DNA of 64,000 bases, taken from the IMG/VR virus record IMGVR_UViG_3300045972_000152, positions 1,134 through 65,133 of that record; one strand, 5' to 3'. Source of the stretch: a virus. Its lineage: Duplodnaviria > Caudoviricetes. The position numbers were made by a program, and so were the translations under genes. The notes under the pieces were generated by a model. It ran no database searches and was not told where the DNA came from. It worked only from the letters and a program-made list of their open reading frames with translations. Shown one piece after another: positions 1 through 64,000 of the stretch (positions are counted from its first letter, which is position 1; every line of letters starts with the position of its first letter).

Positions 1-63
1 TAACGGACCCTGCAAGGGTTGCCTCAACTGTATCCATGGTGAAGCAGAGCCGTGGGATGAACC

Positions 64-258
64 ATGCAAAGCCTGTCTAAAGGACGGCACTTGCCACCAC
101 AAAACCGTAAGCGTGGGAGAATCGGCATGAAAGTAAAGAACCCTGAGCCGGGGCGTTATTGCCCCGATAGTCCACCCGAAGGCAAGCGCGGGATTTGCCC
201 CGTTTGTGGAGTGCCTTACAAACCCCCAGTCAAAGAGGAAGGCGATGGCAAGGAATGA
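64..258 (+). CDS. small Cys-containing hypothetical protein (possible Zn ribbon)
   Basis: YCP...CPVCG motif; its 3' end overlaps the probable start of the next gene. Confidence 0.45.
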   Translation: MQSLSKGRHLPPQNRKRGRIGMKVKNPEPGRYCPDSPPEGKRGICPVCGVPYKPPVKEEGDGKE

Positions 259-1447
259 CGGAATAATCAGTCGTATAGTTCTTGAAAACATCGAATCCCA
301 TAAAAAGACTGTGCTTGACCTCAAACCGGGGGTTAACGCAATCGTGGGATTATCCGATGCTGGAAAGTCTGCTATCCTCCGGGGTGTCGGACTTGTCTTC
401 ACTAATAAGGGCCTTCGCCGCTCTTGGTGGGGCGGGGTATCTGATGTGGAGATTACTTTTACCGATGGTAATGTTGTTTCCCGGCAGACCGACAAGAAGA
501 ACAAGTATTTCCTCCTCAACGACACAGTTGATAACGAGTACGAGGCATTCCGGCACGAAATACCCGAGGAGGTGCAAGAGGCCCTGAACGTTGACGAAAT
601 CAATATCAGCCGACAGATGGACCCTCATTTCCTACTCAGTGACAGCGGGGGTGACGTTGCTAAAGCCCTGAACCGCGCCTGTAACCTTCAGGTAATTGAC
701 ACAGCAATCACCAGCATCAAAAGCATGGCCAAAGCCAACTCCTCAGCTATCAAAGAGAAAGAGGACCACATGCGAAACTTGGAGGCCAAACGGGACTCCT
801 TTGCGTATCTTGCTGAAATGGAGGTGGAGGTTGAACGATACGAATTACTACTTGCTCAGGAACATGCGTGCGAAGTGGAGCATTCTTCGTTATCGGCACT
901 CCTTGAGCAAATTCAGGAACAACAAAAGGAACTATCGGAAATCGAATTCGTCCTTGAGTCTGAAAAGGAAGTCTCAGATATTCAATCTCTACTTGAAGTG
1001 CGTATCGGGGTGTCTGAGAAGATTCTGACCCTTCATCGTATTGTGTTGAGAATTCAGCAAGATACGGAAAAAAGTGGCGAGCATGAATGGGCCTTAGGAG
1101 CCGAAACGCAGGTGACCGAAGCCCTTTCCTTGGGTAGGGAACGCGAAGCCCTTACCGCTAGTATTTCGCAGTTAGATTGTATTTTGCGGAATGTGCGCGG
1201 TCATGAGACTGATTCAAAGGCGTGCGTGGCCCTCATTGCTGCCGAACCTGAGATATTTGCCGTACAAAAGTTGATAAGTGAAAGAGCTGATATCAAAAAA
1301 GACGGTCAGGCACTTCAGAACCTTCTTCAGCATATCGCTGACCTTTCTCTCAAGGCCAAAAACTCCGAACTGAGGATAATGGAAATGGAACAGGAATTCG
1401 ACCTTGCGTTTCCAGATAACTGCCCGTTGTGCGGAGGTCAACCGTGA
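245..1447 (+). CDS. Rad50/SbcC-like ATPase, N-terminal half (Walker A, coiled coil, zinc hook)
   Basis: LENIESH and GLSDAGKS Walker A, Q-loop SRQMDPHFLL, long coiled coil, ends CPLCG; probable start ATG 245 (MARNDG) within ORF 206..1447. Confidence 0.85.
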   Translation: MARNDGIISRIVLENIESHKKTVLDLKPGVNAIVGLSDAGKSAILRGVGLVFTNKGLRRSWWGGVSDVEITFTDGNVVSRQTDKKNKYFLLNDTVDNEYEAFRHEIPEEVQEALNVDEINISRQMDPHFLLSDSGGDVAKALNRACNLQVIDTAITSIKSMAKANSSAIKEKEDHMRNLEAKRDSFAYLAEMEVEVERYELLLAQEHACEVEHSSLSALLEQIQEQQKELSEIEFVLESEKEVSDIQSLLEVRIGVSEKILTLHRIVLRIQQDTEKSGEHEWALGAETQVTEALSLGREREALTASISQLDCILRNVRGHETDSKACVALIAAEPEIFAVQKLISERADIKKDGQALQNLLQHIADLSLKAKNSELRIMEMEQEFDLAFPDNCPLCGGQP

Positions 1448-1627
1448 GAACTAGCGCAGAGCGTCTTGAAGAATCGCAGAGGTTGATATCTCAATACTTG
1501 GTGAAAAGTCATAAGGACAAAGATAGCAATTCTCTATTTGTAGGTTTGGTGAAATTCAACAAGAGGTGGAAAGACTGCAATTAGAAATCAAATCCTATGA
1601 AAATGAATTAGCAATAAGGAGGGGTTT

Positions 1628-2548
1628 GTGAGAAAAGCTGACGGAATCATCTGTTCCGATATTCACTTGAGGCTCGACGTGCCTGAGTGTCGCACTGATA
1701 ACTTCCTTGCGGCTCAGTCTCGTAAGCTTTCCTTTATCTCCGATCTTCAGCAAAAGCACGAATGCCCTGTGCTATGTGGTGGTGACATTTATCATCATTG
1801 GAAGGCGGTACCGCAGTTGTTGGGCATGACGTGCCGTGAGCTTCCCCGGTACTTCATCACAATCCCCGGCCAGCATGACCTCCCTGCGCACTCCATTGAA
1901 AACATCGAACGCGCAGGGATTGACGTGCTGTGTGCAGCTGGTAAGATCATCATGCTTGCCCCTTCTACCGAGCTTGACATTCAGATACCGTGCAATTCCC
2001 GCAACGAATTCATGTGGGTATCTGGTTTCCCGTGGGGCGAACCCTTGGCAGGTACCCAGTACAGCGGGATCAACGTGGCTTTGATACATTACCTTGTCTT
2101 TCAGGGGCAAGAGCCTTTCCCCGGAGCGGCGCAGGTAGGTGGGACCGGGAAAGCAATCATTCGCCAGATGCCCGGTTTCCAGCTTATCGTATCCGGTGAT
2201 AATCATCAAACTTTCGTGGAGCGGGTAGGCGGGACGGTTCTTGTCAATCCCGGCTCCATGATGAGACAAACAGCGGCTCAGGCCGACCATAAGCCCTGTG
2301 TATTCCTCTGGTACGCCGACACCAATGAGGTTGAACAGGTTTTTCTTCCTATCGAAAATGACGTGATAAGCCGTGAGCACATAGACGTTAAGACAGAGAA
2401 GAACGAGCGCCTTGAGGCTTACGTCAAATCACTTGCGACTAATATAACCGTATCACTTTCCTTTGAAGATAACATGAAAGTGAAGATCGCAGCAAGTGGA
2501 GTGCGGACGCCGGTTCAGAAACTTATCTATAAAGCCATGGGGAAATAG
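1628..2548 (+). CDS. Mre11/SbcD-like metallophosphoesterase nuclease
   Basis: SDIH, GGDIYH, PGQHD, ALIH, SGDNH and NPGS motifs; next to the Rad50 halves. Confidence 0.9.
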   Translation: MRKADGIICSDIHLRLDVPECRTDNFLAAQSRKLSFISDLQQKHECPVLCGGDIYHHWKAVPQLLGMTCRELPRYFITIPGQHDLPAHSIENIERAGIDVLCAAGKIIMLAPSTELDIQIPCNSRNEFMWVSGFPWGEPLAGTQYSGINVALIHYLVFQGQEPFPGAAQVGGTGKAIIRQMPGFQLIVSGDNHQTFVERVGGTVLVNPGSMMRQTAAQADHKPCVFLWYADTNEVEQVFLPIENDVISREHIDVKTEKNERLEAYVKSLATNITVSLSFEDNMKVKIAASGVRTPVQKLIYKAMGK

Positions 2549-2549
2549 T

Positions 2550-3275
2550 ATGTACCTTTGGGATGAAATCTGGGTATATCATGACGCTTCTGATAGTTGT
2601 TGTGTTACCCACCGCTGTGACCTCTTGTGGGGAGAACTTGACGAAATAGGCCCCGCTACTGATAAGACCACAATCGAATGCAAACAGCTTCTACTTGCTC
2701 AAGGATGGAGTCGAAAGGATATAAAACAAATAACCATAGAACAACCGGAGGCAACAATGGAATTCCCGCAAGTCTTCGCAACTGATTTTCTCACCCCCTC
2801 TAACAAGGTTTATAAAGGCGTAGCTGCGATGATGAATATGGACCCCGGATTTGAGGGGACTCCGTTTATCATCACCGCCCCGGACATGAAGACTCTGGAA
2901 CGTGTTTGGGATATGCTGTCTAAAACTAAACTTGACGTTAGTTGCTGTGCCGATGTTGTTGAGGGCTTCATCGGTGCTGTGCAATACGTTACCGGATCTT
3001 GCGAACCCAGCACCTTGGAGAAACCCCAGACACCAGCCCTGTATGGAGTCGATAGTCTTATCTGGATTTATGACGTACAGGAAGATAAGATTTTCGTGGA
3101 TTTCCGTGGTAGCTATGAAGCTTACAAAAGTTACCGCGAACTTCAGGAAATCGGACCTGCCACCTACGTGGCCCCGACCATAGAGTGCAAGCAACTCCTT
3201 TTGAAACTTGGATGGAGTCGTGAGGACATTCGGGAAGTAACTATCGTGGAGGGATATGATGAGATACCTTTCTAG
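2550..3275 (+). CDS. hypothetical protein with an internally duplicated domain and an SSB-like C-terminal tail (YDEIPF)
   Basis: EIGPAT..TIECKQLLL..GWSR.DI occurs twice; probable start ATG 2550. Confidence 0.7.
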   Translation: MYLWDEIWVYHDASDSCCVTHRCDLLWGELDEIGPATDKTTIECKQLLLAQGWSRKDIKQITIEQPEATMEFPQVFATDFLTPSNKVYKGVAAMMNMDPGFEGTPFIITAPDMKTLERVWDMLSKTKLDVSCCADVVEGFIGAVQYVTGSCEPSTLEKPQTPALYGVDSLIWIYDVQEDKIFVDFRGSYEAYKSYRELQEIGPATYVAPTIECKQLLLKLGWSREDIREVTIVEGYDEIPF

Positions 3276-3603
3276 CATCATGAAGTATATTTTTGGCATA
3301 TTTCTCCTGTACGTGGTAGTATGCTTCTGGACAATGGTATTTGATATCGTGTCAGCCATGCACCACGCCGAAGCTGTCAGCGGCTGGCTGTTCTTCCTGT
3401 CCAACGGCATTTGGTGCTTGTTCTCGCTCTGGTTGATCTTCCGCATGGAAGTGCATATCAAATACAAGCGGATCATGTGCGAGCGTATTTGGGCACTTGA
3501 ACGTGAGTTTGCACGGCAGCAGAAAATCATCGAATCCCAGACACTACGGCTTTTCATTTACAAGAACATGATTGACTCATTCCGCTTTCTAAGGAGGAAG
3601 TAA
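3256..3603 (+). CDS. hypothetical membrane protein (2 TM helices)
   Basis: two hydrophobic segments; TAATG overlap with next gene. Confidence 0.6.
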   Translation: MMRYLSSIMKYIFGIFLLYVVVCFWTMVFDIVSAMHHAEAVSGWLFFLSNGIWCLFSLWLIFRMEVHIKYKRIMCERIWALEREFARQQKIIESQTLRLFIYKNMIDSFRFLRRK

Positions 3604-3848
3604 TGCCTACCGATGCAGATATCAAATGGCTCACAGACTTTAAAGCCGAGATTGACCAAGCTAAGATCGACAAGGCTGGCATTGATGGCGCTATCAATCA
3701 GAATATGGCTCGCCTCAAATCGGAATTCGGGTGCGGGTCCGTAGCTCAGGGCAACAGCAAGCTTCAGGCCCTCAAGACTAAGAAAGAACAACTTGACGTA
3801 CAGATAGAGGACTCCGTTGCGGTTCTCAAGGAGAAATACGGGCAATGA
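3603..3848 (+). CDS. small coiled-coil protein of the SbcCD cluster
   Basis: heptad-like sequence; coupled (ATGA) to the Rad50 C-half. Confidence 0.7.
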   Translation: MPTDADIKWLTDFKAEIDQAKIDKAGIDGAINQNMARLKSEFGCGSVAQGNSKLQALKTKKEQLDVQIEDSVAVLKEKYGQ

Positions 3849-4459
3849 ACTTCAGACAGATATTGGAACAGCGCAAGGGTCAGCTTCAGCAGACCGAGGA
3901 AATGCTTTCCGCTGTCTATACTGAACTTGACCGACTGGACGCTGAGAAGATTGATATCGAAGAGGCGCAAACCACCATCATGGAGGTTGCTGAAGAGACA
4001 CAGAGGGAACTTGAGTTTCATATCAGCGCCCTCGTTTCCATGGCTCTTGCTTCCGTATTCGATGATCCATACCAGCTTCAAATTGAATTCACCCAGAAGC
4101 GCAACCAAACTGAGGCCGAGCTTTCATTTATGCGCGGCAACAATAAAGTAGATGATCCGCTGAACGGGGCCGGTGGAGGGGCCTGTGACGTTGCAGCTTT
4201 CGGTTTGAGAATAGCCATGTGGACGCTAAAAAGACCCCATACGCGCCCGATCATGGTACTAGACGAACCTTTCCCTAGACTCAAGGGGGCGCAAGCCAAT
4301 CTGAGGGCTTTACAAATGGTCAAGCGCATTTCAGATGAACTGGGTATTCAGGTTCTGATGATATCGGACGAACGGGTACCTATGGAGGACATAGAAGCGG
4401 CGGCAGATAACGTTATCAAAATCGCAATAAAAGGAGGAGTGAGTTATGTCGCACCGTAA
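3845..4459 (+). CDS. Rad50/SbcC-like ATPase, C-terminal half (signature and Walker B)
   Basis: coiled coil, then GAGGG signature-like motif, IMVLDEPF Walker B, QVLMIS. Confidence 0.85.
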   Translation: MNFRQILEQRKGQLQQTEEMLSAVYTELDRLDAEKIDIEEAQTTIMEVAEETQRELEFHISALVSMALASVFDDPYQLQIEFTQKRNQTEAELSFMRGNNKVDDPLNGAGGGACDVAAFGLRIAMWTLKRPHTRPIMVLDEPFPRLKGAQANLRALQMVKRISDELGIQVLMISDERVPMEDIEAAADNVIKIAIKGGVSYVAP

Positions 4460-4853
4460 CCCCTATGACGGAGAAGGACATATAGCATCATGTCACTGGA
4501 TCACCAGCAGAGGTATCTTAGCTTGTAACTGCACAGGATTGCGCGTTGCAACGGTGGGTACCAGAATCGACCTCAATACCCATCCCCTTTCAGACTTCTT
4601 CAGGGCAGTTGTAGGGGAATACGAAAGGGGGCTCAACAAATACGGGGAATGGAAAGAGAAGGGCGAACAGTGGCAACAAGATGCTGTAGAAAGTGAATGT
4701 CTGGAATGGAAGGCCACTACGTTATCAGATAAACACGAAGCACGGGAAATGCAGGAACTGACTCACATGGGTAATGTGGCTGGCAAGAGATACAACGAGA
4801 TTCGGGATCATCTGGATCAAGAACACGAAGCGAAAACAACCAGCTTGGAGTGA
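4446..4853 (+). CDS. hypothetical protein
   Basis: SD AAGGAGG upstream; operon context. Confidence 0.6.
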   Translation: MSHRNPYDGEGHIASCHWITSRGILACNCTGLRVATVGTRIDLNTHPLSDFFRAVVGEYERGLNKYGEWKEKGEQWQQDAVESECLEWKATTLSDKHEAREMQELTHMGNVAGKRYNEIRDHLDQEHEAKTTSLE

Positions 4854-5038
4854 CAGGGGGAACCATGACGATTGTAGCGAAGCTTGCTGTGCCTGTGATA
4901 TGTCCTCACACAGAGTGCGGCCTAGTTATGGAAGTGCTAGGGGAAGGCGAGTTTCAATATCTGGAATGCGTAAACCCCGAACACAACCAGAAATACGAAG
5001 TACCGCAAGTCAAACTTAAAGTTGTATCATGGAGATAA
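4850..5038 (+). CDS. small Zn-ribbon-like protein
   Basis: CPHTEC...CVNPEH. Confidence 0.55.
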   Translation: MTGGTMTIVAKLAVPVICPHTECGLVMEVLGEGEFQYLECVNPEHNQKYEVPQVKLKVVSWR

Positions 5039-5071
5039 AAAAGGCCCCCGGTAATCGCGCCGGGGGCCTTT
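5037..5071. terminator. bidirectional intrinsic terminator between convergent transcription units
   Basis: stem aaggcccccgg (5041-5051) / ccgggggcctt (5060-5070), A-run on the left and T-run on the right. Confidence 0.85.
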
Positions 5072-5098
5072 CGCATATCTACGTTCCTTCTGATCCTT

Positions 5099-5554
5099 TT
5101 AAACCCCCGGCTGTTTCTCCGGTGGAGCCGCCGCAGCCTGACTTTGCACGCTCGCGGCAATGCTCTGGATGGCATCGTTAGCGGCCATGATCTTCGCCGC
5201 TGCGCTCGCCGCCTCCCCCTTCGCATTGATTGCCGTCATGACGCTCTGGGCTAACGGATCAACCTGTAACGCAACGGTTGCCGCTTTCAATTCCACCCCC
5301 GCAATCTTTTCGATGGTAGGGTTAACCTGTCCCGTGGTATGGTTAGTGCCGAGGGAAACGAGGCCCGAGGTCACCATGCCAGCCGCTCCGGTCACGGTTG
5401 CGGTGTTGACCGGAATCATGCCGGTTGCCATGCCGTAGGCCGCAGCGCCACCCGCAGCGATTTTGCCGACACCGCTCATGCTGCTGATCGGGTCAGCCAC
5501 GATGTTCGAAAAGAAGTTCTTGAAGAAACTACCGATTTTCTGCCAGAAGCCCAT
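5099..5554 (-). CDS. Ala/Gly-rich membrane-associated protein (holin-like or accessory lysis protein)
   Basis: amphipathic N-terminus, hydrophobic Gly/Ala segments, SD AAGGAGA, end of late operon. Confidence 0.5.
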   Translation of the reverse strand: MGFWQKIGSFFKNFFSNIVADPISSMSGVGKIAAGGAAAYGMATGMIPVNTATVTGAAGMVTSGLVSLGTNHTTGQVNPTIEKIAGVELKAATVALQVDPLAQSVMTAINAKGEAASAAAKIMAANDAIQSIAASVQSQAAAAPPEKQPGV

Positions 5555-5634
5555 GATGTATCTCCTTTGTTGGGGTTAACTTCATTAAACATGGCGACGA
5601 TACAACAAATTTAAATCTTGTGCAAGATAAACTT

Positions 5635-6135
5635 TTAGGCGCAGGTTTCTATGCGAAGCTTCAACCAGTTCTGAAGTTCTGATGTAAGAATCTTGAACGC
5701 ATCGTGAGGGGAGGTCTGCTGGGGAATCCACCCCATGAATAGACCGATAGCCTGAAGTACGTAAACACAGGACTCCGAGCATATCCACTTGTCCGGTGAG
5801 GAAAGAGAAATGGGAATCGGAAGGAAGTCGAGTGCAATGTGATTGAAGCCGTAGCCGGGGGCCTTGCCGGTCAGACCCTTGCAGATCATTTCCGCCAGCG
5901 ACCTGACAAATCTCTCATCATCCGAGGTGCAAGGAATTTCGATGATATCCCATTCCTTATCATCCGGGTCATAAAGGTCTTTACGGTCACAGAAACGGGG
6001 TCCGAGTTCGGTAGTGGAAGAGAAGAACTTGCCATCGCTGAACTGAATCTCAGTGTGAGCGTGAGGGCCTTCCACTAACATGATACCCTTTTCCCATAAC
6101 TGATCGTTCGCTTTCAGGAACCACATTGATAACAT
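5635..6135 (-). CDS. permuted papain-like (YiiX/NlpC-P60 type) cysteine hydrolase
   Basis: N-terminal HAHTE, then Y and C-terminal WICSE (His-before-Cys order). Confidence 0.7.
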   Translation of the reverse strand: MLSMWFLKANDQLWEKGIMLVEGPHAHTEIQFSDGKFFSSTTELGPRFCDRKDLYDPDDKEWDIIEIPCTSDDERFVRSLAEMICKGLTGKAPGYGFNHIALDFLPIPISLSSPDKWICSESCVYVLQAIGLFMGWIPQQTSPHDAFKILTSELQNWLKLRIETCA

Positions 6136-6225
6136 CTTGTTGCCTCCTATTTAAGTTTGGTGCAACCCACGCATTCCTTGCTTTGGTTGCAATGACCGTA
6201 CTGTCTGAGTACGGGGCAATCTATC

Positions 6226-6429
6226 CTACTCTTTGCAGTTATATCCATGACAAGCTCCGCATTTCTTGACATAGTGACCTGACAGACTGAGGCCCCACGC
6301 CGTTTTTCCCGAAGAGAACACAGCGCCATCCTCAAAAGTTCGCCCCGCCTGTACCCCAGCGTTTATATCCTGAAGCGTGTAGCCGCAGGAACCGAGGAGC
6401 AGCGGGGCGAAGAGTAGCAGCGACCTCAA
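6226..6429 (-). CDS. small lipoprotein (o-spanin position) with CGACH motif
   Basis: lipobox LLGSC after hydrophobic leader; TTG start overlaps endolysin stop. Confidence 0.55.
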   Translation of the reverse strand: MRSLLLFAPLLLGSCGYTLQDINAGVQAGRTFEDGAVFSSGKTAWGLSLSGHYVKKCGACHGYNCKE

Positions 6430-7115
6430 GGAGCTACTTCCTTGAGGAATCCGGCGTCGATATTGCCAGAACCTTTAAACTTCTTTTGGGCTTCCCGAGC
6501 CAGATAGGTGTCGTACTCATGGACGGCTTTGCGGACACCGTTCCTCATACGATACATCCATTCCTTGTACCACGCCCTCATGTTGGGATTGGCTTTGACG
6601 ATTGCTTGGTACCGCGCCCCCTGAAGGATGATGATGTTAACGTAAAGCTCGACCTGATCGCACTTGTTGGCAGCGGCTATCGTCTTAGGCCCGATTTGGC
6701 CGTCAACCGCGATATCCTCACCGTAGTCGTTGCTCAGGTTAACCGCCTCTTGAATCTTCTTAGCCCACAAGGGTGAACCTTGATTGATTGCAGCCAAGAA
6801 GATCGCGTTAGCGATAATCTGCGAGTCAAGCCCGTCCAAGTGGAGGAAGCGCCAGAAGTCCCTTTCATACATGGCGGAGGCGTCATCCAAATTGTCAGGA
6901 ACTTTATCTCCGTAGACCTTGGGGGAGAAGCCGTACATGGTGCAACCCCAAGTACCATCCTTCTTGCGGTTGCCGGGGTCGTCCTTGCGACAGTTCTTGC
7001 CCCCTTCAGCGCCAAAGGCCTCCTGCACGGCGGGTTTAGCAACCGCCCCGAAGCTGACCGAAGCCAGCACAGCCAAACCGAGAGTAACCAATACGATGAA
7101 GATTATGTTTCTCAT
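6426..7115 (-). CDS. endolysin, glycoside hydrolase family 108-like, with N-terminal signal peptide
   Basis: EGG, DDPG, T.YG motifs; VDGQIGPKT PG-binding-like motif; leader MRNIIFIVLVTLGLAVLASVSFGA. Confidence 0.8.
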   Translation of the reverse strand: MRNIIFIVLVTLGLAVLASVSFGAVAKPAVQEAFGAEGGKNCRKDDPGNRKKDGTWGCTMYGFSPKVYGDKVPDNLDDASAMYERDFWRFLHLDGLDSQIIANAIFLAAINQGSPLWAKKIQEAVNLSNDYGEDIAVDGQIGPKTIAAANKCDQVELYVNIIILQGARYQAIVKANPNMRAWYKEWMYRMRNGVRKAVHEYDTYLAREAQKKFKGSGNIDAGFLKEVAP

Positions 7116-7534
7116 TTCTCGTTTATCTCCTTTGCGGAACAATGTTCCACCTTTTCGGGACGCGGCTTGCTTCGCCGCTCAGGACCATCATAACGAATTC
7201 CGTGATTGACTTCATGCTGGCCGGTAAGCCACGAAACGTCCTCACGAAGTTCCCCGATGTGTATCCACATATCATCCGAAATCTTACCGAACTCAATGCG
7301 GGTTTCCTTCAGGGCCTTTTCGAACTTTTCCGTTGCTACTGTAATTGTGGTGCTGAGGTTGTTAATGGAGTTTTTGATGGTTTCCACAACCTCATTCTGG
7401 TTGTCCTTTTTGAGTTTTCCGTTTTCCCTCCAAAAATATCCTACCGCGATTATCAAAAGAATAACACCTGTAGTTCCGGCCCAGAACAAAAACTGCAACA
7501 TCAAACCACCCTCACTGGGAACAAACGGACTCAT
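7112..7534 (-). CDS. holin-like or inner-membrane protein (1 TM plus coiled coil)
   Basis: N-terminal TM, coiled coil, YDGPERR; directly upstream of endolysin; start may be 7501. Confidence 0.55.
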   Translation of the reverse strand: MSPFVPSEGGLMLQFLFWAGTTGVILLIIAVGYFWRENGKLKKDNQNEVVETIKNSINNLSTTITVATEKFEKALKETRIEFGKISDDMWIHIGELREDVSWLTGQHEVNHGIRYDGPERRSKPRPEKVEHCSAKEINEK

Positions 7535-7563
7535 TTTCGACCCTCCTTTCTTTTTAGATTTGA

Positions 7564-9042
7564 CTACTTAACTCTGCAAAACCACGATATCGTGTACGGA
7601 CCTTCTATTGAAACCTTTTCAAGTCTTGAGTAGTTACCGTTAGCGTCGATGCTAAACCATGCAAACCAGTTAGGTACAACACCCATTCCGGTAAAGTCAG
7701 TCATCACAAACGTACTACCCACGGTCGAACTGTAGTCGGTATAAACTACAGTTCCGCCCCAAAGGTCTTTGGGCGGGGTTTGGTTCAAGTACGGAGTTGG
7801 ATTAAAGGGAAACCTCACCAACACCGAACCGGCCTGACGCGATTGCGCATAAGCAGCGTAGGTGAACGATATACTTTTTGTTGATCTGTCTGTATTTAAA
7901 ACATTGGCAGAACCCCCGTTGAGTGCGGGTTGCAAGGGAAGATTCATCTTATCATAATTTCCGTTGTAAACAGAAAACAGCGGAGTATTGAGATAGTTTA
8001 TAAAACCATATCCCGCAACCGTATATTTGCACCATAGGGTGTAATCAACGGTTTGGTTCCACGCCACACTCGTAGTTCTCCGATTAGTAGGGTCGGTACA
8101 GGTAGCCCCATTTATGTTATCCAAGGTGTACGGGGTTTGCCAACCTTGGCCGTAATGACTGCCGTAGGTTCGAACCGCCGTCCTTACATCCCACGCATTC
8201 CAATCGGGATTCTGAGTCTTCAACTTAGCCAGAATCCCAGTCATGAGAGCACTTGTATGACTGGGAGAACCGTCAGTGGGACCGATTGATACATCAATCT
8301 CGTATGTAGTGTTATAATAAGATGATATGTACCCGTTCGTATCATATTCCATCGAAGATTTCAATGCGACAGTTGATAATGTTTGACGCACTATAGGTGG
8401 GTCGTTGGGTATTACAAAGTTACCTGCTATGGGTACTTTAGAAACATTATCAGTTGCGTCCGAGGGGAAAATGACGTTCGGCGGCTGTTGTATGGGTATA
8501 CCGCCATTGCTTACGCAAGAGAAACCAAGTCCGACTAGATAATCAAAAGCACCTATTGATTTGGCGAATTTGATAGCCGTATCGTATGGTATACAATTCA
8601 TATCTTTATTACTGGTGGCGTATTTTCCTGTGCGGAGATTGTATTTGCAAACGAACTGTATGGTACCCCAAAGAATCTGGGAACCCTCAGTTGTGGGCCA
8701 AGCTATATCGGTAGTTCCGGTTGTTCCTTCTTGATACTGATTATCAACAGGTCCGGTGTAACCATTGATAACAGAATAAAGGCAACCGTTGGGAGAAGGG
8801 GGCACCACGTATTTTGGATTAGTATTCTTGTACCAGCGATACGTGGCATTGGGTTGAAGATAAGTAATGGTATCCTTCCACGGATACACAGTTTTATCGT
8901 ATCCATCAATAAAACCAATGTCCGTGAACCCGGAGGACTGATAGGTTGTTCCCCCATAGTGTTCCCCGTAGTAAATGAAAGCCCCCTCAGAAACAGGGGG
9001 TAGGATCAGTGCCAGTACCAATAGTATATATATCAATCTCAC
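7564..9042 (-). CDS. exported protein with degenerate subtilase (S8)-like C-terminal core
   Basis: signal peptide MRLIYILLVLALILPPVSEGA; GSPSHTSALMTGILAKLKTQNPDWNAWDVRTAVRT and GYGFIN resemble the S8 Ser-helix region. Confidence 0.55.
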   Translation of the reverse strand: MRLIYILLVLALILPPVSEGAFIYYGEHYGGTTYQSSGFTDIGFIDGYDKTVYPWKDTITYLQPNATYRWYKNTNPKYVVPPSPNGCLYSVINGYTGPVDNQYQEGTTGTTDIAWPTTEGSQILWGTIQFVCKYNLRTGKYATSNKDMNCIPYDTAIKFAKSIGAFDYLVGLGFSCVSNGGIPIQQPPNVIFPSDATDNVSKVPIAGNFVIPNDPPIVRQTLSTVALKSSMEYDTNGYISSYYNTTYEIDVSIGPTDGSPSHTSALMTGILAKLKTQNPDWNAWDVRTAVRTYGSHYGQGWQTPYTLDNINGATCTDPTNRRTTSVAWNQTVDYTLWCKYTVAGYGFINYLNTPLFSVYNGNYDKMNLPLQPALNGGSANVLNTDRSTKSISFTYAAYAQSRQAGSVLVRFPFNPTPYLNQTPPKDLWGGTVVYTDYSSTVGSTFVMTDFTGMGVVPNWFAWFSIDANGNYSRLEKVSIEGPYTISWFCRVK

Positions 9043-9066
9043 GTCAGGGCCTCCTTGAAATTTAGG

Positions 9067-11211
9067 TTAGTCATTTCCGCTACCGTCATTCATCGCGGAA
9101 CATCTGTAATTCAGTTTGGTACTGGAAAGCGAGGTTGCTGTTACCGTGATTGCGCTTATCGTCTTGCTGAAAGGTACACCCGCGCCCGATTCTGCGCTAA
9201 TAGTACAAGATGGGATGTTTCCGTAAGCGGTGGCGAAGGTAATCACACAGGTTCCAGCACTTGTTCCGGTGTTTATGATACCATAAGTATCATTGCTACC
9301 GGATTGGACAGTTGCCCCTGTTCCGCAGCCTGAAATAGTCGGCGCAGAGTAACCCTTAGAGCCAGTGTGACCGGTTTTAAGGTCACCTTTCAAAAACACC
9401 TTACCGGATATATTTGATATATAAATCTTGTTGGAATTAGTTTCAGAATTCCCCGACCGATTTCCTAAAAAGATGCCGTTACTCAAATCACTTGCGCCGT
9501 CACCCTTACCGGCGCTGATTCCGATAGCAATCACGTTCTGACTATTGTTGAGTGACGAACCGGAATCTGAACCTATCAAAGTGAGATATCTGCCATAAGC
9601 ATTGGCACCAGCCATATTCCCAAAAACACTACTCCCAGCACCCCTATAGGTTCCAGATAGTGCGCCGGAGCCAACTACGGTAATGGAATCTCCGCTTGCA
9701 TTTTTGCAAGCGTCAGCGCCTACACATATACCAGATGTGGTATTTGCGTATCGGCCAGCATTGTTACCTACAAATGTTCCACTCTGTCCTGTGTTAAATT
9801 GACCAGCGTTGATACCCATTCGGACTGTACCGGAACTATCACCACTCATTTGCATGGTATACCCCGAGTTATCCTTTGTCGCAATAACACCTACCGAAGT
9901 AGTTAAAACCTTCTGTATAATTAAGTTATCAATATTACCGGTCCACGTTTCGTCAAACGGTAAAAAGCTAACGGGGTCAGTGTTGTTTGTAGCCTGCATG
10001 AAGAATGTAAAAGTGTTATTACCGGTAGCTACGGTATCACCAAGAAGTACGGTTGAACCACCAAAATTGAAGTCCAACTCACCCAATGTCCCGGTACTGG
10101 TAGTGCTTACTACCATCTGCACTCTGTAGGTTTTTCCCGGTTCAGGCAAAGCCGACAAATAGGAGTTGGGAAGTTGCACATCAAAAGCTGCTCCGGTGTT
10201 GTGATTCAACCTACCACCAGATATCGTCCACGTTCCGCTTACCGTCCAGTGACCGGTGTTAGAGGTGAAATCCGAATCCGCAGTATTTGTTATCAGATTT
10301 GGACCATAAGTTATCTGCGCCGAGTCCACAGGACTCATCACCTCTAACGGCAAAACAGGACTCACTACGCCCACACCAACGGGCGCTGATCCGGGATTAA
10401 GCACTAGAGGTTTTGCTTGCGAGGTATTGAAATCTGCGGCCTGAATTGCGCCGTAGTCGTTTGTAGTGTGATAACCTAATTCCAAACGCCGGTTATTCGA
10501 ATCCCTTATTGTTAACTGCTGGGGATCAATCGTTGCCGACCAATCGGACTTTATGGTTATCGGATTATGGGAAGTATTATTAGAAAAAGGTTTACCCTGC
10601 ATGGCCAGATATATTGCCTGATTAACCATCGTAGGGGCCGCTGCCTGTGTGCTGGAACTACTGGGAGCGTTGGCAACGAGAGTCAGACCGGTGCCAGTGG
10701 GCCCTTGCGGCCCTTGCGGACCAACGATATTGGATATCGCAACCCACCCGCCACCGGCCTTGTTATAAATATCACCGGTGTCAGCTTTGAGGTAATAATC
10801 TCCGATTACCCCGAGCGTATTGGAGGGTATGGTCGTTCCGTTGTACCACGTTGTTCCCGAAGAGGAACTCCCACCCCCAGTAACCATCACATCCCATTTG
10901 GACGTATCAGTAGGTAGAATCCCCGCTGCCGAATCCACCTTACAGATATATACCGTGTTACTGTACGAAACAACGTCAGATGCAACGTATCCGGTAGAGT
11001 TATTCCACGCTCCCCTCCACGTATACTTGTGGTGGGACATTTCGGTCAGCATATCGGACAGCAGGGGAGTGGGGAAGATTTTGGTATAACCGTACCCCGT
11101 GAAATCCGTTGTGTTGTACGTCCTTCCGTTAAGCACCACGGACGCAGCAGAGGTGATGTTTGTAAATGCAAAGGTCATCAGCAGCAGGACTGATACAATC
11201 TTATTGAACAT
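9067..11211 (-). CDS. tail fibre / receptor-binding protein with N-terminal signal peptide
   Basis: WRGAW...Y...DVVSY CBM5/12-like motif, GPQGPQGP collagen-like stretch, G..AG beta-helix-like repeats; follows tail-tip genes. Confidence 0.75.
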   Translation of the reverse strand: MFNKIVSVLLLMTFAFTNITSAASVVLNGRTYNTTDFTGYGYTKIFPTPLLSDMLTEMSHHKYTWRGAWNNSTGYVASDVVSYSNTVYICKVDSAAGILPTDTSKWDVMVTGGGSSSSGTTWYNGTTIPSNTLGVIGDYYLKADTGDIYNKAGGGWVAISNIVGPQGPQGPTGTGLTLVANAPSSSSTQAAAPTMVNQAIYLAMQGKPFSNNTSHNPITIKSDWSATIDPQQLTIRDSNNRRLELGYHTTNDYGAIQAADFNTSQAKPLVLNPGSAPVGVGVVSPVLPLEVMSPVDSAQITYGPNLITNTADSDFTSNTGHWTVSGTWTISGGRLNHNTGAAFDVQLPNSYLSALPEPGKTYRVQMVVSTTSTGTLGELDFNFGGSTVLLGDTVATGNNTFTFFMQATNNTDPVSFLPFDETWTGNIDNLIIQKVLTTSVGVIATKDNSGYTMQMSGDSSGTVRMGINAGQFNTGQSGTFVGNNAGRYANTTSGICVGADACKNASGDSITVVGSGALSGTYRGAGSSVFGNMAGANAYGRYLTLIGSDSGSSLNNSQNVIAIGISAGKGDGASDLSNGIFLGNRSGNSETNSNKIYISNISGKVFLKGDLKTGHTGSKGYSAPTISGCGTGATVQSGSNDTYGIINTGTSAGTCVITFATAYGNIPSCTISAESGAGVPFSKTISAITVTATSLSSTKLNYRCSAMNDGSGND

Positions 11212-11223
11212 GATTAGTCTCCT

Positions 11224-12159
11224 TTATAGTTTTTCTTTCAACTGGAACTGCATGTTTGCATTATCGAAAAATTGGAAGGTGAAAGGGTTGTTGTTCCGCA
11301 TGTACGCTAGAAATGAAGCTGTTTGCTCGACCATTGAGACGTCATCCGGGTCGAATATGAAAAAGAGTTCCTTGGATTTACCAAGTTTCCTTTGCATTTC
11401 CGAGAACCATGTTCTTGCAACAGGTGATGTAGTTTCAAGTGTGAAGTTGCAAACTCGGTGTTTGGGATTTTCTTCAAAGTAGTCCACACCGCCACGACTC
11501 GTTACAACGCTGGTAGCCGAATCGTCCCACCCCATTTGAGCGCCATAGAGCATGTTTAAAGGCGGTTGCCATGCCGGTGCAACGAAGCACCTCGACAGGG
11601 ACACATGACCCTCTGTATTATGCTGGTCGAAGATTTCCACCATAACGAAAGTTGCCTGAGCCGCCCACTCGTTAGGTAGGACAAAATATTTGCATCTGGG
11701 GAAGTTTATAAGGTCCTCAAGTGGCACCAAACCACCGTCCCAAAGTGAGGGGTGACCCCATGGTAAAGATCCTTGCGGATAATACGGTGACCAAAAATCA
11801 ACCACACCCGAATCAAAAACCATATATTCGGCACGGACAGGTAGATCTATATCATCGAATGATATGTTTGCGGCAGCACTGTGTGCTCTTACACGAACCT
11901 GACAACCATCTTGTGCGTTAAGTCCTATCAAAGCAATAACCTTAACGTCTACAGGATCGCCGTTGCACAGATTGACTATGAAACGGGTAGACGCCGGATT
12001 CAGATCAACACTATTGGCCTTGGTGCCAAGAGCGTCATCCTGTAATCGGTTCAGACCCGACCAGTTGCCACCGGACACCGAAGCGTGAGCTGATGAATCA
12101 AAATAGTTTCCGGTGGTATTGATTGTATAATCCGGCCATGCGAAAAGACAGTTAGACAT
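11224..12159 (-). CDS. minor tail / tail-tip protein
   Basis: position; beta-rich composition. Confidence 0.65.
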   Translation of the reverse strand: MSNCLFAWPDYTINTTGNYFDSSAHASVSGGNWSGLNRLQDDALGTKANSVDLNPASTRFIVNLCNGDPVDVKVIALIGLNAQDGCQVRVRAHSAAANISFDDIDLPVRAEYMVFDSGVVDFWSPYYPQGSLPWGHPSLWDGGLVPLEDLINFPRCKYFVLPNEWAAQATFVMVEIFDQHNTEGHVSLSRCFVAPAWQPPLNMLYGAQMGWDDSATSVVTSRGGVDYFEENPKHRVCNFTLETTSPVARTWFSEMQRKLGKSKELFFIFDPDDVSMVEQTASFLAYMRNNNPFTFQFFDNANMQFQLKEKL

Positions 12160-12182
12160 TAATTACCTCCCAGATTGCCAAA

Positions 12183-12470
12183 TTATCCGATGGACGTTGC
12201 TTGATTGGCATGATCCGCTCTGGTAAACACCAGCGTTTGTGCAGCATCATTCATTACAGCAAATACTATCCAACCTGTGTTCTGAGAGTTTCTGATCCTC
12301 AGGATGGTGTTGTTGGGTCCGCCGGTTGTATCTGCCCAGATCATAAACGGGTAGGTGGGATTCGGAGCCGCATTGCCGCTGTTCATGGTTACAATGGATT
12401 GCAAGGCGTTGTTTATTGCGGCCCTTACTGCTGCGCCAGTACCATTCGAGATTACGATAGTAGATTGCAT
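12183..12470 (-). CDS. small tail-associated protein
   Basis: ISNGTGAAVRAAINNAL...SG..AP..TYP..WADT pattern typical of tail-fibre N-terminal modules. Confidence 0.6.
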   Translation of the reverse strand: MQSTIVISNGTGAAVRAAINNALQSIVTMNSGNAAPNPTYPFMIWADTTGGPNNTILRIRNSQNTGWIVFAVMNDAAQTLVFTRADHANQATSIG

Positions 12471-12473
12471 AAA

Positions 12474-14090
12474 TTACCCCCAGAGTGTTAGAGTTAAGAT
12501 ATCGTTTTCGCAGTTAAGGTCAAATCCGATTATCTTTCTTATTTTACCGTTGTTGTAACCGAATCTCGGAAAGGTGATTGTTATGTTAGTATCAAGATTC
12601 AGCAAATCTTCAAATCCGGGTCGCATCTTCAACGATACCTGTAATCTATCTCTTCGCTTAGAGTAAATATTGAAGATTATATTTGCTTCTACTGTTGTAT
12701 CACAGCAACAAGAAGAGTCGAGCACCAATTCACCCGCTAACTTGTGCTTATCTAAAATAGTGATATCTTCTTTGGCCTTCTGTTTAAATTCCATACCGAA
12801 GATATTTCTCATATCAGGAGTTACGGAACCTCCCAACTCGCTGGGATTTTGGATTGTATAGTTTCTTCCGTAATTGACCGCCGCTCTTTTTATCGGAACC
12901 CCGTTCGGAGTATCCGAGGAGGGGAGCATGTTGAAACTAATTAAATCGAGTGCGGTCAGGTTTATAGTGGAGGTGGCTACTGTCGGAATAGTTATCATCG
13001 TAACTCTGAACTTAGCGAAACGATTGAAACCATACCACGTCCGAGGGCGACACAAGCTGTTTAATACCTCAGTTCCAGTTGTCTCGCTGTTGACGTAAAC
13101 CCCAACAAAACCGGGAGTGTTTGCATTGATAGTCGGTATGTCAGTGTAGTTATCATCACCCACTACACCATAAGCGTGATTCACTACATCGAATATCACA
13201 TCCCCGAGGAACGAATTTGATACTATTGGAGTGCCAACGCAATCCGCTGTAATTGCACCCTGCGGGGCAGAACCCAAACGCGCATAACCCTCAGTAGGGC
13301 ATACACGGTAGGTCCCTGCTGCCGGTGCGGTTGCTTGCATATCCGAAGAATTTGCGTAATCCGCGCCCTTTGTCAGTGGAACGCCCTTGTCCCTCAGTTC
13401 GGAAATCTGTACCCCTGAAGAGGGGTTTATGTAGACGTATGCTGCATCGAAACTGCCTATTACATCAATATCAGCAACTCCGTCAAATCCCCCTTCATGG
13501 CGTATATTAAATGCGTATATCAATAAAGAGGTGTTAACGCAAACCGGAGTGATGTTAAACACCTGACCGAATATTTGTGGTTTCGGATGATTCATTATAT
13601 CGGTAGGCACACCCTCTAATCCGTTGGGGAGTGCGTTGGTACCTTGAAACTTCAAATCCTGAATAGGTCGGTCAAACATAAAAGCGTTATCCCTTATTTT
13701 AAAAGAGATAAGTGCTTGCTCCGAAACTGCCTGTTGGATAGTTACAGTGTAAAGTTGAGCGAAGCTGGCACGGGGAGCACCTTCTTTTCCAAGTAGAACT
13801 GTAACAGTTCTACCATCAAATCCCCAGTCTATCAAATAATCCAATGTTCCATCGGGATTGGATAATGTTATCTCACCAATACCAGTGGTACTCTTTCCGC
13901 TAAGAGTACCGTTACCTTCAAACATACTTGACTTGAAGGAACCTGCTTGCTTCACCCTAGAGATATAGGGTTGATTGGGAGGTGTTTCAAAGGGAGAGGT
14001 CGTAAAACCTCTCCCTGAAGTGTAGTATAAGGTTTCTTCTTGAAGTGTTATCGGATTGTAACCTTTTATTTCTACAAGATATGTTGTCAT
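12474..14090 (-). CDS. tail-tip / hub protein
   Basis: immediately after TMP; KPQIFGQVFNITP motif; ends LTLWG. Confidence 0.7.
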   Translation of the reverse strand: MTTYLVEIKGYNPITLQEETLYYTSGRGFTTSPFETPPNQPYISRVKQAGSFKSSMFEGNGTLSGKSTTGIGEITLSNPDGTLDYLIDWGFDGRTVTVLLGKEGAPRASFAQLYTVTIQQAVSEQALISFKIRDNAFMFDRPIQDLKFQGTNALPNGLEGVPTDIMNHPKPQIFGQVFNITPVCVNTSLLIYAFNIRHEGGFDGVADIDVIGSFDAAYVYINPSSGVQISELRDKGVPLTKGADYANSSDMQATAPAAGTYRVCPTEGYARLGSAPQGAITADCVGTPIVSNSFLGDVIFDVVNHAYGVVGDDNYTDIPTINANTPGFVGVYVNSETTGTEVLNSLCRPRTWYGFNRFAKFRVTMITIPTVATSTINLTALDLISFNMLPSSDTPNGVPIKRAAVNYGRNYTIQNPSELGGSVTPDMRNIFGMEFKQKAKEDITILDKHKLAGELVLDSSCCCDTTVEANIIFNIYSKRRDRLQVSLKMRPGFEDLLNLDTNITITFPRFGYNNGKIRKIIGFDLNCENDILTLTLWG

Positions 14091-17000
14091 TATTCACCTT
14101 GCCTCATTTTACGGGTCTGTTCGTTGGAGTTGACAACGAGTTTTTCAGTTAGTTCTATCATTCTGCTAAAACCTTCCTGCTGAACCCTAATTGAAGCTTC
14201 AAGTCTACGGTTAGTTTCTTCCATAGAATAGCTATCAGCGGTTCCATTTACACTAATACCATATCGTTGTAAGATATTGGAGGATTGCGGGTCTATGATA
14301 ATTTCTCCCTTGTGACCGTAGAGAAGACCGTCAGCCGAAAGCCCCGAAGTACCTATCGCAAACGAAGGTATCTGACCGTTTGCAACTATCCCGGTTTTAC
14401 CTGTGTTGGCGTTTTGCAACAAATTCTGGGTCCAGTTACCGTTGAACCCAATGATATCGTAAATGGTGGAACCATATTTGAGGGAACCCATGCCCCGGAA
14501 CAAATCCGGGGTTTTGCTTTTGTAGTACCACGTAGCTGCCAACTCAGCTTGTGAGGGCTGAACCGGCGCAGGGGCCGCAGGGGCGTTCGGCGTTGTTGTA
14601 TTGGTCACTCCACCATCTATCGCGTCTGCGGCAGTCTGAGTGCCACCCGGAGAGTTCTTCAGGTAACCACTCAGGTATTTGGATATATCACCAGTATTGC
14701 CCACTACGTTAAGTAAAGCTGCTAACTGCTTATCATTACCGTCAGCCAGTGCAGTCTGAATGGAGTTCAAGGTATCCAACTGCTTCTGAACTACCTCAAG
14801 ACTGGGATCACTACTGGTTAATCCTACAAGATTGCTTAGAGTGGCTACGATATCCGCCTTGTCGGACTGAAATTGGGCGTTAGAGGCGTTGTAGTTACCT
14901 GAGGCTGTCAGGAGGTCATTGGCCTTACTAACTATGTCCTGAAGGGCCTTTTTGTCGCCGGATTGTGCAAGAGCCTTCACAACCTCATAGGTACCTTTCG
15001 CATTAAAGTAACTATCCTGCGGGGAAAGGGTTGATTTTATAATTCCCGTTAAGCCCTGAAGAAGATTTATCTTAATGGAAAGTGTGTCGTTTAACGCTTG
15101 TTTGAATACATCAGCTATAGCTCTTGCTTTTTCTAACTGCTGCACCTGAGCCAGTTTTATAAGATCGTATCCATTCTTCTGTGCATCAAGCATTTCCTGT
15201 TCTTGGGTAATCTGAAGCTTATACATCTTTTCGGTGTAAGTTAGGCCCTGTGCCGTATAAGTTCTATCTTGAAGATCGGTGGTGAACTTCTTCACCGAAT
15301 CGGCAAGGTCGGTAGCAGCCGTTGTTGCGTCCGACATTGCCGGTGCGAGCTTCATAAGGGAGAGATACAGCGCAGCACCCTTATCCGTGTTCAGATCAAG
15401 ACCGTCAACAAGTTTCCTAAACTGCTCGTTGGTTTTAGGGATAGCCCAATTCAATCCATCGTTGGCAGCATTCATTTCCCGAATACCCACCGCAACCTGA
15501 CGCTCCCCATCCAACTGTTTTAGGTGCGATTGTTCAGTTTTGGTATAAAGTTTGCTGAAGTAATCATCCTGAAGTTTGTTTAACTTATCTACCCCACCAG
15601 CAGCCTCAGCTAACTTTGACGCCTGATTTCCGCCAGCTAAAGTAGAATTGATAAGACTGTGCCCGGTAAGCTGAAGTTTCTCGTTAACCCCCTGAAGCGC
15701 AGTAGTGAGACGGATGAGCGAATCATACGCAGATTCACCATAGTACGCATAGTCCTTTAATCCGCTGACGTTCTGACCAATGATATCAGCCGCTTTACTG
15801 AACCAAGTGGTGAGGTCCTTCTGTATCTCTTCCGTAGTACGACCGCTCGTTTGGATATTGGCAGACGGAAGATTCACCTTAGAAAGATCGACAGAAGTTC
15901 CGAGTATCGCAGCAGAGCGATTAACGGTATTCTCAATGTCTTTGATATTTTTCGTAAACGCACTGTTAAGCTGGTCGTTCAACTCTCCAAGTATTGTTCT
16001 ATTTTTATCACTTGTGAACCAACCGCCCTCTTTCTTATCATTACGATAGGTTTCACCGGAGAACTGACCGCTGTTAAGCCCCATTTTGATACCATAATCT
16101 TTGGTCTGCCAAGTGTTGCCCCAACCAAACATCGCATTACCCAAAGCTCCGAGTCCTGCTGTGAGTCCACCTATCAATAAACTGGTTATACCGCTCGACA
16201 GTATGCCCCCGGTCAAACCGCCGAGAGTAACCATTTTATCAAATCCATTATCAGATTTGTAACCAGTAGAGGGAGAGGTAAGGGTACCAGCCAATAAACC
16301 GCCAGCAGTTCCCGATTTGAACATATCAGCTATGTTAACCATACTTTCAGAAACTTTAGTCAGGGCGATTGAAGCGTTTTCAGAACTATCAGCAATTCGC
16401 TGCAACTGTTGGAAAGTTGCACGGCTCTCCGTAGTCTGCAACGAACCACCTATCTTGGACCCAACACTACCACCACCCACAACTCCGGTGTTAATTCCAG
16501 CCTTGCCGTCAACACCAGCGGAACCACCACCACCGCTAAATCCTGCACTCACGCCACCAATGGAGCCGCCCCCTTTATAGGAGGTGGACGCGATTTTGGC
16601 AAGCTGTGCTGCTCCGATAGCTGCCATGGCAATCGCAGCCGCTGTGCCTGCAATAGGCCCGAGGTCAGAGTATGCCCTCATGATAGCCACACCGGTTGAA
16701 ACTATAACTTGCGCCGAACTGAGAGCCTTTGCTGCTTTGAACTGACTTTCGTTATTTTGATCCATCGAACCCGCTAACTGACCCATAAGGTCTGCCGCAG
16801 TGGTCGCGTAGGTCATCACCATTTCTTTCTTGAGAGTGTAAAGATCGGCTGTTTTCGATTGATCGTTAGCAGCCAAATCTTCTTGGATAGCGCGTATCTG
16901 TTCAGCAGTACCGGTTTCGCTTTCCAAGATAGTCCGCAACTCTCCGATCTTCTTTTCTTTAGTCAGTTCGAATTGACGCTGTATATCACGTTCACGTTTG

Positions 17001-20000
17001 GTGAACTGATCCACACCCATATCCTCAAACTTGAACTTAGAGGCGTCATTGCGATGAAGCTGCTCAAACGCCTTTGCCACTTCGTTTAGCTTCTTAATCA
17101 GTTCGTCAAAAGCTTTGATAGCAGGAGGAAGACCCAAACGTGCAGGATCAAGGGGCAGGATTGAATCCCGCAACCTAGCGGCGGTACCCATTGCCCCGGC
17201 ACTTTCCAAAAGCTGTGCTTTCAACTCAGTTTCATGTTTTAACTGTTCGTATATCGAATGAGCGGTTCTAATGGAGGACTGCTCGATTTGCTGAAACAGC
17301 GACTCAACCTCTTTGACGATAACATCACTATTATCAATTCCGTTATCGTTAGCCATTGCGTCAGATATCTGCTTGTTCAGCATCCTCCTCTTGTATGCTT
17401 CGATATCAATAACAGAGCCGGTTGTGTCGCCACGGGATGCCTTGATCGCCGCCCCTAAGTCAACATAACTCTGAGCTAGTTCCTTGACATGCCTCCGAGT
17501 GGCAAAGGTTTGATTCTCCGAATCAGTGGAACGGGCAGTCTCAAGGTTGTTTATTTCCTTCATCACTTCTTGGAGCTTGGTTCTCAACTCTATTTCGGTT
17601 TTGACCTGTGTCACATTCAGACTATTGATATTACGATTATTCTTATCAGCATCCTTACCCACGTCAAGGATTGAGATATTCGGTTCGGCCATTTTCTTCA
17701 TGGCTTCGGATTCAGATATTCCGGTTTTCTCAAAAAGTTTATTTAGTATCTTCTGCTTACGTTCGTTCAGTATATTCAACTCGGAAGCGAGAACATTATC
17801 ATTCATTCTCGCTTTACGGTCAATAAACTGCTGCTCAGATATCAATTGTAACGAATGCTGGTTACTGACTTCGCCAACGAGAAGTTTAGTGCGGTTCTTT
17901 TCTTCCTGAAGTCTCCTATCAGTAAAGCTTTTATCTAACCCCAACCAAGCATCCATTATTTCTTTTTGGACGCGCAGAAGTTCAGCGGCAGTCTTGTCAT
18001 CTTTGGGGGTTTCGGGCTTTTTGCCCTTGTACTCGGAAAGAGCGTCACGTTCCGACTGAAGTTTCAGATTCTCTTGAAGCTGCTGGCGTCCGTTGCGTAT
18101 CATATCTTGGACATTACGCAATTCTGCTTTTTTGCGTTCCACCGGATATAAACCATCGTTGTCCCGCATACCTTTCCATATACCAAATCCCTCAAGCTCC
18201 TTAATCGAAGCCTTGAGTGCCGCTTCTTTGTCGATATAACTTTTAAGATTCGTATCGAAATCTTTAAGAGTAGAACTTTCCCTTTGCTGGGGAGTCATAT
18301 CCTGCTCTTTGAGTTTCTTTATTTCGTTCTTGATTTTACGTTCATCTTCGACTAAGGCGGCGAAATCACCACCCTGACCTATCTTAGCCAATGCGCTTGC
18401 TCTATCATCTTGACGATGATATAACTTGTCGAGTGCCCAATACAGTGACCCAACTACAATAACCAAACCTTCGATAGTACCAAAGGCAAAGTGGGCCGCT
18501 GTTCCAATCGCCTTAAAGGTAGTCTCAACTATCCCACCAGCAAGCGCCAATGCGCGAGCACCAATCGTTGTACGGGCTTGAGCGGCTGCGTAAGCGTCTG
18601 CTGCTATTTGAGCTTCCCTTTGGGCCTCAGTGAGTATTTTTTGCGCCGTAGTGGTCTGATCCACGGCAGCAACAAACCGCTGCTCAGTGACAACCTGAAT
18701 ACTCTTTGCCTTTGAGAGTTTTTCAGTCAACGGAACCTGCGCCACAATGGAGTCGGCAAGCGTGGAAAGCGCTGCGTTTTCCTGTTTCTGCAACATCGTA
18801 ACGCTGCGACGGATGTTGGATTCTTCAGCTTTAACTTTGAAAAACTGTTTTTCAGCTATCACAGCGTTTTCACGCAATGCAGCGTAGGGGGAATTCATCT
18901 GCAACGTATCAGCCGCCAACTCCGACATTTTGGCGCGAGTGTTCTCAAGGATAGCCTGTTTTTCAGCTATCCGCATGGTTATACTCTCAGCTTTAACGAT
19001 CTTGGATTTCACATCAGATTCTACCTGACTGAGAGTTGCCTGAATATTGGCGGCGCGGGAAGTTGCAAAATCTTTATCAACCTTCATCGCGTCCTGAGTT
19101 GCCTTGACGTAATCGCGTTGGGCCTGTGCAGCAGCAAGGGTTTCATTCGCACCATCTAACTTTCCCTTGCTGCGGAGCAAGTCAGCTTTAGGTCCGTTAA
19201 TAAGCATTGCCCCTGCATCGGGATTTAGTGCGTTCTGAGCAACACGACTTGCTAGAATGGTAGACTTGCCGAAATCGGATTCAATTGCTTTGTTAGCTAA
19301 CAAAGAAGCCATAGCGGCAGTTCTATAAATCAGGTACGCTTCTGCCACGTTCATGATTGCTTCGCGGTGCTGCAACAGGAACTTGGTTCCATCAACAACA
19401 TTGTGGAACAAGCCGTTGAGGGTTTCAGCTATGTCCTTGGCCTCACGTTTAAATTCCGGGTTGATTGTGATAGTTCCAGTTTTCTCATCTATGGTTATTA
19501 CATAATCCGCAATCTCTTTGAGAGTTTTTTTGATAGACTCGAAAAGGGGGCCGACTGCTTCAGCGCCCCCCATCTTTGCAATGTCTTTCACGTTAGACCA
19601 CAAACCGGCCCACGTTTTCTGAGTTTCTATTCCGGCTATTCGGAAACCTTCCAACCGCTTCATCAGATAATCATACAAGGCGTCACCACCCTGCTTAACG
19701 GCCTTCATATATTCTTGGTTCTGAGCATTCATACCAAGAATAGTTGCTATCCGAGTATTGCGGGAGTTTACCGCACCCTTAAGCATATCCCGCGTTTCTT
19801 CACCTATCTGATTGTACGGCATACCGATTGCACCCGCCGCTTGAACCATGGCAAGAGTGTAGTCCATTATCTGCTTGCGGTTAAATGCCTTAGCTTGAGC
19901 TTCCGGCAAAGTCACCTGATATGCGTAAATCAACTGATCCAGTGTTGCGGAAGTTTTGAAGTTAGCAACGCGAAGTTGTTCTATCACGTTAGCTGAATCC

Positions 20001-20476
20001 TGCTGTGCGGCTCTCAGCGCGGCAGTACCCTTCAACGCCGCTTGAGTTGTTTTATCAATATACTCCCCACCCGATAAGAATGATGCCGAAATGGAAAGTC
20101 CAGCGGTTTCAATCTGTCCAAGATATTGGAGAGATTCGACAACCGCTGATTTGATAGCTCCTACTGATTTATAGATACCCGCGACCATGACCGTTCTAGC
20201 GGCCAATCTCACGAACATGTTTTCAAGATCAGATACAGATACACCCGCGACTTGCACGCTTTCGGTTATATCTGCCATGCTACGTTTAACGGTGTTAGCC
20301 GCGTCAGGTGCCGACTTCTGACCGGTAGAAGCAATCTTCCGGTCCAGATTATCGAACTTGGCTGCGGCCTTATCCACACCGAGCATAATGGCGTCTAGGG
20401 AGCGGTTAACTACCCGCTCCCCAGACTGGGCTTCAGTTCCATCAATTCCAACGCGAAGGAAGTTTTCGGTACCCAT
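14090..20476 (-). CDS. tape measure protein
   Basis: 2128 aa, Ala/Leu-rich and helical; follows tail assembly chaperones. Confidence 0.92.
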   Translation of the reverse strand: MGTENFLRVGIDGTEAQSGERVVNRSLDAIMLGVDKAAAKFDNLDRKIASTGQKSAPDAANTVKRSMADITESVQVAGVSVSDLENMFVRLAARTVMVAGIYKSVGAIKSAVVESLQYLGQIETAGLSISASFLSGGEYIDKTTQAALKGTAALRAAQQDSANVIEQLRVANFKTSATLDQLIYAYQVTLPEAQAKAFNRKQIMDYTLAMVQAAGAIGMPYNQIGEETRDMLKGAVNSRNTRIATILGMNAQNQEYMKAVKQGGDALYDYLMKRLEGFRIAGIETQKTWAGLWSNVKDIAKMGGAEAVGPLFESIKKTLKEIADYVITIDEKTGTITINPEFKREAKDIAETLNGLFHNVVDGTKFLLQHREAIMNVAEAYLIYRTAAMASLLANKAIESDFGKSTILASRVAQNALNPDAGAMLINGPKADLLRSKGKLDGANETLAAAQAQRDYVKATQDAMKVDKDFATSRAANIQATLSQVESDVKSKIVKAESITMRIAEKQAILENTRAKMSELAADTLQMNSPYAALRENAVIAEKQFFKVKAEESNIRRSVTMLQKQENAALSTLADSIVAQVPLTEKLSKAKSIQVVTEQRFVAAVDQTTTAQKILTEAQREAQIAADAYAAAQARTTIGARALALAGGIVETTFKAIGTAAHFAFGTIEGLVIVVGSLYWALDKLYHRQDDRASALAKIGQGGDFAALVEDERKIKNEIKKLKEQDMTPQQRESSTLKDFDTNLKSYIDKEAALKASIKELEGFGIWKGMRDNDGLYPVERKKAELRNVQDMIRNGRQQLQENLKLQSERDALSEYKGKKPETPKDDKTAAELLRVQKEIMDAWLGLDKSFTDRRLQEEKNRTKLLVGEVSNQHSLQLISEQQFIDRKARMNDNVLASELNILNERKQKILNKLFEKTGISESEAMKKMAEPNISILDVGKDADKNNRNINSLNVTQVKTEIELRTKLQEVMKEINNLETARSTDSENQTFATRRHVKELAQSYVDLGAAIKASRGDTTGSVIDIEAYKRRMLNKQISDAMANDNGIDNSDVIVKEVESLFQQIEQSSIRTAHSIYEQLKHETELKAQLLESAGAMGTAARLRDSILPLDPARLGLPPAIKAFDELIKKLNEVAKAFEQLHRNDASKFKFEDMGVDQFTKRERDIQRQFELTKEKKIGELRTILESETGTAEQIRAIQEDLAANDQSKTADLYTLKKEMVMTYATTAADLMGQLAGSMDQNNESQFKAAKALSSAQVIVSTGVAIMRAYSDLGPIAGTAAAIAMAAIGAAQLAKIASTSYKGGGSIGGVSAGFSGGGGSAGVDGKAGINTGVVGGGSVGSKIGGSLQTTESRATFQQLQRIADSSENASIALTKVSESMVNIADMFKSGTAGGLLAGTLTSPSTGYKSDNGFDKMVTLGGLTGGILSSGITSLLIGGLTAGLGALGNAMFGWGNTWQTKDYGIKMGLNSGQFSGETYRNDKKEGGWFTSDKNRTILGELNDQLNSAFTKNIKDIENTVNRSAAILGTSVDLSKVNLPSANIQTSGRTTEEIQKDLTTWFSKAADIIGQNVSGLKDYAYYGESAYDSLIRLTTALQGVNEKLQLTGHSLINSTLAGGNQASKLAEAAGGVDKLNKLQDDYFSKLYTKTEQSHLKQLDGERQVAVGIREMNAANDGLNWAIPKTNEQFRKLVDGLDLNTDKGAALYLSLMKLAPAMSDATTAATDLADSVKKFTTDLQDRTYTAQGLTYTEKMYKLQITQEQEMLDAQKNGYDLIKLAQVQQLEKARAIADVFKQALNDTLSIKINLLQGLTGIIKSTLSPQDSYFNAKGTYEVVKALAQSGDKKALQDIVSKANDLLTASGNYNASNAQFQSDKADIVATLSNLVGLTSSDPSLEVVQKQLDTLNSIQTALADGNDKQLAALLNVVGNTGDISKYLSGYLKNSPGGTQTAADAIDGGVTNTTTPNAPAAPAPVQPSQAELAATWYYKSKTPDLFRGMGSLKYGSTIYDIIGFNGNWTQNLLQNANTGKTGIVANGQIPSFAIGTSGLSADGLLYGHKGEIIIDPQSSNILQRYGISVNGTADSYSMEETNRRLEASIRVQQEGFSRMIELTEKLVVNSNEQTRKMRQGE

Positions 20477-20820
20477 TAGGATTTCCCCTTTGGTCTTATG
20501 CTGTGATGGTAACTGAGGAACGCTTCGTCTAAGGATTGGATATACGTTATGTAATCGTCCCTTTGATCTACGTTCCCTATATCGTACACAGACAGATATA
20601 AAGCAATTTCACTAAATGGAATATTGGCAGGACCGCCCATTGTTATCTGACGGCTACTGCTGAGGACTTGAAAAGCATCGTAGAATACAGCAAGATGATC
20701 TGACAGTTTCGGTTTTGCTTCTAGTGAAGGGGGGATTTCTCCCCCCTCCTGTGCTTGAGTGATAAGAAACTTTTCACGTTCCCCTCCCCATTGGAGTTGC
20801 CAGAGGAGGAACTTCTTTAG
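20476..20820 (-). CDS. tail assembly chaperone, -1 frameshift extension (gpGT-like)
   Basis: open -1 frame LKKFLLWQLQWGG...DAFQVLSSSRQITMGGPANIPFSEI...LDEAFL...KGKS*; its TAA overlaps the TMP ATG; missing from the ORF track. Confidence 0.8.
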   Translation of the reverse strand, partial: LKKFLLWQLQWGGEREKFLITQAQEGGEIPPSLEAKPKLSDHLAVFYDAFQVLSSSRQITMGGPANIPFSEIALYLSVYDIGNVDQRDDYITYIQSLDEAFLSYHHSIRPKGKS

Positions 20821-21284
20821 TTTCCCGAGTTTTCAGCAACCTCGATAGCGCGGAAGAGGCTGAAGTTTTCGGCCTGTGCTTTCACGTCCTGAAAGAGGCG
20901 AGGAATGTTTTTGAAGATGGTGCATACGCTGTCCCTGTTGTAGGGAAGCACGGCGCCATCCTCTGCCGGGACGCCGGTCACCCACTCCTCTTTCGGCTCG
21001 CCCTGTTCGCCTTCCTGAACTTCGATAACTTTTTTGGTTTCGAAGTTCAGGATGATTGAGTCAGCGTAGACTTCGCGGATCACCTGAGCGGCAACCTCAT
21101 CGTCCATGGTACCGATAGCAAGCTGGCGCTCGTAGGGCTTCAGGCGTGCGGAAAGCAGGTTCTTGAACTTCTTGTTGGAACCCCCGGCGTGAGCGATCTT
21201 TACACGAAAATCGCCGTAGTCGAGGATGATGCCTTCCTGCTCAAGTTTCTCATCGGTTTTGAACATTGCGTAGGGGTTTGCCAT
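20817..21284 (-). CDS. tail assembly chaperone (gpG-like)
   Basis: between tube and TMP; start MANPY with SD AAAAGGAGA. Confidence 0.8.
   Translation of the reverse strand: MANPYAMFKTDEKLEQEGIILDYGDFRVKIAHAGGSNKKFKNLLSARLKPYERQLAIGTMDDEVAAQVIREVYADSIILNFETKKVIEVQEGEQGEPKEEWVTGVPAEDGAVLPYNRDSVCTIFKNIPRLFQDVKAQAENFSLFRAIEVAENSGN
20820..20826 (-). other. programmed -1 frameshift slippery site G GGA AAC
   Basis: X XXY YYZ heptamer immediately before the chaperone stop codon. Confidence 0.8.
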
Positions 21285-21475
21285 GGTAATTCTCCTTTTG
21301 TTTCTTCGGGGTATAAGCCCCGGACAATTCCGGGGCAATTTGACTACGAAAAATGGTCTAGGTTAGGCTTTTGGCTACCGGTGTGGTTCTTTCCTTGCGT
21401 AAAGAAAAAAGAGGCGGTAAAAGGGCAATTCCCTACGTGCCGGGAAGCCATCAACACTCCGCCCCACCCCGACCT

Positions 21476-22660
21476 TTAAACGATTTTGTCGATCTGAAGC
21501 GTTGCGCCGCCGAACAGGCCACCGGCAGAACTGGGGTTACCTTCCACGGTGAAAGAAGCCATCACGTCCTGATTAGGACCACCGGCTACGATCTTGGGAT
21601 CCATCAGGGTAGCGTTAGCGAGGGTGAAGACGAAACCGGCCCCGTTAACGTCGCAAGCCGAGAAGGACAGCATCGACTTGGTTTCGTTCAGGTACTCGGT
21701 GTACTGGTTGAAGTCCTTGAAATACAGGTCCACGGAACCATTGACATCCAGAAGACCTTTTCTCATGCCCTGCGCGGCAGCAGAACCCATCGCCAACTGA
21801 GCGGCAGCGGACTGACCCTGCCATTTGAGGTCGATCTTCTGAATCTTGGCGGTAAGTGCGGCAGCACCGCGATATACCGCACCGAAACCGGTGGTGGTGT
21901 TGAACACGTCACCGGAAGCGGCGACAAGCTGCGCCCCGGTGGAACCATCAGCAGTAACGTTGAGCTGATCCTGAGCGAGGAAAGTCAGGTCACCAGAGAA
22001 GAAGCCGCCGGTTGCTCCCGATACACCGCCGCTGGTAGGCCACGCGCCCGGATATTGGAGAAACAGGCTGCTCGACAACATCTTCTGGATGAAGAAGGAT
22101 TGGAAGACGTTGGCGTTCAGCACTTTCTGGCCGTTGATGGTAATCGGGTCGCCCACAACCTTGGTTGCCGGGGGAGCCGGAAGTGTGGTGATCTTGCCAG
22201 CAACCACGCTGAGAACCTGATACAAACCGTTGATACCACCCGTCCCGGTAAAGCCACGAACCCGGAGCCACGAACCTGCGGTGACGTTGCCGGTGATGAA
22301 ACCGTTTCCGCTGTCAGTGAAACCGTCAGCAACGGCTGCGATGGTAGATGCCGCTATGTTAACGGCGGTCAGCGGGGTACCCATGATGGAAGCCGCCAAC
22401 ATATCGAACGGAGTTGCGTTCGACAAGGAGAACTTCAGGTCACCCTTGGTTTCGACCTTCTGGGTCACGGCTGCGGATACCTGACCAGAAGGGTTGATTT
22501 CGGACGGACGGCCACGCCCCTTAGTCTGGGTGAAGCCCTCGGAGTCCATCCGCAACTGCTGGAAAGCAACTGCGGGTTTGACGCCCCATGCTGCTTCGGG
22601 CGCGTAGGACATGCTGACATCATTGGACGATATTGCTGCGTTGTAACCGGTACTCGGCAT
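21476..22660 (-). CDS. major tail tube protein
   Basis: YAPE..WG..P N-terminus, G.LDVNGSVDLYF, GPNQDV motifs; SD GGAGGTGG. Confidence 0.85.
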   Translation of the reverse strand: MPSTGYNAAISSNDVSMSYAPEAAWGVKPAVAFQQLRMDSEGFTQTKGRGRPSEINPSGQVSAAVTQKVETKGDLKFSLSNATPFDMLAASIMGTPLTAVNIAASTIAAVADGFTDSGNGFITGNVTAGSWLRVRGFTGTGGINGLYQVLSVVAGKITTLPAPPATKVVGDPITINGQKVLNANVFQSFFIQKMLSSSLFLQYPGAWPTSGGVSGATGGFFSGDLTFLAQDQLNVTADGSTGAQLVAASGDVFNTTTGFGAVYRGAAALTAKIQKIDLKWQGQSAAAQLAMGSAAAQGMRKGLLDVNGSVDLYFKDFNQYTEYLNETKSMLSFSACDVNGAGFVFTLANATLMDPKIVAGGPNQDVMASFTVEGNPSSAGGLFGGATLQIDKIV

Positions 22661-22691
22661 TTCTCCACCTCCTGTTAGAATTAGTTATCGC

Positions 22692-23033
22692 TTACTGCTG
22701 GGTTTCTGCGGACCCTTCCTTCGGATTGGAGCGGGAACGACTGGGTTTGATGGTTGTGGCTTCCTCTTTCGGAGCCTCGTCGGTGGCTTCCTCTTTCGGA
22801 GCCTCGTCGGTGGTTTCTTCCTTGGGAGCCAGTTCTGCCCTACGGTCCACCACCTTACCCGCTTCGTCAATCTGGTCGGCCTTGTCCTGCATGACCAACG
22901 AGAGTTCCAAAGCGGTATCGGATTCGGTCAAAGCCTTGTCCAGCTTTTCGCTCTCTTCCGCTACGAGGGGGAAAGTTTCGCCCCTTCTGAACAGCCGCCC
23001 GTGGATGGTCTGATCTTCCTTCAGTCTGATCAT
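22692..23033 (-). CDS. small acidic protein with EEATDEAPK repeats
   Basis: SD AAAGGAGA; between tail terminator and tube genes. Confidence 0.65.
   Translation of the reverse strand: MIRLKEDQTIHGRLFRRGETFPLVAEESEKLDKALTESDTALELSLVMQDKADQIDEAGKVVDRRAELAPKEETTDEAPKEEATDEAPKEEATTIKPSRSRSNPKEGSAETQQ
22756..22830. repeat. 27-bp coding tandem repeat (2 full copies plus a partial degenerate copy)
   Basis: unit gtggcttcctctttcggagcctcgtcg. Confidence 0.85.
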
Positions 23034-23057
23034 CAGTTTTCTCCTTTCGTTTAGAGG

Positions 23058-23489
23058 TTATTTCAACTCGTCCCGGTAAAAGGGAATTGATACATTCACC
23101 TGATACCACCCATTTTTATCAACGCCTATATCTTTCGTTGCGCCGATCAAGCATTTGAAGTTCGTACCAATAAATCCGTTAAATATCTGTTCAACTTTAT
23201 CAGCAAGAGCGAGTCCGGGGAGATTACCCTTACCCAACCCTGTAAAACATTGCACCACGATGGTTCCTGTGTAGCGTACTATATTGTTTCCCGGCGACCC
23301 TATGCTTTTTTGCAGAGAGTAAGGAGCGCCGGGAGGTGGGTCATCGAGTATGTTGAACCGGACCCACTTTGAGTCAGGCAGTTGGTCAGGCGGGTTAAAA
23401 GTGACGTTAGGCCAACTGATAGTAGTCAACCCGTTCCACTCCTGATTGAACCGCCTTCCTATTTCTACATGCTCAGTCAGGATACTCAT
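23058..23489 (-). CDS. tail terminator / completion protein
   Basis: WPNV.F.PP, WVRF, WYQVNVSIPF motifs; synteny. Confidence 0.75.
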   Translation of the reverse strand: MSILTEHVEIGRRFNQEWNGLTTISWPNVTFNPPDQLPDSKWVRFNILDDPPPGAPYSLQKSIGSPGNNIVRYTGTIVVQCFTGLGKGNLPGLALADKVEQIFNGFIGTNFKCLIGATKDIGVDKNGWYQVNVSIPFYRDELK

Positions 23490-23911
23490 AAGTTATCAAC
23501 CTCTATTTGAAGCTGGTTAAGCGCCCCTTGCATCATCCCTGTCGGAGCCTGAGAACTATGACCGTCCTCCAAGACTTCGATATACGGAACGTTGTTGTAA
23601 ACCCAAATAACCGGCTTATCTGGTATCTTGAACAGCGCCCCTTTAACGTCAAATGGGGGAACCGTTGTCGGTATTCCATCTTTCGGACGAGTACCTATCG
23701 GTTCGGTGGGGCAGTTCCAACCTATGAATACCGCCCAGTTATTTCTCGCCCAACCAGTATCAACCGGAGTTTTGGGGCCTGAAGAAGAACCCGCCACAAC
23801 GAAACTGTGAAGCTTAAACGCAATGCGACCACACAGCTTTGCATGGTCCTTTATCACTTGGCCTTTATAGTTCTCAAGGCTCAGTTTAAATTCTTTGACA
23901 TTCTTTATCAC
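23486..23911 (-). CDS. HK97 gp10-like tail completion protein
   Basis: TPVDTGWARNNW and NNVPYIEVLEDGHSSQAP.G. Confidence 0.85.
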   Translation of the reverse strand: MIKNVKEFKLSLENYKGQVIKDHAKLCGRIAFKLHSFVVAGSSSGPKTPVDTGWARNNWAVFIGWNCPTEPIGTRPKDGIPTTVPPFDVKGALFKIPDKPVIWVYNNVPYIEVLEDGHSSQAPTGMMQGALNQLQIEVDNL

Positions 23912-23915
23912 TGTG

Positions 23916-24281
23916 TTAAGACCTGAGTTGCAAACTGTAGGTAACCGCTACACCACCGGGAGCAAGTGGAGTGCAGTTAATCACCTGCCATACCTCCCCA
24001 CTCATGATAACTATATGTTCGGGTAAGGGCCTCACGGCTAAACCGGAAGCCGATATCAAAATCTTCTTATCACCGTTCTGAATCACGGTGCCGTCAACTT
24101 CACTAAGCTTATACTCCTCAGCGATACCCTTTATCGGGTAGTCGGTAGTTACAGGGTCAGCCGTTAAGCGAGTATCCGGGTCATAGGCACCCGGAGTAAT
24201 GACCCGGAGGGTCATGGCCTGTCCGTACTTGGCAATGAGTTTCTTAGCGACACCATCGCGCTGTCTTTCGTAGAATCCCAT
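23916..24281 (-). CDS. head closure / head-tail joining protein
   Basis: LIAKYGQ, YDP, VDGTVIQNGDKK, LQLR motifs. Confidence 0.75.
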   Translation of the reverse strand: MGFYERQRDGVAKKLIAKYGQAMTLRVITPGAYDPDTRLTADPVTTDYPIKGIAEEYKLSEVDGTVIQNGDKKILISASGLAVRPLPEHIVIMSGEVWQVINCTPLAPGGVAVTYSLQLRS

Positions 24282-24706
24282 TAGCTTTGCCCTATATCGT
24301 TACCATCGTCAATCAATCCGCCGATGCTGTAGTTACTACCGGTGTTGTCGGTCATGCCGTCACTGAATATGGATGATCCGGGTATTGCCCCGGTAACTGT
24401 CAACGTTCTGCGGCGGGAAGCTTCCCGCTTGAGTTCTGCCGCCAGCTTGGAGTACGCCACGGCTCGCCCGTTTGCTTGTTCCCAAATTGGGCCTATCTTA
24501 ACCATGTCAGCCTGAGTTGCAAAAAAGGCCGATACGGATAAAGCCACCTGTGCGGCGGCGGCGAAGAGATTCGTGTATTGGAGAAGGGACCATGCTATCT
24601 CTTCATCCTGAACAAGAGGCGCGTCCGCTTGGGTATCACCAACAAGGAAGCGGATTGCGTCCTTGCCGTTCTCGTTCAGTTTCGTCAGGTCATAAGTCCA
24701 TGCCAT
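24281..24706 (-). CDS. head-tail adaptor
   Basis: IRFLVGDT...DEEI motif; synteny. Confidence 0.75.
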   Translation of the reverse strand: MAWTYDLTKLNENGKDAIRFLVGDTQADAPLVQDEEIAWSLLQYTNLFAAAAQVALSVSAFFATQADMVKIGPIWEQANGRAVAYSKLAAELKREASRRRTLTVTGAIPGSSIFSDGMTDNTGSNYSIGGLIDDGNDIGQS

Positions 24707-24720
24707 GATAGTAACCTCTT

Positions 24721-24740
24721 GGGGGCGGAAACCCGCCCCC
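24721..24740. terminator. GC hairpin after the capsid-accessory genes (terminator or processing signal)
   Basis: gggggcgg-aaac-ccgccccc; no long U-tract. Confidence 0.45.
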
Positions 24741-24759
24741 TTGATGAAGTTGTTGATGG

Positions 24760-25236
24760 TTACGGTTTGTAATCCCCGGCAACGGTCTTGCGGGAGACTG
24801 CGATGATTCCGAGGCTGGGAAGGCTGGCACCCACGTACAAGAGTACGGGGGTTGCGTCATCCAGAAGGGCAATGGTCGCGGTACCGTCCGACTTGGTGAT
24901 GATTCGGAATGCCTTGTTGGCGGTCAGTGCGCCGAGGGAGAGGCCGTTGGCTGCTTTGACCCCTGCCGAGGTGTTGGGGGCGGCTGCGGCCAAGGTAGAG
25001 CCATCAGCGTTATCGGAGAGCCACACGTCCATTGCCCACGCACCCGGAATGATATTTCCGTCCGAGTCGCAGACCTGAACTTGCACTTCTGCGCCGTACT
25101 GGGTTGCACTCTGAGCGTAGGAAAAAAGAAGCTGGGTCGGGATCATCGGAGCCTTCCCCAGTTTCAACTCATCGGCTGCAATTGCCCCTCTCCACCGTTG
25201 TACGAAACCTGTCTTCTTGGAACCCATTGATATCAC
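24760..25236 (-). CDS. putative capsid accessory / decoration protein
   Basis: Ala/Gly beta-rich; downstream of MCP. Confidence 0.5.
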   Translation of the reverse strand: MISMGSKKTGFVQRWRGAIAADELKLGKAPMIPTQLLFSYAQSATQYGAEVQVQVCDSDGNIIPGAWAMDVWLSDNADGSTLAAAAPNTSAGVKAANGLSLGALTANKAFRIITKSDGTATIALLDDATPVLLYVGASLPSLGIIAVSRKTVAGDYKP

Positions 25237-25262
25237 CTACCTTTGTTTTGGATTTGTGATTC

Positions 25263-25868
25263 TTACTCGCCGGGGGCGAGGTGAGCGAGGAGTCCGAGTT
25301 CAGTCATCAAATCCCAGACGCCGGGGAAGTCCGCTTCGAAGAGGCCCTTATCTTCGTCCGCGATAGTGGAAGACACGTTGTTCTCGTCATCGAGGCCGAC
25401 AAGGGCGGAAGCGGCTTTTACAGCTTCGCTAAGTTCCGCTTCCGGCAGTTCGATGTTGACAGCGGGATCAAGCTTCAAAATCCCGTTCAGGGCGTTCGCA
25501 ACGTCCTGAAGCTTACCGAGGGTTGCGGCGGGGTCCGTTCCGGCCTCAGAAGCGGTTTTTTCGCCGCCTTCGGGGCTTCCCTGTTCGCCGGTAGAGGTTT
25601 CGGGGGCCGGGGCGGGAGTTGTTTTGCTTCCGCCCCGCTTTGCCGACTTGGTTTCGGTCTGAGTTTCCGATGTACGAGCGGAAACCTCTTCGCTCTCAAG
25701 CGGCCCAAACCATTCGATTTTGTGCTCAACATGGAGCGCCATTCTGTTTCTCAGGGGCCATTCCATGACCATTTCAGGGGTTAGGACGCCGTCCTTGATG
25801 AACGTCATCCCTCCCCCCTTAAAAGGCCGCAGGACGCGCCCCCCGTACTCACCGTAATTTTGGCTCAT
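25263..25868 (-). CDS. hypothetical protein; C-terminal helical domain resembles domains in ORFs 37129 and 55468
   Basis: SD AAAAGGAGGT; low-complexity linker, then LQDVANALNGILKLDP...LMTELGL. Confidence 0.7.
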   Translation of the reverse strand: MSQNYGEYGGRVLRPFKGGGMTFIKDGVLTPEMVMEWPLRNRMALHVEHKIEWFGPLESEEVSARTSETQTETKSAKRGGSKTTPAPAPETSTGEQGSPEGGEKTASEAGTDPAATLGKLQDVANALNGILKLDPAVNIELPEAELSEAVKAASALVGLDDENNVSSTIADEDKGLFEADFPGVWDLMTELGLLAHLAPGE

Positions 25869-25884
25869 CGGGGGTTACCTCCTT

Positions 25885-26847
25885 TTAGGCTACCGTGGCA
25901 GAGAAGAAGTAGCCCATGTCGGAAGCCACCTGTTTCATCGCCAGCGCCATTTCGTTTTCGACACGTTCCGATTTCAGATGCTGCATACGGAAACGAGCCG
26001 AGGTGATACCGGCGTTGTTCAGGCCAGTGAGGCCAGCCCACGAGAAGATGTATCCGGCAGTCGGCTGGAGCAGGGACGGCGAGGGAGCCGAGTAGCACAG
26101 GAGGCAGCACTTCGGAGCAACCATCGCCATGACCGGATTGGCAACGGTTTCGTCAGAAGTGGAGTACACCGCCTGAGATACCACGTAATCCTTGACTTCG
26201 AAGTACGCCGCCAGCATGTCGGCGGTGACGCTCGCCTTGCCGCTGATAGCGAAACGCTGAAGGATGAGCGGGTGTTTCTTCAGGGCTTCGTGGGTGTAGA
26301 TGTCCACGACCATCTTGTTCGGCGCGTAGCCGGTGTTGTTGAGGATTTTCAAGCGTGCGTTCTTGGTATCCTCAGCGGGGTCGGAACCGGCTTCGTCGTC
26401 CCACTGGGTGAAGTTGACGCCGCCGGTAGCATCCGTACCCCAGACGCCGGTTTTCATGAAGGCATCCATGAACAGACGCTCGCGTCGGATGAGAAGCTGG
26501 TTCATGCAGAACTGCGATGCATCGCGGAAAGGGTCAATCCCGGCGTCGGAGTTGGCAACGGTATCGTCATCAACATCCTTGTGGAATGCCCACTTGTCGC
26601 AGTAGTAGGCATCAGTGCCGAGCTTGTACCCGGAACCTGCGGACTCGGTACCCGGAGCACGCATCTGCGCCTGATCCCGGAAGAAGGCCCCTTTTTCGTA
26701 GGTCCAGTATTTGTTGCTCTGCTTGTCCACCGGCACGATGGGAAACACCTTATCGGCGATGAAGTTGCTTGCGTCCTGAACGTAGGCCACCGAAATGTTG
26801 GTAAGGGCTACGTCAATATGGACATCGCTAACGGACGGTTGCGGCAT
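25885..26847 (-). CDS. major capsid protein
   Basis: HIDVALTNISVAY...FIADKVFPIVPV pattern; synteny; GC-rich codon usage. Confidence 0.9.
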   Translation of the reverse strand: MPQPSVSDVHIDVALTNISVAYVQDASNFIADKVFPIVPVDKQSNKYWTYEKGAFFRDQAQMRAPGTESAGSGYKLGTDAYYCDKWAFHKDVDDDTVANSDAGIDPFRDASQFCMNQLLIRRERLFMDAFMKTGVWGTDATGGVNFTQWDDEAGSDPAEDTKNARLKILNNTGYAPNKMVVDIYTHEALKKHPLILQRFAISGKASVTADMLAAYFEVKDYVVSQAVYSTSDETVANPVMAMVAPKCCLLCYSAPSPSLLQPTAGYIFSWAGLTGLNNAGITSARFRMQHLKSERVENEMALAMKQVASDMGYFFSATVA

Positions 26848-26889
26848 AGTCTCAATCCCCCTTTAATGGATTTGTGAAGCTGTTGGTTG

Positions 26890-27279
26890 TTATGCTTTGG
26901 TTGCGCCAGTTGCGTGGCCGATGAGGATAGTTGCCAGTTTTCCGGCAGCAGCTCCGATGAGTACCACACCGGCAACCGCCTTGTTGGCTGCATAGGCGAT
27001 TGCTGCGCCGTTGGCGTCCGACTGCACGTAGGCCCCGGCTGCGAGATCGGCGGCACCCACGATTACCTTGCTGACGCCGGTCACCATGATTTCCCCCGGC
27101 TTGCCGGATTTCGGCTTGTCCTGAAGTACGCCGATTGCCGGTTCGCCGGATACGCTGCACACGACGAATTCAGCATCGTTGCCGCTCGACTTCATGAAGC
27201 GGAACTGCTTGGCACCATCGGAATAGTCCGCAGCCGCTTTCATGAAACCGACTTTGAATCCCGGTTGTTCGATTGCCAT
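26890..27279 (-). CDS. capsid decoration / cement protein (DUF2190-like)
   Basis: AIGVLQDKP..G, G.SKV..GA, SDANGAAI pattern; upstream of MCP. Confidence 0.75.
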   Translation of the reverse strand: MAIEQPGFKVGFMKAAADYSDGAKQFRFMKSSGNDAEFVVCSVSGEPAIGVLQDKPKSGKPGEIMVTGVSKVIVGAADLAAGAYVQSDANGAAIAYAANKAVAGVVLIGAAAGKLATILIGHATGATKA

Positions 27280-27338
27280 TTCTTCTTTCCCCCTTTACTT
27301 GGATTTGTTGATGGTTACTGGAAGGCGCCACACGCCGG

Positions 27339-28379
27339 TTACTTGCGTTCTGCGAGGTACTCCGTGCGGAGTTCGTGGTCGGTGTCGTAAACGTGGGTCC
27401 ACGCCTTTTCGATGGTGCCGAGGGTGGGGTTGGTCTTCAACTCCTCCTTGGCCTTCTGGGTGATCTTGTCGGCGGCGGTGACACCGTTGGTGTTATCACC
27501 GTTATCGCGGCCAGCTTCTTTGAAGAGGCCACCGGTCTTGATACGTGCATCAGCGGCCTTCAAAACATCGAAGACCTTACCGGCGAGGTCTTTGTCCTTC
27601 TTGGCGATGGACTTCAGGAGGTCACCGATTTCCTCCACCTTGCCGACCGTGCCGATTGCAGCGGCCTTCCCGATGTATTCGCGGGTCAGTTCGCCGTCCT
27701 GCATCTTTTCGATGAGTTCGCTGTCCGCTTCGGCTTTTTCCACGATTGCCAGCAGGGCCGGAGACAGGGCCGACTTGTCGATGGCGGCTTCCTTGGTGGT
27801 CGGCATTTTCTGGCCGCAGGTCTTGCAGGTTTCCCCGGCAACGGGTTTGGCCTTCAGGGTTTCGACTTCGCCCTTCAGGGTTGCGTTTTCGGACTTCAGT
27901 GCGGTTACTTCGGCCTGTGCGTCATCGCGTTCTTTCGTGATCTTTGCCAACGGCATGTTCTCATCCCCCTTTGTGAGTGTGGTCATTGCTTCGCAGAACT
28001 GGGCAATGGTTGCTTGAATCATTGATGTTTTGTCAGCGGAGGGGTCATTGACAATGGAAGATATCGAATCCTCCAAAGTGTAGACCAAATCCCACATCTG
28101 ACTACGAATTTCGCGGTTGGCGACTATTACATCGAACATGACCGCATCACCATCGCCTTTAACGATGAGGTCTTTGTTTTCGTGGAGCCACTTAGCAAGA
28201 GCTTCTTCCTGCTCGTTACCAACGTACTCCTTGCCAAGGGAGATAATGGAAGGTTCACGTTTGATCTTCAGCAGCACAACGTCTGCTTCCGGGTTATCTC
28301 CGTTGCCCACGAACGATATCTCGTTCAGGACCACCTTGGACAGCCGCTCTTTCGGGGTTACTGCCGTTGTCCTCGCCAT
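27339..28379 (-). CDS. scaffolding protein, probable internal start at 27956
   Basis: EISFVGNGDNP N-terminal segment, coiled coil; internal SD AAAGGGGGA plus ATG, same SD as MCP. Confidence 0.75.
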   Translation of the reverse strand: MARTTAVTPKERLSKVVLNEISFVGNGDNPEADVVLLKIKREPSIISLGKEYVGNEQEEALAKWLHENKDLIVKGDGDAVMFDVIVANREIRSQMWDLVYTLEDSISSIVNDPSADKTSMIQATIAQFCEAMTTLTKGDENMPLAKITKERDDAQAEVTALKSENATLKGEVETLKAKPVAGETCKTCGQKMPTTKEAAIDKSALSPALLAIVEKAEADSELIEKMQDGELTREYIGKAAAIGTVGKVEEIGDLLKSIAKKDKDLAGKVFDVLKAADARIKTGGLFKEAGRDNGDNTNGVTAADKITQKAKEELKTNPTLGTIEKAWTHVYDTDHELRTEYLAERK

Positions 28380-28380
28380 G

Positions 28381-28812
28381 TTATAGTGCCTCCACTTTTC
28401 CGGTACCGCCGATACTGAACATCGACAGTCCGCCTTTTTCGCCCTTCAGGCCCTTCTGCACTTTCTCAAGAAGGTCAGGGTCGTTGATCCTCATTCCGAT
28501 GAACCATGCCTCAATCGGCTCACCATCTTTCATCAGTTCGATGCCAAGAGCGTCCTGAACGTCCTGATCGAAGACCAAGGACTCAACTAACTCTGCCGCC
28601 CCCTGAGTTTCAGAATCGTGGCTTTCAGCCCCGATACGGCAGTCAGTCACGAATTGATGGGCAGTTTTTCGAACTTCGTCGATACCCCAAATCTGCTTGG
28701 AGTGGTCAACTACCGGCTCACCGCCCTTCTTGGACACATAAGCAAACCCGTAGGCAACCTTTGTATCCTCTGCAACTTTCGTAATCCTGAATGTCTTTTG
28801 AACATTAGCCAT
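28381..28812 (-). CDS. prohead serine protease (XkdF-like)
   Basis: AYGFAY, ESH, LVES, W, MFSIGG motifs. Confidence 0.8.
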   Translation of the reverse strand: MANVQKTFRITKVAEDTKVAYGFAYVSKKGGEPVVDHSKQIWGIDEVRKTAHQFVTDCRIGAESHDSETQGAAELVESLVFDQDVQDALGIELMKDGEPIEAWFIGMRINDPDLLEKVQKGLKGEKGGLSMFSIGGTGKVEAL

Positions 28813-28899
28813 GTCTGCTATCTCCTTTGACTGTTGATGCCCTTACGTTATATTTTTATTTTAGTGAACCAAATGTTCATTTTCGCCTTTTGTGTCTAT

Positions 28900-29904
28900 T
28901 TAAAATTTATTACCAATTTGTCCTATCACAAGTACACAACGACAGTTAATAAATCCGGGGTTACGGGTGCCGGGACCGGTCACTAAACCATGGGGTGTGA
29001 CAAAGTAACCTCCGATTTTTACACCGTTTGGATTCATCGAAGGAATGGGTTGGTGGGTTTGGCGTACCCGTGCATCACCAGCAGTCAACCAAAACTGTCG
29101 ATCTATCTCGTCACTCAAGAATCCAGCATCCCGCGCTTGCTGCCAAAGTTCAAGCTGGCCGTTATTGACGGCGTTAAGAGATTCGGTACGTGCAATATCA
29201 AGTGCGCGCTTATTCACCAAAGAGACATAATACCGTTCAACTAGATTATCTATTTCAGCATCAGAAAGGTGACCTATTTTCATGTGCCTACGAATAACAG
29301 ATTGATCCACCGCGCTCAAACGTCTTTCATCAGGAGGGGTAAAACCGAGTATCTGTCTGGTTTCAAGTTGTCGCCTGAAGTTCATGACCGCAATGGCCTG
29401 AGAATCGGTCAACCCGATAAGTTGTCGTATCTCATAAACCTGCTTCGCAGGAGGAAGGTTGTCAGCCAAAGAACGGGCAATAAGCGACCTCACCCCTTGC
29501 TTAGTGGTATCGGTAATCTCCTGCACCATTTCTGCTCCGTCCTTGACCATAAAGTTAACGGCTCGCTGGTTCAAGGAGTTGAAGGCCAACGCTGTTTGAA
29601 TCGGTAGTGGAAGTCCCGATAATGCTGTTATCGCTCCTACACTAAAAACGTCACGGGTCAGTTCAGTGAACACATAATGAGTTGGACCCATACCGATACC
29701 AAATAGCAGATTAGACAAATCATCAACATGAGTAGCTGCAATTGCCGCATCAGTATCCCCATTTGACAACGCAACAGAAAGCGCATCAACATCAACTAGC
29801 TTGGAGCGCAGTTCGTTAATAGCCTGAACGGCGGCTGTCTTCAGCTTGGGTACCTGAGAATCAGCCGCCGCAAGAATTACCGCCTCTTTAGTCTTATCGG
29901 ACAT
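28900..29904 (-). CDS. Mu gpF / SPP1 gp7-like minor head protein
   Basis: RALDIARTES, W.TAGDARVRQTH, INCRC. Confidence 0.85.
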   Translation of the reverse strand: MSDKTKEAVILAAADSQVPKLKTAAVQAINELRSKLVDVDALSVALSNGDTDAAIAATHVDDLSNLLFGIGMGPTHYVFTELTRDVFSVGAITALSGLPLPIQTALAFNSLNQRAVNFMVKDGAEMVQEITDTTKQGVRSLIARSLADNLPPAKQVYEIRQLIGLTDSQAIAVMNFRRQLETRQILGFTPPDERRLSAVDQSVIRRHMKIGHLSDAEIDNLVERYYVSLVNKRALDIARTESLNAVNNGQLELWQQARDAGFLSDEIDRQFWLTAGDARVRQTHQPIPSMNPNGVKIGGYFVTPHGLVTGPGTRNPGFINCRCVLVIGQIGNKF

Positions 29905-31393
29905 GTCGCTTCACCGCTCCGATCTTGGTACTTCCGGATGTCCTCTTCTGTCCTTTTCCCGGCTTGCCCTGAACTGTCTTATCACCACCCCCCGGATTGT
30001 TGTTGTTAACGTTGCCGTTTGTGGCAGCAAGGTTACCGGCTTCAATCCGCTGTTCGATGAAGTCCATGGGAGTGATTTCCTCTTCCGGGTCGGAAGGGAT
30101 ATCCAGAACCTCACGAATCTTAGTTTCGACAGTCTTATCAGGAATAAGAGCACCTACGCCAACGAGTTTGTAGATAGCGTCAATGAACTTGGACATTTCG
30201 GCTTTCTCGATATCTCCCGGAACTAGAGTCGGCCAATACTCAGGTTCGATGTCGTTAACCATCATCAACTGCGGAATTGCCTTTTTATTGAAGACGCTGG
30301 CAATTCCGTCAAGCCACGCTCCAAGACTTATAGCGAAGAGGTCCGTCTTATCGCTCGACAGGGCGAAAGAACCAACTTTACTTTGACCTAGAAAGATAAA
30401 GTCGGCCACAACCGTCATGGCAATTCGCTTATCATAACGGTCAACTATCTGGCTGGTGTCGAACTGCCGCTGGCCCCCGGTGCTCAGAAGTTCAAGCTTG
30501 TAAAGCTCATTTCCGTCCGCATCGTAAACAAGCGGAAAGATAACGCCCTCCTGCTCATCACGGCGAATGTTCGTGGCAAGAGCCTTGAGAGAGAGGAGGG
30601 TTGCTTTTTCTTCGGGGGTAGCGTCTTCAGCAAGAAGACTTGCCGGAACCTTGATAACTACCAGACCGGCTAGGTCGCGCTCAATACCGATACCCTCAAT
30701 CTCCTCAATCCGTTTCTTGAACAGCCAAGAACGGTAACTGTTACGAAGAATAGAACGACCCATCGGACTGTTCTTATAAGACTGCGTGCGAAACAGAAGA
30801 ACTTTATCCATCGGTATTTTGACTTTCGTACCAATGGGAGGCAACTGTTCGATGGCAACCAAATCACCGTAGGTGTTGCTATTCGGGTCGGTGTCGAAAA
30901 TCCATTGCCAGATAGTTTCCTGAGCGCGAAGAGGGAGTTTGCGCCAGCCGATCTTACCGTCATTGAATTTACTGTGATAGGATGGATTGCTTTCCTTTAC
31001 TCCCCCGCGTACCTTATAGACTGTCTCAAGAGGCGCAAAGCCAAAAGTTAGCATGGAAAGGATTTCAGATATCATATCCTCCCAAGAATGTTCCATATCA
31101 CCCATACACTCGGTCAGGAAGTCAGCGGCCTCAACTGCAAACGCCTCATTGCTGGCCGGTGTGGACTTCCACTTGACCCTACGAAGCAGCTTTTCGATAA
31201 CAAAAAAGATTGCTCCGATGGTGGGATCGTTGTCCCGCATTTCGGCGTAGACTTTGATACCTTTTAGCCCCGCTAACTGCTTTAGGAACTCTTCGGATAT
31301 CTGATTACCGAAAATACGAAGTCCAGTGGAACCTATCTCCCGCATACTAGCTGCGGGACGCGACTTGGGGGATACTGCTGTAGTTCTAGCCAT
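29894..31393 (-). CDS. portal protein
   Basis: between TerL and Mu-F; Y.EMRDNDP, P.GRSILR, GIGIERDLAG, GSFALS. Confidence 0.9.
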   Translation of the reverse strand: MARTTAVSPKSRPAASMREIGSTGLRIFGNQISEEFLKQLAGLKGIKVYAEMRDNDPTIGAIFFVIEKLLRRVKWKSTPASNEAFAVEAADFLTECMGDMEHSWEDMISEILSMLTFGFAPLETVYKVRGGVKESNPSYHSKFNDGKIGWRKLPLRAQETIWQWIFDTDPNSNTYGDLVAIEQLPPIGTKVKIPMDKVLLFRTQSYKNSPMGRSILRNSYRSWLFKKRIEEIEGIGIERDLAGLVVIKVPASLLAEDATPEEKATLLSLKALATNIRRDEQEGVIFPLVYDADGNELYKLELLSTGGQRQFDTSQIVDRYDKRIAMTVVADFIFLGQSKVGSFALSSDKTDLFAISLGAWLDGIASVFNKKAIPQLMMVNDIEPEYWPTLVPGDIEKAEMSKFIDAIYKLVGVGALIPDKTVETKIREVLDIPSDPEEEITPMDFIEQRIEAGNLAATNGNVNNNNPGGGDKTVQGKPGKGQKRTSGSTKIGAVKRHVR

Positions 31394-31395
31394 GG

Positions 31396-32997
31396 TTACA
31401 CGCTCCTAAAGATGTTGGTTTTGGTCAAATCAGCAAAATGGGGAGAGGCGATTGTCGGGCCGCGTTGTCTACGCTCGCGTACCCGTTTTAGATACATACT
31501 CATGGGGTCGATTGTATCATCATGTTCACCCATGGGGAACTGCATACATTCCTCTTCGAAAGGTTGTATCCAGTTAGCATGTAGTTTGCCTTCGGGAATT
31601 TCCACATAACAAGTGGCATCTTCAGGAATCCAAACCGTACCAGCTTCGATAGCTATGGACTCGTTTTCCATACGAACTGTTTTGCTGAAGGAACCGGGGT
31701 CGATACCGATAATATTGAATTTAGTTTCCTCCTTTAAACAGGCAATGAGAGCTATGCCGGAAGACTTATCCTCTATCAGTATTTCATGTGGACGCCATAT
31801 CTGGCAAAGGTTCTTTGCTTGGCGCTTCAGCTCGGGGAAAGCGCACTTCTTTCGCCACATATAAATGAGATAGTAGCCAGTAGCAGTTTCGACCCAGACC
31901 TCACACACCGAATAGTCGTTAAGCTCGTTCTCTTTGCTGGCAGTATCGAATACTAGAGATATCCGTTTCCACGATTTTCGGTCAGGGGCAACCTTCCACC
32001 GCTTGAAGCTCAACATTGGGATGATGCCGCCCTCACGGGGGGAGGGACGTTGTTGCAACTGACCGGCAGAGGCGTAGGTACCGAGTGCCTGTTTGAGTAC
32101 GTTTATCTCAGGACGGCCAAAGCGTTCCGGCCAAAGCAGTTCACCCTCTTCCTTCCGGGGGTCACCCTTCCAGCCGTGAAAAGTTCTTAGGCTCATCTTG
32201 CGTTTACTTTCAAGCTCGTACTCAGCCGGAAGTATCAAGTAGGTATATTCATCGCCATACTTACGCATGATATGACCAGATAGATCAAGATAATGTGTTC
32301 TCTGCTGAATAGATACCAGCACCCCGGTCTTAGGGTCGTTGAAACGAGACTGCATTGCCTCATCGAACCAGTTGTTCGTGGCCGTTCTGGTTGTTTCGGA
32401 TTCGGCCTCACGCACGTTGTTAGCGTCATCAATGATGATGTAGTCGCCGCCCTCTCCGGTTGCCGTACCGTCAACAGAGGTAGCGATTCGGTAGCCGCCT
32501 TTATCGTTATCGAACCTTACCTTGGTATTCTGGTCCGAGGTAAGCCTAACAAGGTTACCCCAGCGTTCTTGATATAGTGGACTGTCAATGATACGGCGGC
32601 ACTTCACACCGTCACGAATGGAGAGCGAATGCGCGTAAGACGCGAAAAGAAACTGAAGCGCCGGTTTCTTTATCCACGCCCACGCGGGAAAACCTACGGA
32701 GATACCGAGAGATTTCATGTGGCGGGGAGGGATATTGATAAGCAAACGCCGTATATCACCAGTAAGTGTAGCGCTCATGTGCTCGCAGATGGCGTCGATA
32801 TGCCAGCCATGGACATAGGGGTGCGGGTCAATCGCCGTCCACATTTGGCGCAGGAAGTGAGACAGGGACTTTTCGGCTAATACCTTGTCTATTACCTCAG
32901 TCGGAGTGCTAAGGAGCCTTCTTGCCCTTAGAATGTCCTCTGAAGTAAGCTCTACTTGCGGGGCCTGTTGACGGCTTACGGGTGTCGTTCTTGACAT
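31396..32997 (-). CDS. terL: terminase large subunit
   Basis: INIPPRHMKS Walker A, IIIDD Walker B, QQRP, FDTA and HDDTID nuclease motifs. Confidence 0.95.
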   Translation of the reverse strand: MSRTTPVSRQQAPQVELTSEDILRARRLLSTPTEVIDKVLAEKSLSHFLRQMWTAIDPHPYVHGWHIDAICEHMSATLTGDIRRLLINIPPRHMKSLGISVGFPAWAWIKKPALQFLFASYAHSLSIRDGVKCRRIIDSPLYQERWGNLVRLTSDQNTKVRFDNDKGGYRIATSVDGTATGEGGDYIIIDDANNVREAESETTRTATNNWFDEAMQSRFNDPKTGVLVSIQQRTHYLDLSGHIMRKYGDEYTYLILPAEYELESKRKMSLRTFHGWKGDPRKEEGELLWPERFGRPEINVLKQALGTYASAGQLQQRPSPREGGIIPMLSFKRWKVAPDRKSWKRISLVFDTASKENELNDYSVCEVWVETATGYYLIYMWRKKCAFPELKRQAKNLCQIWRPHEILIEDKSSGIALIACLKEETKFNIIGIDPGSFSKTVRMENESIAIEAGTVWIPEDATCYVEIPEGKLHANWIQPFEEECMQFPMGEHDDTIDPMSMYLKRVRERRQRGPTIASPHFADLTKTNIFRSV

Positions 32998-32998
32998 G

Positions 32999-33733
32999 TT
33001 AGACTCCTATCGTCGTGGCTTCATAGGAATCAAGAAGATCATCAATCGGCGTCATTTCGATAAGCTTGGGATTAGTCGGCATTGCGTTATTGGCATGCAC
33101 TACCATATCGCGCAAGGCTATCAATTGTTCCTCGTTCATGTTATCGAGGTCGGCGCTTACGCTAATTTGGGTATTTGTGATAGTTTGTTCACCTTTTACG
33201 TTAACGGTCATCTTCCAATCTTCGGGACGGCGGTTGGTAAGCCAGAAAGTGATAGCCTTAATATCAGGAAGCACTATCTTCTCAACAACGCTAACCTCTT
33301 TGGCCGGAATCTTGACTACCTTTCCAGCATCGTCCTTCTCACGTAGATAGATAGACTTGGTGGTACGCTCGGCGACCGTATAACCCAACGCACGTTTCAG
33401 CAACGCCTGTTCTACATGCTGGGTATCGAATTCAAATTTACCCTGCCGAACAGCGTCACGGAACTCCTCATGGGTCCGCATCCACATATCAACAGTCTTT
33501 TTGCCGACACCAAAGACTCGCGCAAGCTCCTCACTGGTAAAGCCGCGCTCCTTGCATAGGACATTTGCGATGTGAGGGAACCTGACCGGATCATATACAG
33601 CCGGTTGTCCACGCTCCCCCGTAGTGGCGGGAATCTGAATGTCAGGGCGGCGGCGTCCCTCTGCTTTCGGTCTTTCCCGCTCGCTTATGACTACCGGACC
33701 TTTTTTGGTGGAAATGATGGTCGTTCTTGCCAT
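32999..33733 (-). CDS. terS: terminase small subunit
   Basis: N-terminal HTH, ALLKRALGY, PDIKAITFWLTNRRPEDW; probable start MARTT at 33733. Confidence 0.88.
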   Translation of the reverse strand: MARTTIISTKKGPVVISERERPKAEGRRRPDIQIPATTGERGQPAVYDPVRFPHIANVLCKERGFTSEELARVFGVGKKTVDMWMRTHEEFRDAVRQGKFEFDTQHVEQALLKRALGYTVAERTTKSIYLREKDDAGKVVKIPAKEVSVVEKIVLPDIKAITFWLTNRRPEDWKMTVNVKGEQTITNTQISVSADLDNMNEEQLIALRDMVVHANNAMPTNPKLIEMTPIDDLLDSYEATTIGV

Positions 33734-33846
33734 GTCTATCACCTATTCGGAGAAATAAATAGTACAACGATGTTGGTGCATTAACACATCTATTTTAGAG
33801 AAAATACAAATTGTTCATTCTGGTCTTTTGTGACTGTATTTTTTTC

Positions 33847-33875
33847 TTGCTTTTTGTTTTCACCTCAGTTACTAT
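33847..33875 (+). promoter_or_regulatory. sigma70-type promoter
   Basis: TTGCTT-17 bp-TACTAT with T-rich upstream sequence. Confidence 0.65.
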
Positions 33876-33881
33876 GCGGAC

Positions 33882-34285
33882 CCATGAAGTTAACCGCCCT
33901 TGGCAGAGGCGGTGCTCATATATCCAAGTTGGTGTGCCTGTTGTTAGGGCCATCGGAAAAACCCCCTTGAATCGGCTGCCACCGGTTCTTGGGGGTTTTC
34001 TCTTTCCGGGTGCAATCATCATAGGTCGTCACCTCGCGGTAGCTATGATGGTGAAGTGCAGTAGTCGATACTATGGGGTACGCGTCATATCGACAGGGCA
34101 GGGGCGAGCGGTTAGTGCCTGACGCGAAGGTGATTATCTCCACCTAAATGACTGACCAATCGGCCACACGATAATGGAGTGCCCGGGTCTGGGGGTCGCA
34201 AGCAGGTGATCCTTTTCAGACATACGCCTAGCTTGGATATCGGAACATGGATATCTAGGGTAGGTGGAGCTATGTCTGAAAATCG
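33882..34285 (+). ncRNA. candidate structured RNA or long 5' leader
   Basis: at least five hairpins downstream of the promoter; no convincing ORF; first good SD near 34340. Confidence 0.5.
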
Positions 34286-34352
34286 AAGCAGATAATTATA
34301 AACCTTAAAATCATCGCGTATTGCGCGTAAACTATCACAAAGGAGAACCATC

Positions 34353-34589
34353 ATGGCAAAGAACCACATGAAGCTGACCGACCACGCCGCAAAAATTATC
34401 ACCTACCTGAACGCCCAGCCCGGAAAAACCGACACCTTGCAAAATATCGTCAACGCAATGGCTCATAAGGGAATGGGGCAGGGTATTGTTTCATTCGCTC
34501 TCCAATATCTGAAAGATCATGCTCAGATAACTCACAACCTAACGTACCCGAAACCCAACACACCGCTTCATCATTATACGGCGGTTTAA
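34353..34589 (+). CDS. small winged-helix-like protein
   Basis: SD AAGGAGA; helix-helix-helix-strand pattern. Confidence 0.55.
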   Translation: MAKNHMKLTDHAAKIITYLNAQPGKTDTLQNIVNAMAHKGMGQGIVSFALQYLKDHAQITHNLTYPKPNTPLHHYTAV

Positions 34590-34607
34590 AAAGAAAATTT
34601 TAGGGGG

Positions 34608-34841
34608 ATGATGAAACGAAATTTATATCAATGTTCGTTTTGCAAACAGTGGTTTAACACCACGAAAGATATCATGATCCAACACACCAAACTCTCCCAC
34701 TCATTCGAAGTATCAAAACAAATCGAGATATCCAGATTAATGTCTCAGGCCATAAGTCTGTTATCTCAGATCGAACGAGTAAGAAACGAAACTAAGCCTC
34801 CAATAGCCTCCCGTGTAATAGGCGTTAAATACACCGTATAA
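34608..34841 (+). CDS. C2H2-type zinc finger protein
   Basis: YQCSFCKQWF......HTKLSH. Confidence 0.6.
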   Translation: MMKRNLYQCSFCKQWFNTTKDIMIQHTKLSHSFEVSKQIEISRLMSQAISLLSQIERVRNETKPPIASRVIGVKYTV

Positions 34842-34874
34842 CCACCTCACTCTCCCCCACTCCTCCTGCTATTC

Positions 34875-34922
34875 GCCCCCATGTAAAAGCCTACTACAGG
34901 CCGAATATGGGGGCCTCTTTTT
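34875..34922 (+). terminator. intrinsic terminator
   Basis: gcccccat...atgggggc stem followed by ctcttttt. Confidence 0.55.
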
Positions 34923-34950
34923 ACCTACCGTACACCACTTTGTTCCCAGT

Positions 34951-35121
34951 ACCCCCCCCCCCTACCCCCCCATACTAATTTCTCCCGTATGATATCTTTT
35001 TTCCGTAGTACCCCCCCCCACCACCTTCGATAACTATTTTAGTTACCTTGTGTTGACTCCGTGCATACCCCCGCCTCAGCATGTAACCCCTTCCCCCCGA
35101 TGAAAAAAGAAGGGGTGGGGG
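34951..35121. repeat. cluster of poly-C (poly-G on minus strand) tracts
   Basis: C11, C7, C9 and shorter runs; two runs preceded by AGTA. Confidence 0.8.
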
Positions 35122-36053
35122 TGCTATAGGATATCTCTCACAATATTAATAGGTTGTAGTTATCAAAGAATGTGGAAAACCTGTGTAAAACTATTGAACT
35201 TGACATAATAGTTGTTACGGGACATTGATTGTATTATGTAACTATTGAATATTACAATGGAAATAACAAATCAGCCATAGTGTAAAACATTATTCAACCT
35301 GATAACACACAACATATAGTTAATCATCACATATACACCATGCGAATGCTCCATTGTGTGCGTGACACATTGCGATGATTGGAGCGTGCAACACATGGCA
35401 GCACGTTTTGTATTGGGTAAGTTTTCAGGTGTCGGTGTGGTGAGCGTGGGGTTACCATTGCGGTGTCATTATGGTGTGTTTGCGTACTTCATAGTTATCA
35501 CCTCAACAATCTTTCAAGACATTCCAAGGGGAACACATATAGGGTATAATGGTGCGTTGTATATGGTATGTAATGGGGTTGCTGTTGTATGCACTGTATG
35601 TATTACCTCGTTTAGTATGCTCCTTTATCACTTTGCTAATCCACCATCGTTTAATATGGTAACCAATAATCAACATTCCATATCTGATTAGTGTGATATC
35701 TGGAATGTTGATATATCACCTTTCATAGCGTGATATGTTGTGCAGTACATTGTTTAGTTATCAAGTGGGTTATTGGGGTTATAGTGGGTGTTGCGTCTCA
35801 GGGTTGTTTATTTGTGCTGCTTTCGATTTAAGGCCCTTATTATTTCTGATATCAAAACTCTACAGGGTTTATAGAGTAGGGCTTAACTCCACTTGTATCA
35901 AGGGTTTTTCTGATATCTCATAAAATGTTGATATCGGTACCCTCATAGGTACCTGCACTTAGGGGGTGCTAGCCGTAAAACGCAAATTTGGCGCTTCTGG
36001 CTATAAATGCAAATTTTGATATAAGCCCCGTTTCGGACCCCTTATTTTAGACG

Positions 36054-36069
36054 TGGCACGGGAATTGCT
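36054..36069 (+). promoter_or_regulatory. sigma54 (-24/-12) consensus site
   Basis: TGGCACG-GGAA-TTGCT. Confidence 0.6.
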
Positions 36070-36357
36070 ACACGATATCTATATTACAAATCAGTCTAAA
36101 GGTACAGTGCAACGTTCCACCAATCCTGTACTGTATAGTCAGGCACTACATGCTAGGGTGCTAGAGTGCCATAAATCGTTTTTGGCGGGTGTTCTCCACA
36201 TAGGGGTTAAATGGTAACTACCGTTTTCCCGGCACGCTAAAAAGAGGTATTTCGATTGAGGGGTTTATTCCGATATCAGGCGGGGCCGTGCTAATCCCTT
36301 GTTTGGCGCTGTTTTCCAACTTTCTTGCATTTAAATAAAAAACTTGTTTTTAGGGTA

Positions 36358-36386
36358 TTGACATTGTTTTAGGGGTCTGGTATAAA
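36358..36386 (+). promoter_or_regulatory. strong sigma70 early promoter
   Basis: TTGACA-17 bp-TATAAA with A/T-rich UP-like element. Confidence 0.85.
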
Positions 36387-36461
36387 AAGCGTAAGCGGTT
36401 TTTGAGACGCGAACAACGGCAACATGACAGGCGGGGTTAATCACAAAAAGGAGCAATAACC

Positions 36462-36680
36462 ATGAAAAACAAGAAGATCATTGCAGCACGAATTATTTTT
36501 GCAACTGTCGCGGCACAATTTGAGGCAACCGTGTACGCCCACAACGAAACCACTCCTTTTGTACTTTTGAATTCGCCAATACTGGTAAATGACTTCATTT
36601 GCTCATTGGTCGAAATGGGGGTTAAGCGCACCCTTATTCACACCTCCCCCATTTCCGACCTAATCGAAGTCAGCCTTTAA
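36462..36680 (+). CDS. early hypothetical protein
   Basis: SD AAAGGAG; first gene after the promoter. Confidence 0.65.
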   Translation: MKNKKIIAARIIFATVAAQFEATVYAHNETTPFVLLNSPILVNDFICSLVEMGVKRTLIHTSPISDLIEVSL

Positions 36681-36705
36681 ACTAATAGGGCAACCGGTTC
36701 ACACC

Positions 36706-37039
36706 ATGACTAAACAAGAATTCGCCGCCGCTTTCAAACTTGCCTCAAGTGGAAAGGACCCTTTCCGGCGTTGACACGTCACACCTTTTCGGGTGTGGGT
36801 TGCCTGACTTTCAACCGGTTCACACCACTATTGACGCCGTTGCCGCTTTGATCCGTTGGCAAGCGTTGCAATTCAACGGGCAATGGGACGCAACCGAATT
36901 AGACAATATGGCATGGATTGCAAAACGCAAGTTCACGCTGATTGACGGCGGCGCATATACCGTAATCGAAGGGGAATTTACATCGGCGGAAATAGCCGGA
37001 ATTCGCGCAACATCCCGCATATTTCAGGCAAACGCTTGA
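36706..37039 (+). pseudogene. early gene apparently interrupted by a +1 frameshift near 36759-36761
   Basis: ATG 36706 frame MTKQEFAAAFKLASSGKD stops early; the +1 frame continues LSGVDTSHLFGCGLPDF to 37039. Confidence 0.5.
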
Positions 37040-37040
37040 C

Positions 37041-37088
37041 GGTTAATAGGCGGGTTTAAGGTGACAGATTAAACCCCCCGTATTAACC
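37041..37088 (+). repeat. conserved intergenic hairpin, copy 1
   Basis: ggttaata-ggcgg-gtttaa-ggtgacaga-ttaaac-ccccc-g-tattaacc. Confidence 0.85.
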
Positions 37089-37128
37089 ATCAAACCGTAG
37101 TTTGGCGCAACCCTTAACATGAGGAGTA

Positions 37129-38190
37129 ATGACAATGGCATTTAAGACAATCGCGGATATCAGGAAAGCAATGGTTACCGGCTCTTTCTGGCAAACCTTT
37201 CATCACGGCAACACGTCACAGCCGACTAAAAAAGACATGGGTGTCAGGCGGGTGTCTGTTGTCCAATCGGGAAAATTCGCCTTTGAAACCATCAAGAGTG
37301 ACGGTACCATTGCCGACTCGTGGTGTGATTTCCCCAAAAAGGACAGCGTGATTTTTCATGATACTACACCGGCTAGTTTCACCATCACCGAAAGCGGCAA
37401 ACCCATGTTGACCTATACCATGTCAACAGCACCCGCCGCAACCCCGGCCCCGAAAGCGGCCCCCGTAACACCCGCACCGGCCCCCGTGAACCCCGCACCG
37501 GCCCCCGTGAACCCCGCACCGGCCCCCGTGAACCCCGCACCGGCCCCCGTGAACCCCGCAACCGCAACCCTCAACAAAGGAGTAACCGCCATGACCACCG
37601 CAACCAAAAAAGAATTGACCGCAACCGCCGCCGCCATTGTTCGCATTTTCGCCCTTGCCGACTCGGACCCCTTTACCGTTCTTTCGAAAAACCCGAAAGC
37701 AACGATTGCCGATATCACCGGGGCAATCGTGGAACTGTCGCCGGAATTCACTACAAAAGACTTTGCCGAAACTACGGCCCCGGAATTCCGTTTCACGGCT
37801 GAGGACGTGGCAACTCTGGCTAAAATCGGCGTCACCCCCCCGGCCCCGAAAGTGACCCGCCGCACCATGGAAGGGGGCAAGAAAGTCAAAAAGGCAACCG
37901 CCACGGCATCGACCCCGAAAAAGGACAGCTACACCCGCAACCATGCTTTCGTTGACGCTTTGAAAAAGGGCGGCACGAAAAAGGCAATCGTGGCCGATGC
38001 CGACAAACTCTATAGGGACAAAAACCCCGGCACGAAAGAGCCGACCGGTAAAGACCCCCTTTTCGTGAGTGAGGCAATATTCCGGTACAATATGCCAACC
38101 TTGCTCCTTTTGGGCATTGTCGCGGCAAATGCCGACAAAGAGCCGGTTTTTACCCTGACTCATGACACCGTAACGGCCCCGGCTAAGTAA
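37129..38190 (+). CDS. early protein with Pro/Ala linker; C-terminal part paralogous to ORF 55468; internal start at 37591
   Basis: YTRNHAFVDALKKGGTKKAIVADADKLY...EAIFRY; internal SD CAACAAAGGAG. Confidence 0.75.
   Translation: MTMAFKTIADIRKAMVTGSFWQTFHHGNTSQPTKKDMGVRRVSVVQSGKFAFETIKSDGTIADSWCDFPKKDSVIFHDTTPASFTITESGKPMLTYTMSTAPAATPAPKAAPVTPAPAPVNPAPAPVNPAPAPVNPAPAPVNPATATLNKGVTAMTTATKKELTATAAAIVRIFALADSDPFTVLSKNPKATIADITGAIVELSPEFTTKDFAETTAPEFRFTAEDVATLAKIGVTPPAPKVTRRTMEGGKKVKKATATASTPKKDSYTRNHAFVDALKKGGTKKAIVADADKLYRDKNPGTKEPTGKDPLFVSEAIFRYNMPTLLLLGIVAANADKEPVFTLTHDTVTAPAK
37459..37560. repeat. 21-bp coding tandem repeat (APVNPAP, about 5 copies)
   Basis: unit gcccccgtgaaccccgcaccg. Confidence 0.9.
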
Positions 38191-38215
38191 CGGCAAGGGG
38201 TGACCCGCTCCGGTA

Positions 38216-38269
38216 GATTATAGGCGGGTTTAAAGTGGGATGTTGACGCTTTAAACCCCCTATATAATC
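38216..38269 (+). repeat. conserved intergenic hairpin, copy 2
   Basis: gattata-ggcgg-gtttaaag...ctttaaac-cccc-ta-tataatc. Confidence 0.85.
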
Positions 38270-38313
38270 AACCGCACCATACCCGCAACCCCTACAGGAA
38301 AGGAGCGCACCAC

Positions 38314-38403
38314 ATGAAAGTTTGTGATATCGTCTTAATTGCCTTTTGTGCAGTAATCACCGTTCACGATATCGCCGGAATACTCCACATGATTTACGGC
38401 TAA
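38314..38403 (+). CDS. 29-aa hydrophobic peptide
   Basis: SD GAAAGGAG; MKVCDIVLIAFCAVITVHDIAGILHMIYG. Confidence 0.55.
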   Translation: MKVCDIVLIAFCAVITVHDIAGILHMIYG

Positions 38404-38444
38404 ATAACACGTCCCATTAACCCCACAACAAAGGAGTAACAAAC

Positions 38445-39443
38445 ATGAAAGCATCGGATTTGGCAAGTGTTCTTTCCATCATGGTAGCAGGAAAACGCCC
38501 TGTATTGGTTACAGGTGCCCCCGGCATCGGAAAATCGGATTTAGTAGCAAGCGTTGCCGGAAATACCGGGGCCGATTTGGTAATCATGCATCCGGTTGTT
38601 TCGGACCCGACAGATTACAAAGGTTTGCCGGGCATTGTCGATGGTGCGGCGGAATTCCTTCCCTATGGCGAATTACGTAAAATTCAGCACGCCGACCGCC
38701 TGACAATCTGTTTTCTTGACGATATCGGGCAAGCAGCTCCCAGCGTGCAAGCGGCATTAATGCAACTCCTTTTGGCGCGGGAAATAAACGGCGTCAAGAT
38801 ATCGGACCATGTAACATTCATCGCGGCAACTAATCGCCGTGAGGACCGCGCCGGAGTAGGCGGGATGCTTGAGCCGGTTAAAAGCCGGTTCACGGGCGGC
38901 ATCGTCAACCTTGAGGTGGATGTTGAGGATTGGATTAATTGGGCGCTTTCGGCTGATTTGCCGATTGAGGTAATCGCCTTTGTGAAGTTCAAACCGGCGA
39001 TGCTCCATGACTTCAAAGCAACGGCCGATTTGATCAACTCTCCTTGCCCCCGCACGGTTGCCGCTGTAGGAAAGGCGTTTGAGCTGGGAATACCTCAGCA
39101 ATTGGAGTTCGAAGTTTACAAGGGCATCGCCGGTGAAGGGTTTGCATCGGAGTTTCTTGCTTTCGTAAAAATCATGAGGCAACTTCCTAACGCCGATGAA
39201 ATTCTGTTGGACCCCGACAGCGTGCCGATGCCTGAGGACCCCGCCGTTTTGTATGCTCTTTCCGGCTCACTAGCAAGGAAAGCAAGCGAAACCACGATGG
39301 AAAGAATTCTGAAGTTTGCCGACCGGATGCCGCCGGAATTTCAGGTCCTTTTGATCCGGGACGCTGTGAAACGCGACAGAAAATGCACGCACACAAAAGC
39401 CTATATCCAATGGGCACAGAAAAACGCTAGCGTACTCATTTAA
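38445..39443 (+). CDS. MoxR-like AAA+ ATPase
   Basis: GAPGIGKS Walker A, CFLDD Walker B, VQAALMQL, AATNR, SRF, PCPR. Confidence 0.88.
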   Translation: MKASDLASVLSIMVAGKRPVLVTGAPGIGKSDLVASVAGNTGADLVIMHPVVSDPTDYKGLPGIVDGAAEFLPYGELRKIQHADRLTICFLDDIGQAAPSVQAALMQLLLAREINGVKISDHVTFIAATNRREDRAGVGGMLEPVKSRFTGGIVNLEVDVEDWINWALSADLPIEVIAFVKFKPAMLHDFKATADLINSPCPRTVAAVGKAFELGIPQQLEFEVYKGIAGEGFASEFLAFVKIMRQLPNADEILLDPDSVPMPEDPAVLYALSGSLARKASETTMERILKFADRMPPEFQVLLIRDAVKRDRKCTHTKAYIQWAQKNASVLI

Positions 39444-39529
39444 CGGTGCAGGGGTGTTATGCTGGGAAAGGTAACACCCCGCCCTTTCAACCTACTACAA
39501 CCGAAATTTAGAGCATACAGGGGGATAAA

Positions 39530-40399
39530 ATGACACCGGTAACCAATGGCGTGAGCCTTACAGAAAAAGCAATGCTTGTCTCCCTTTCCATTTCATCATG
39601 GCAGGGTCGGAAACTTGATAAAACCGCAACCAAAAAGGTACAGGTTGACAATGGGGCCGCCGATGGTACGGGGCGATACCACAAAAACACCGTAGCTAAG
39701 GAGGCACTAAAGGATATCGCGGCAACCATCGGGGCCGCTCGGACGTTCCACTATGCCAATACCCTGCCATGGAACGATTTAGGCCAGCGCATTTTACCAT
39801 CTGCAAACTTCCTGCCCTATACTGAGGAAATGCGGAAACTTAAAACCAACTTCGAAAACGCCGTGATGAAGTTTGTTGCGGATTACCCGCAGCACGTACA
39901 AGAGGCACGCGCCTTGCTGGGAACGATGTATAATTCTGAAGACTACCCGCAGCAAGGCCAAATCGCGGGGCGTTTCGCTTTCGAATTCTACGTTGACCCG
40001 ATACCTAACGCTGGTGACTTTCGGGTTACCCTTCAGTCGGATGAAGTGAACACCATACAGGCACAAATCACAGCAAGGGTAGAAGCGGCACAAACCGCCG
40101 CTATCGGTGACCTTTGGGACCGCCTGAAAGAGGTACTGGGAAAGGTTGAGGAAAGGCTATCAGACCCGGAGGCTATCTTTAGGGATAGCCTGATAGATAA
40201 CATGGTAGAGCTAACGGAGCTTGTACCGCGCCTGAACTTTACCAATGACCGGAAACTTTCGCGTACCGTTTCCATGATAGAAGATCGGATCAACACCCTT
40301 GACCCCTCAACCCTGAGAAACAACCTAGTTGAGAGGAAAGCGGCTGCAAAGGACGCTAAAGCTATTCTCGATATCATGGCCGGTTATTGCGGCAACTAG
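39530..40399 (+). CDS. conserved helical protein (DUF3150-like) in AAA+/VWA operon
   Basis: AMLVSLSISSW.G.K.D, TLPWND.G.RILP, IFRDSLIDN. Confidence 0.65.
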   Translation: MTPVTNGVSLTEKAMLVSLSISSWQGRKLDKTATKKVQVDNGAADGTGRYHKNTVAKEALKDIAATIGAARTFHYANTLPWNDLGQRILPSANFLPYTEEMRKLKTNFENAVMKFVADYPQHVQEARALLGTMYNSEDYPQQGQIAGRFAFEFYVDPIPNAGDFRVTLQSDEVNTIQAQITARVEAAQTAAIGDLWDRLKEVLGKVEERLSDPEAIFRDSLIDNMVELTELVPRLNFTNDRKLSRTVSMIEDRINTLDPSTLRNNLVERKAAAKDAKAILDIMAGYCGN

Positions 40400-40403
40400 G
40401 GCA

Positions 40404-40449
40404 GCTTATAGGCGGGTTTAAGGTGACAGATTAAACCCCCTGTATAACC
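40404..40449 (+). repeat. conserved intergenic hairpin, copy 3
   Basis: gcttata-ggcgg-gtttaa-ggtgacaga-ttaaac-cccc-tg-tataacc. Confidence 0.85.
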
Positions 40450-40485
40450 TTTCCTAACGTCAACCCCAACAAAGGAGCTAAAACC

Positions 40486-41700
40486 ATGGATACCACGGCA
40501 CGTCAAACAATCGTTAAGGCAAGGGCGGCATTGATCCTTGACCATCCATTTTTTGGGGCGCTTGCCTTGCGCCTGTTGCTCAAAGAGGACACTGGATGCA
40601 AAACATCATGGGTTGACGGTGTAACCCTTGGTTATAATCCGGTTTATATCAATTCCCTTCCCATGGATGAAGTAAAGGCGCTTGTCTGCCATGAGGTGTT
40701 ACACCTTGCGCTTGCCCATCATACCCGCCGCAATGATCGGGATTTTGATGAATGGAACGAGGCGTGCGATTTCCCCACCAATCAAACCGTTCATGATGTG
40801 GGTATGCCGATTGGTAAGGGTTGGCTTTTCGACCCGCTCTATAAGGATTTAAACTCTGAAACCATCTATGACAAACGGCACCGGGAAAAACAACAGGGCG
40901 GCGGCAATGGTCCCGGTAATCAGCCGGGACAACCGCAACCGGGACAACCGCAACCGGGACAACCGCAACCGGGACAGGGGAAAGGGCAAGGCACCCCGCA
41001 ACCGGTACCGGGAGAAGTTAGGGATTTACCGGGAACGGATGGACAACCGGCAACCCAGACCCAGAAAGATATATCAGCGCAGGATTGGCAAGTTGCCGCA
41101 ACTCAGGCGGCGCAACAGGCTAAAGCTTGTGGCAGGCTTCCGGGAAATATTGAGGAGCTTATCGAAAAGCTGAATGAGCCTAAAGTTAACTGGAAAGAGG
41201 CGTTACAGCGGTTTGTTGAGCAACAGGCTAAAAATGATTACAGCTTCCGTCGTATCAACCCCCGCTTTGCCGGTCGCGGGGTGTGCCTCCCCTCTCTGCA
41301 CTCTGAAGAGTTGCCCCCCATCCGGGTTGCGATTGATACCAGCGCATCGGTTAGCAAGGAGGAGTTGGAGCAATTCGCAAGTGAGATTGACGATATATTG
41401 TTTCACTATCCCACTACCGTAGAAACCATCTATTGCGATACGAGGGTTAACGGCACCGAAACCTTTAGCCGGGAGAATCGCCCTGTAAAGCTTAATGTAA
41501 AAGGCCGGGGCGGCACCCGCTTTAGTCCTGCATTTGAGCATGTGGAAAAGCTGGGAGAGGAAACCACCTGCTTGATATACCTATCTGATATGGACTGTGA
41601 TGATTTCGGTCCCGCTCCTGATTATCCGGTACTGTGGGTACAGACGATGGGAAAAGCTAAAAAGGTTCCTTTCGGTGAACTTATCAGGATGAACAAATAA
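40486..41700 (+). CDS. HEXXH metallopeptidase-like plus VWA domain protein (DUF2201-like)
   Basis: HPFFG, HEVLH..AHH.RR, IDTSAS MIDAS-like motif, GRGGT.F.P, YLSD. Confidence 0.85.
   Translation: MDTTARQTIVKARAALILDHPFFGALALRLLLKEDTGCKTSWVDGVTLGYNPVYINSLPMDEVKALVCHEVLHLALAHHTRRNDRDFDEWNEACDFPTNQTVHDVGMPIGKGWLFDPLYKDLNSETIYDKRHREKQQGGGNGPGNQPGQPQPGQPQPGQPQPGQGKGQGTPQPVPGEVRDLPGTDGQPATQTQKDISAQDWQVAATQAAQQAKACGRLPGNIEELIEKLNEPKVNWKEALQRFVEQQAKNDYSFRRINPRFAGRGVCLPSLHSEELPPIRVAIDTSASVSKEELEQFASEIDDILFHYPTTVETIYCDTRVNGTETFSRENRPVKLNVKGRGGTRFSPAFEHVEKLGEETTCLIYLSDMDCDDFGPAPDYPVLWVQTMGKAKKVPFGELIRMNK
40924..40976. repeat. 15-bp coding tandem repeat (PGQPQ)
   Basis: unit ccgggacaaccgcaa, about 3.5 copies. 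Confidence 0.9.
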
Positions 41701-41747
41701 TAACTACTACCGCGCCCCGGCGGTATATCCGGGGCAAAGGGGTTATC

Positions 41748-41942
41748 ATGAAAGCGTTAATCTGCATCCTGCTTGCCATGGCGTGCTTTTCGGCATTTCT
41801 GTTGCTCACCGGGGCGGTTTTCACCATACACGATGACCCCATGATTTCCGCTGTTCTCATCATGGGGGCAATTGGCACACTCGCCCCCAGCTTTGCCGTT
41901 TACAAGCGGCCCGTGATATACATCTATCCTAAAGGGAGGTAG
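41748..41942 (+). CDS. small 2-TM membrane protein
   Basis: two hydrophobic segments. Confidence 0.6.
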   Translation: MKALICILLAMACFSAFLLLTGAVFTIHDDPMISAVLIMGAIGTLAPSFAVYKRPVIYIYPKGR

Positions 41943-42608
41943 TATCGTGCATATCTGTACCGTAGGAATCATGCAACTTGATATTATATTTGCTTTGCTG
42001 TGTGAAGCGAATAAAGCCGGGGTTACTTTGGAGTTTTCCCCTATCCCGGCAAGAAGGAATAGTATCGGGGCAAGTTGCGCCGTAACGGCAACCGGCGCTT
42101 TTGACTGCACGCTTTCGGAGTACCGGGAGACGGCGCAAAAGATTGTCAGGGCAAGGCACTAAATCGGCCCTACAGCGGGACTTTGCCCCGTGGTGAAGGG
42201 TAGGGCAAGGGCCGGTTATACGGCACCCCTCAGAAAGGAGATATCCGCAATGAAAGAAAAGCATAATCTGGCCGCTGTAGTGGAGCAAATGGAAACGCCC
42301 ACCAATGAGCCGCCCGAGGTGACCGCAAAGGTTCACCGGCTCATGACAACCAGCAATTTCAACCTACAAGGTATCGAGTCAAAGTGTGAGGTGATCCGGG
42401 AAACTCCACTTTGTACCGGTTAGATGGTGTTTGTTAATCGTGCCTGTACTCTCGCACACATCATGCATTCCGACGACGTTAACGATGGTACCTATATCAG
42501 GATGAAGATACCCAACAAGATAAAGGGTGCTCATCCCAACTACCTGCAACGCTATTTTTACAACCGGATGGTTAGCCGTTATATCATCTAGGAAAGGGGC
42601 AAGGACAA

Positions 42609-42814
42609 TGGAAGTTAAACCTGTACCGATGTGGGCGATGGAGCAAATTCAAGCTTTTGGTTTTGTTAATCTGACCAATCGTATCATCACGAAGAAAGAC
42701 ATAAAATTTCAGGAAAAACAGGTGAGGGAAATAGAAGAATCGGCCGCAAAGGAAAATTTGGACCCGATGCAGTATATGCAAAAGTACAAAATCAGCTTGA
42801 TCCCCCATTATTGA
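42609..42814 (+). CDS. hypothetical protein
   Basis: MEVKPVP start with AAGGA SD inside ORF 42527..42814. Confidence 0.5.
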
Positions 42815-42839
42815 TAAACAATAGAAAGGAGGATATGTA

Positions 42840-43208
42840 ATGGCAAAGTATCAGGTCATCGTTGGTAATATCGGAACCGTATATGATGGCGATTCACGGG
42901 TAAAAGCTGGGGCGGAATTTGCTAACTACAAAATCGACAGCATCCGATTCATTGGGAGAGCGGCGGGAGAGGATATAATTCTAATGATGGATGGTGAGCC
43001 GTTGGAGGAATACATTGGGAGCCGCAGCACCGTTGCGATTGATGTGCCTCGTCCCATGGACCGGGAAAAGATGATAAAGTTTCTCATCGGACTTCACGGA
43101 TCAATCGAAGCGCACCATGCTACCAATCTTTGTAATTCACAATACCTGTATCAGAAGAACCCGGAACTTCTGCGGGTGATACAGTATCTCAGAAAAGAGG
43201 AGGGTTAA
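42840..43208 (+). CDS. hypothetical protein
   Basis: SD AAAGGAGG; YQVIVGNIGTVYDG. Confidence 0.65.
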   Translation: MAKYQVIVGNIGTVYDGDSRVKAGAEFANYKIDSIRFIGRAAGEDIILMMDGEPLEEYIGSRSTVAIDVPRPMDREKMIKFLIGLHGSIEAHHATNLCNSQYLYQKNPELLRVIQYLRKEEG

Positions 43209-43210
43209 AT

Positions 43211-43774
43211 ATGAGAAGAACAATCGTAGATATCAGACGGCGTATCGCTGCAATCAACGAAAAGCTTCCCAACAAGTTCAAGTTGGAATCGGGGCGCTGT
43301 GAGGGTGGTTTCATTATCGAAAGCAACCGAGGAAGCAAAACCGAGCAGTATCACCGTTCCATTAACGAAATGGATATATTTCTTGACGGTTACGACCGGG
43401 GAATTGATGCAATGGAATTCCTTAACAAGGAAAACGCAGCAGTCGCAGCGAGTAACTATTTCATCGGTTATATCTGTAGCGGTTGTGGTTTGGAGGGGAA
43501 TCTTTACGCGCACACCGACAACAACGGGAAATGCCCCGTATGCGGCGGAAAGCTGGTTGCTAAAAACCCTCTGCACAAACCTCTGTATGACCTTGTAAGG
43601 CTGTTCCTTGACGGTAGAAACTACAACACCCAAAACCCCTACACCCGCCCCGAAATCAAGGAGGCATTACAGGCACTCAAAGAGGCAACCGGTTTTTCTG
43701 GGGATTGGAGAGACGCCGCCCCCCCTCCACTAATGAAAATAAAGCTTGACAGGCTGAAGCCGACTAATCTATAA
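43211..43774 (+). CDS. hypothetical protein with Zn ribbon
   Basis: CSGC...CPVCG. Confidence 0.65.
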   Translation: MRRTIVDIRRRIAAINEKLPNKFKLESGRCEGGFIIESNRGSKTEQYHRSINEMDIFLDGYDRGIDAMEFLNKENAAVAASNYFIGYICSGCGLEGNLYAHTDNNGKCPVCGGKLVAKNPLHKPLYDLVRLFLDGRNYNTQNPYTRPEIKEALQALKEATGFSGDWRDAAPPPLMKIKLDRLKPTNL

Positions 43775-43787
43775 GGGAGGCACGGCC

Positions 43788-43862
43788 ATGATTAAAGCGA
43801 TCATTGTAACGTACATCACACTAAAAATAATACTTCTTGTTGCTAACTCTTTCAACCGATAG
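43788..43862 (+). CDS. 24-aa hydrophobic peptide
   Basis: SD AGGGAGG; MIKAIIVTYITLKIILLVANSFNR. Confidence 0.45.
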   Translation: MIKAIIVTYITLKIILLVANSFNR

Positions 43863-43926
43863 CCACGTTCAACATACAATTCAATAGTCTCCTGACCACG
43901 ATGTGATAAAAGGAGGTATCAGACAC

Positions 43927-44211
43927 ATGGCACGAACAACGCCAATCTCCCCGCGACCCGTTACAGTTACTGACTCCGAACCCCAGAAGAAAGAACGACC
44001 CTTAGTTTACTTGATATGCACGGTACACTCTATGCGTGCGCCCGACAGAACAACGGCGCAATGGTGGAATCATCTTTCCTACCTCTGGGAAAAGTACAAG
44101 ATCAGTGATGAAGCGGCGTTTGATGCAATTGCGGCGGGGCCTTCCCGTTGGAACGATATCATTAACGAAATGCATTCACCCTACAACCCCGAGAAAAAAG
44201 GAGCAGGATAA
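43927..44211 (+). CDS. hypothetical protein starting MARTTPISP
   Basis: SD AAGGAGGT; start within ORF 43903..44211. Confidence 0.65.
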   Translation: MARTTPISPRPVTVTDSEPQKKERPLVYLICTVHSMRAPDRTTAQWWNHLSYLWEKYKISDEAAFDAIAAGPSRWNDIINEMHSPYNPEKKGAG

Positions 44212-44394
44212 ATGACTAAAATTAAAGTTGGCCTTGAGAAACACATTCACCATGTCCCGCAGGTAGCTATCATTGAAATAGAATTGGAACTTGAGGCTAA
44301 GGCACCCCGCGACCTGAAGACCAAGGATATCGAAATAGCTTGCCATGATAAGCATCCCGGCTGGAGGGTTACCGGCTGGATGATATTGCACTAG
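44212..44394 (+). CDS. hypothetical protein
   Basis: SD AAGGAG; operon context. Confidence 0.55.
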   Translation: MTKIKVGLEKHIHHVPQVAIIEIELELEAKAPRDLKTKDIEIACHDKHPGWRVTGWMILH

Positions 44395-44404
44395 GGGGTT
44401 TAAG

Positions 44405-46186
44405 TTGGACAAGGACAAGCTCGCACTTATCAAATCTAGGTATACCACAAAGCCCGTGGAACAGGCACCGAGGGGGGCAAACCCCGCCCCCCTGTACTTT
44501 GACCGCCTTGCCTCTCTTGACCCTTCTGGGCGTATCCTTATGCGCTTTAAGAAGCAAAAGGTGTTGGTTGAGTGTGTCAAGAAGATCACCCGCCGCCACT
44601 TCGAAGGGGAGCGCAAGGGTTATGTGTATTGGAGCGCACCATTTACCCTTGAAGCGGTTAGATATCTTCGCACGGGTAATTTTCGCCTGACTCCTGAACT
44701 GGTGGAGAAGGAAAGTGCAGCAACCCGCCCCATTAAGCTTGACATGAATTTTACCATCACCGGCCTACAGAGAGAACTACGCCACTTCCAGTATGAAGGG
44801 GTTGCTTTTCTTGAGGCGATGTTAAAGGAACACCCCGGCGCTATCATAGGTGACGAACCGGGACTAGGAAAAACCGCACAGTTTTTGGCCTACCTGCAAC
44901 GACACCCCGAAGAACGTACAGCCGTTATCGTATGCCCCGCCACACTCAAACTCAATTGGGCAAAAGAGATTTTCCTGTGGATGATACCCACACCGGAGAA
45001 TCGCGTATATCTTCTATCCGGAATGACCCGCCGTACTTGTGAGGAAATCACCATGTATCGGGGCCGCTTAGTGATACGCGAATGCCCTATTCCTGCCAAA
45101 GGTATTTTCATTATCAACTATAACATAGTAATCGACTGGTACGAGGTGCTTTTATCCCTCAAACCGAAAATCATAGCGTTTGATGAAGCACAAGCACTGA
45201 AGAACAAAAAGACTATGCAGACTGACGTTTGCATGAAACTGGCAACAGGTAACCCGGATGATGGTTGGCGCGGAATTCCCAAGCGTATCCCCATTACCGG
45301 TACCCTGTTTGAAAACAACGTGCAGGAATTGTTTAACTCCCTTTCCATGGTGCGACCCGACCTGTTCACCTCATGGTTTAAGTTCAACGAGCGATATAAT
45401 AAGGAAATGAGGACTAAGGACAGGACACTGGAATTGCATAAGCTTATCAAGCTGGCTTGCATTCGAAGGAAAAAGCGGGACGTGTTGAAAGAGTTGCCGC
45501 CTAAGATCAAATCGGTAATTCCTCTGAATATCACCAACTCTTCAGAGTACATGCAAGCAGAGAATAACTTTCTATCGTGGATCAAAGGTACCAAGGGTCA
45601 AGAAGCCTCAGACAGAGCAATGCTAATTAAAGGGTTGGCAAGGATCAACGCCCTAAAAGAAATCGCCGTGAAAGGCAAAATAGACGCTTGTATAAAGTGG
45701 ATTGAGAACTATTTAGAGTCTGGGGAAAAGTTGGTAGTATTTGCGGAACATACTTGGATTGTTGATAAGGTATGCAAGCATTTCAAAGGCCGTGCTGTGA
45801 TGATTGACGGTAGGATAACCGGAGTCAAGCGCAACGAAGCGGTTGAACGTTTCCAGACTGACCCGAATATCGTGCTATTCATGGGACAGATTAAGGCGGC
45901 AGGTACCGGCTTGACCTTGACGGCAGCAAGCGCAACCTGTACCCTCCAACTTGTATGGAATCCGAAGGTACACGAACAGGCTGATGATAGGGTGCATCGA
46001 ATAGGACAGGAAGACAGCGTAAATAACTACTATCTAATATCCTCTGATACAATAGAAGAGGATTTAGCATACGGTCTTGATGAGAAGGATATCGAAGCAG
46101 CACTTATCATGGACGGCGAAGAAGTGGTAAGCGTCAATCTACTCTCTTCCATTATGCGCCGTATGAAGGAGAGACACGGCCTATGA
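44405..46186 (+). CDS. SNF2-family helicase/ATPase
   Basis: GDEPGLGKT, FDEAQ, ITGT, GTGLTLT, QADDRVHRIGQ. Confidence 0.92.
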   Translation: MDKDKLALIKSRYTTKPVEQAPRGANPAPLYFDRLASLDPSGRILMRFKKQKVLVECVKKITRRHFEGERKGYVYWSAPFTLEAVRYLRTGNFRLTPELVEKESAATRPIKLDMNFTITGLQRELRHFQYEGVAFLEAMLKEHPGAIIGDEPGLGKTAQFLAYLQRHPEERTAVIVCPATLKLNWAKEIFLWMIPTPENRVYLLSGMTRRTCEEITMYRGRLVIRECPIPAKGIFIINYNIVIDWYEVLLSLKPKIIAFDEAQALKNKKTMQTDVCMKLATGNPDDGWRGIPKRIPITGTLFENNVQELFNSLSMVRPDLFTSWFKFNERYNKEMRTKDRTLELHKLIKLACIRRKKRDVLKELPPKIKSVIPLNITNSSEYMQAENNFLSWIKGTKGQEASDRAMLIKGLARINALKEIAVKGKIDACIKWIENYLESGEKLVVFAEHTWIVDKVCKHFKGRAVMIDGRITGVKRNEAVERFQTDPNIVLFMGQIKAAGTGLTLTAASATCTLQLVWNPKVHEQADDRVHRIGQEDSVNNYYLISSDTIEEDLAYGLDEKDIEAALIMDGEEVVSVNLLSSIMRRMKERHGL

Positions 46187-46494
46187 AAGACAAAATACAA
46201 GACGAACAGGATATAATTCAACGCTGGCAACTTTGGATAAAAGGACAGCAACCCTTTTTATTCATTGCCGGTAGGGTATTTACCTCTTCAGCAATATCAA
46301 GTATGGCATGGATGCGTGTCTTTGAGTGGAGGGACAACGGGGCGAAATACCATGTTGATGACTTTCCTTTGCATGACGGGAAAATCTACATGCCGTCACT
46401 TATCATCCATGCGAAGCTTGATCCCTATCACCCAGACGTTCAACGGCTGTTAGCTCATGTGGTTACTGAAAGGATTGAGGAGGGTAGGATATGA
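46183..46494 (+). CDS. small protein, VTxR[LI] group
   Basis: ATGA-coupled; ends HVVTERIEEGRI. Confidence 0.65.
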   Translation: MKDKIQDEQDIIQRWQLWIKGQQPFLFIAGRVFTSSAISSMAWMRVFEWRDNGAKYHVDDFPLHDGKIYMPSLIIHAKLDPYHPDVQRLLAHVVTERIEEGRI

Positions 46495-46931
46495 AAGGCA
46501 AAGCAGCAAGGATCATTGAAAAGGTTTTTGACAAAGCGGGTTTCCTCACTGTCGGTACGCGGGAGTTTCGTCGGGTTGAGAAGGAAAGCAAGTTTAAGAT
46601 ATATGAGGTTACTAACCCGAACAAAAATAAGTACATCGGATTGTACTGTAAGTTCACACCTATTCGCTTCACGGTAGATACTCAAAAAACTGAGGACATG
46701 AAAACGTGGGGGGAGCGGTTCATTGACGACGCAAGTATTTCCGATGGTGATTTGTCGGTTCTTGTTGTTACTCATCGAATAACCGAATCCGATAAACCGA
46801 ACGAGCCTCAGTTCATAAAGTTAAAAGCAGGAGTAGAAGTTAATATCACGTTCGAAAGTAACCTCGACTCCCTACGCTTCTTGCAAACTCACAGACCCAT
46901 GGGTATAGCTAACATGGATTTAACGGTGTAG
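46491..46931 (+). CDS. small protein, VTxR[LI] group, with GIY-YIG-like fragment
   Basis: KIYEVTNPNKNKYIG; LVVTHRI. Confidence 0.65.
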   Translation: MKGKAARIIEKVFDKAGFLTVGTREFRRVEKESKFKIYEVTNPNKNKYIGLYCKFTPIRFTVDTQKTEDMKTWGERFIDDASISDGDLSVLVVTHRITESDKPNEPQFIKLKAGVEVNITFESNLDSLRFLQTHRPMGIANMDLTV

Positions 46932-46933
46932 TC

Positions 46934-47269
46934 ATGATATTCGATAGAGCCAAGTTCATTAGGAAGACTGAGCCAACGGAGCTTTCCAAACTTGTAGAGC
47001 AAGCTGATAATATTTTTGAAACCCGCTATAAGGACACCCGCCCACGGTTCGAAGTGGGGTTGAGGAAGTTCATAACAATACGTAAATTCAAAATAGGTCA
47101 TCTGAGTGTTCAGGTATTTGAGGAATTCGAAACCGGCAATGTCTTACTGGGTGAATATCATTCTGGCTCTTGGAGTTTGGAGTTTTTAGCAGACAGACAC
47201 CTAAGTAAAGAAGAGATACAGGTTTTTCTCGTTACCGAGCGATTACTGGGGGCCATTGATGCTAATTAA
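46934..47269 (+). CDS. small protein, VTxR[LI] group
   Basis: ends FLVTERLLGAIDAN. Confidence 0.65.
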   Translation: MIFDRAKFIRKTEPTELSKLVEQADNIFETRYKDTRPRFEVGLRKFITIRKFKIGHLSVQVFEEFETGNVLLGEYHSGSWSLEFLADRHLSKEEIQVFLVTERLLGAIDAN

Positions 47270-47468
47270 ATGTATGTTCTGCGGTGAAGATATACAGCCA
47301 AAGAAATATTCAATAGTTGAAATCAAGAGCGGGGCCGTGGCTGAGTTGTTAGGATTCGATATAGGTAATGCAAAGTCCATGGACGTTAGGCTACACCCTG
47401 ACTGTGCCCAAGTTGTAAAGGTTACCATCCGAATTCACAGCGAACAGATTGGCTTTACTTTATTCTAA
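47256..47468 (+). CDS. CxxC-HxxC Zn finger protein, VTxR[LI] group
   Basis: CMFC...HPDCAQVVKVTIRI. Confidence 0.6.
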   Translation: MMLIKCMFCGEDIQPKKYSIVEIKSGAVAELLGFDIGNAKSMDVRLHPDCAQVVKVTIRIHSEQIGFTLF

Positions 47469-47477
47469 GGAGTTGAT

Positions 47478-47666
47478 ATGAATTGTCCGGTATGCAGGAA
47501 AGAGGTCAAGACCACGGGACGCAAGGCTAAGGGTTATTCGCGTGTTGCTAACACCTTCTTCCCCTCAATGATGGATATACCTTGGGAAGAGTCACACCAT
47601 CTGATTCATTCCCATTGCAAGGCGGCGGTGAATGTGACCCACCGCCTGTTGGAGTCCACAAGATGA
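47478..47666 (+). CDS. CxxC-HxxC Zn finger protein, VTxR[LI] group
   Basis: CPVC...HSHCKAAVNVTHRLL; SD AAGGAG. Confidence 0.65.
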   Translation: MNCPVCRKEVKTTGRKAKGYSRVANTFFPSMMDIPWEESHHLIHSHCKAAVNVTHRLLESTR

Positions 47667-48391
47667 AATGCCCAGTATGCAAAAAGACCCTTCAGAAGCT
47701 CCAAAAACGGCCACCGTGGGCATATTCACCGGGGAACTACCGGCAACGCCAGAAAGACGAACAGGAGCGCCTAAAGCAATCCATGCTCGCCTATACAGAA
47801 GTGAGGACTGCGTATGACGATGTGCTTGGTGTACCTCATAAGGAAACTCCATATTACATGCACAACGAGTGCGCCGATGCCTACTTTGCAACGGTGCGTT
47901 TGCTTAGATCAACCGGAGAACTCAAGAGCCGCGCTGAAATACTAGCCGAACAACTGCTAGAATTTTCAAATCAAAGAGCTATCAAAATGATGAACAACGG
48001 CATTTTTGGTAAAATCGCCAACTCAAGTTTTAATAGTATCGTAAACATTGGCATGTTTCCTGAGCAACCTCCGTTAAACGATACAGTAGACGCTTTAGCT
48101 TACGTTACTTACGCCCAGAACACTCATCGGTTGCATGGAAGTAGCGGAAGTGTAATTATGATAGATGACGTTGAAACCGAATCAACCCCGGAAGACCGAG
48201 CTAAAGTTAAAAAGTGGTATGATGATGTTCTTACGAAGCGTAGGGCGCAGGTTCTTTCCACTAACCACGATTTTCTAAAAGGAACTATCGACTTCGAAAT
48301 CAAGATCGACCATGACAAGAACTGGGATACCAACAATGCAGATATTATAAAGAACATAAAGGACGCACTTGAAAAGCTAAGGGGGATGTGA
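47663..48391 (+). CDS. Zn finger plus patchwork of PolB-, terminase- and capsid-like motif fragments
   Basis: probable start ATG 47663 (ATGA overlap); CPVC...HNEC, ATVRLL, then motif look-alikes (see findings). Confidence 0.75.
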   Translation: MKCPVCKKTLQKLQKRPPWAYSPGNYRQRQKDEQERLKQSMLAYTEVRTAYDDVLGVPHKETPYYMHNECADAYFATVRLLRSTGELKSRAEILAEQLLEFSNQRAIKMMNNGIFGKIANSSFNSIVNIGMFPEQPPLNDTVDALAYVTYAQNTHRLHGSSGSVIMIDDVETESTPEDRAKVKKWYDDVLTKRRAQVLSTNHDFLKGTIDFEIKIDHDKNWDTNNADIIKNIKDALEKLRGM

Positions 48392-48978
48392 TGGCAAGGA
48401 CAACAGGAAAACCCGCAACACCGGCAGCACCTACCATTTCGCGGCACATGGAATACAAGGGATTTACCATCGCTCGCATGAGTAACGGTGAAACTTGGTA
48501 CTATGAGCCGGGAGAGCCGTACTATGTAACACCGGACGTTCCGACAGCAAAAGGGGAAATAGACGCGATGTTAGACGAACCGAAAGAGTACACCGGCAGG
48601 GGCCACGGTGGATACATCTATGGACCGCCCGAGTGGTGCAAGCGTAGGGTGCAGTTCGACGGAGAGCCGGGATATTGGTGGGCTGACGCCATACTCTGCC
48701 ACGGCTCCTGCAAAGAGAACCATCATTGTCCCGTGTTCACAGAGTTCATGGCAGGACAGCGGGACAGGATTAAACTGATGAATACCGAAAAAGCCGGTCC
48801 CGAGTGTCCTCACTGCAAAAGTCCTCTTCAGGTGGAGTATCCCAATCATACCGCCGTTTACGGGTGTGGCACTATCTACAGTCGAATTTCCAGCGATTAC
48901 AAGCAACATTGCCCCGTTAAAGGCAAGAAGAAAGAACCGGAAGCCGAACAGCCACCCAGACGCCGCCGCACCACTTAG
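48391..48978 (+). CDS. Cys-rich hypothetical protein starting MARTTG
   Basis: multiple Cys clusters; ends RRRRTT. Confidence 0.65.
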   Translation: MARTTGKPATPAAPTISRHMEYKGFTIARMSNGETWYYEPGEPYYVTPDVPTAKGEIDAMLDEPKEYTGRGHGGYIYGPPEWCKRRVQFDGEPGYWWADAILCHGSCKENHHCPVFTEFMAGQRDRIKLMNTEKAGPECPHCKSPLQVEYPNHTAVYGCGTIYSRISSDYKQHCPVKGKKKEPEAEQPPRRRRTT

Positions 48979-48990
48979 GAGGGTAACGAC

Positions 48991-49194
48991 ATGGGAAAAC
49001 CACAACCAAACAAAGGCAAGGGGATTTGCCCCGTATGTCTCAAGCTGGTAAGTATCACGGCGAACGGGAAAATTAGAGGTCACTGGTTCCACCACTTGCC
49101 CACACCGTACCCGGAAGGTACTAGCTACAAGTGCGACGGTTCTTATCGTATATATAGGGGAGAGTATGTCATCACTAAATCCACAACCCAATAA
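48991..49194 (+). CDS. small Zn-binding protein
   Basis: GICPVC...H...CDGS; SD GGAGGG. Confidence 0.6.
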   Translation: MGKPQPNKGKGICPVCLKLVSITANGKIRGHWFHHLPTPYPEGTSYKCDGSYRIYRGEYVITKSTTQ

Positions 49195-49429
49195 GGACGT
49201 TCCGACCCGCTATGTCTGGTATTTAAGCGTGGTGTGGATTTACGAAGGACAGAAGGATCACCGTGGTTTTGTGTCTCTGATAAACATAAGGGATAATAGC
49301 CTTGGGATCAACGCCGACCCCACCAAGATCAGGAATTGCACTTTCGAAGAGATTGATGCAATCAACTACTTCACACAAAGGAGATTGTACGATGCTGGAA
49401 GCAATCGCAAAGAAGAACGGGTTTCGTGA
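49166..49429 (+). CDS. hypothetical protein
   Basis: SD GGGGAG; operon context. Confidence 0.5.
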   Translation: MSSLNPQPNKDVPTRYVWYLSVVWIYEGQKDHRGFVSLINIRDNSLGINADPTKIRNCTFEEIDAINYFTQRRLYDAGSNRKEERVS

Positions 49430-49913
49430 TGAGCAGGAGTTTCACAAGCTGGTTGCTAGTGTTAAGCTTGAGGCACCGGGGGCTGAGTGGGCCTTCAAGG
49501 ATTGGCAGCATAACGATGCCACCAAAGCGGGGTTGTTTCATCGCTTTCCCTACCTCGCCCCGAAACCGGTCAACGTTATATCTCTCATCAATTCGATGAT
49601 CCGTGACATTCAACGTGCTACCGGTTTCCTGACCAAGATAGAAATGAAGGTTACCGTGGAAGGCTTGCAAGTCATGGTGTTGATTCACAACGGCAAGCAA
49701 AAGAAGACATACGGCATCGACAACGTGTTCACTGCCGACCACTTGGCCGACCCTGAGAACTGGAAGTATCTAACTGAACAGCGCGATAAGATCATCAAAG
49801 CTGTTCAGGGTGCCGTGCTCCCCTTGCGTCCCATAATCAGAACGGAGGAAGTCCACGGAATGAAAGTAGATGTTGTTGAGGAGGGACACTATGACCCCGC
49901 CCAAAAAGGATAG
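49392..49913 (+). CDS. hypothetical protein
   Basis: start MLEAIAKK with AAAGGAG SD. Confidence 0.6.
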   Translation: MLEAIAKKNGFRDEQEFHKLVASVKLEAPGAEWAFKDWQHNDATKAGLFHRFPYLAPKPVNVISLINSMIRDIQRATGFLTKIEMKVTVEGLQVMVLIHNGKQKKTYGIDNVFTADHLADPENWKYLTEQRDKIIKAVQGAVLPLRPIIRTEEVHGMKVDVVEEGHYDPAQKG

Positions 49914-50121
49914 AAGCGGAGAGGAGCGGGAGGAGGAGGTTGAACCCGCAGGGGAACTCAAACGGGTTTGCGGCGAATGCCCTTTCTGCAACGCCGAGGG
50001 CGAAGACGTGTTTGAGCGCAGATACTACAAGTGTGGCTCCTATGCCGACAGAGAAACGGGAGAGCACATCCAACAGTGCTACACTCCAATAATCACAACA
50101 CAATGGGGGCCATTGCGATGA
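49870..50121 (+). CDS. small Cys-containing protein
   Basis: CPFC...YKCGS...QC, similar to the C-terminal part of ORF 48391. Confidence 0.5.
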   Translation: MLLRRDTMTPPKKDRSGEEREEEVEPAGELKRVCGECPFCNAEGEDVFERRYYKCGSYADRETGEHIQQCYTPIITTQWGPLR

Positions 50122-50490
50122 ACGATGAACACGAAAAGTATCAACCCGAGGACGTTTGTGAAAAGACCCTGAAGTTCCTACGCGAAAAGCGTAATAACGC
50201 AATGGCAGCCGGTGACAGTGCTGCTTTCACCGGATACAACCGCCGGATAATGGAAATCCTCTGTGGGATGAATCCCTCATAAGGAGAAGTTATGAAAGAG
50301 ATATGCTCCTGTTGCGGGATTGGTTATCAACTATTTAATTCCGCTCTTTTCAATCCCCACCTTAAGATCAAAGGTTATCTAGTTCCAGTTTGCGTAAGCT
50401 GTGCAGCTAGCGCCTTTGAAACTTCCTTCAGGATAGTATTCGGGATGAAGGTGGGAACCGAGTACACCTAACACACCGGGGATCAACGCC

Positions 50491-51411
50491 GTGGCATTTG
50501 ATGTTGTAAAATTCTACAATGACTATCACGTACCAATCGCAACTAGCGGTAAGCACTATCGCGCGGGGTGGGTTAACACCAACTGCCCCTTTTGCGGTGG
50601 ACGTGATGGTCATTTGGGTGTCTTCCTCGCAACCGGCGCAATCAAGTGTTGGAAGTGCGGCAAGCACGGAGAGGTTGAAGTTATCAAAGCCCTCCTTGCT
50701 TGCGACTGGGACAGGGCAGTAGAGATACACAGGCAGTATGAGAAGAGGGGTAGACGTGCCGCAGGGGAGGCACAAACCCGTCTCAAGGCAACCGCTACAG
50801 TCTGCGAATACCCAAGCTTCACCGGCCCCCTAAACTCCGCTCATAGGGCATATTTGGAAGGCCGAAAATATGACCCCGACCTTTTAGCCGAGGTATGGGG
50901 GTTAAGAGGTACCTCAAACCTTGGGGATTACAAGTTTCGTATCATCGCACCAATAACCCTTGACGGTAAAATGGTGAGTTTCCAAGGACGTGATATAACT
51001 AATCAATCTGACATGAAGTACAAGGCTTGCAAGAAGGAGAGGGAGGTTGTAGACCATCAAGATGTGGTGTATGGGCTAGATCAGGCCAAACGTAAGGCGT
51101 GTGTGCTAGTGGAAGGTATCGCGGACGTGTGGCGGTTAGGTCCGGGGGCGGTATGCTGTTTCGGTATCGCGTACACCATGGCTCAGGTAAACCTCCTAGT
51201 CAAGAAGTTTAAGACGGTTTATATCATGTTTGACGGTGGTGAAACAGAAGCTGCAAAACAGGCTAGAAAGATAGCCTTACTCCTGAGCAACCGAGGAGTG
51301 GATGTTGAAATGCTTTTCCTTGACAGCGGTGACCCCGGCGAAATGTCTCAGGTTGATGCGGACGAACTTATGCGCGACCTGTATTTGGAAGGGTATAGAA
51401 ATTTTCGTTGA
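50491..51411 (+). CDS. DNA primase (Zn finger plus TOPRIM)
   Basis: CPFC..H...CWKC, RIIAPI, FQGR, KY, LVEGIAD, MFDG, DPGE. Confidence 0.88.
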   Translation: MAFDVVKFYNDYHVPIATSGKHYRAGWVNTNCPFCGGRDGHLGVFLATGAIKCWKCGKHGEVEVIKALLACDWDRAVEIHRQYEKRGRRAAGEAQTRLKATATVCEYPSFTGPLNSAHRAYLEGRKYDPDLLAEVWGLRGTSNLGDYKFRIIAPITLDGKMVSFQGRDITNQSDMKYKACKKEREVVDHQDVVYGLDQAKRKACVLVEGIADVWRLGPGAVCCFGIAYTMAQVNLLVKKFKTVYIMFDGGETEAAKQARKIALLLSNRGVDVEMLFLDSGDPGEMSQVDADELMRDLYLEGYRNFR

Positions 51412-51436
51412 CTTTCTGAAGCACCCCGTTTATTGT
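51408..51436 (+). promoter_or_regulatory. sigma70-type promoter
   Basis: TTGACT-17 bp-TATTGT. Confidence 0.5.
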
Positions 51437-51504
51437 TCTGGCTTTCGGAGCGGTACGCCGTCTAGCTAACGGCACCGTCCTAGATTGATGTAAAATTTGG
51501 GAAC

Positions 51505-51555
51505 AGGGGCGACTCCTCAGCGCCCCTTAGTACCCGCCTACTGAGGAGGGGCGCT
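51505..51555 (+). promoter_or_regulatory. alternative hairpin/pseudoknot over the ribosome-binding site
   Basis: aggggcg/cgcccct, ctcctcag/ctgaggag and agcgcccct/aggggcgct pairings. Confidence 0.55.
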
Positions 51556-51559
51556 ATCA

Positions 51560-51787
51560 ATGCAAGACACCCGCAACACCCATCCCCTGTCTACAACCTG
51601 CTTGAAATGCAAGCGCGTCTCAAAATGCCTCCATGTGCGGGAGGTAGCCTTGAGCGCCTTCTTGCGCCTTCCCCGTATCATAGACGCCTACCAAATCTTT
51701 GAACTAACCGCATCACGCTGTACCGACTTCAGTAATAAGAAACGCCGCGACAAATCCCCCCAACTAACACTTGATTTGGAGTTTTGA
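51560..51787 (+). CDS. small Cys-rich protein
   Basis: CLKC...C...C; SD GAGGAGG. Confidence 0.5.
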   Translation: MQDTRNTHPLSTTCLKCKRVSKCLHVREVALSAFLRLPRIIDAYQIFELTASRCTDFSNKKRRDKSPQLTLDLEF

Positions 51788-51788
51788 T

Positions 51789-52193
51789 ATGTATTCTAAC
51801 GAAAGGAGAGGTAAGCCGAAAGGTACCTCTGACCTAAACGCTCGCTATATATCATTTGCTGAAAGGCTAGCAGACATTGTGCTACCGTATCGCACTACTA
51901 ACATAACTGACACAGATATAAAGAAGTGGGCAACTGAAATCAGGTTACTTAGGACACAGAATAACATCGACATACCGGCAATAAACGCCGTACTTAATTG
52001 GTACTCCGAGTACATAGGGGGCGAGTTTATACCCGAAGCATACAGCGGATCATCATTTAGAAAGAAGTTCCCCAACCTTCAGGCGGCAATGAAGCGCAGC
52101 GAGACAAGGAACAACAGGCGCGGCCCCCTTCCTTCCACTAACGAAACTTATGATGATATACCTGTTCACAGAATAAACAACCAAAGGAGCTAG
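51789..52193 (+). CDS. replication initiator-like C-terminal domain protein
   Basis: W..EIRLLR, VLNWY, P.AYS..SFRKKF..L pattern; upstream of DnaC-like loader. Confidence 0.55.
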   Translation: MYSNERRGKPKGTSDLNARYISFAERLADIVLPYRTTNITDTDIKKWATEIRLLRTQNNIDIPAINAVLNWYSEYIGGEFIPEAYSGSSFRKKFPNLQAAMKRSETRNNRRGPLPSTNETYDDIPVHRINNQRS

Positions 52194-52814
52194 ATGATGG
52201 ATTGTGAAATATGCGATAACTCCCCGGTGGTAAAACTTATCAATGGAAAGAATCACTGTGAGGATTGTGCGTATGAGGCACAAATGCCCGACTACCTCAA
52301 GCAACTGGGAGTGCTGCCGGTGTTCTGGGGCGCACGCCTCACACAATGCCCCGGCTTACCTTACGAAATGCTTGATAAGAGTCTATTTATCACGGGTGAC
52401 GTGGGAACGGGCAAGACACACATGGCAGTTGCCATGCTCGTTGACTATATCAAGGGTGTTCCTTTCTCCAAGGTCAAGGAATGCGACTTTGTAACGATGC
52501 TGGGGCTTCTTGACGAAATCAAGGGGAGCTTTGGTAAGAGTGTGGGTGAACAACTAAATCTTATCAATCACTACTGCGAAATCGAATACTTGGTGATTGA
52601 CGATATCGGTGTCGAACTTCCGTCCGATTGGGCTATGACTCACATTTACCGCATAATCAATACGAGGTGGGGGTGTGATAAGCAAACCATCTTCACCTCT
52701 AACTTCAACTACAAGCAGTTGGAAAAGAAACTTGACGCTCGCATCGTTTCCCGCGTAATGGGAATGTGCGAAGTAGTTGAACTGACCGGGAATGACCTAC
52801 GCAAGAGGAGGTAA
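52194..52814 (+). CDS. DnaC/IstB-like helicase loader ATPase
   Basis: GDVGTGKTH, LVIDDIG, IINTR, IFTSN, RIVSR. Confidence 0.88.
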   Translation: MMDCEICDNSPVVKLINGKNHCEDCAYEAQMPDYLKQLGVLPVFWGARLTQCPGLPYEMLDKSLFITGDVGTGKTHMAVAMLVDYIKGVPFSKVKECDFVTMLGLLDEIKGSFGKSVGEQLNLINHYCEIEYLVIDDIGVELPSDWAMTHIYRIINTRWGCDKQTIFTSNFNYKQLEKKLDARIVSRVMGMCEVVELTGNDLRKRR

Positions 52815-52818
52815 CGCC

Positions 52819-54357
52819 GTGGCTGTAACACGCCGTAAAATTGATACTAAGATTGAACGAGATATTTTGACCGGAATGATTGTTTCGGATCACTACCTAC
52901 GGGAAGTTATCCCGCTCTATTCCGCTGACCTTCTGGAAATGACCTTCGCTCCAATTATCGCTTCTTGGTGTATCGAATTCTACAAGAATTACGAAGAGGC
53001 ACCAAGAAGAGAAATCGAAGACCTCTATGAGCACTGGGCAAAAACAGCAACCGACCCGGAGCAGATACGTTTCGTCAAGGAATTTCTTGCAACTCTTTCC
53101 GAGGAGTACGAAAGGGCCGACCACTTCAACGTTCCTTACCTGATTGATAAGACCGTGGCTCATTTCGGAATACGGGCTTTCAGCAATCTCGGGGAGGACC
53201 TGAAGTTCTACACCGATAAAGGTGACCTTGACGGCTGCAAAGAAGCCTACAACGAATTTCGTACCGTTGAAAAGGTCATGTCTCAGGGCATTGATCCTTT
53301 CGATGATGAACAAGCAATTCAAAAGGCATGGGAAGCTAAATCGGCCCCCCTCTTCCAACTCCCCGGTAAATTGGGGGAAATGATGAACGAGCAGTTCACC
53401 CGTGAGTCTCTTGTTGCGATGATGGGTGTTGCCAAGATCGGTAAGACATGGTTTCTCGATTGGTTATCAAAACAGGCGCACCGCCAACGCTGCAACGTGG
53501 CTTATTTCCAATTGGGTGACCTAACTGAGGCTGACTACGTTCTCAGAACACATATCACCCTCGCGCAACGTTCCAACAAAAAGAAATACTGCGGGGAGAT
53601 ACTTGTACCCGTTCTCGACTGCGAACACAATCAGCGTGATAATCCCGTGCGCTGTCTCCAATATGCCAACAAGCGTACCTGTAGCAGTGGGTGTTACGAT
53701 AACGGCGAAAAAATGAGCTTTCAAGACGCCGTGGGGTACGTTCCCTGTACGGCGTGCCAACATGACCACCGAAGCCCGTTTAAGGGTGCTGTGTGGCACG
53801 CCGTCAGGCCCCCGGTTCAGCCGTTGGAGTGGCAAGAAGCCTACCAGAACGGAGTGAGCTATAAGAAGAAGATCAAGGCCAAAGGTTTCCGGCTCGCCAC
53901 TTTCCTAAATGATAGCTGTTCCATGTCCATGATCGACAATCAGTTATCAACGTGGGAAGAGGAAGACGGTTTTGTGGCTGACGTGATAGCAATCGACTAC
54001 ATGGACATTGCCGCCCCAGAACCCGGCCCCGGTGATGAGCGTTTCCAAGAGAACAAGAAATGGAAAGCTGCTCGCCGGTTATCTCAGAAACGCCACGCAT
54101 GTGTCCTAACTCTGTCTCAGGCAGATACAGACGCTATGGATACTCCGATACTTACCCGAAAGAACTTCACTACCGACCGGCGCAAGTATGACCATGTGAC
54201 AGCCTTCTATGGGTTGAACCAGACACCCTCCGAGAAAAAAGAGGGTATCATGAGGATAGGGGAGATTCTGGTACGTGAGGGAGAGTTTGATATAACATCA
54301 CTGGTAACAATTGGGCAATGCCTCGCCATTGGTAAAGCATACCTGTTCAGCTACTAG
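52819..54357 (+). CDS. DnaB-like replicative helicase with Cys-rich insertion
   Basis: GVAKIGKT, IAIDYMD, TLSQ, GLNQT; GTG start with GAGGAGG SD. Confidence 0.8.
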   Translation: MAVTRRKIDTKIERDILTGMIVSDHYLREVIPLYSADLLEMTFAPIIASWCIEFYKNYEEAPRREIEDLYEHWAKTATDPEQIRFVKEFLATLSEEYERADHFNVPYLIDKTVAHFGIRAFSNLGEDLKFYTDKGDLDGCKEAYNEFRTVEKVMSQGIDPFDDEQAIQKAWEAKSAPLFQLPGKLGEMMNEQFTRESLVAMMGVAKIGKTWFLDWLSKQAHRQRCNVAYFQLGDLTEADYVLRTHITLAQRSNKKKYCGEILVPVLDCEHNQRDNPVRCLQYANKRTCSSGCYDNGEKMSFQDAVGYVPCTACQHDHRSPFKGAVWHAVRPPVQPLEWQEAYQNGVSYKKKIKAKGFRLATFLNDSCSMSMIDNQLSTWEEEDGFVADVIAIDYMDIAAPEPGPGDERFQENKKWKAARRLSQKRHACVLTLSQADTDAMDTPILTRKNFTTDRRKYDHVTAFYGLNQTPSEKKEGIMRIGEILVREGEFDITSLVTIGQCLAIGKAYLFSY

Positions 54358-54366
54358 GAGAATATC

Positions 54367-54639
54367 GTGAGCACTGTATGTATCTCAGAAATAGGAAATA
54401 GTCGAGCTAAGATAGTAGCATTAATTCAATTAATAGAAGCATACAGTGGTGACGTATTGCTTATTGATGATACAAGTCGGATAATTAAACTTGTCAGTGA
54501 CGAAGTATCTATTCCAGTGATACCTAACTATCCCATTTACTGTAAACCCGAAGCCTATTGGGAGAAAGAAAGGGATTGGTTACCTGAGCGGAGTCGGGGA
54601 TATAAACATAAGCTTAAAAAGAATCGAGGTCGCAGATGA
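54367..54639 (+). CDS. hypothetical protein
   Basis: SD AGGAG; operon context. Confidence 0.5.
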   Translation: MSTVCISEIGNSRAKIVALIQLIEAYSGDVLLIDDTSRIIKLVSDEVSIPVIPNYPIYCKPEAYWEKERDWLPERSRGYKHKLKKNRGRR

Positions 54640-54959
54640 CTAAGAACGAAGCAATTGATATATTTATCGGTGACCTTGAGTATAATGTAGCCGAATCAGT
54701 CTACCGCCGAATGACCGGTGAAGATATAAACATAACGAGCGGTATTCTAGCAAGCGTGAGCGAAACTGAACCGATATGGTTTGAAAAGTGTCAGGGTTTC
54801 GAAGGACCGTGCGACAGTGAACAAGCTTATCGTCGCCCCCAGAATACAGCCTACAGCGAGCCGGGGCGTAACTATGCAACGCTGTGTGATGAATGCCAGA
54901 GTGCGGCTAACGAGTATTGGGCAGCTATGTGGCGGGAGTATAACGCCGGGAGGTTTTGA
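54636..54959 (+). CDS. Cys-containing hypothetical protein
   Basis: RPQNTAY...LCDEC...EYW..MW.EY. Confidence 0.6.
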   Translation: MTKNEAIDIFIGDLEYNVAESVYRRMTGEDINITSGILASVSETEPIWFEKCQGFEGPCDSEQAYRRPQNTAYSEPGRNYATLCDECQSAANEYWAAMWREYNAGRF

Positions 54960-55270
54960 TGAAGTGGAAGGTGCTTCGAAGGGAGGACATTAATGCAGGT
55001 CAGATGCTTCCTGAATCGTGGATTGCATACGGCAAGCATTACATGATGGGAGGTTATTTCAAGATATGTATTCCTTTCTTTCGGCGCTTCTGGGGTAAAC
55101 GCCCCGAAATGCGTCAACTCAAGTATGGATGGTACGTTCCTTCCATTCGTGTGTTGTGGAGAAACCATGAAGTTATCATAACTTGGTGGTATGAATTCTT
55201 TGATAACTACAAAGGAGAAGAGCGTATCCAGTATGACCGCGATAACGAATTAATTTCAAAGCTCCGCTAA
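54956..55270 (+). CDS. hypothetical protein
   Basis: coupled to upstream gene; aromatic-rich. Confidence 0.5.
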   Translation: MMKWKVLRREDINAGQMLPESWIAYGKHYMMGGYFKICIPFFRRFWGKRPEMRQLKYGWYVPSIRVLWRNHEVIITWWYEFFDNYKGEERIQYDRDNELISKLR

Positions 55271-55384
55271 AACACAGGGTTTGGCGTTTCTCTATTAATG
55301 TTACAATTTTGTGAACCTTTATTTTACGCACTGTTATAGAGCCGGATAAAAATACATTTTATACTATTTCGCTAAAAATAATTA

Positions 55385-55413
55385 TTGACTCTCTGTGTTA
55401 ATTGAATTATAAA
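55385..55413 (+). promoter_or_regulatory. sigma70-type promoter
   Basis: TTGACT-17 bp-TATAAA in AT-rich context. Confidence 0.8.
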
Positions 55414-55467
55414 GGAGTCACTGATTTACACATGTAGTCAAACCACCCCACAAAGGAGAAACAGAGT

Positions 55468-56361
55468 ATGGCAAGAGGAGCCGTAGCACCCGCAGCACCG
55501 GTTTACACCCGCGCACAGTTGGAACTGGTTTACAACGAGATGATCGCCGTCATGCAGCCCGACCCGCCGTTTCCGGCCATTTCGCGTAAGGTCACCGACC
55601 AGCAGATCATCGACACCATCCTCAAAGAAGCTGAGGGCAACGTCTACACCACCGACATGATGGAAGACACGGAGAACCCCGACAAGGTGATCTACTCCGA
55701 GGACGCGGAAAACATCCTCGTGGGTCTGGGTGTCGTCATCGTGGAACCGCCCGAAGAAGAGGAAGAACCCGCCGCCGCTGCACCGGCACCGGCCCCCGCC
55801 GCTCCTGCACGCGCACCCCGTGGCGCTGCTGCTGCACCGGCACCCGCCCCGGCTCGCGCTCCGAGGGGTGCTGCCGCCCCGGCTCCCGCAGCTGCCGCAC
55901 CGGCCCCTGCTGCTGCCGCACCGGCCCCTGCTGCTGCCGCACCGGCCCCTGCTGCTGCTCCTGCACGTGGTGCAAGGGGTGCTGCCGCACCGGCACCGGC
56001 CCCGGCCCCTGCTGCTGCTCCTGCACGTGGTGCACGTGGCGCTGCTGCACCGGCCCCGGCTCCCGCAGCCGCTAAACCCGCCGCACCGGCACCGAAACCG
56101 GCCAAAGCTCCGAAGGCCGCAGCCGTACCGAAGAATCCGGCTTTCACCCGTTCGACCGCGCTGGCCGAATCTATCAAGGCTGGCGGCACCAAAGAGCAGA
56201 TCGTTGCCGATTCCGATGCCATCTACGTGGAAGAGGGCGGCGTGAGCAACCTGACCGTGGCTGAAGCGATGTTCCGCTACGGCGTGCCCCTCCTGAAGGA
56301 ACTGGGCTTCATCGAAGTGGACGCGAACGGCGTGTTCGCGTTGGCCGTAGCCGCCGCCTAG
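55468..56361 (+). CDS. Ala/Pro-rich linker protein with C-terminal winged-helix-like domain (nucleoid protein-like)
   Basis: own promoter and terminator, GC-rich codons; APARGARGAAAP repeats; C-domain paralogous to ORF 37129. Confidence 0.75.
   Translation: MARGAVAPAAPVYTRAQLELVYNEMIAVMQPDPPFPAISRKVTDQQIIDTILKEAEGNVYTTDMMEDTENPDKVIYSEDAENILVGLGVVIVEPPEEEEEPAAAAPAPAPAAPARAPRGAAAAPAPAPARAPRGAAAPAPAAAAPAPAAAAPAPAAAAPAPAAAPARGARGAAAPAPAPAPAAAPARGARGAAAPAPAPAAAKPAAPAPKPAKAPKAAAVPKNPAFTRSTALAESIKAGGTKEQIVADSDAIYVEEGGVSNLTVAEAMFRYGVPLLKELGFIEVDANGVFALAVAAA
55768..56127. repeat. degenerate coding repeats (Ala/Pro/Arg/Gly)
   Basis: repeated gcaccggcccctgctgct-type units. Confidence 0.85.
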
Positions 56362-56514
56362 CATCAACGGCGTCACCGGCGTCACCGGCAAAGGTTGTGA
56401 GGAAGAGGTTGTTAGGAACAGAGGTTTCCGGCACTCACAACGGTTAAGGCTTGAGAGAGGCGATTGCAGTATCAAGTGACTTAACAAGAATTTTAGTTTT
56501 GATGCTTAAAGTCT

Positions 56515-56550
56515 GGGGGGCGGTTGGAGTAAAGCCGCCCCTCTTTCTTT
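56515..56550 (+). terminator. intrinsic terminator
   Basis: ggggggcggtt/agccgcccct stem followed by ctttcttt. Confidence 0.7.
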
Positions 56551-56633
56551 AACCCTCAAGCATCCCCGTTACATATCAGGTCACCCGGACCTTTAAAAAC
56601 AGGGACGCTCCACCCCACTTCAAGGAAACTAAC

Positions 56634-57503
56634 ATGCACAACTGGTCGAATGATGTTGTTCAATGGAAGATGAACGGCATAACTCACTTGTCCGTTCCCT
56701 TCACATGGTTCGTCAAAAAAGCTATCGCTCTCGCCAACAAAGAAAAGGGTAAGGTTATAATCGGCGGCCCCGGTGCAATGCTCATGCAGGAAATGATTGA
56801 GAGTCGTACTGGGAAAAACGTGCAGTATCGTTCTTCACTGGAAGGCATCGAACCAGTCACACTCCACAACCCATTTGCAACCTTCACAACTCGCGGCTGC
56901 ATTTCTAAATGCAAGTTCTGTGCGGTGCCTGTTATCGAAGGTACGTTCAGGGAAGTATCGGATTTTGTCCCCCGCCCCATTGTCTGCGATAACAACTTTC
57001 TCGCAGCGTCTAAAGTGCATTTCAACAAGGCTGTCGATAAGCTTAAGATCATGCCTTGCGTGGACTTCAACCAAGGGCTTGACGCTACCATTTTCACGCC
57101 CGAAAAAGCCGACAGGCTGGCCGAACTCAAAATCCCTGTACTCAGGTTCTCCTTTGACGGCTTGCAGAAAGAAGCCGCCGTTATGGACGCGATTAAGCTG
57201 GCTCGCTCCAAGGGCTTCCGGCAGATATCCATTTATGTTCTGTACGGTTTCAAGTACAGTATTGATGACTCTGTTTACATGGCACAGCTTATGCGTGACG
57301 CCAAGGTACGTGTCTATCCAATGCGCTATCAACCGCTTGACTCGCTGGCACGCAATGCCTACGTTGATACTGCTAACGGCTGGACCGCTAATCTCCTGAG
57401 TGCCTTTCAGAGGTGCTTCTTCTGCACCAACACCCCGTTCCATGAATTCAACAATCAGGTTGCTTACATGGATGACACTGAGGGTTTCTTCGAAGAAATC
57501 TAG
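56634..57503 (+). CDS. radical SAM protein
   Basis: TTRGCISKCKFC (CxxxCxxC), DNNFLA, DFNQGLDA, RFSFD, YVLYGF, YPMRYQP. Confidence 0.9.
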   Translation: MHNWSNDVVQWKMNGITHLSVPFTWFVKKAIALANKEKGKVIIGGPGAMLMQEMIESRTGKNVQYRSSLEGIEPVTLHNPFATFTTRGCISKCKFCAVPVIEGTFREVSDFVPRPIVCDNNFLAASKVHFNKAVDKLKIMPCVDFNQGLDATIFTPEKADRLAELKIPVLRFSFDGLQKEAAVMDAIKLARSKGFRQISIYVLYGFKYSIDDSVYMAQLMRDAKVRVYPMRYQPLDSLARNAYVDTANGWTANLLSAFQRCFFCTNTPFHEFNNQVAYMDDTEGFFEEI

Positions 57504-57511
57504 GAGGGATT

Positions 57512-57742
57512 GTGCAAGAGAAGATATTTGAATCGGAGAAGCACGGAACCATCAAAGTTAGATTGGATGGTGGCGTTTTGAAGTTCCTCTTTCATTGCTA
57601 CCCCGGCGCTCCACTCTCAGCTATGACTTTCAAGAGCCGAGAAATGAATACCGAGGAGATAGTACAAAAGGCTTTCGACAAACAGACAGCCGAAAGTGCA
57701 GCCAATATCGTTACAATCGCCAAGAGTAAGTTGGCTAACTAA
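57512..57742 (+). CDS. hypothetical protein
   Basis: SD AGGAGG. Confidence 0.55.
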   Translation: MQEKIFESEKHGTIKVRLDGGVLKFLFHCYPGAPLSAMTFKSREMNTEEIVQKAFDKQTAESAANIVTIAKSKLAN

Positions 57743-57756
57743 ACAGGAGGTTATCA

Positions 57757-58773
57757 ATGAAGGTAAACAGGAAGGGGTTGCTTGCAGCCCTGAAGCTCGT
57801 AGAACCGGGGCTTGCCAAGGATTCCAAGATGGAGCAAGACGGTTGCTTTGTCTTCACTGAGGACGGCAGGGTGTGTACGTTTAACAACAACGTATCCATA
57901 TCCTACCCGATAGCTGTCGGCATCGTGGGGGCCGTTCCCTCTAAGGGCCTTCTGGGCATGTGCGAGAAGACCAAAGCCGAGGAAGTAGAGCTTACCATTA
58001 TCAACGGCGATGGGGGAAGCAAGGAAGTCATGTTCGTAGGCTCCAAGGCAAAAGCGGGGTTGCGAATGGAGGCTAAAATACTGCTTCCCTTAGACATGGT
58101 AGGCTTTCCTGAGGTGTGGGAACCCCTCCCCGAAAACTTCAACGCTGCGCTCAAATTTAGCCTCTTTTCGGCGGGAAAGGATCAGAACAAAGCGGCCTTC
58201 ACCGGCATCCACGTCATGAGCGATTGCCTTGAGTCCTGCGATAACAACAGGGCTACCCGTTACTACTTTGTGGAAGGTGCTCCGATGGTGGAAATGTTGA
58301 TCCCCGCCGCGCACGCCAAGGAGCTTATCGGGTACAAGTGTGATGAGTTTGCCGTCACCCCCGGCTGGCTCCATTTCCGCAATCCCGATGACGTAACTTT
58401 CTCCTGCCGCTACCTTGAGGAGGAGTACCCGGACCTCGATAAGTTCCTTGAGTGCGTAGGGGAAGAAACCACCTTCCCCGAAGGAATGAGCGAGATTCTG
58501 GACCGCGCTGAGGTACTATCAGACGGCGACAAGGTGAACGTCTACCTTGAGAGCAAGCGGATGATAATCTCCACCGAAGGCTCCCACGGTTGGTTCGAAG
58601 AAGAGGACAAGGTGACCTACGGCGGGAAGCCGGTTGAATTCGATATCGCACCCAACTTCCTCGCCGCCATGCTCAAGCTCAACTCTACAATCGTAATCGG
58701 CCCCGGAAGGCTCCTGTTTGACGCTCAGGAGTTTATCCATATCGTCAAGACTTACGTTCCCAAAAAGAGGTAA
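57757..58773 (+). CDS. DNA sliding clamp (Pol III beta-like)
   Basis: 338 aa; MKVNRKGLL.AL, ESCDN.R, YP.L.K.L, FDIAPNFL patterns. Confidence 0.75.
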   Translation: MKVNRKGLLAALKLVEPGLAKDSKMEQDGCFVFTEDGRVCTFNNNVSISYPIAVGIVGAVPSKGLLGMCEKTKAEEVELTIINGDGGSKEVMFVGSKAKAGLRMEAKILLPLDMVGFPEVWEPLPENFNAALKFSLFSAGKDQNKAAFTGIHVMSDCLESCDNNRATRYYFVEGAPMVEMLIPAAHAKELIGYKCDEFAVTPGWLHFRNPDDVTFSCRYLEEEYPDLDKFLECVGEETTFPEGMSEILDRAEVLSDGDKVNVYLESKRMIISTEGSHGWFEEEDKVTYGGKPVEFDIAPNFLAAMLKLNSTIVIGPGRLLFDAQEFIHIVKTYVPKKR

Positions 58774-58778
58774 TCATC

Positions 58779-59030
58779 ATGGTCCTTTTCAGATTCGTCA
58801 CAGCGATGTACAAGTTCATACGCAGCGGTTGCCTCAAGGTTTCCCCCAAGGCTCGCCAGATCAGACTTGATACCTGCAAAGCCTGTCCGAAACTAAAGGG
58901 CCTGAACTGTTCAGTGTGCGGCTGTTTCGTGCACCTCAAGTCATGGTGTGCAACCGAGGAATGCCCCGAAGCAAGGTGGGCAGAAGCATTATATCAGCAG
59001 TCTAACCCTAAAACAGAAGGAGGACGTTGA
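58779..59030 (+). CDS. Cys-rich small protein (DUF6171-like)
   Basis: RL..CKAC...CSVCGCFV..K...CP..RW. Confidence 0.65.
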   Translation: MVLFRFVTAMYKFIRSGCLKVSPKARQIRLDTCKACPKLKGLNCSVCGCFVHLKSWCATEECPEARWAEALYQQSNPKTEGGR

Positions 59031-60197
59031 ATGGAAAAGCAGCGTTACATCTTTGCAGAAGTATTGGAAGATACAGCTCTTGAGCAGTTTGACAGCGCAA
59101 TGACGCAGCCGTTCGTTATGGCGGGTGCGCTCATGCCGGATGCTCATACCGGTTATGCACTCCCCATCGGTGCAGTTATTGCAACTAACAGTGTGCTCGT
59201 TCCGGCGTGGGTAGGTTATGATATCGGTTGCGGGGTATGCGCTGTGCGTACCACCTTCAGCGCCACAGACATCATTTCTAACGGTACCCAAATTTTCGAA
59301 GCTATCTACAGCGCAATCCCGACCGGCAAGGGGGCGCAGAACTCCGAGCCTTCCGAGTGGCCACAGTTCGAACAGATGTGTCTAACGCAGGAATTCAAGC
59401 GCATCTTTCGGGAGCGCAAGGGCCTTCACCAACTCGGCTCTCTGGGAGGCGGTAATCATTTCATCGAAATCGGATACGACAACAAGACCTACGAGGTCTA
59501 CATCATCATCCATTCTGGTTCCCGCGGCATAGGTCATACCGTGGCTACTCATCACATGACTCTCGCCGCCGACATGCACACCGGTATCAAGAAGCCGCTG
59601 GAAGGCCACTACGGATTTGATATCAAAAGCAATGAAGGCGCGGCCTATTTCCTCGACCAAACGGCGTGTGAAGTTTTCGCGCTGGAAAATCGCCGTCAGA
59701 TGATGTACCGGGTTATCACCTGCATCCAGAAGTTTTGTACGGGTAAAGGTCTGTGGACCGACTTTATCAACCGTAACCATAACCATGTAGAAAAGAACGG
59801 CGCAACCGGCTGGTGGATACACCGTAAGGGTGCTACTCAGGCCAACAAGGGTTACGGCGGGGTGATCCCCGGCAACATGCGGGACGGCTCTTTCATCGTT
59901 GAGGGTTTGGGCAACCCTGACTCGCTTTGGTCCTCCTCTCACGGGGCGGGGCGCGTCATGGGGCGCGAAGAAGCCAAGAGGGGCAAGCGGGACAAGGTAA
60001 CCGGTCAACAACTGACCGAACCTCTTTCTATGACCGAATTTGAGCGTTCTATGGGGGGTATTGTGGCGCGGGTCACCCCCGGAACCATAGACGAAAGCCC
60101 CATGGCGTACAAAGATATCCATTCCGTTATGAGGCAGCAATCGAAGCTGGTTGCAATTCGTGCTCATATCATACCGCTCATAAACGTCAAGGGGTAA
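59031..60197 (+). CDS. rtcB: RtcB RNA ligase
   Basis: MPDAH.GY, GYDIGCG, GSLGGGNHFIE, HSGSRG, NHNH, HRKGA, SSHGAGR, DESPMAYK. Confidence 0.95.
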   Translation: MEKQRYIFAEVLEDTALEQFDSAMTQPFVMAGALMPDAHTGYALPIGAVIATNSVLVPAWVGYDIGCGVCAVRTTFSATDIISNGTQIFEAIYSAIPTGKGAQNSEPSEWPQFEQMCLTQEFKRIFRERKGLHQLGSLGGGNHFIEIGYDNKTYEVYIIIHSGSRGIGHTVATHHMTLAADMHTGIKKPLEGHYGFDIKSNEGAAYFLDQTACEVFALENRRQMMYRVITCIQKFCTGKGLWTDFINRNHNHVEKNGATGWWIHRKGATQANKGYGGVIPGNMRDGSFIVEGLGNPDSLWSSSHGAGRVMGREEAKRGKRDKVTGQQLTEPLSMTEFERSMGGIVARVTPGTIDESPMAYKDIHSVMRQQSKLVAIRAHIIPLINVKG

Positions 60198-60201
60198 TGT
60201 C

Positions 60202-60375
60202 ATGGCGAGAAAGGGAACATGCGATGTATGCGATACTCCCAGACAGCGGTTGTGGCATGGCCGTTGTATATCATGCTGCCAGTGGTTCGCAAGCCTCAAG
60301 TGCAACCTCTTTCAGACTTCCCGCCAACTCTACTACAAGTGCCGCGCAAACGGCTTGATTTTCGATGAGGATTAG
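60202..60375 (+). CDS. small Cys-rich protein (57 aa, below ORF track cut-off)
   Basis: MARKGTCDVC...CISCC. Confidence 0.5.
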   Translation: MARKGTCDVCDTPRQRLWHGRCISCCQWFASLKCNLFQTSRQLYYKCRANGLIFDED

Positions 60376-60377
60376 CT

Positions 60378-60572
60378 ATGGCCGGTATTCACAGGCGCGT
60401 AACCACCATGCCCTACTTGGCCGAGCAAATGGAAGCCAAGGGTATCACATACCTCGCCCTTGCTGAACAAGCAGGGGTAACTAAAGGAACTGTTTGGAAA
60501 GCCAAGATGGGTAACACCGTCCTAGTAGGAACTGCATTGATAATCCAACAAACTATTGACACTAGATTTTAA
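60378..60572 (+). CDS. XRE-like HTH protein
   Basis: GITYLALAEQAGVTKGTVWK. Confidence 0.75.
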   Translation: MAGIHRRVTTMPYLAEQMEAKGITYLALAEQAGVTKGTVWKAKMGNTVLVGTALIIQQTIDTRF

Positions 60573-60583
60573 AGGAGATTGAT

Positions 60584-61129
60584 ATGTCCGAAGTCGTGTT
60601 ATACGAAAAGAGGGTTTCGCCTTCCGGTAAGGTTTCCTACGTTCCCCATATCCCGGCCATGAAGGTTGTTGAGGTACCTGAAAAGGTACCGGTCCCCCAG
60701 TGTTCCGAGTTTAGCAACGAGGAGCTTATCACTTGGACCGCTTCCCTTGTCATGATCCAGATTATGATATTGGAACGGCAACTTCCGTCTCACACCCTGA
60801 TCGCTCGCAAAGGGAAGCTGAAGGTGGTTGAGGATGCTCTCCTCGACCTTGTGCGCGGCCTCGGTGCCCCTCTTGACGATGGTTTGGTTAACTACGTGAC
60901 TGATACGTGGAATCTTGCCATGAAGATGATGCAGGAGGGACTTGTTGAGGAGCATGAGAAACACATGCACCAACTTGATGAGACAATGACCTGCAACGCA
61001 ATCAACTGCGATAAGCACCACGGCATTTGCTCTACCTGCAACAACGAAAACTTCACCATCGGGCGGGATAAGTCACCCTGCACCGTATGCTGTTCCGAAG
61101 GCGGGAAATGCCAGTATAATCCGAAGTAA
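60584..61129 (+). CDS. hypothetical protein, Cys-rich C-terminus
   Basis: SD AAAGGAG; CSTC...PCTVC. Confidence 0.6.
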   Translation: MSEVVLYEKRVSPSGKVSYVPHIPAMKVVEVPEKVPVPQCSEFSNEELITWTASLVMIQIMILERQLPSHTLIARKGKLKVVEDALLDLVRGLGAPLDDGLVNYVTDTWNLAMKMMQEGLVEEHEKHMHQLDETMTCNAINCDKHHGICSTCNNENFTIGRDKSPCTVCCSEGGKCQYNPK

Positions 61130-61140
61130 GGAGCGTCCCT

Positions 61141-63207
61141 GTGTCTGATGGTTTCTTCCGAAATTCTGAAATATCGTCATTCAAGAAGCGTGCGCCCTTG
61201 CCCCCGGTCCTGAATGCTCCCCGCCCCAAAGCGAAGGAGAAGAAGGAGAAGAAGTACGAGGGACTTGATGAGTGGCAAGCGGTGATGGATATAGAAGTAT
61301 ATCCCAACTACTTCCTCATAAAGTTCATGCGTATGACCGATGAAAGGGTTTGGGGGTTTGAGCGCACGCAGTACGAGGAACTTGATTATAGGGGGATCAA
61401 CTTCCTCCTCGACTCCTATGAGGTTATAACCTTCAACGGCACCAACTTCGATATTCCGATACTGGAATATGCGATGACCGGTGCAAGTAACAAACAGTTG
61501 TACGACGCCACTCAGGACCTTATCGGAAACGGGCTATCTTCATACAAGTTCAGGGAGAAGCACAGTCTTTCCCGTGACTTTAGCATTGACCATATCGACC
61601 TCTCAGAGGTTGCCCCCGGAGTCAGAATCTCCCTGAAACTCTACGGTGGGCGGCTCCATTGTAAGCGTATGCAGGACTTGCCCTATGACCCGCATAAGTG
61701 GCTTACCGATGATGAAATGGATAAGGTCAACGAATACTGTGACCGCGACCTTGATAAGACCAAACTTCTGTTCCTCGACCTGTTACCTCAGATCAACCTG
61801 CGCCGTACCCTGAGCAAGCGTTACAAGATGGACCTTCGTTCTAAGTCAGATGCTCAGATTGCAGAAGCAGTTATCACCTCCGAACTAACCAAGATGCTCC
61901 CAAGGGGCCAGAAGCTTGAGAAGCGGGAAATTGCTTCGAGTACCTTCCGATACAAGGCCCCGGCCTTTATCAGCTATAACGACCCGACCCTGAAGAAGGC
62001 ATTGCAGATCGTTACCACCGAGCGTTTCCAGATAGAAGCCAACGGAAGAATTTCGATGCCTAAGGAGCTTGAGGAACTTCAGGTGAAGCTGGGTAGCTCA
62101 GTCTACAACATGGGAATGGGAGGCTTACACTCTACCGAGAAGAAAACTTTTCACGTTGCCACGGCTGATATTGCGCTTTGGGATTGGGACGTAACGAGCT
62201 ACTACCCGGAGATTATCCGGCAGCTAAAGCTCTACCCGAAACAACTAGGCCCCAACTTCCTTCCTGTTTATTGCGGTATCATTGATGAGCGTGTAGTCGC
62301 CAAAGTTGAAGCAAAACGGTGTAAGGATAATGGTGACGAAAAGGGAGAGAAGGATAATAAAGTAAAAGCCGACTGTTTCAAGATTATCGTTAACGGGTCA
62401 TTCGGAAAGCTAGGTTCGCCCTACTCCATTCTGTATGCCCCGGAACTGATGATTCAGGTTACCGTTACCGGACAGCTTTCCCTCCTCATGCTTATCGAAA
62501 TGTTAGAGAATAAGGGTATCAACGTCGTGTCTGGAAACACTGACGGAATTGTCATGAAATGCCCGAAGAATAAAGAAGACATGATGAAGAAGATAATCAA
62601 GCACTGGGAGAGCTTGACCGGATTTACCATGGAGAGCGAAAACTACCTTGGCCTGTTCTCGCGTGACGTGAACAACTACATTGCCGTGAAGATGGACGGC
62701 AATGTGAAGCTTAAAGGCACCTATGCTGAATCGGGTATTAACAAGAACCCTGAGCACGACATTTGTACGGACGCCTTGATTGATTACATTCGTTTCGGAA
62801 CCCCGATTGAGGAAACGATAAAGAACTGTAAGGATATCAAAAAGTTCGTCACTGTCCGCACAGTCAACGGTGGTGCTGTTAAGTATTACGATAAGTTCGT
62901 TCCGGTTCATTCCAGTAAGGTTGAGCTTATCCGTATGGCGGGTATGCACCCAGACCGCAAATCACTTGATTGGACCTACAAGCTTGCTGTTGCCGAACTC
63001 ACCAAACACAACCACACGGAGTATTTAGGTAAGGCGGTGCGCTGGTACTACTCTACAATTGAGAACGGACCTATCACTTATCAAGTGAGCGGCAAGCAAG
63101 TTCCGGTGTCGGACGATTGCAAACCAATCATGGACATAACCATACCGTTCCCAGACGATATGGATTATCTGTGGTATATCAATAAGACCAAAGAACTTTT
63201 CGGGTAA
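61141..63207 (+). CDS. family B DNA polymerase
   Basis: exo DIE, FNG..FD, YC..D; pol motifs DVTSYYP, KIIVNGSFGK, NTDGI, KLKG. Confidence 0.93.
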   Translation: MSDGFFRNSEISSFKKRAPLPPVLNAPRPKAKEKKEKKYEGLDEWQAVMDIEVYPNYFLIKFMRMTDERVWGFERTQYEELDYRGINFLLDSYEVITFNGTNFDIPILEYAMTGASNKQLYDATQDLIGNGLSSYKFREKHSLSRDFSIDHIDLSEVAPGVRISLKLYGGRLHCKRMQDLPYDPHKWLTDDEMDKVNEYCDRDLDKTKLLFLDLLPQINLRRTLSKRYKMDLRSKSDAQIAEAVITSELTKMLPRGQKLEKREIASSTFRYKAPAFISYNDPTLKKALQIVTTERFQIEANGRISMPKELEELQVKLGSSVYNMGMGGLHSTEKKTFHVATADIALWDWDVTSYYPEIIRQLKLYPKQLGPNFLPVYCGIIDERVVAKVEAKRCKDNGDEKGEKDNKVKADCFKIIVNGSFGKLGSPYSILYAPELMIQVTVTGQLSLLMLIEMLENKGINVVSGNTDGIVMKCPKNKEDMMKKIIKHWESLTGFTMESENYLGLFSRDVNNYIAVKMDGNVKLKGTYAESGINKNPEHDICTDALIDYIRFGTPIEETIKNCKDIKKFVTVRTVNGGAVKYYDKFVPVHSSKVELIRMAGMHPDRKSLDWTYKLAVAELTKHNHTEYLGKAVRWYYSTIENGPITYQVSGKQVPVSDDCKPIMDITIPFPDDMDYLWYINKTKELFG

Positions 63208-63220
63208 AATAATATGATAA

Positions 63221-63664
63221 ATGATAAGTGCCCCACACACGGGGCGTCATGGATTTTCGGGAAGGCAGGGTATCTTTGCGGATGTGCAATGGGGTTGTGG
63301 CATTTCCAAAAACTCATGCGTAAAGCCGAAGAGGAACTTAAAAGGGAGAACCCACATGGTTATCAATGAATTGAGAACCTACACCACCATGCCTAGTGCC
63401 AGTTACATGACTGCCAGATTGGCGCAAGATGGAACCATTGATAAAGAACATATGAGAATGGTTCAGGAACTCATGCAGCAAGCAATCAGGTTTTGCGAAT
63501 TTACAGTCAGGGAGGATAGAGAGAGTAGGGAAATATTTATCGGTGCCTCACTCAATGTGCTCGCACCCAATATTCCAATAAATATCATCAAACAGCAACT
63601 CGCCATAATGGAAGAGGCAAGGGACAACTACCGACTCCGCAATTCACCCAGCTACAGATTTTAA
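63221..63664 (+). CDS. hypothetical protein
   Basis: true start likely MVINEL (63356) after AAGGGAG. Confidence 0.5.
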   Translation: MISAPHTGRHGFSGRQGIFADVQWGCGISKNSCVKPKRNLKGRTHMVINELRTYTTMPSASYMTARLAQDGTIDKEHMRMVQELMQQAIRFCEFTVREDRESREIFIGASLNVLAPNIPINIIKQQLAIMEEARDNYRLRNSPSYRF

Positions 63665-63677
63665 AGGAGAAGAACTG

Positions 63678-63959
63678 ATGAACAAAACAATCCTGAAGTA
63701 CAGGTTAACAGTCTCAGATGAACAAACTATTTTGATGCCCAAGGGCGCGGACATTCTGTACCTCGCCATTCAGTACGAAGAACCTCGTATCTGGGCAAAG
63801 GTTGATCCCACGGCGGAATCAGTACCACGTCACTTTCATACCTACTCCACCGGGGATATCATCCCTGAAGAAAACGAAAAGGGGGATTGCTTCTTAGGAA
63901 GTTATCAGTTGCGGGGAGGCTCCGAGGTTTACCATGTCTTTGAAAACAGGCCCCACTAA
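63678..63959 (+). CDS. conserved small phage protein
   Basis: TILKY.L, MPKGA.IL, IWA.VDP, TG, FLGSYQ, VYHVFE pattern. Confidence 0.7.
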   Translation: MNKTILKYRLTVSDEQTILMPKGADILYLAIQYEEPRIWAKVDPTAESVPRHFHTYSTGDIIPEENEKGDCFLGSYQLRGGSEVYHVFENRPH

Positions 63960-64000
63960 GCGTTCAATGTCGGCTATCCTTCACCAGAATAAGGTGCGTG

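Follow-up and report, generated by a model that had tools for sequence, protein, structure and literature searches.

A short Arg-Thr tag shared by terminase, portal, scaffold and early proteins in one small group of related uncultured phages

Terminase, portal and scaffold are the best-studied assembly proteins of phages and are usually thought to meet via folded surfaces. In phage T4, a capsid targeting sequence is found on the internal proteins and on Alt; its carriers are head contents and it is removed by the prohead protease. Other terminal peptides dock to a hub, such as the clamp-binding ends of T4 gp43, gp33 and gp55 or the acidic tips of SSB. AT-hooks and histone-tail-like arms are short, Arg-centred motifs in flexible basic segments and are independent of position. 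In addition, two reports tie N-termini of packaging proteins to nucleic acid: in the HK97 TerS-DNA complex, the N-terminal arm lies in the minor groove, with Arg7 in contact with a base and Ser8 and Ser10 bonded to phosphates (PMC11331095), and the N-terminus of the phi29 portal (gp10) is needed for pRNA binding (PMC1636484). Since the T4, HK97 and phi29 examples are in the literature, an earlier note on the DNA analyzed here went too far in claiming that its tag has no described equivalent. A tag common to terminase, portal and scaffold was not described in the literature that our searches covered, mostly titles and abstracts.

The stretch analyzed here, referred to as the window, comprises 64,000 nt of an uncultured phage (Caudoviricetes; IMG/VR record IMGVR_UViG_3300045972_000152, positions 1,134 to 65,133). 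As reported in the earlier note, six of its genes start with M-[A/S]-R-T-T. In each case, a Shine-Dalgarno-like site lies 6-9 bases ahead of the ATG:

32999..33733, minus strand: small terminase (TerS; PHROG 309), tag M-A-R-T-T at 33719-33733
31396..32997, minus strand: large terminase (TerL; PHROG 38, Pfam Terminase_6C), tag M-S-R-T-T at 32983-32997
29894..31393, minus strand: portal (Mu type; Pfam Portal_Mu, PHROG 113), tag M-A-R-T-T at 31379-31393
27339..28379, minus strand: scaffold-like gene (PHROG 17741), tag M-A-R-T-T at 28365-28379
43927..44211, plus strand: ORF43927, small early ORF (94 aa), function not assigned, tag at 43927-43941, strong ribosome-binding site
48391..48978, plus strand: ORF48391, Cys-rich (zinc-ribbon-like) early protein (195 aa), N-terminal tag at 48391-48405
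48964..48975, plus strand: C-terminal motif copy R-R-T-T, last four codons of ORF48391

Translated in all six frames, the window yields [A/S]-R-T-T 10 times, six of them directly after an ATG. The carriers are otherwise unrelated, as had been proposed, with no mutual BLASTP match at E 1e-4. The residue after the motif is A, A, P, I, P and G in the six window tags, and neither a common residue nor a common cleavage motif was seen behind the tag in the window. In TerS, a basic leader of about 45 residues follows and precedes an HTH region, while the portal has a leader of about 17 residues ahead of its conserved body. The scaffold-like gene sits directly after an XkdF-type prohead protease gene. 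ORF43927 contains an internal R-T-T at residue 41, and ORF48391 indeed ends with R-R-R-R-T-T. Neither of these two ORFs matched a family in Pfam or PHROGs, searches of viral contigs found no relatives of either, and a search of the protein Atlas gave nothing for ORF48391. Public automatic gene calls begin both at a downstream Met, ORF48391 at residue 20 (P0038) and ORF43927 at residue 36 (P0043); the upstream tagged starts rest on ribosome-binding sites and tag-carrying orthologs. Automatic gene calling thus misses such tags, here in two of six cases. Three weaker MAR- starts of the earlier note could not be upheld as members: the gene at 245 has orthologs in three relatives and the gene at 55468 has one ortholog, all with different starts, and the gene at 60202 was not kept by our simple gene caller and had no ortholog on hand.

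Enrichment was counted with this gene caller for R-T-[T/K] beginning at residue 2 or 3. Such starts were found in 6 of 85 window genes, where the internal frequency predicts 0.10 (Poisson P ~2e-9). Among relatives, 4 of 62 genes in G001, 7 of 112 in G007 and 6 of 107 in G008 start this way. Codons were tallied in 32 tags, chosen by the same R-T-[T/K] pattern. For Arg, five of the six codons are in use (AGA 20, AGG 4, CGT 4, CGG 3, CGA 1), and for Thr all four. The DNA ahead of the six window tags has only the Shine-Dalgarno site in common, and in an alignment of the six genes from -50 to +30 only ATG-C--G-AC-AC is invariant; a DNA repeat or recent gene conversion was thus rejected. Given this variety of Arg codons, and upstream DNA with no more than the ribosome-binding site in common, selection acts on the peptide, as the earlier note had argued from synonymous codon differences. 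The tag is a short linear motif that is selected at the peptide level and that unrelated proteins can acquire. In its consensus, Arg and Thr come after a small residue or Met and are followed by Thr or Lys, often with Gly next. Ahead of Arg stands A, S, G or V, or no residue at all, so that mature chains are predicted to begin with A, S, G, V or M. Within the 32 pattern-selected tags, Arg is never Lys and the next Thr never Ser; looser forms (MSRRT, MARVK) also keep Arg but continue with Arg or Val.

Orthologs without the motif would have spoken against the claim. Instead, orthologs of all six tagged proteins keep it within a small clade of uncultured phages whose portals are as little as ~56% identical. 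TerS orthologs start with MARTT (G001, G002), MGRTT (G007), MARTK (L039) or MARTA (G008), and TerL orthologs with MRTT (G001, G002), MVRTT (G007) or MARTS (G008); TerL of L039 and L168 is without tag and has a much shorter leader. Portal orthologs in the clade begin MARTT, MRTT, MGRTK or MARTK, and in portals of no more than 55% identity the leader is acidic or neutral. Among 36 scaffold homologs in the database, 12 start with M-A-R-T-[T/K] and most others with M-A-R plus basic residues. The tag is kept while the rest of the protein diverges. In the ORF43927 family (38-58% identity), one relative (P0044, 58% identical) shares the first 12 residues with ORF43927, and another (P0046, 38% identical) opens with the tag lacking Ala. 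All six members of the ORF48391 family start with M-A-R-T-[T/K], down to 27-35% identity (BLASTP); the five full-length C-termini read R-R-T-T (three), R-R-T-K (one) or R-R-N-K-K (one), and three members have an extra internal linker copy. More distant relatives are without the tag. In 136 more distant loci (1.49 Mb), 14 starts matched the pattern: three in L039, which is a clade member, two in L053 and elsewhere at most one per locus. A comparison of 19 genes of Arthrobacter phage Waltz, whose portal is 43% identical, gave no shared start. L010, with a GTG-initiated tag copy on its portal, was rejected as a member: it falls outside the clade on the portal tree and has no tag system.

The tag is portable between unrelated proteins. 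G007 encodes a tagged RuvC-like resolvase and a tagged KTSC protein, and G008 a 28-residue tagged extension on its DUF3150 ortholog as well as two tagged paralogs whose ends resemble SSB tips. Within the window clade, one family has such an SSB-tip-like end, D-[D/E]-I-P-F. UvsX-like recombinases in relatives have the looser start MARTS or MGRTS. The R-T-T/K tripeptide, preceded by [S/G]-[K/R], also occurs in basic linkers and C-terminal tails, and in relatives it is found in the tail of a small head-module protein encoded after the capsid gene. Consequently, the motif is not strictly N-terminal. It is not phage-wide either, as the earlier note had put it: only ~6-7% of genes are tagged, and capsid, tail, MuF and protease are without it. 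Tags were likewise absent from polymerase, helicases, primase, clamp and SbcCD-like proteins, and from tail tube and decoration proteins. Since it is conserved in orthologs, selected as a peptide and carried by unrelated proteins, a shared linear tag is supported as the right kind of object.

With moderate confidence, we regard the tag as a flexible basic hook that tethers its carriers to phage DNA or to one shared partner. That it is a nucleic-acid hook, keeping the carriers on replicated phage DNA where packaging starts, is our preferred reading, though a tentative one. Residues 2-21 of 23 tagged genes have a mean net charge of +2.8, compared to +0.6 in 294 other genes (P 2e-5); in the same two sets, polar or flexible residues make up 62% vs. 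45% of the leader and hydrophobic ones 21% vs. 33%. As in AT-hooks and histone-tail-like arms, an Arg thus stands in a flexible basic segment at any position of the chain, given this composition and the N-terminal, linker and C-terminal copies. The first residues of histone H3 match the R-T-K form of the tag, but the likeness spans four residues only. The AT-hook core R-G-R-P is missing, the tag core being R-T-[T/K], and no Pfam AT-hook match was obtained. Closer in kind is the flexible N-terminal segment of HK97 TerS, with Arg beside hydroxyl residues; however, that arm is known on one protein, is folded against a helix, differs in sequence and is not common to many unrelated proteins (PMC11331095). 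The phi29 portal resembles the tagged proteins in that N-terminal residues are tied to nucleic acid of the packaging motor, but there the partner is pRNA, one protein only is concerned, and no motif is common with terminase or scaffold (PMC1636484).

The motif, its enrichment, conservation and portability, and the composition of the leaders are observed; DNA as the partner is our inference, as are all consequences for assembly. The tag sits at the free end of a flexible basic leader of 10-45 residues, rich in Ser, Thr, Pro, Gly and Lys; its Arg would reach into the DNA groove, while the adjacent hydroxyl residues would grip phosphates. Such a hook would retain its carriers on replicated phage DNA at the packaging start site. 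The carriers are recombinase, resolvase, TerS and TerL, which process concatemers and package the DNA, the pair initiating the procapsid (portal, scaffold) and the zinc-ribbon protein with its several motif copies. Most tag carriers handle DNA, which supports this reading. However, polymerase, helicases, primase, clamp and SbcCD-like proteins are untagged, DNA binding is not known for the scaffold, DUF3150 and KTSC proteins, and the window's own leaders are only weakly basic. Furthermore, the invariance of Arg and Thr in the pattern-chosen tags is tighter than usual for unspecific DNA tails, and a protein pocket would fit as well.

A docking peptide for one co-evolving protein hub, of phage or host, is possible, albeit doubtful. 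Candidates are the sliding clamp (57757-58773; PHROG 947) and the MoxR AAA+ / DUF3150 / zincin-VWA trio (38445-41700), both encoded in the window, and the portal vertex. The T4 clamp and SSB tips provide a precedent for hubs of terminal peptides; there, many DNA-transaction proteins meet at one hub via short terminal motifs, and the tag carriers would fit such a scheme. In contrast, those motifs are hydrophobic (clamp) or acidic-aromatic (SSB tip) and mostly C-terminal, whereas the window tag is basic, polar and mostly N-terminal. A hub would fit the invariance of Arg and first Thr in the 32 pattern-chosen tags. By eye, extra residues are shared within genomes (R-T-T-x-[V/I]-[S/T]-P in the window, R-T-T-G-x-K in G007, R-T-K-G in L039 and G008), and such genome-specific dialects hint at a co-evolving protein reader. 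On the portal tree, Lys replaces the second Thr on several proteins at once in the L039+L168 and G008 lineages. Met-aminopeptidase removes the initiator Met before a small residue 2; with A, S, G, V or nothing before Arg, Arg would always be residue 2 of the mature chain. However, S, G and V are all single-base neighbours of Ala, which weakens this argument, and the motif also occurs away from a free N-terminus. In favour of the trio, all three complete genomes retain an intact zincin HExxH, VWA MIDAS and Walker A, and the DUF3150 subunit is itself tagged in G008. The distribution of the trio speaks neither for nor against: it is present in two complete tagged relatives and absent from two untagged records and from tagged G001, these three being incomplete. 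Its family is, however, far wider spread than the tag (1455 database matches at E 1e-20 or better). One might speculate further, at rather low probability, that the tag is a lineage-specific address code for such a co-evolving phage machine (the trio or the clamp), which would bring recombinase, resolvase, terminase, portal and scaffold together at a single site and couple concatemer processing to procapsid initiation. The R-T-T/R-T-K dialects would then reflect reader-tag co-evolution, and the three-copy zinc-ribbon protein might be an adaptor or competitor.

It is unlikely that modification or regulated turnover takes place at the tag and thereby times or limits the tagged proteins together; conceivable routes would be phosphorylation of Thr, modification of Arg, acetylation of the N-terminus, or a cut made by the phage zincin or by a different protease. 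Basophilic kinase sites have basic residues ahead of Ser/Thr, and [K/R]-R-T-T in the tails resembles them. The C-terminal R-R-T-T ends look as if the internal R-R-T-T-G copy of a relative had been cut ahead of its Gly, and a metallopeptidase that is apparently active is encoded. On the other hand, Pfam and PHROGs revealed no kinase or transferase, and the residue after the motif is variable in the window. Bacterial N-degrons require a mature N-terminal L, F, W or Y, with R or K as secondary signal, while the predicted mature ends here are A, S, G, V and M.

We consider it improbable, too, that the tag is a by-product of efficient translation starts, i.e., of A/C-rich, U-poor, unstructured mRNA that yields a good substrate for deformylase and Met-aminopeptidase. 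The first seven codons of tagged genes are indeed A/C-rich, with 7-10% T vs. 21-27% in other genes, the window tags lean to Arg and Thr codons ending in A or G, and the first seven residues of E. coli EF-G are identical to those of ORF43927. However, untagged genes have the same 5' codon bias, and predicted folding from -30 to +30 is alike (about -7.2 kcal/mol for the six tagged vs. -6.2 kcal/mol for six untagged late genes, with similar z-scores), so that the initiation bias considered in the earlier note is poorly supported. Moreover, the most abundant proteins (capsid, tail tube, decoration) are untagged, Arg is retained across codon-family switches, and forms with and without Ala place it at different codons. 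Copies in linkers and C-termini cannot be explained by translation starts at all. Neither phage tRNAs nor known RNA elements were found.

Finally, a propeptide that loads its carriers into the procapsid and is then cut by the prohead protease is very improbable: as with the T4 capsid targeting sequence, one short N-terminal peptide marks several unrelated proteins of one phage as if by address (6 of 85 window genes, four to seven genes in each of three relatives), portal and scaffold are tagged with a protease gene between them, and in relatives the small head-module protein has the motif in its tail, but only portal and scaffold are head parts by family annotation, TerS, TerL, recombinase and resolvase are, to our knowledge, not procapsid contents in any studied phage, most carriers here act outside the head, MuF, protease and capsid protein are without tag, and no common cleavage site is evident behind it.

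The tag is conserved, portable and lineage-variable; it would lend itself to work with peptides and to transplantation, and could serve to load or localize proteins in engineered phages. A five-residue tag on terminase, portal, scaffold and recombination enzymes suggests that a linear code may organize DNA maturation, packaging and head initiation in some phages.

The window is taken from a 65,133-base record of an uncultured virus, of which it covers positions 1134-65133; the genome is siphovirus-like. Its late module, on the minus strand, encodes TerS, TerL, a Mu-type portal, MuF, an XkdF-type protease, scaffold, decoration protein, capsid protein, connectors, tail tube, a tape measure of 2128 residues and the lysis genes. 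The early and replication genes are found on the plus strand and comprise a MoxR AAA+ / DUF3150 / zincin-VWA trio, an SNF2 helicase, a primase, DnaC- and DnaB-like proteins, a radical SAM protein, a sliding clamp, RtcB and a family-B polymerase. Neither tRNA genes nor Rfam families were detected in the window. The features discussed here are:

2550-3275, plus strand: acidic protein
25263-25868, minus strand: gene after the capsid gene
27339-28812, minus strand: XkdF-type protease and scaffold
34850-35100: intergenic region separating the divergently oriented late and early modules
38445-41700, plus strand: MoxR / DUF3150 / zincin-VWA trio, with MoxR at 38445-39443, DUF3150 at 39530-40399 and zincin-VWA at 40486-41700
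43927-44211, plus strand: ORF43927, early ORF matching no family
48391-48978, plus strand: ORF48391, early ORF matching no family, Cys-rich and zinc-ribbon-like
56634-60197, plus strand: clamp gene at 57757-58773, flanked by genes for the radical SAM protein, a DUF6171 protein and RtcB ligase

In the intergenic region, the plus strand has several long runs of C (11, 7 and 9 nt, besides shorter ones), which read as G runs on the strand of the late genes. The contig of one relative, G001, terminates in a run of 14 C on the TerS side that matches this region. The region possibly serves as a packaging site, as an origin or as an element that forms a structure. Around the clamp, an RtcB ortholog is present in G008 alone among three relatives, while the radical SAM gene has no ortholog in any of them.

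TerS, TerL, portal, scaffold, ORF43927 and ORF48391 had been described in the earlier note as otherwise unrelated proteins that start with M-[A/S]-R-T-T. All six starts were found, each at an ATG with a Shine-Dalgarno-like site upstream, and no BLASTP match was obtained among the six proteins. In the six-frame translation of the window, [A/S]-R-T-T occurs ten times, six of them immediately downstream of an ATG. Among the 85 window genes predicted with our own simple gene caller, six carry R-T-[T/K] at residue 2 or 3, compared to 0.10 expected from the internal tripeptide frequency (Poisson P ~2e-9), and no other tripeptide comes close to the frequency of R-T-T and A-R-T at positions 2-5. The tag is missing from the capsid, tail tube and decoration proteins, which are the most abundant ones.

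Public automatic calls begin ORF43927 and ORF48391 at internal Met codons (residue 36 in P0043 and residue 20 in P0038, respectively) and thus miss the conserved tagged N-termini of both. Comparison with homologous sequences argues for the upstream tagged starts as the probable true ones: M-A-R-T-[T/K] opens all six members of the ORF48391 family, at BLASTP identities down to 27-35%, while a homolog of ORF43927 at 58% identity shares its first 12 residues and another at 38% identity starts with an Ala-less form of the tag. The first seven residues of ORF43927 are also identical to those of E. coli EF-G (K-12 fusA). This identity is probably due to chance, but the EF-G start shows that a host protein can bear the tag sequence and still be expressed at a very high level.

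That selection acts on the peptide rather than on a DNA repeat had been proposed before, and we come to the same conclusion, since the codons vary and the flanking DNA is otherwise unshared. Across 32 tags, Arg is encoded by AGA (20), AGG (4), CGT (4), CGG (3) and CGA (1), and all four Thr codons are used. In G001 and G002, a close pair, the scaffold tag has kept its Arg although the codon went from AGA to CGG. From -50 to +30, the six window genes have in common only a ribosome-binding site and ATG-C--G-AC-AC. Codons ending in A or G are favoured in the tags, and T is very scarce in the leaders; the 5' codon bias of tagged genes is equally present in untagged genes, and predicted folding of the start region did not differ between six tagged and six untagged late genes.

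Portal- and scaffold-based scans yielded a small clade of uncultured phages. In a portal tree computed with the first 25 residues removed, 11 members form one clade (support 100/100).

Protein starts in relatives of the window phage
G001 and G002: TerS MARTT; TerL MRTT; portal MARTT; scaffold MARTT
G007 (complete genome): TerS MGRTT; TerL MVRTT; portal MARTT; scaffold MARTT
G008 (complete genome): TerS MARTA; TerL MARTS; portal MRTT; scaffold MRTK
L039: TerS MARTK; TerL no tag; portal MGRTK; scaffold MARTK
L168: TerS outside contig; TerL no tag; portal MARTK; scaffold MRTK

Tagged are 4 of 62 genes in G001, 7 of 112 in G007 and 6 of 107 in G008, with about 0.1 expected in each. A third subclade (L169, L171 and L173) has looser starts of the type M-A-R/T-basic. 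Beyond this, 136 more distant loci (1.49 Mb) gave 14 pattern-matching starts, three of them in clade member L039, two in the distant locus L053 and at most one in every other locus; Arthrobacter phage Waltz has no tagged starts. Among 36 scaffold homologs from a large protein database, 12 start with M-A-R-T-[T/K], while most others start with M-A-R and basic residues, followed by a conserved block. Orthologs without the motif had been named as the observation that would speak against the tag. We found it kept in orthologs for all six window carriers, because the ORF48391 and ORF43927 family members carry tagged starts as well.

The set of carriers varies between genomes. The DUF3150 ortholog of G008 has a tagged extension of 28 residues that is absent from the window and G007 orthologs. 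In G007, a RuvC-like resolvase and a KTSC protein are tagged, the G008 resolvase starts with MSRRT, and UvsX-like recombinases start with MARTS, MGRTS or MARVK. In G008, two paralogs of the acidic window protein combine an N-terminal tag with an SSB-tip-like D-[D/E]-I-P-F end. The window protein itself (pI 4.4), encoded downstream of SbcCD-like genes, ends in D-E-I-P-F, an end of a type kept in its G001, G007 and G008 orthologs. It may be the SSB of the phage or imitate an SSB tip; Pfam detected no OB fold in it.

The description of the tag as N-terminal stands for the starts of its carriers, but the motif is present in linkers and C-terminal tails as well. The five full-length members of the ORF48391 family end in R-R-T-T (three), R-R-T-K (one) or R-R-N-K-K (one, from G008), and in all but the latter the C-terminal form matches the protein's own N-terminal one (R-T-T or R-T-K). 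Three family members have, in addition, a copy inside a basic linker; in one relative an internal copy reads R-R-T-T-G. [S/G]-[K/R]-R-T-[T/K] is found in other basic tails of relatives, including that of the small head-module protein encoded after the capsid gene. The first ~60 residues of this protein are conserved (G-E-Y-G-G motif), while its tail varies: in the window it is long and acidic, in G001, G007 and G008 it is short and strongly basic and contains the motif.

Residues 2-21 of 23 tagged proteins, if compared to those of 294 others, have a higher net charge (+2.8 vs. +0.6), more polar or flexible residues (62% vs. 45%) and fewer hydrophobic ones (21% vs. 33%). This leader is accessory, because TerL of L039 and L168 has neither the tag nor most of it. 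In the scaffold, a strongly conserved block of ~25 residues directly follows the tag. Scaffold and XkdF-type protease (143 aa) are separate genes joined by TAA-C-ATG; fused protease forms seem to exist, since PHROG 3017 proteases comprise 402 residues with the protease part at 35-155.

What does the tag bind? Next to DNA, a specific protein reader co-evolving with it would also suit three observations: Arg and the first Thr are strict, the tags within each genome have extra residues in common (judged by eye), and in two lineages the Lys form appears on several proteins at once. Candidate readers are encoded, namely the clamp and the intact trio. However, the trio family is distributed much more broadly than the tag, the zincin-VWA family giving 1455 database matches at E 1e-20 or better. 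In the window trio, the Walker A, HExxH and MIDAS motifs are intact, and the trio is conserved in G007 and G008. Named zincin-VWA homologs occur in Desulfobacterota, which is only a hint as to the host.

By analogy, the simplest candidate partner would be DNA. In the HK97 TerS-DNA structure, an N-terminal arm is seated in the minor groove; one Arg reaches a base and adjacent Ser residues reach phosphates (PMC11331095). In phi29, pRNA binding by the portal requires the portal N-terminus (PMC1636484).

Taken together, the tag is a clade-specific, peptide-selected short linear motif that sits at flexible basic ends and can be gained and lost. The proteins that bear it group around two processes, namely maturation and packaging of replicated DNA and the initiation of procapsid assembly.

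Follow-up and report, generated by a model that had tools for sequence, protein, structure and literature searches.

Small genes between the SNF2 helicase and the primase

Six small open reading frames (o1 to o6; 46183–48391, all on the + strand) are translationally coupled in the 65-kb contig of a siphovirus-like phage, of which we analyzed a stretch of 64,000 nucleotides (hereafter, the window). The only sequencing run found to contain this DNA is a pond metagenome, which is probably its source. The six ORFs occupy a variable slot flanked by two genes. The upstream border is the gene for a SNF2-family helicase (44405–46186, + strand), assigned from Pfam (SNF2-rel_dom, E = 3.1e-34; Helicase_C, E = 1.4e-11) and synteny; its stop overlaps the start of o1 (ATGA), to which it is translationally coupled. 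The downstream border is a primase gene with a CHC2 finger and a toprim domain (50491–51411, + strand), recognized from synteny and weak Pfam matches to DNAG_N, Toprim_3 and Zn_ribbon_DnaG. In distant relatives the SNF2–primase slot spans about 0.75–2 kb, compared with 4.3 kb and 13 ORFs here, and the GC content of o1–o4 and o6 is 0.41–0.44 against 0.49 for the window.

According to Silas et al. (bioRxiv 10.1101/2023.04.06.535777), fast-evolving phage accessory genes sit in variable regions between conserved genes. The slot resembles those regions in its small, mostly orphan genes, in its conserved borders (here the SNF2 helicase and the primase) with content that differs between relatives, and in a GC content lower than that of its surroundings. 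It differs in that one motif is common to its members, which is not known as a feature of such regions. PADLOC, Pfam, PHROGs and NCBIfam gave no match that would point to a counter-defense role for the array.

All six ORFs have a plausible start or ribosome-binding site and a positive in-frame codon score. The first, o1 (46183–46494, 103 amino acids), has no Cys/His site and carries the motif VTERI at 46462–46476. No homolog of o1 was found in a word-index search, among GenBank phages or among PDB sequences. In o2 (46491–46931, 146 amino acids) the motif is VTHRI (46767–46781); this protein belongs to no Pfam or PHROG family and has no match in a tblastn search of phages, and a lead from the Atlas to PD-(D/E)XK-like clusters scored below 0.9. 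The third, o3 (46934–47269, 111 amino acids), has VTERL at 47231–47245. The next two are stand-alone C2HC finger modules: o4, which runs from 47256 (TTG; 70 amino acids) or 47259 (69 amino acids) to 47468, with the predicted ligands C5, C8, H46 and C49 and the motif VTIRI (47421–47435), and o5 (47478–47666, 62 amino acids), with C3, C6, H44 and C47 and the motif VTHRL (47634–47648). The ATG of o6 (47663–48391, 242 amino acids) overlaps the o5 stop; a longer frame with a TTG start at 47582 is less likely. Residues 1–86 of o6 (47663–47920) are a third finger module (C3, C6, H67, C70), in which a basic insertion separates the two ligand pairs, and the motif is ATVRL (47888–47902).

A clustered protein motif

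An earlier note, made from the sequence alone, had proposed that these ORFs share a V-T-x-R-[LI] motif, close to the C-terminus in four and followed by more protein in two. All six strings of this type are present (the positions given for them were those of the ORF starts, not of the motifs), and their placement is as described, with tails of 5, 7, 10 and 5 residues in o1, o3, o4 and o5 and of 49 and 162 residues in o2 and o6. Two further candidates, at 49166 and 63221, were suggested as outliers of the same kind; a block profile of the six did not retrieve them.

Written as [VA]T.R[LI], the motif occurs six times in the 733 residues of the six ORFs and once among the other called genes of the window (ATSRI, in the ORF at 36740). 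As background, the proteins called in 160 loci of distant phage relatives contain it 27 times in 503,641 residues, which gives a Poisson probability of about 5e-12 for at least six in these ORFs. De novo, VT.R[LI] was the best shared 4-of-5 pattern, present in five of the six. When the ORFs were shuffled 1000 times, the best pattern was common to two of the six in 916 shuffles and to three in 84. A look-elsewhere test covering every six-gene window of the 91 proteins, with 1000 shuffles of the proteome, returned maxima of 3 (479 shuffles), 4 (513) and 5 (8), or p of about 0.008 for a pattern shared by five of six. Because the codons differ between sites (for Arg, AGG, CGC, CGT and three times CGA; for Leu/Ile, from o1 to o6, ATT, ATA, TTA, ATT, CTG and TTG), the signal lies at the protein level, and no direct or inverted DNA repeat was found at the motif sites. 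The short motif common to these six neighboring genes is real and strongly clustered.

A rare family of C2HC finger modules

The motif of o4–o6 had been noted to lie at the same distance behind a CxxC...HxxC finger in each, and this spacing, H-x2-C-x5-[VA]-T, recurs in all five homologs that we recovered from elsewhere. Smith-Waterman comparison of o5 and o6 gave a z of 10.9, or 7.0 with the motif masked, and hhalign matched the o4 family (alignment A7) to the o6 family (A6) with a probability of 94.5% (E = 7.8e-8). Judged by these alignments, o4, o5 and o6 are tandem paralogs, and common descent thus explains half of the motif sharing.

An exhaustive HMMER search of 1.84 billion representatives returned 12 matches at E ≤ 1e-3, namely the three proteins of the window, five true homologs from other metagenomes (E = 4.8e-11 to 1.1e-4) and four unrelated repeat proteins. 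The homologs of o4 are P0133 (46% identity) and P0129 (48%), and those of the o6 finger are P0125 (42%), P0127 (38%) and P0126 (33%). For an o4-like and an o6-like homolog the longest contig is 2508 bases in each case; the two are probably on one contig, and the pair would then be syntenic elsewhere. The motif added 5–10 bits to the search, so motif-less relatives may have been missed, and four of the five homologs would probably have failed to reach E 1e-3 in the large library without it. The five still score 29–53.5 bits when the motif is masked in the profile as well as in the targets, compared with a noise maximum of 9.2 bits in a set of 16.5k ORFs.

In an alignment of o4, o5, o6, P0125, P0126, P0127, P0129 and P0133 (A8), no variation is seen in the C, C, Y, V, H and C columns or in the motif Thr, which equals the zinc ligands in its conservation throughout the eight members. 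The earlier note had expected the motif to be enriched over shuffled proteomes and conserved in orthologs. Beyond the enrichment given above, Thr is retained in all five foreign homologs and the Arg position is Arg in three of them and Lys in two (Arg in six of the eight aligned sequences). The net charge of the modules is +5 in o5, +5 in the N-terminal part of o6, +3 to +7 in the homologs and 0 in o4.

The family is absent from curated libraries; Pfam gave nothing for the proteins of the window (E ≤ 0.1) or for the homologs (E ≤ 1), and a profile search against PDB sequences gave no significant match. No matched family, solved structure or paper provides a function for the module. The PARP-type zinc finger (PF00645), with its signature C-x2-C-x28-30-H-x2-C, was rejected since the ligand pairs are 37 (o4, o5) or 60 (o6) residues apart and Pfam gave no match. 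The antirestriction protein ArdA, which has an acidic, DNA-mimic character, was also set aside: the best PDB hit of A8 (2w82_A) reached only E = 0.14 and the modules are net basic. Ribbon-helix-helix proteins have a strand resembling v-T-v-R-L followed by two helices; only 5–10 residues follow the motif in four members, there was no Pfam match, and this assignment was likewise rejected.

The motif segment is plausibly a helix. Positions -3, -2, 0 and +4 are hydrophobic in all 11 sequences (counting His in o1). Against a helix, the hydrophobic moment has similar values at 100–110 and at 160 degrees, and beta-branched residues abound in the o4 family. The Thr falls seven residues after the liganding Cys in o4–o6 and the five homologs, which would put both on the same face of a helix and fits an element of the fold. 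In o4–o6 the motif thus appears to belong to a basic C2HC zinc-finger module with a fold of its own and not to be a free docking peptide.

Lineage-specific tandem expansion is a general pattern among the small zinc-finger or zinc-ribbon proteins of phages. The tandem paralogs o4, o5 and the N-terminal part of o6, with their invariant CxxC...HxxC, resemble such expansions. They differ in that the family is very rare (the search of 1.84 billion representatives yielded five homologs at E ≤ 1e-3) and in having three neighbors that bear the signature segment without a finger.

The composite protein o6

The description of o6 as a patchwork protein is borne out by its two parts, the finger module and a piece resembling a terminase ATPase. 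Residues about 111–200 (47993–48262) resemble the Walker-B region of the ATPase domain of large terminases (TerL), including the helix after the Walker-B segment. The phage encodes its own TerL at 31396–32994 on the - strand (phrog_38, E = 8.9e-87), and hhalign aligned about 90 residues of o6 with residues 113–221 of its 532 (A6 versus TerL, probability 73%, P = 3e-5). A whole-genome search with A8 matched the same TerL at E = 9.9e-7; A8 also matches the TerL of two related phages (E = 1.3e-7 and 0.002), and the homolog P0126 matches phrog_4758 (E = 6.4e-5). The complete ATPase and nuclease architecture is not found in o6, where the N-terminal ~110 residues and the nuclease half of TerL have no counterpart. 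The phage's own TerL is the likely source or a relative of the segment, which would be a decayed piece of its ATPase domain, of the phrog_4758 type.

The motif without a finger in o1–o3

The N-termini of o1–o3 had been called unrelated, essentially correctly: o2 and o3 share only a C-terminal block of 26 residues that ends in the motif, with a Smith-Waterman z of 5.2 that falls to 2.2 when the motif is masked. All three carry the eight-residue signature [AVL]-hydrophobic-x-[VA]-T-x-R-[LI] and have no Cys/His site. Their homology to the finger group was not demonstrable with hhalign (A7 versus A4, probability 8.4%, P = 0.004; A6 versus A4, P = 0.49) or with a finger-only block profile, in which o2 scored E = 2.8 and o3 E = 5.5 and o1 lay outside the top 14.

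Ribosomal proteins include zinc-binding (C+) and zinc-free (C-) paralogs, a precedent for ligand loss with retention of the role, as is proposed below for o1–o3. In the ribosomal pairs, however, homology is obvious along the whole domain, whereas for o1–o3 none is detectable beyond about 8–26 residues.

Interpretation of the array

We give roughly even odds (a probability of about 0.5) to the following explanation, taken as a whole. The six ORFs would be a lineage-specific array of accessory genes in the hypervariable SNF2–primase slot of an uncultured siphovirus-like phage. Its core would be the small basic C2HC zinc-finger module, multiplied by tandem duplication; o4 and o5 would consist of the module by itself, and in o6 it would be fused to the decayed piece of the phage's own terminase ATPase. 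The motif would be a segment, presumably helical, that begins six residues past the HxxC pair, where V/A, T and L/I may pack on the predicted zinc-binding Cys face and hold the fold, with the Thr buried. The Arg, or Lys in two relatives, would be exposed and contact a ligand; our best guess is nucleic acid as the most likely ligand and a common protein as the second. The o1–o3 proteins would be zinc-less derivatives or recombinants, unrelated domains of ~95 residues ending in the signature, which may have retained this C-terminal element for the sake of the same contact.

The array adds a rare small zinc-finger family and is a clean example of a slot between two conserved replication genes that is filled with duplicated, recombined mini-genes. 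It goes beyond the ordinary in the three neighbors with the signature segment but no finger, and in its largest member, where the finger is linked to a fragment of the packaging ATPase of the phage itself.

The earlier note had read the motif as a short docking helix that ties unrelated domains to one phage or host hub, as an adaptor or effector set. On this model o6 would carry its terminase-like piece to the hub. We regard the model as possible but doubtful. Part of it stands: the motif is real, clustered and retained in relatives, its position varies (C-terminal in four members, internal in two), and the six genes follow the SNF2 gene in one translationally coupled series. A polar Thr and a basic Arg/Lys are among the conserved residues, and the eight-residue signature sits on three scaffolds for which no homology to the finger group could be detected. 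The persistence of a polar Thr/Arg pair in a different scaffold suggests a functional epitope rather than a remnant of a fold, which favors docking, and the occurrence of the motif in o1–o3 without a finger keeps a shared-epitope reading alive. The part that does not stand is the free docking peptide, as three of the six copies belong to a C2HC domain. Docking calls for a flexible, domain-independent motif, whereas the spacing from the ligands is fixed in all eight finger proteins, consistent with an element of the fold. No candidate for a hub came up, the motif has only background frequency elsewhere in the phage, and our search of the literature found no known docking motif of the form [VA]-T-x-R-[LI]; we know of none.

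The bacterial sliding-clamp-binding motif and the capsid-targeting sequence of T4 internal proteins are short motifs that place different proteins on one hub. The array is like them in that otherwise different proteins, the products of neighboring genes, bear a short common sequence. The clamp-binding and capsid-targeting sequences are located in flexible termini, whereas half of the copies here are fixed within a zinc-finger domain; the array motif is unlike either in sequence, and no hub was found for it.

A further reading, which we rate as somewhat less probable again, takes finger and motif together as a portable address tag, with a Thr/Arg face that docks one common target and cargoes that differ. 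The target may be DNA, of the phage or of its host, or else a protein of replication or packaging, and the cargoes may be the o1–o3 domains and the terminase-ATPase fragment of o6, which may serve as a decoy or poison subunit to tune or sabotage DNA packaging. If the Thr/Arg face proves to be a shared address, the array would offer a simple, natural system in which to study how phages target several small effectors to one place; if it does not, the array would be a normal lineage-specific expansion.

It is improbable that the shared segment is a homo- or hetero-oligomerization element pairing the members of the array. The amphipathic hydrophobic pattern of all 11 sequences would suit this role, as would the probable presence of o4-like and o6-like genes together on one foreign contig, and the profile also caught the coiled-coil repeat protein P0128 through the same word, a match lost on masking of the motif. 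The finger fold itself, however, probably takes up the hydrophobic face, and strict conservation of Thr and Arg/Lys is atypical of a plain zipper.

Very little weight can be given to a processing or modification site for a phage or host protease or modifying enzyme, with [VA] at P4, T at P3, R/K at P1 and L/I at P1', from which short C-terminal peptides or cargo would be released. The phage does encode a DUF2201 putative metallopeptidase with a VWA-like domain (40486–41697), the exchange of R for K in relatives fits a trypsin-like P1 specificity, and four members would release tails of 5–10 residues. These tails are not conserved, however, the site lies directly behind the zinc knuckle in a structure expected to be ordered, and no precedent for such cleavage is known.

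Chance, or a DNA or RNA signal (such as a promoter, a terminator, a linker for recombination or a coupling element) whose translation happens to give the motif, is the least credible reading and is already disfavored: GTTAC begins four of the six sites, four sites lie 32–47 nt before the stop and upstream of the next start, and a pattern shared by five of six did arise somewhere in 8 of the 1000 whole-proteome shuffles, but the Arg and Leu/Ile codons vary, the sites have no repeat, promoter- and terminator-like sites are near shuffle expectation with no Rfam match, and the motif is conserved in protein homologs on other contigs.

A shared motif in six small ORFs

Six small plus-strand ORFs (o1 to o6; 46183-48391), located between genes for an SNF2 helicase and a primase, each encode the motif [VA]-T-x-R-[LI]. 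All six ORFs and motif strings listed in the earlier note are present, so the observation is real. Every ORF has a usable start and a positive in-frame codon score, and several are coupled to their neighbors: o1 overlaps the stop of the SNF2 gene, o2 that of o1, and o6 that of o5. The motif occurs 6 times in the 733 residues of these ORFs and once in the remaining gene calls of the window. Genes called at 160 loci of distantly related phages, 503,641 residues in all, contain it 27 times. For the extended form [AVL]-hydrophobic-x-[VA]-T-x-[RK]-[LI], the counts are 6 in 733 and 6 in 503,641 residues. When every possible 4-of-5 pattern was considered, VT.R[LI] emerged as common to five of the six ORFs, whereas the best pattern in 1000 shuffles of the six was found in at most three. 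A pattern common to five arose in 8 of 1000 shuffled proteomes when every set of six consecutive genes was scanned. Enrichment relative to shuffled sequences, on which the earlier note had made its claim depend, is thus borne out.

The two outlying copies proposed at 49166 and 63221 did not hold up, as they are not retrieved by the block profile of the six and their number fits the background rate. An ATSRI string in a 99-residue ORF (36740-37039) is followed by five residues and then the stop, a spacing that o1 and o5 share; the block profile does not retrieve it either, giving it a score below zero, and it thus probably arose by chance. A second T.R[LI] string of o6 (NTHRL) was discarded as it lacks conservation in the o6 family. 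If the contig is circular, a putative 53-residue, GTG-start ORF spanning its ends (65131-65133 continued by 1-159), beyond the limits of the window, would carry VTRRI 13 residues before its stop. Full-text literature searches found no description of the motif or of the protein family.

A family of finger modules

The whole of o4 and o5 and the first 86 residues of o6 align as a C2HC module, CxxC ... HxxC followed by the motif. The o5 and o6 proteins are evidently paralogous, with a Smith-Waterman z of 10.9 that drops to 7.0 after masking of the motif. Searching 1.84 billion representatives exhaustively with the HMMER profile of these proteins returned 12 matches at E<=1e-3: three proteins of the window, four unrelated repeat proteins, and five true homologs. 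Three of the homologs are o6-like (187, 229, and 320 residues; 33-42% identical to o6) and two are o4-like (61 and 76 residues), and hhalign links the o4 and o6 families with a probability of 94.5%. With the motif masked in both profile and targets, the five homologs score 29-53.5 bits versus noise of at most 9.2 bits, so they are real relatives. Without the motif, four of the five would probably have failed the E-value threshold of the exhaustive search; given this ascertainment bias, motif-less relatives may exist unseen. The homologs suggest that the pairing of an o4-like with an o6-like gene is syntenic elsewhere, the longest contig for both being 2508 bases. A foreign protein with coiled-coil repeats (P0128, 679 aa) entered the profile search through words like VTARLLES and was lost once the motif was masked; a long helix could thus accommodate the motif word.

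The finger module has no counterpart among Pfam, PHROG, NCBIfam, or PADLOC families, and none of these proteins has a match among solved structures. Searches of IMG/VR with the o6- and o4-family profiles and of genome contigs with the o6-family profile gave no match, nor did tblastn of all six ORFs against 50,697 GenBank phages (E<=1). A word-index search with o6 returned only o6 itself, which is weak evidence because the same search missed o6 relatives of 33-42% identity. ArdA was rejected as a match for the family (PDB-sequence match at only E 0.14). The finger family is new to the libraries searched, but small accessory genes for zinc fingers in lineage-specific arrays are a familiar kind.

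Position of the motif in the finger

The alignment of eight finger sequences has only seven invariant columns, namely the four ligands, a mid-module Tyr and Val, and the Thr of the motif. The pattern H-x2-C-x5-[VA]-T is found in all eight, and the Arg column of the motif holds Arg in six and Lys in two. In treble-clef fingers, the helix starts at the second ligand pair. Here, Ala and helix-favoring residues follow the HxxC pair in five of the eight sequences, and judged from the alignment this pair looks like a treble-clef-like helix start. Counted from the His, hydrophobic positions fall at +3 (Cys), +6/+7, +10 (Thr), and +13/+14, with Arg or Lys at +12. As a helix, the segment would place +3, +6/+7, +10, and +13/+14 on one face and the Arg/Lys at +12 on a neighboring, more exposed face. 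The V, T, and L/I of the motif would then be fold residues and the Arg/Lys a candidate contact residue. Speaking against a firm assignment as helix, the hydrophobic moment is equally strong at 160 and at 100-110 degrees, and Val, Ile, and Thr abound in the o4 family.

The modules carry net charges of +5 (o5), +5 (the N-terminal part of o6), +3 to +7 (the homologs), and 0 (o4), and an Arg/Lys-rich insertion between the ligand pairs is conserved in the o6 family. Because the modules are mostly basic and the o6 family has this insertion, nucleic acid is predicted as their most likely ligand.

We give about even odds (probability roughly 0.5) to a reading in which the motif is the signature of a small finger module, binding nucleic acid or protein, whose copies arose by duplication and fusion and in part lost the zinc site. 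The earlier note had instead proposed an array of variable domains that dock onto a common hub through the motif. The sharing of the motif, from which that proposal started, is real, and the mechanism is half explained away by the paralogy of the zinc-finger modules; a genuine motif for docking to one shared hub is an unlikely reading. That the motif is an oligomerization element seems less probable again. A processing site has small odds, as does a signal at the DNA level, given that the motif codons vary between sites and no DNA repeat occurs there, so that the constraint acts on the protein.

Motif carriers without a finger and a terminase fusion

The most noteworthy features of the locus are the fusion of a finger to a terminase piece and the motif carriers that have no finger. 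No Cys/His site is present in o1, o2, or o3, and no relatives of these were detected by word-index search (o1), by tblastn against GenBank phages, or among PDB sequences. The word-index search with o1 retrieved only itself, again weak evidence from a method that missed 33-42% identical relatives of o6. A 26-residue block ending in the motif is common to o2 and o3 (z 5.2). Beyond the signature itself, o1 to o3 have no significant similarity to the finger group: hhalign gives P 0.004 against the o4 family (in register) and 0.49 against the o6 family. A finger-only block profile run against 16,512 ORFs places o2 and o3 as the second and eighth non-self hits (E 2.8 and 5.5), and the reverse profile places o5 first (E 0.71). 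The idea that o1 to o5 are pieces of other genes in this phage was dropped, the search finding nothing below E 0.09. These data are compatible with three origins: shared ancestry followed by disappearance of the zinc site, recombination in which a C-terminal element was preserved, and convergence toward one partner. Candidate assignments rejected were PD-(D/E)XK (Atlas scores 0.85-0.89, under the bar), aspartate transcarbamoylase (E 0.078), and an anti-CRISPR chain (E 0.44) for o2, and serpin (E above 0.5) for o3.

In o6, the finger module is followed by a segment related to the large terminase (TerL) of the same phage (31396..32994, minus strand). The o6-family profile aligns o6 residues 111-200 with TerL residues 113-221 (hhalign probability 73%, P 3e-5). 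In a six-frame search of the genome, the eight-sequence profile retrieves o6, o5, and o4, and then TerL at E 9.9e-7. It also matches ORFs of 493 and 503 residues (E 1.3e-7 and 0.002) from two related phages, both large terminases by PHROGs, and in five whole related virus records its matches are to TerL only. The C-terminal part of P0126, an o6-like homolog from a 27.7-kb contig, has as its sole PHROG match phrog_4758 (terminase; E 6.4e-5); a Vibrio phage helicase was rejected for this protein (E 0.4-0.5). The aligned segment comprises the Walker-B strand and the next helix, and the remaining ATPase and the nuclease domain are absent from o6. These matches indicate that o6 consists of a finger module and a decayed terminase piece.

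A variable slot between helicase and primase

The window takes up 64,000 bases of one virus contig, which is 65,133 bases long, and PHROG and Pfam scans indicate a siphovirus-like layout. Terminase, portal, major head protein, tape measure (2127 residues), tail genes, and endolysin are on the minus strand, and early and replication genes are on the plus strand from ~33.8 kb. The latter include the SNF2 helicase (44405-46186), the CHC2/toprim primase (50491-51411), DnaD-, DnaC-, and DnaB-like proteins, a clamp-like processivity factor, RtcB, and a DNA polymerase. A pond metagenome, probably its source, is the only public sequencing run that contains this DNA; searched at 80% likeness, this run yielded just the source contig plus three very small pieces unrelated to it.

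The region 44400-52000 has no DNA-level similarity to GenBank phages, and a single-sequence query with the SNF2 protein had no match in IMG/VR. An SNF2 profile search of IMG/VR and metagenome contigs found 160 loci at identities of at most 42% (the best in IMG/VR being 42%), none with the motif array or a homolog of any of o1 to o6. The closest SNF2 relatives are P0002 (85% identity, on a 4.3-kb contig) and P0003/P0004 (59%, on 72-74-kb contigs). The order of SNF2 helicase, variable block of small ORFs, and CHC2/toprim primase is kept in distant phages (loci L001, L006, L028, and L038). In these relatives the block consists of 0.75-2 kb of unrelated small ORFs; here it extends over 4.3 kb and contains 13 ORFs, among them several rich in Cys. 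Weak homologs of the first ORF past o6 (48388-48978; 196 residues, Cys/His-rich, without a known family) follow SNF2 in L028 (9447-9917, E 1.6e-5) and L038 (11574-11909, E 2.5e-5). Thus, o1 to o6 look like an insertion or expansion within the slot.

The GC content is 0.41-0.44 in o1 to o4 and o6, 0.51 in o5, 0.476 in the SNF2 gene, 0.54 in the ORF after o6, and 0.49 in the window. The low GC and the variable slot fit the general picture of fast-evolving accessory genes in variable regions (10.1101/2023.04.06.535777). Further small, motif-less ORFs with CxxC pairs (starting at 48991, 49870, and 50292) lie at 48991-50471, and their match to the finger profile is not significant. The ORF at 50292 can be aligned by eye and was rejected as a fourth finger paralog since significance is absent.

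The window has no tRNA genes or Rfam matches. In the early region (38445-41697), genes for a MoxR-like AAA ATPase, a DUF3150 protein, and a putative DUF2201 metallopeptidase with a VWA-like domain are clustered; PHROGs labels the DUF2201 protein an HNH endonuclease, a label without Pfam support. In the replication module (56634-60194) are a radical-SAM-like protein (weak Pfam match, phrog_9298), the clamp-like processivity factor, and the RtcB ligase. At 206-2545, an SbcC-like AAA protein adjoins a calcineurin-like phosphoesterase, forming an SbcCD-like pair.

Follow-up and report, generated by a model that had tools for sequence, protein, structure and literature searches.

The gene at 47663-48391 of the window, the whole stretch of 64,000 nucleotides of phage DNA analysed here, raises the question of whether its product (P0001) is put together from pieces of the phage's own large terminase (TerL), major capsid protein and family B DNA polymerase (PolB), and what such a protein would do. 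An earlier note, made from the letters alone, had described it as a patchwork of look-alikes of these proteins, with a weaker one of the tail tube, and had proposed that it serves as a decoy for bacterial immune sensors. All strings quoted there were found in place: P0001 has the six query strings at residues 107, 131, 159, 173, 221 and 206, and the six comparison strings are at PolB 413, at TerL 486, 181 and 199, at residue 149 of a 320-aa protein and at residue 307 of the tail tube. The 320-aa protein (25885-26847) is the major head protein (phrog_1005, E 1.8e-81).

The gene, its family and the zinc-finger module

The gene belongs to an uncultured tailed phage with a genome of about 65 kb. 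It is located in a replication module, with an SNF2 helicase on one side and a primase on the other. The gene overlaps both of its neighbours, its ATG with the stop of the ORF before it and its stop with the GTG of the one after it. Judged from this position only, the gene would be expressed early; in the promoter and terminator scan no signals rose above those of shuffled sequences, and the tRNA gene scan found none. Among sequencing runs, a search listed no RNA data containing this phage but only DNA runs from pond metagenomes, one of them possibly the source. The gene and its surroundings comprise:

47256-47468, plus strand: weaker paralog of the zinc module, 70 aa (zinc block HMM, E 0.006 among 509 ORFs)
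47478-47666, plus strand: stand-alone paralog of the zinc module, 62 aa (zinc block HMM, E 2.4e-8 among 509 ORFs)
47663-48391, plus strand: the P0001 gene, a real ORF with a 242-aa product
47663-47920, plus strand: its N-terminal zinc-finger module, aa 1-86, with invariant C3, C6, H67 and C70
48388-48978, plus strand: 196-aa Cys-rich protein whose start overlaps the P0001 stop

The Cys-rich neighbour, for which no family assignment was found, is conserved at the same position in the related phage G001.

Four relatives of P0001 were found in total. An exhaustive phmmer search of 1.84 billion representatives returned four proteins at E <= 0.001, namely P0001 itself, P0003 (E 1.3e-21), P0004 (E 4.9e-20) and P0005 (E 4e-5); the fifth member, P0130, occurs in the same gene order in G001. 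The relatives begin with MKCPVC, MNCPVC or MRCPVC, members share 28-42% identity with P0001, and 20 alignment columns are invariant over all five. Further members were sought by a word-index protein search, by tblastn and blastn against phage records, by IMG/VR pattern scans (A1, P0003, P0004, P0005), and in metagenome contigs and GTDB genomes; none was found. Nor did the family profile match another member in 36 further TerL-related virus records, where it hit the TerL ORF in 28 and nothing in eight. The family obtained no assignment from Pfam, NCBIfam, PHROG, PADLOC or, by sequence, the PDB, and P0001 itself had no match in PADLOC. This is a real gene family, and the gene a rare accessory one.

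The N-terminal module is of the CxxC...HxxC type and ends in a helix A-x-Y-x-A-T-x-R-L-L-x-S-x-G, which contains the TxRL motif of the earlier note. Both metal-ligand pairs (C3 and C6, H67 and C70) are conserved in all five members, suggesting a putative zinc-ribbon or treble-clef type. No Pfam family was found for the module and no curated zinc-finger family passed the threshold, the best being Lar_restr_allev at E 0.069 in one member. The two paralogs of the module lie directly upstream of P0001, and in G001, too, it stands alone. A likeness of its terminal helix to a capsid helix was rejected, the family HMM giving E values of at least 2.6.

Likeness to the phage's own proteins

In the C-terminal half of the family, short conserved blocks are separated by linkers that vary in length. 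As predicted in the earlier note, homologs carry different combinations, blocks being present or absent in different relatives. The blocks of P0001 and the segments of the phage's own proteins that they resemble are:

47981-48016, plus strand: PolB motif-B look-alike, K-x3-N-[GS]-x-[FY]-G-K, in three of the five members
48053-48103, plus strand: F-P...D-x-[IV]-D-A block with invariant D143; the supposed TerL nuclease-end likeness is unsupported
48128-48247, plus strand: TerL-like block, aa 156-195, strand G-x4-VIMIDD and helix K-K-W-Y-D-D-V-x3-R
48323-48388, plus strand: C-terminal block, aa 221-242, W-x(6-10)-[DN]-I-[KR]-x-A-x3-[LI], capsid-like in P0003, P0004 and P0005
26293-26430, minus strand: major head protein segment resembled by the family's C-terminal block, aa 140-185
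32332-32472, minus strand: TerL segment resembled by the TerL-like block, aa 176-222, Walker-B strand and helix with invariant W210
62377-62412, plus strand: PolB motif B (FKIIVNGSFGKL)

The likeness to the Walker-B region of TerL was confirmed by Smith-Waterman, HMM and hhalign comparisons. Residues 150-215 of P0001 gave Smith-Waterman p values of 1e-3 to 2e-5 against four TerLs, and segment tests against the same four gave 2e-4 to 2e-5 for P0004, 1.5e-6 to 2.5e-9 for P0005 and 0.03 to 0.006 for P0130, with P0003 not significant; as the five members are homologs, p values are not independent across them. Taken alone, strand and helix were each significant as well (p <= 0.016 in all five members, p <= 0.002 in four). 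The likeness to the Walker-B strand and helix is robustly significant in four of the five. A family block HMM run against the 509 six-frame ORFs of the window matched TerL at E 2.9e-6, with the next match at 0.56, and no ATPase other than TerL. Conversely, a TerL HMM (54 sequences) ranked the family members directly after 113 true TerLs among 1,253 natural sequences, and its Walker-B sub-model gave them E values of 2e-6, 7.8e-5 and 1.2e-3, compared to 0.12 for the best decoy; this natural-decoy database is small and rich in TerLs, shuffled controls destroy local composition, and motif columns of high information draw the best chance hits. With hhalign, family and TerL aligned at 83-92% probability (P 5.5e-7 to 9e-6). 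With its invariant G159, D168 and D169, the TerL-like block is a homolog of the Walker-B strand and subsequent helix in this lineage's large terminase. A recent duplication of the TerL gene was rejected, DNA-level similarity to that gene not being found. For the lineage's TerL clade itself, no PDB relative was found by sequence.

The capsid likeness fared differently. It did not hold for P0001, the protein in which it had been described (p 0.23-0.66, E 47), nor was it detected in P0130 (p 0.57-0.89), and it was present in the three other relatives, whose C-terminal block matches the most conserved capsid segment. Residues 228-320 of P0005 scored 58 against the capsid protein of phage G002 in Smith-Waterman alignment (p 1.2e-4) and were not significant against TerL; the whole of P0005 scored 86 (p 2e-7). 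A capsid sub-HMM placed P0005 (E 0.007), P0004 (0.06) and P0003 (0.064) right after six true capsid proteins among the 1,253 natural sequences. A C-terminal family HMM built without P0001 had four capsid proteins in its top five matches (best E 3.3e-4), and an independent capsid family, phrog_1650, gave hits at the homologous site in P0005 (E 0.0095) and P0004 (E 0.15). In cross tests the two likenesses dissociated in both directions: capsid-like segments gave p >= 0.11 against TerLs in 20 of 20 comparisons, and TerL-like segments p >= 0.077 against capsid proteins in 17 of 20, with 0.018-0.021 in the other three. In P0005 the two regions adjoin, about 60 TerL-like residues being followed by about 50 capsid-like ones; a second domain of this protein corresponding to the TerL lid region was rejected (0.5 bits). 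When hhalign was calibrated on 17 alignments of phage proteins, capsid came out at a P of only 0.0073, close to the unrelated Cys-rich neighbour (0.01) and the scaffold protein (0.033), which counts against a composite origin. In three of the four relatives the last block shares homology with the best-conserved stretch of the major capsid protein; we infer that it has decayed in P0001, with the TerL-like block intact.

The remaining likenesses were weaker. For PolB motif B, the family block HMM had PolB as its top non-self match (E 0.058), and the reverse search gave an E of about 2; with hhalign P at 0.046 and Smith-Waterman p at 0.017-0.34, this borderline case is only suggestive. The block was also checked for co-variation with PolB of the same phage, and none was seen. 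P0130 matches phrog_1907 (E 0.0084), a family that does not match this phage's own PolB. The supposed nuclease end of TerL was at chance level, with sub-HMM p values of 0.13, 0.03 and 0.11, no match, and 0.02 over the members and with TerL outside the top eight of the 509 ORFs in the block search, as was the tail-tube likeness in P0001 (p 0.38 and 0.94).

No member of the family carries a complete ATPase, nuclease or capsid fold signature. Among the features of a TerL ATPase, the acidic pair of Walker B and the helix after it are there, and Walker A, C-motif, lid and RNase-H-like nuclease domain are missing. A full-length HK97-type capsid profile match was not obtained, the match being local (13-59 residues) in P0003, P0004 and P0005. 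Of the motifs A, B and C and the exonuclease motifs of a family B polymerase, only the motif-B-like string was seen, and no Pfam polymerase family matched. Since Walker A, C-motif, nuclease domain and capsid fold are all lacking, P0001 is neither a terminase nor a capsid protein. The structural side of the earlier note, with pieces too short for catalysis strung behind a zinc finger, holds in part.

What kind of protein this may be

With Walker A missing and complete fold signatures absent, P0001 is best described as a CxxC...HxxC zinc-finger module followed by a composite, non-catalytic tail of TerL- and capsid-derived blocks; it would act as a binding protein. From the sequences we give this reading a probability of roughly 0.4 and put it forward tentatively. 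The protein would act without catalysis. With the zinc-finger module as common anchor, the blocks derived from TerL and capsid would vie with freshly synthesised TerL or capsid protein for whatever normally contacts these, which might be a partner in assembly or packaging, or a factor or sensor of the host. A single ordinary small domain would be an alternative to the composite tail.

The main rival, which we consider somewhat unlikely, is that from about residue 28 onwards P0001 is a single TerL ATPase domain, copied colinearly, heavily reduced and degenerate, that has lost Walker A and gained zinc ligands; its role would be that of a non-catalytic regulator, or only residual function would be left, and the likenesses to capsid and PolB would be coincidental. 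With hhalign, residues 28-201 of A1 aligned with TerL 33-219 at 90.3% (82.9% in a second alignment) and residues 28-238 with TerL 32-307 at 92.3%. The latter alignment favors a single TerL origin, the capsid likeness then being a coincidence. Furthermore, P0005 matches the Walker-A sub-model with its string LPPRSGKSM (p 0.0075), P0004 keeps an additional TerL-like piece upstream (FDKGAF versus NDKGGY), and the N-terminal helix looks weakly colinear in two of the five members (p 0.018-0.025). However, the P0005 string is the sole match of the Walker-A sub-HMM, which found none in P0001, P0003, P0004 and P0130, and no TerL sub-model was significant outside the Walker-B block, be it for the N-terminus, beta2, the middle region, the C-motif, the lid, GWxDPR or the hinge with nuclease beta1. 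The TerL HMM also reported one single domain in each family member, and the C-terminal block matches capsid ungapped, whereas its match to TerL needs a 13-aa deletion and is without statistical support.

Evolutionary debris is unlikely. Here, illegitimate recombination would have put bits of phage genes behind a useful zinc finger, which alone would be functional while the tail drifts. The stand-alone modules in the two neighbouring ORFs and in G001 fit such an origin, as do the piecemeal loss of tail blocks, which differs by member, the G+C content of 42-44% in the tail compared to 52% in the zinc part and 53-55% in the next gene, and the vanished DNA-level similarity to the TerL gene. Nevertheless, G159, D168, D169, D143, W221, I232 and A235 of the tail are invariant in the five members, and such invariance at 28-42% identity indicates selection on the tail.

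We are doubtful of the decoy proposed in the earlier note, an early, concatenated protein that would occupy the host's pattern-recognition sensors for terminase, capsid, polymerase and tail tube and leave them inactive, or else pass them on to a protease. We likewise give little credence to the related idea of a purpose-built mimic, in which a zinc-finger scaffold shows the least mutable segments of TerL (the Walker-B face and the helix with its exposed Trp) and of capsid, perhaps also a polymerase segment; made before the late proteins, it would pre-occupy or mis-assemble receptors or factors that sense new TerL and capsid monomers. The TerL- and capsid-like blocks do copy the most conserved segments of both proteins, and the family retains both Walker-B aspartates (D168, D169) and the Trp in the helix after them. 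In the excerpts of PMC13601566, SeAvs3 is described as recognising immutable active-site residues, and EcAvs2 as stacking on a Trp that follows the Walker-B Asp of TerL by 18 residues and as holding a single 11-aa terminase helix in a TPR pocket; PMC13581612 counts TerL, capsid protein, tail tube and DNA polymerase among the Avs targets. However, the same paper describes at least 12 of 14 Avs families as enveloping the whole target core through broad, shape-complementary interfaces, and in the excerpts of PMC13601566 the small TerL-like or terminase-resembling proteins T4 vs.8 and Ksap1/2 activate Avs2 and do not block it. The anti-Avs proteins ORF55 and ORF83 are, in the accessible part of 10.1101/2025.06.06.658234, a ligase and a DprA-like protein, not mimics. 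In addition, neither the tail-tube nor the nuclease piece rises above chance, PolB is a borderline case, and the capsid piece has decayed in P0001 itself. The excerpts of the literature name no phage-encoded mimic of terminase or capsid triggers; a protein of this kind, if real, would be the first to counter defence by mimicking a trigger.

We regard it as very unlikely that P0001 is a small enzyme, a nucleotide hydrolase or a nuclease, that depends on metal and uses three invariant aspartates (D143, D168, D169) and a deviant phosphate-binding G-x-x-G-K loop, since the [GS]-x-[FY]-G-K loop, found 50-80 residues before the DD strand in three of five members, is missing in the other two and has no Walker A Ser/Thr, and no enzyme family of Pfam, NCBIfam, PHROGs or PDB was matched.

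If the composite nature of P0001 holds, a phage would build a small accessory protein from the best-conserved parts of TerL and capsid, two hallmark proteins of its own, which recent work shows to be watched by bacterial immune receptors. With such a protein one could test, concretely and cheaply, whether there is such a thing as trigger mimicry, be it a counter-defence or a liability. If P0001 is a decayed paralog of the terminase ATPase, it would add a zinc-finger-fused form without P-loop to the few stand-alone terminase-like proteins such as T4 vs.8.

Comparison with known systems

With the lineage's own TerL (phrog_4758, Terminase_6C-bearing, 31396-32997 of the window) the family shares the Walker-B strand, hhhhDD after G-x4, and, at equal spacing, the helix W-[FY]-[DE]-[DE] with its terminal basic residue; P0005 is identical to the TerL of G001 at 23 of 59 positions and P0001 to that of G002 at 15 of 39. 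P0001 differs by its length (242 versus 533 aa), its N-terminal zinc finger and its place among replication-module genes, and the family by the absence of Walker A, C-motif, lid and nuclease domain, a P-loop-like string occurring in P0005 only.

To the major head protein (phrog_1005, with sister families phrog_29 and phrog_1650) P0005, P0004 and P0003 are related through their C-terminal block, which matches W-D-D-E-x3-D-P-x-E-D-I-K-x-A-R-x-K-[IV]-L-x2-T-G-x2-P with 19 of 55, 7 of 13 and 13 of 27 identities, respectively; the match spans 13-55 residues of a 320-aa HK97-type protein. The motif B consensus of family B DNA polymerases is K-x3-N-S-x-Y-G. Among 2.26 million six-frame residues from 119 loci, K-x3-N-[GS]-x-[FY]-G-K occurred in P0001, P0130 and two PolB genes only, and the family has neither motifs A and C nor the exonuclease motifs of these polymerases.

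T4 vs.8, a stand-alone protein resembling the TerL ATPase that activates EcAvs2 according to the excerpts of PMC13601566, is like the P0001 family a small accessory protein related to terminase ATPases and encoded away from the packaging genes. It reportedly keeps Walker A, Walker B and the whole fold (same excerpts), which the P0001 family does not, and it has neither a zinc finger nor a capsid-like piece; a direct relation of the two was rejected (hhalign probability 0.14%). PLE Gpi, as described in the available part of 10.1101/2024.04.22.590561, is a satellite-encoded inhibitor that binds phage TerL. The two can be likened by description only: unlike P0001, Gpi is encoded by a satellite, but it is likewise a small accessory protein and, targeting the packaging motor, it provides a precedent for interference with TerL.

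The gene, its setting and its relatives

The window covers nearly all of the 65,133-bp IMG/VR record (estimated completeness 90%). Head, packaging and tail genes occupy its minus-strand half and replication genes its plus-strand half, the latter including the gene of P0001, the 242-aa protein considered here:

21476-22660 (-), tail tube
25885-26847 (-), major head protein
29894-31393 (-), portal
31396-32997 (-), TerL
32999-33742 (-), TerS
44405-46186 (+), SNF2 helicase
47663-48391 (+), P0001, 242 aa
50491-51411 (+), DnaG-type primase
52792-54357 (+), DnaB-like helicase
61141-63207 (+), PolB

The P0001 gene overlaps both neighbouring ORFs, the stop of the upstream one with its ATG and the start of the downstream one with its stop. 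A promoter and terminator scan gave no more sites than shuffled sequence, so that gene position is all that points to early expression. G+C content was 42-44% in the tail-coding half of the gene (47900-48350), 52% in the zinc-finger half and 53-55% in the next gene.

Several other genes of the window deserve mention. A full-length RtcB RNA ligase homolog lies in the replication module (59031-60197 (+); Pfam RtcB, E 4.2e-84); ligases of this type can mend tRNAs cleaved by host anticodon nucleases. The early region encodes a 404-aa protein matching phrog_1314, annotated as HNH endonuclease (40486-41700 (+), E 2.4e-96). At the left end, an AAA_23/AAA_15 ATPase (206-1447 (+)) bears a weak resemblance to LmuB, AriA, GajA and PtuA, ATPases of defence systems (best E 2.2e-10), and a nearby 204-aa protein (3845-4459 (+)) is similar to mad3, a candidate component of defence (E 1.8e-6); together they may constitute a phage-borne defence or exclusion module.

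P0001 had no match in Pfam or PHROGs, and a word-index protein search returned only itself. Exhaustive phmmer comparison with 1.84 billion representatives (E <= 0.001) yielded four proteins, namely P0001, P0003 (187 aa, E 1.3e-21), P0004 (229 aa, E 4.9e-20) and P0005 (320 aa, E 4e-5). A further member, P0130 (282 aa), was found with the family profile in whole records of TerL-related phages; it belongs to G001, a complete phage of 75,381 bp with terminal repeats. The profile found no member in 36 further records, nor did any other collection searched contain one. G001 and the window share the order SNF2 helicase, small zinc-finger ORFs, family homolog and Cys-rich protein, and among 16 records examined this PolB was common to G000 and G001 only. 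The Cys-rich protein (48388-48978 (+), 196 aa) overlaps the P0001 stop and has a homolog at the same position in G001 (225 aa; locus L083, 648-1325 (-)). It may be a partner protein; in hhalign the family aligned with it at P 0.01 across a CxxC region.

A zinc-finger module and a tail of short blocks

According to the alignment of the five members, residues 1-86 of P0001 are a zinc-finger module that ends in a helix and in which C3, C6, H67 and C70 never vary. The module also occurs on its own in two paralogous ORFs immediately upstream (E among 509 six-frame ORFs of the window), which belong to a run of small Cys-rich ORFs around the gene:

47256-47468 (+), zinc-finger paralog, E 0.006
47478-47666 (+), zinc-finger paralog, E 2.4e-8
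48991-49194 (+), match to phrog_6601, E 1.7e-5
49870-50121 (+), no family
50292-50471 (+), no family

Short conserved blocks make up the C-terminal half; linkers of widely differing length separate them, and P0005 and P0130 carry C-terminal extensions as well. The blocks are:

K-x3-N-[GS]-x-[FY]-G-K, in 3 of 5 members
F-P...D-x-[IV]-D-A, D143 invariant, clear in 3 of 5
G-x4-hhhhDD strand, G159, D168 and D169 invariant, in 5 of 5
K-x-W-[FY]-[DE]-[DE] helix, in 4 of 5
C-terminal W-x(6-10)-[DN]-I-[KR]-x-A, W221, I232 and A235 invariant, in 5 of 5

Relatives do carry different block combinations, as predicted in an earlier note that read this tail as a string of PolB, TerL (twice), capsid and tail tube look-alikes. 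All strings quoted there were found in place. The tail is probably under selection, because seven of its positions are the same in P0001 and in relatives that are 28-42% identical to it.

Terminase, capsid and polymerase likenesses

The resemblance to the Walker-B region of TerL was borne out by Smith-Waterman and profile tests and, judged by sequence, is real and robust. Whole-protein alignment with shuffles placed P0001, P0004 and P0005 on one TerL region, residues 165/181 to 218/235 (p 0.005, 0.002 and 2e-5). Against four lineage TerLs, the segment gave p 1e-3 to 2e-5 for P0001, 2e-4 to 2e-5 for P0004, 1.5e-6 to 2.5e-9 for P0005 and 0.03 to 0.006 for P0130; that of P0003 was not significant. 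Among 509 window ORFs the family block HMM retrieved TerL at E 2.9e-6 (runner-up 0.56) and matched no other ATPase of the window. Conversely, an HMM of 54 TerL homologs found exactly one domain in each member, the Walker-B strand plus helix, and among 1,253 natural sequences ranked the members right behind 113 true TerLs. Strand and helix were each significant alone, hhalign gave a probability of 83-92%, and phrog_4758 (large terminase) matched P0005 at 6.4e-5 and the phage's own TerL at 4.7e-47. The P0001 and TerL genes showed no similarity at the DNA level.

The main rival description takes the protein for one TerL ATPase domain, colinear and decayed. Walker A, C-motif, lid, hinge and nuclease motifs were undetectable in the family, with the exception of a P-loop-like string in P0005 (Walker A match, p 0.0075); the second TerL likeness claimed, to the nuclease end, was at chance. 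P0005 could be partitioned: residues 168-227 matched TerL (SW 102, p 5.5e-11) and not the capsid protein, residues 228-320 the capsid protein (SW 58, p 1.2e-4) and not TerL. This is a clean double dissociation. Across members, capsid-like segments gave p >= 0.11 against TerLs in 20 of 20 tests, and TerL-like segments p >= 0.077 against capsid proteins in 17 of 20 (0.018-0.021 in the other three). In G002 the TerL helix after Walker B (window TerL aa 199-225) shows a weak likeness to the capsid W-D-D-E...D-P segment (aa 150-178; SW 43, p 0.014), which could blur the boundary between both likenesses.

The capsid likeness was at chance in P0001 itself (p 0.23-0.66; E 47) but appeared in its relatives, so that it seems real at family level and absent in P0001. 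An HMM of the window's capsid protein and its five homologs in fetched loci gave, on the C-terminal block with 1,000 shuffles, p 0/1000 (P0005, P0004), 0.001 (P0003) and 0.007 (P0130), the relatives being mutually non-independent. Among 1,253 natural sequences, P0005 (E 0.007), P0004 (0.06) and P0003 (0.064) came right behind six true capsid proteins (best decoy 0.22, from a small decoy set). In the reverse search, with a family C-terminal HMM that left out P0001, capsid proteins were four of the best five matches (E 3.3e-4, 0.009, 0.18 and 0.33), the remaining one being a 571-aa portal-position ORF with 'MMEDIKRA'. This ORF of another phage (locus L081, 5493-7205 (+)) follows TerL directly and carries 'W...DP...MMEDIKRA' near its N-terminus, the short motif of capsid proteins and family tail (E 0.016-0.04). 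P0005 also aligned to the G002 capsid protein (SW 86, p 2e-7), and from an independent library phrog_1650 (major head protein), a distant sister family to the capsid proteins of this lineage, matched P0005 (E 0.0095) and P0004 (E 0.15) where the counterpart of the motif lies. In an hhalign calibration with 17 protein alignments the capsid P of 0.0073 (0.0011 with other column settings) was not far from the values for the Cys-rich neighbour (0.01) and a scaffold protein (0.033).

For PolB motif B the picture is borderline. A correctly registered three-member block HMM picked PolB as the best non-self ORF and aligned it precisely at motif B, though the E was only 0.058 and the reverse E about 2; hhalign gave P 0.046 and segment tests p 0.017-0.34. 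A scan of 2.26 million six-frame residues with the post hoc pattern K-x3-N-[GS]-x-[FY]-G-K retrieved just two members of the family (P0001, P0130) and two PolB genes. In G001 the PolB motif did not co-vary with its family member. P0130 also matched phrog_1907, a 'DNA polymerase' family (E 0.0084). This family fails to match this phage's PolB but has matches in E. coli, B. subtilis, Thermus and the like, and probably represents a polymerase of a different type. The motif B likeness is suggestive but not established. That to the tail tube was at chance. The five likenesses were partly confirmed: one robust, one real at family level only, one borderline and two at chance.

Possible function and known systems

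A composite architecture is the best-supported description of the family: a zinc-finger module that also occurs as stand-alone paralogs, fused to a tail that carries a TerL-derived block and, in three of four relatives, a capsid-derived block as well. Neither block retains the catalytic or structural setting of its parent protein. Such a tail would act by binding, not catalysis. The residues kept are those invariant in the parents, namely the Walker-B acidic pair and Trp helix of TerL and a conserved capsid segment, the only part of the capsid protein matched by the broad family phrog_29. This is in line with blocks that may compete for something contacting newly made TerL or capsid protein, either a partner in phage assembly or a factor of the host.

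The proposed immune decoy is a mechanistically strained though conceivable idea. According to the accessible passages of PMC13581612, Avs families are reported for capsid protein, tail tube, DNA polymerase and others, and the recognition described there, with at least 12 of 14 families enveloping the whole target core, fits poorly with a decoy made of a string of short motifs. The accessible literature, including excerpts of a November 2026 review (PMC13728456), names no case of a phage encoding a mimic of a protein trigger; in 10.1101/2025.06.06.658234 the anti-Avs proteins reported comprise a ligase and a protein resembling DprA. Excerpts of PMC13601566 describe T4 vs.8, a stand-alone TerL-ATPase-like protein that activates Avs2; by hhalign it is unrelated to the P0001 family. 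In the same excerpts Avs2 senses the TerL ATPase domain: it contacts a Trp 18 residues past the Walker-B Asp, and a TPR pocket accommodates one terminase helix of 11 aa. TerL is also bound by PLE Gpi, as stated in 10.1101/2024.04.22.590561.
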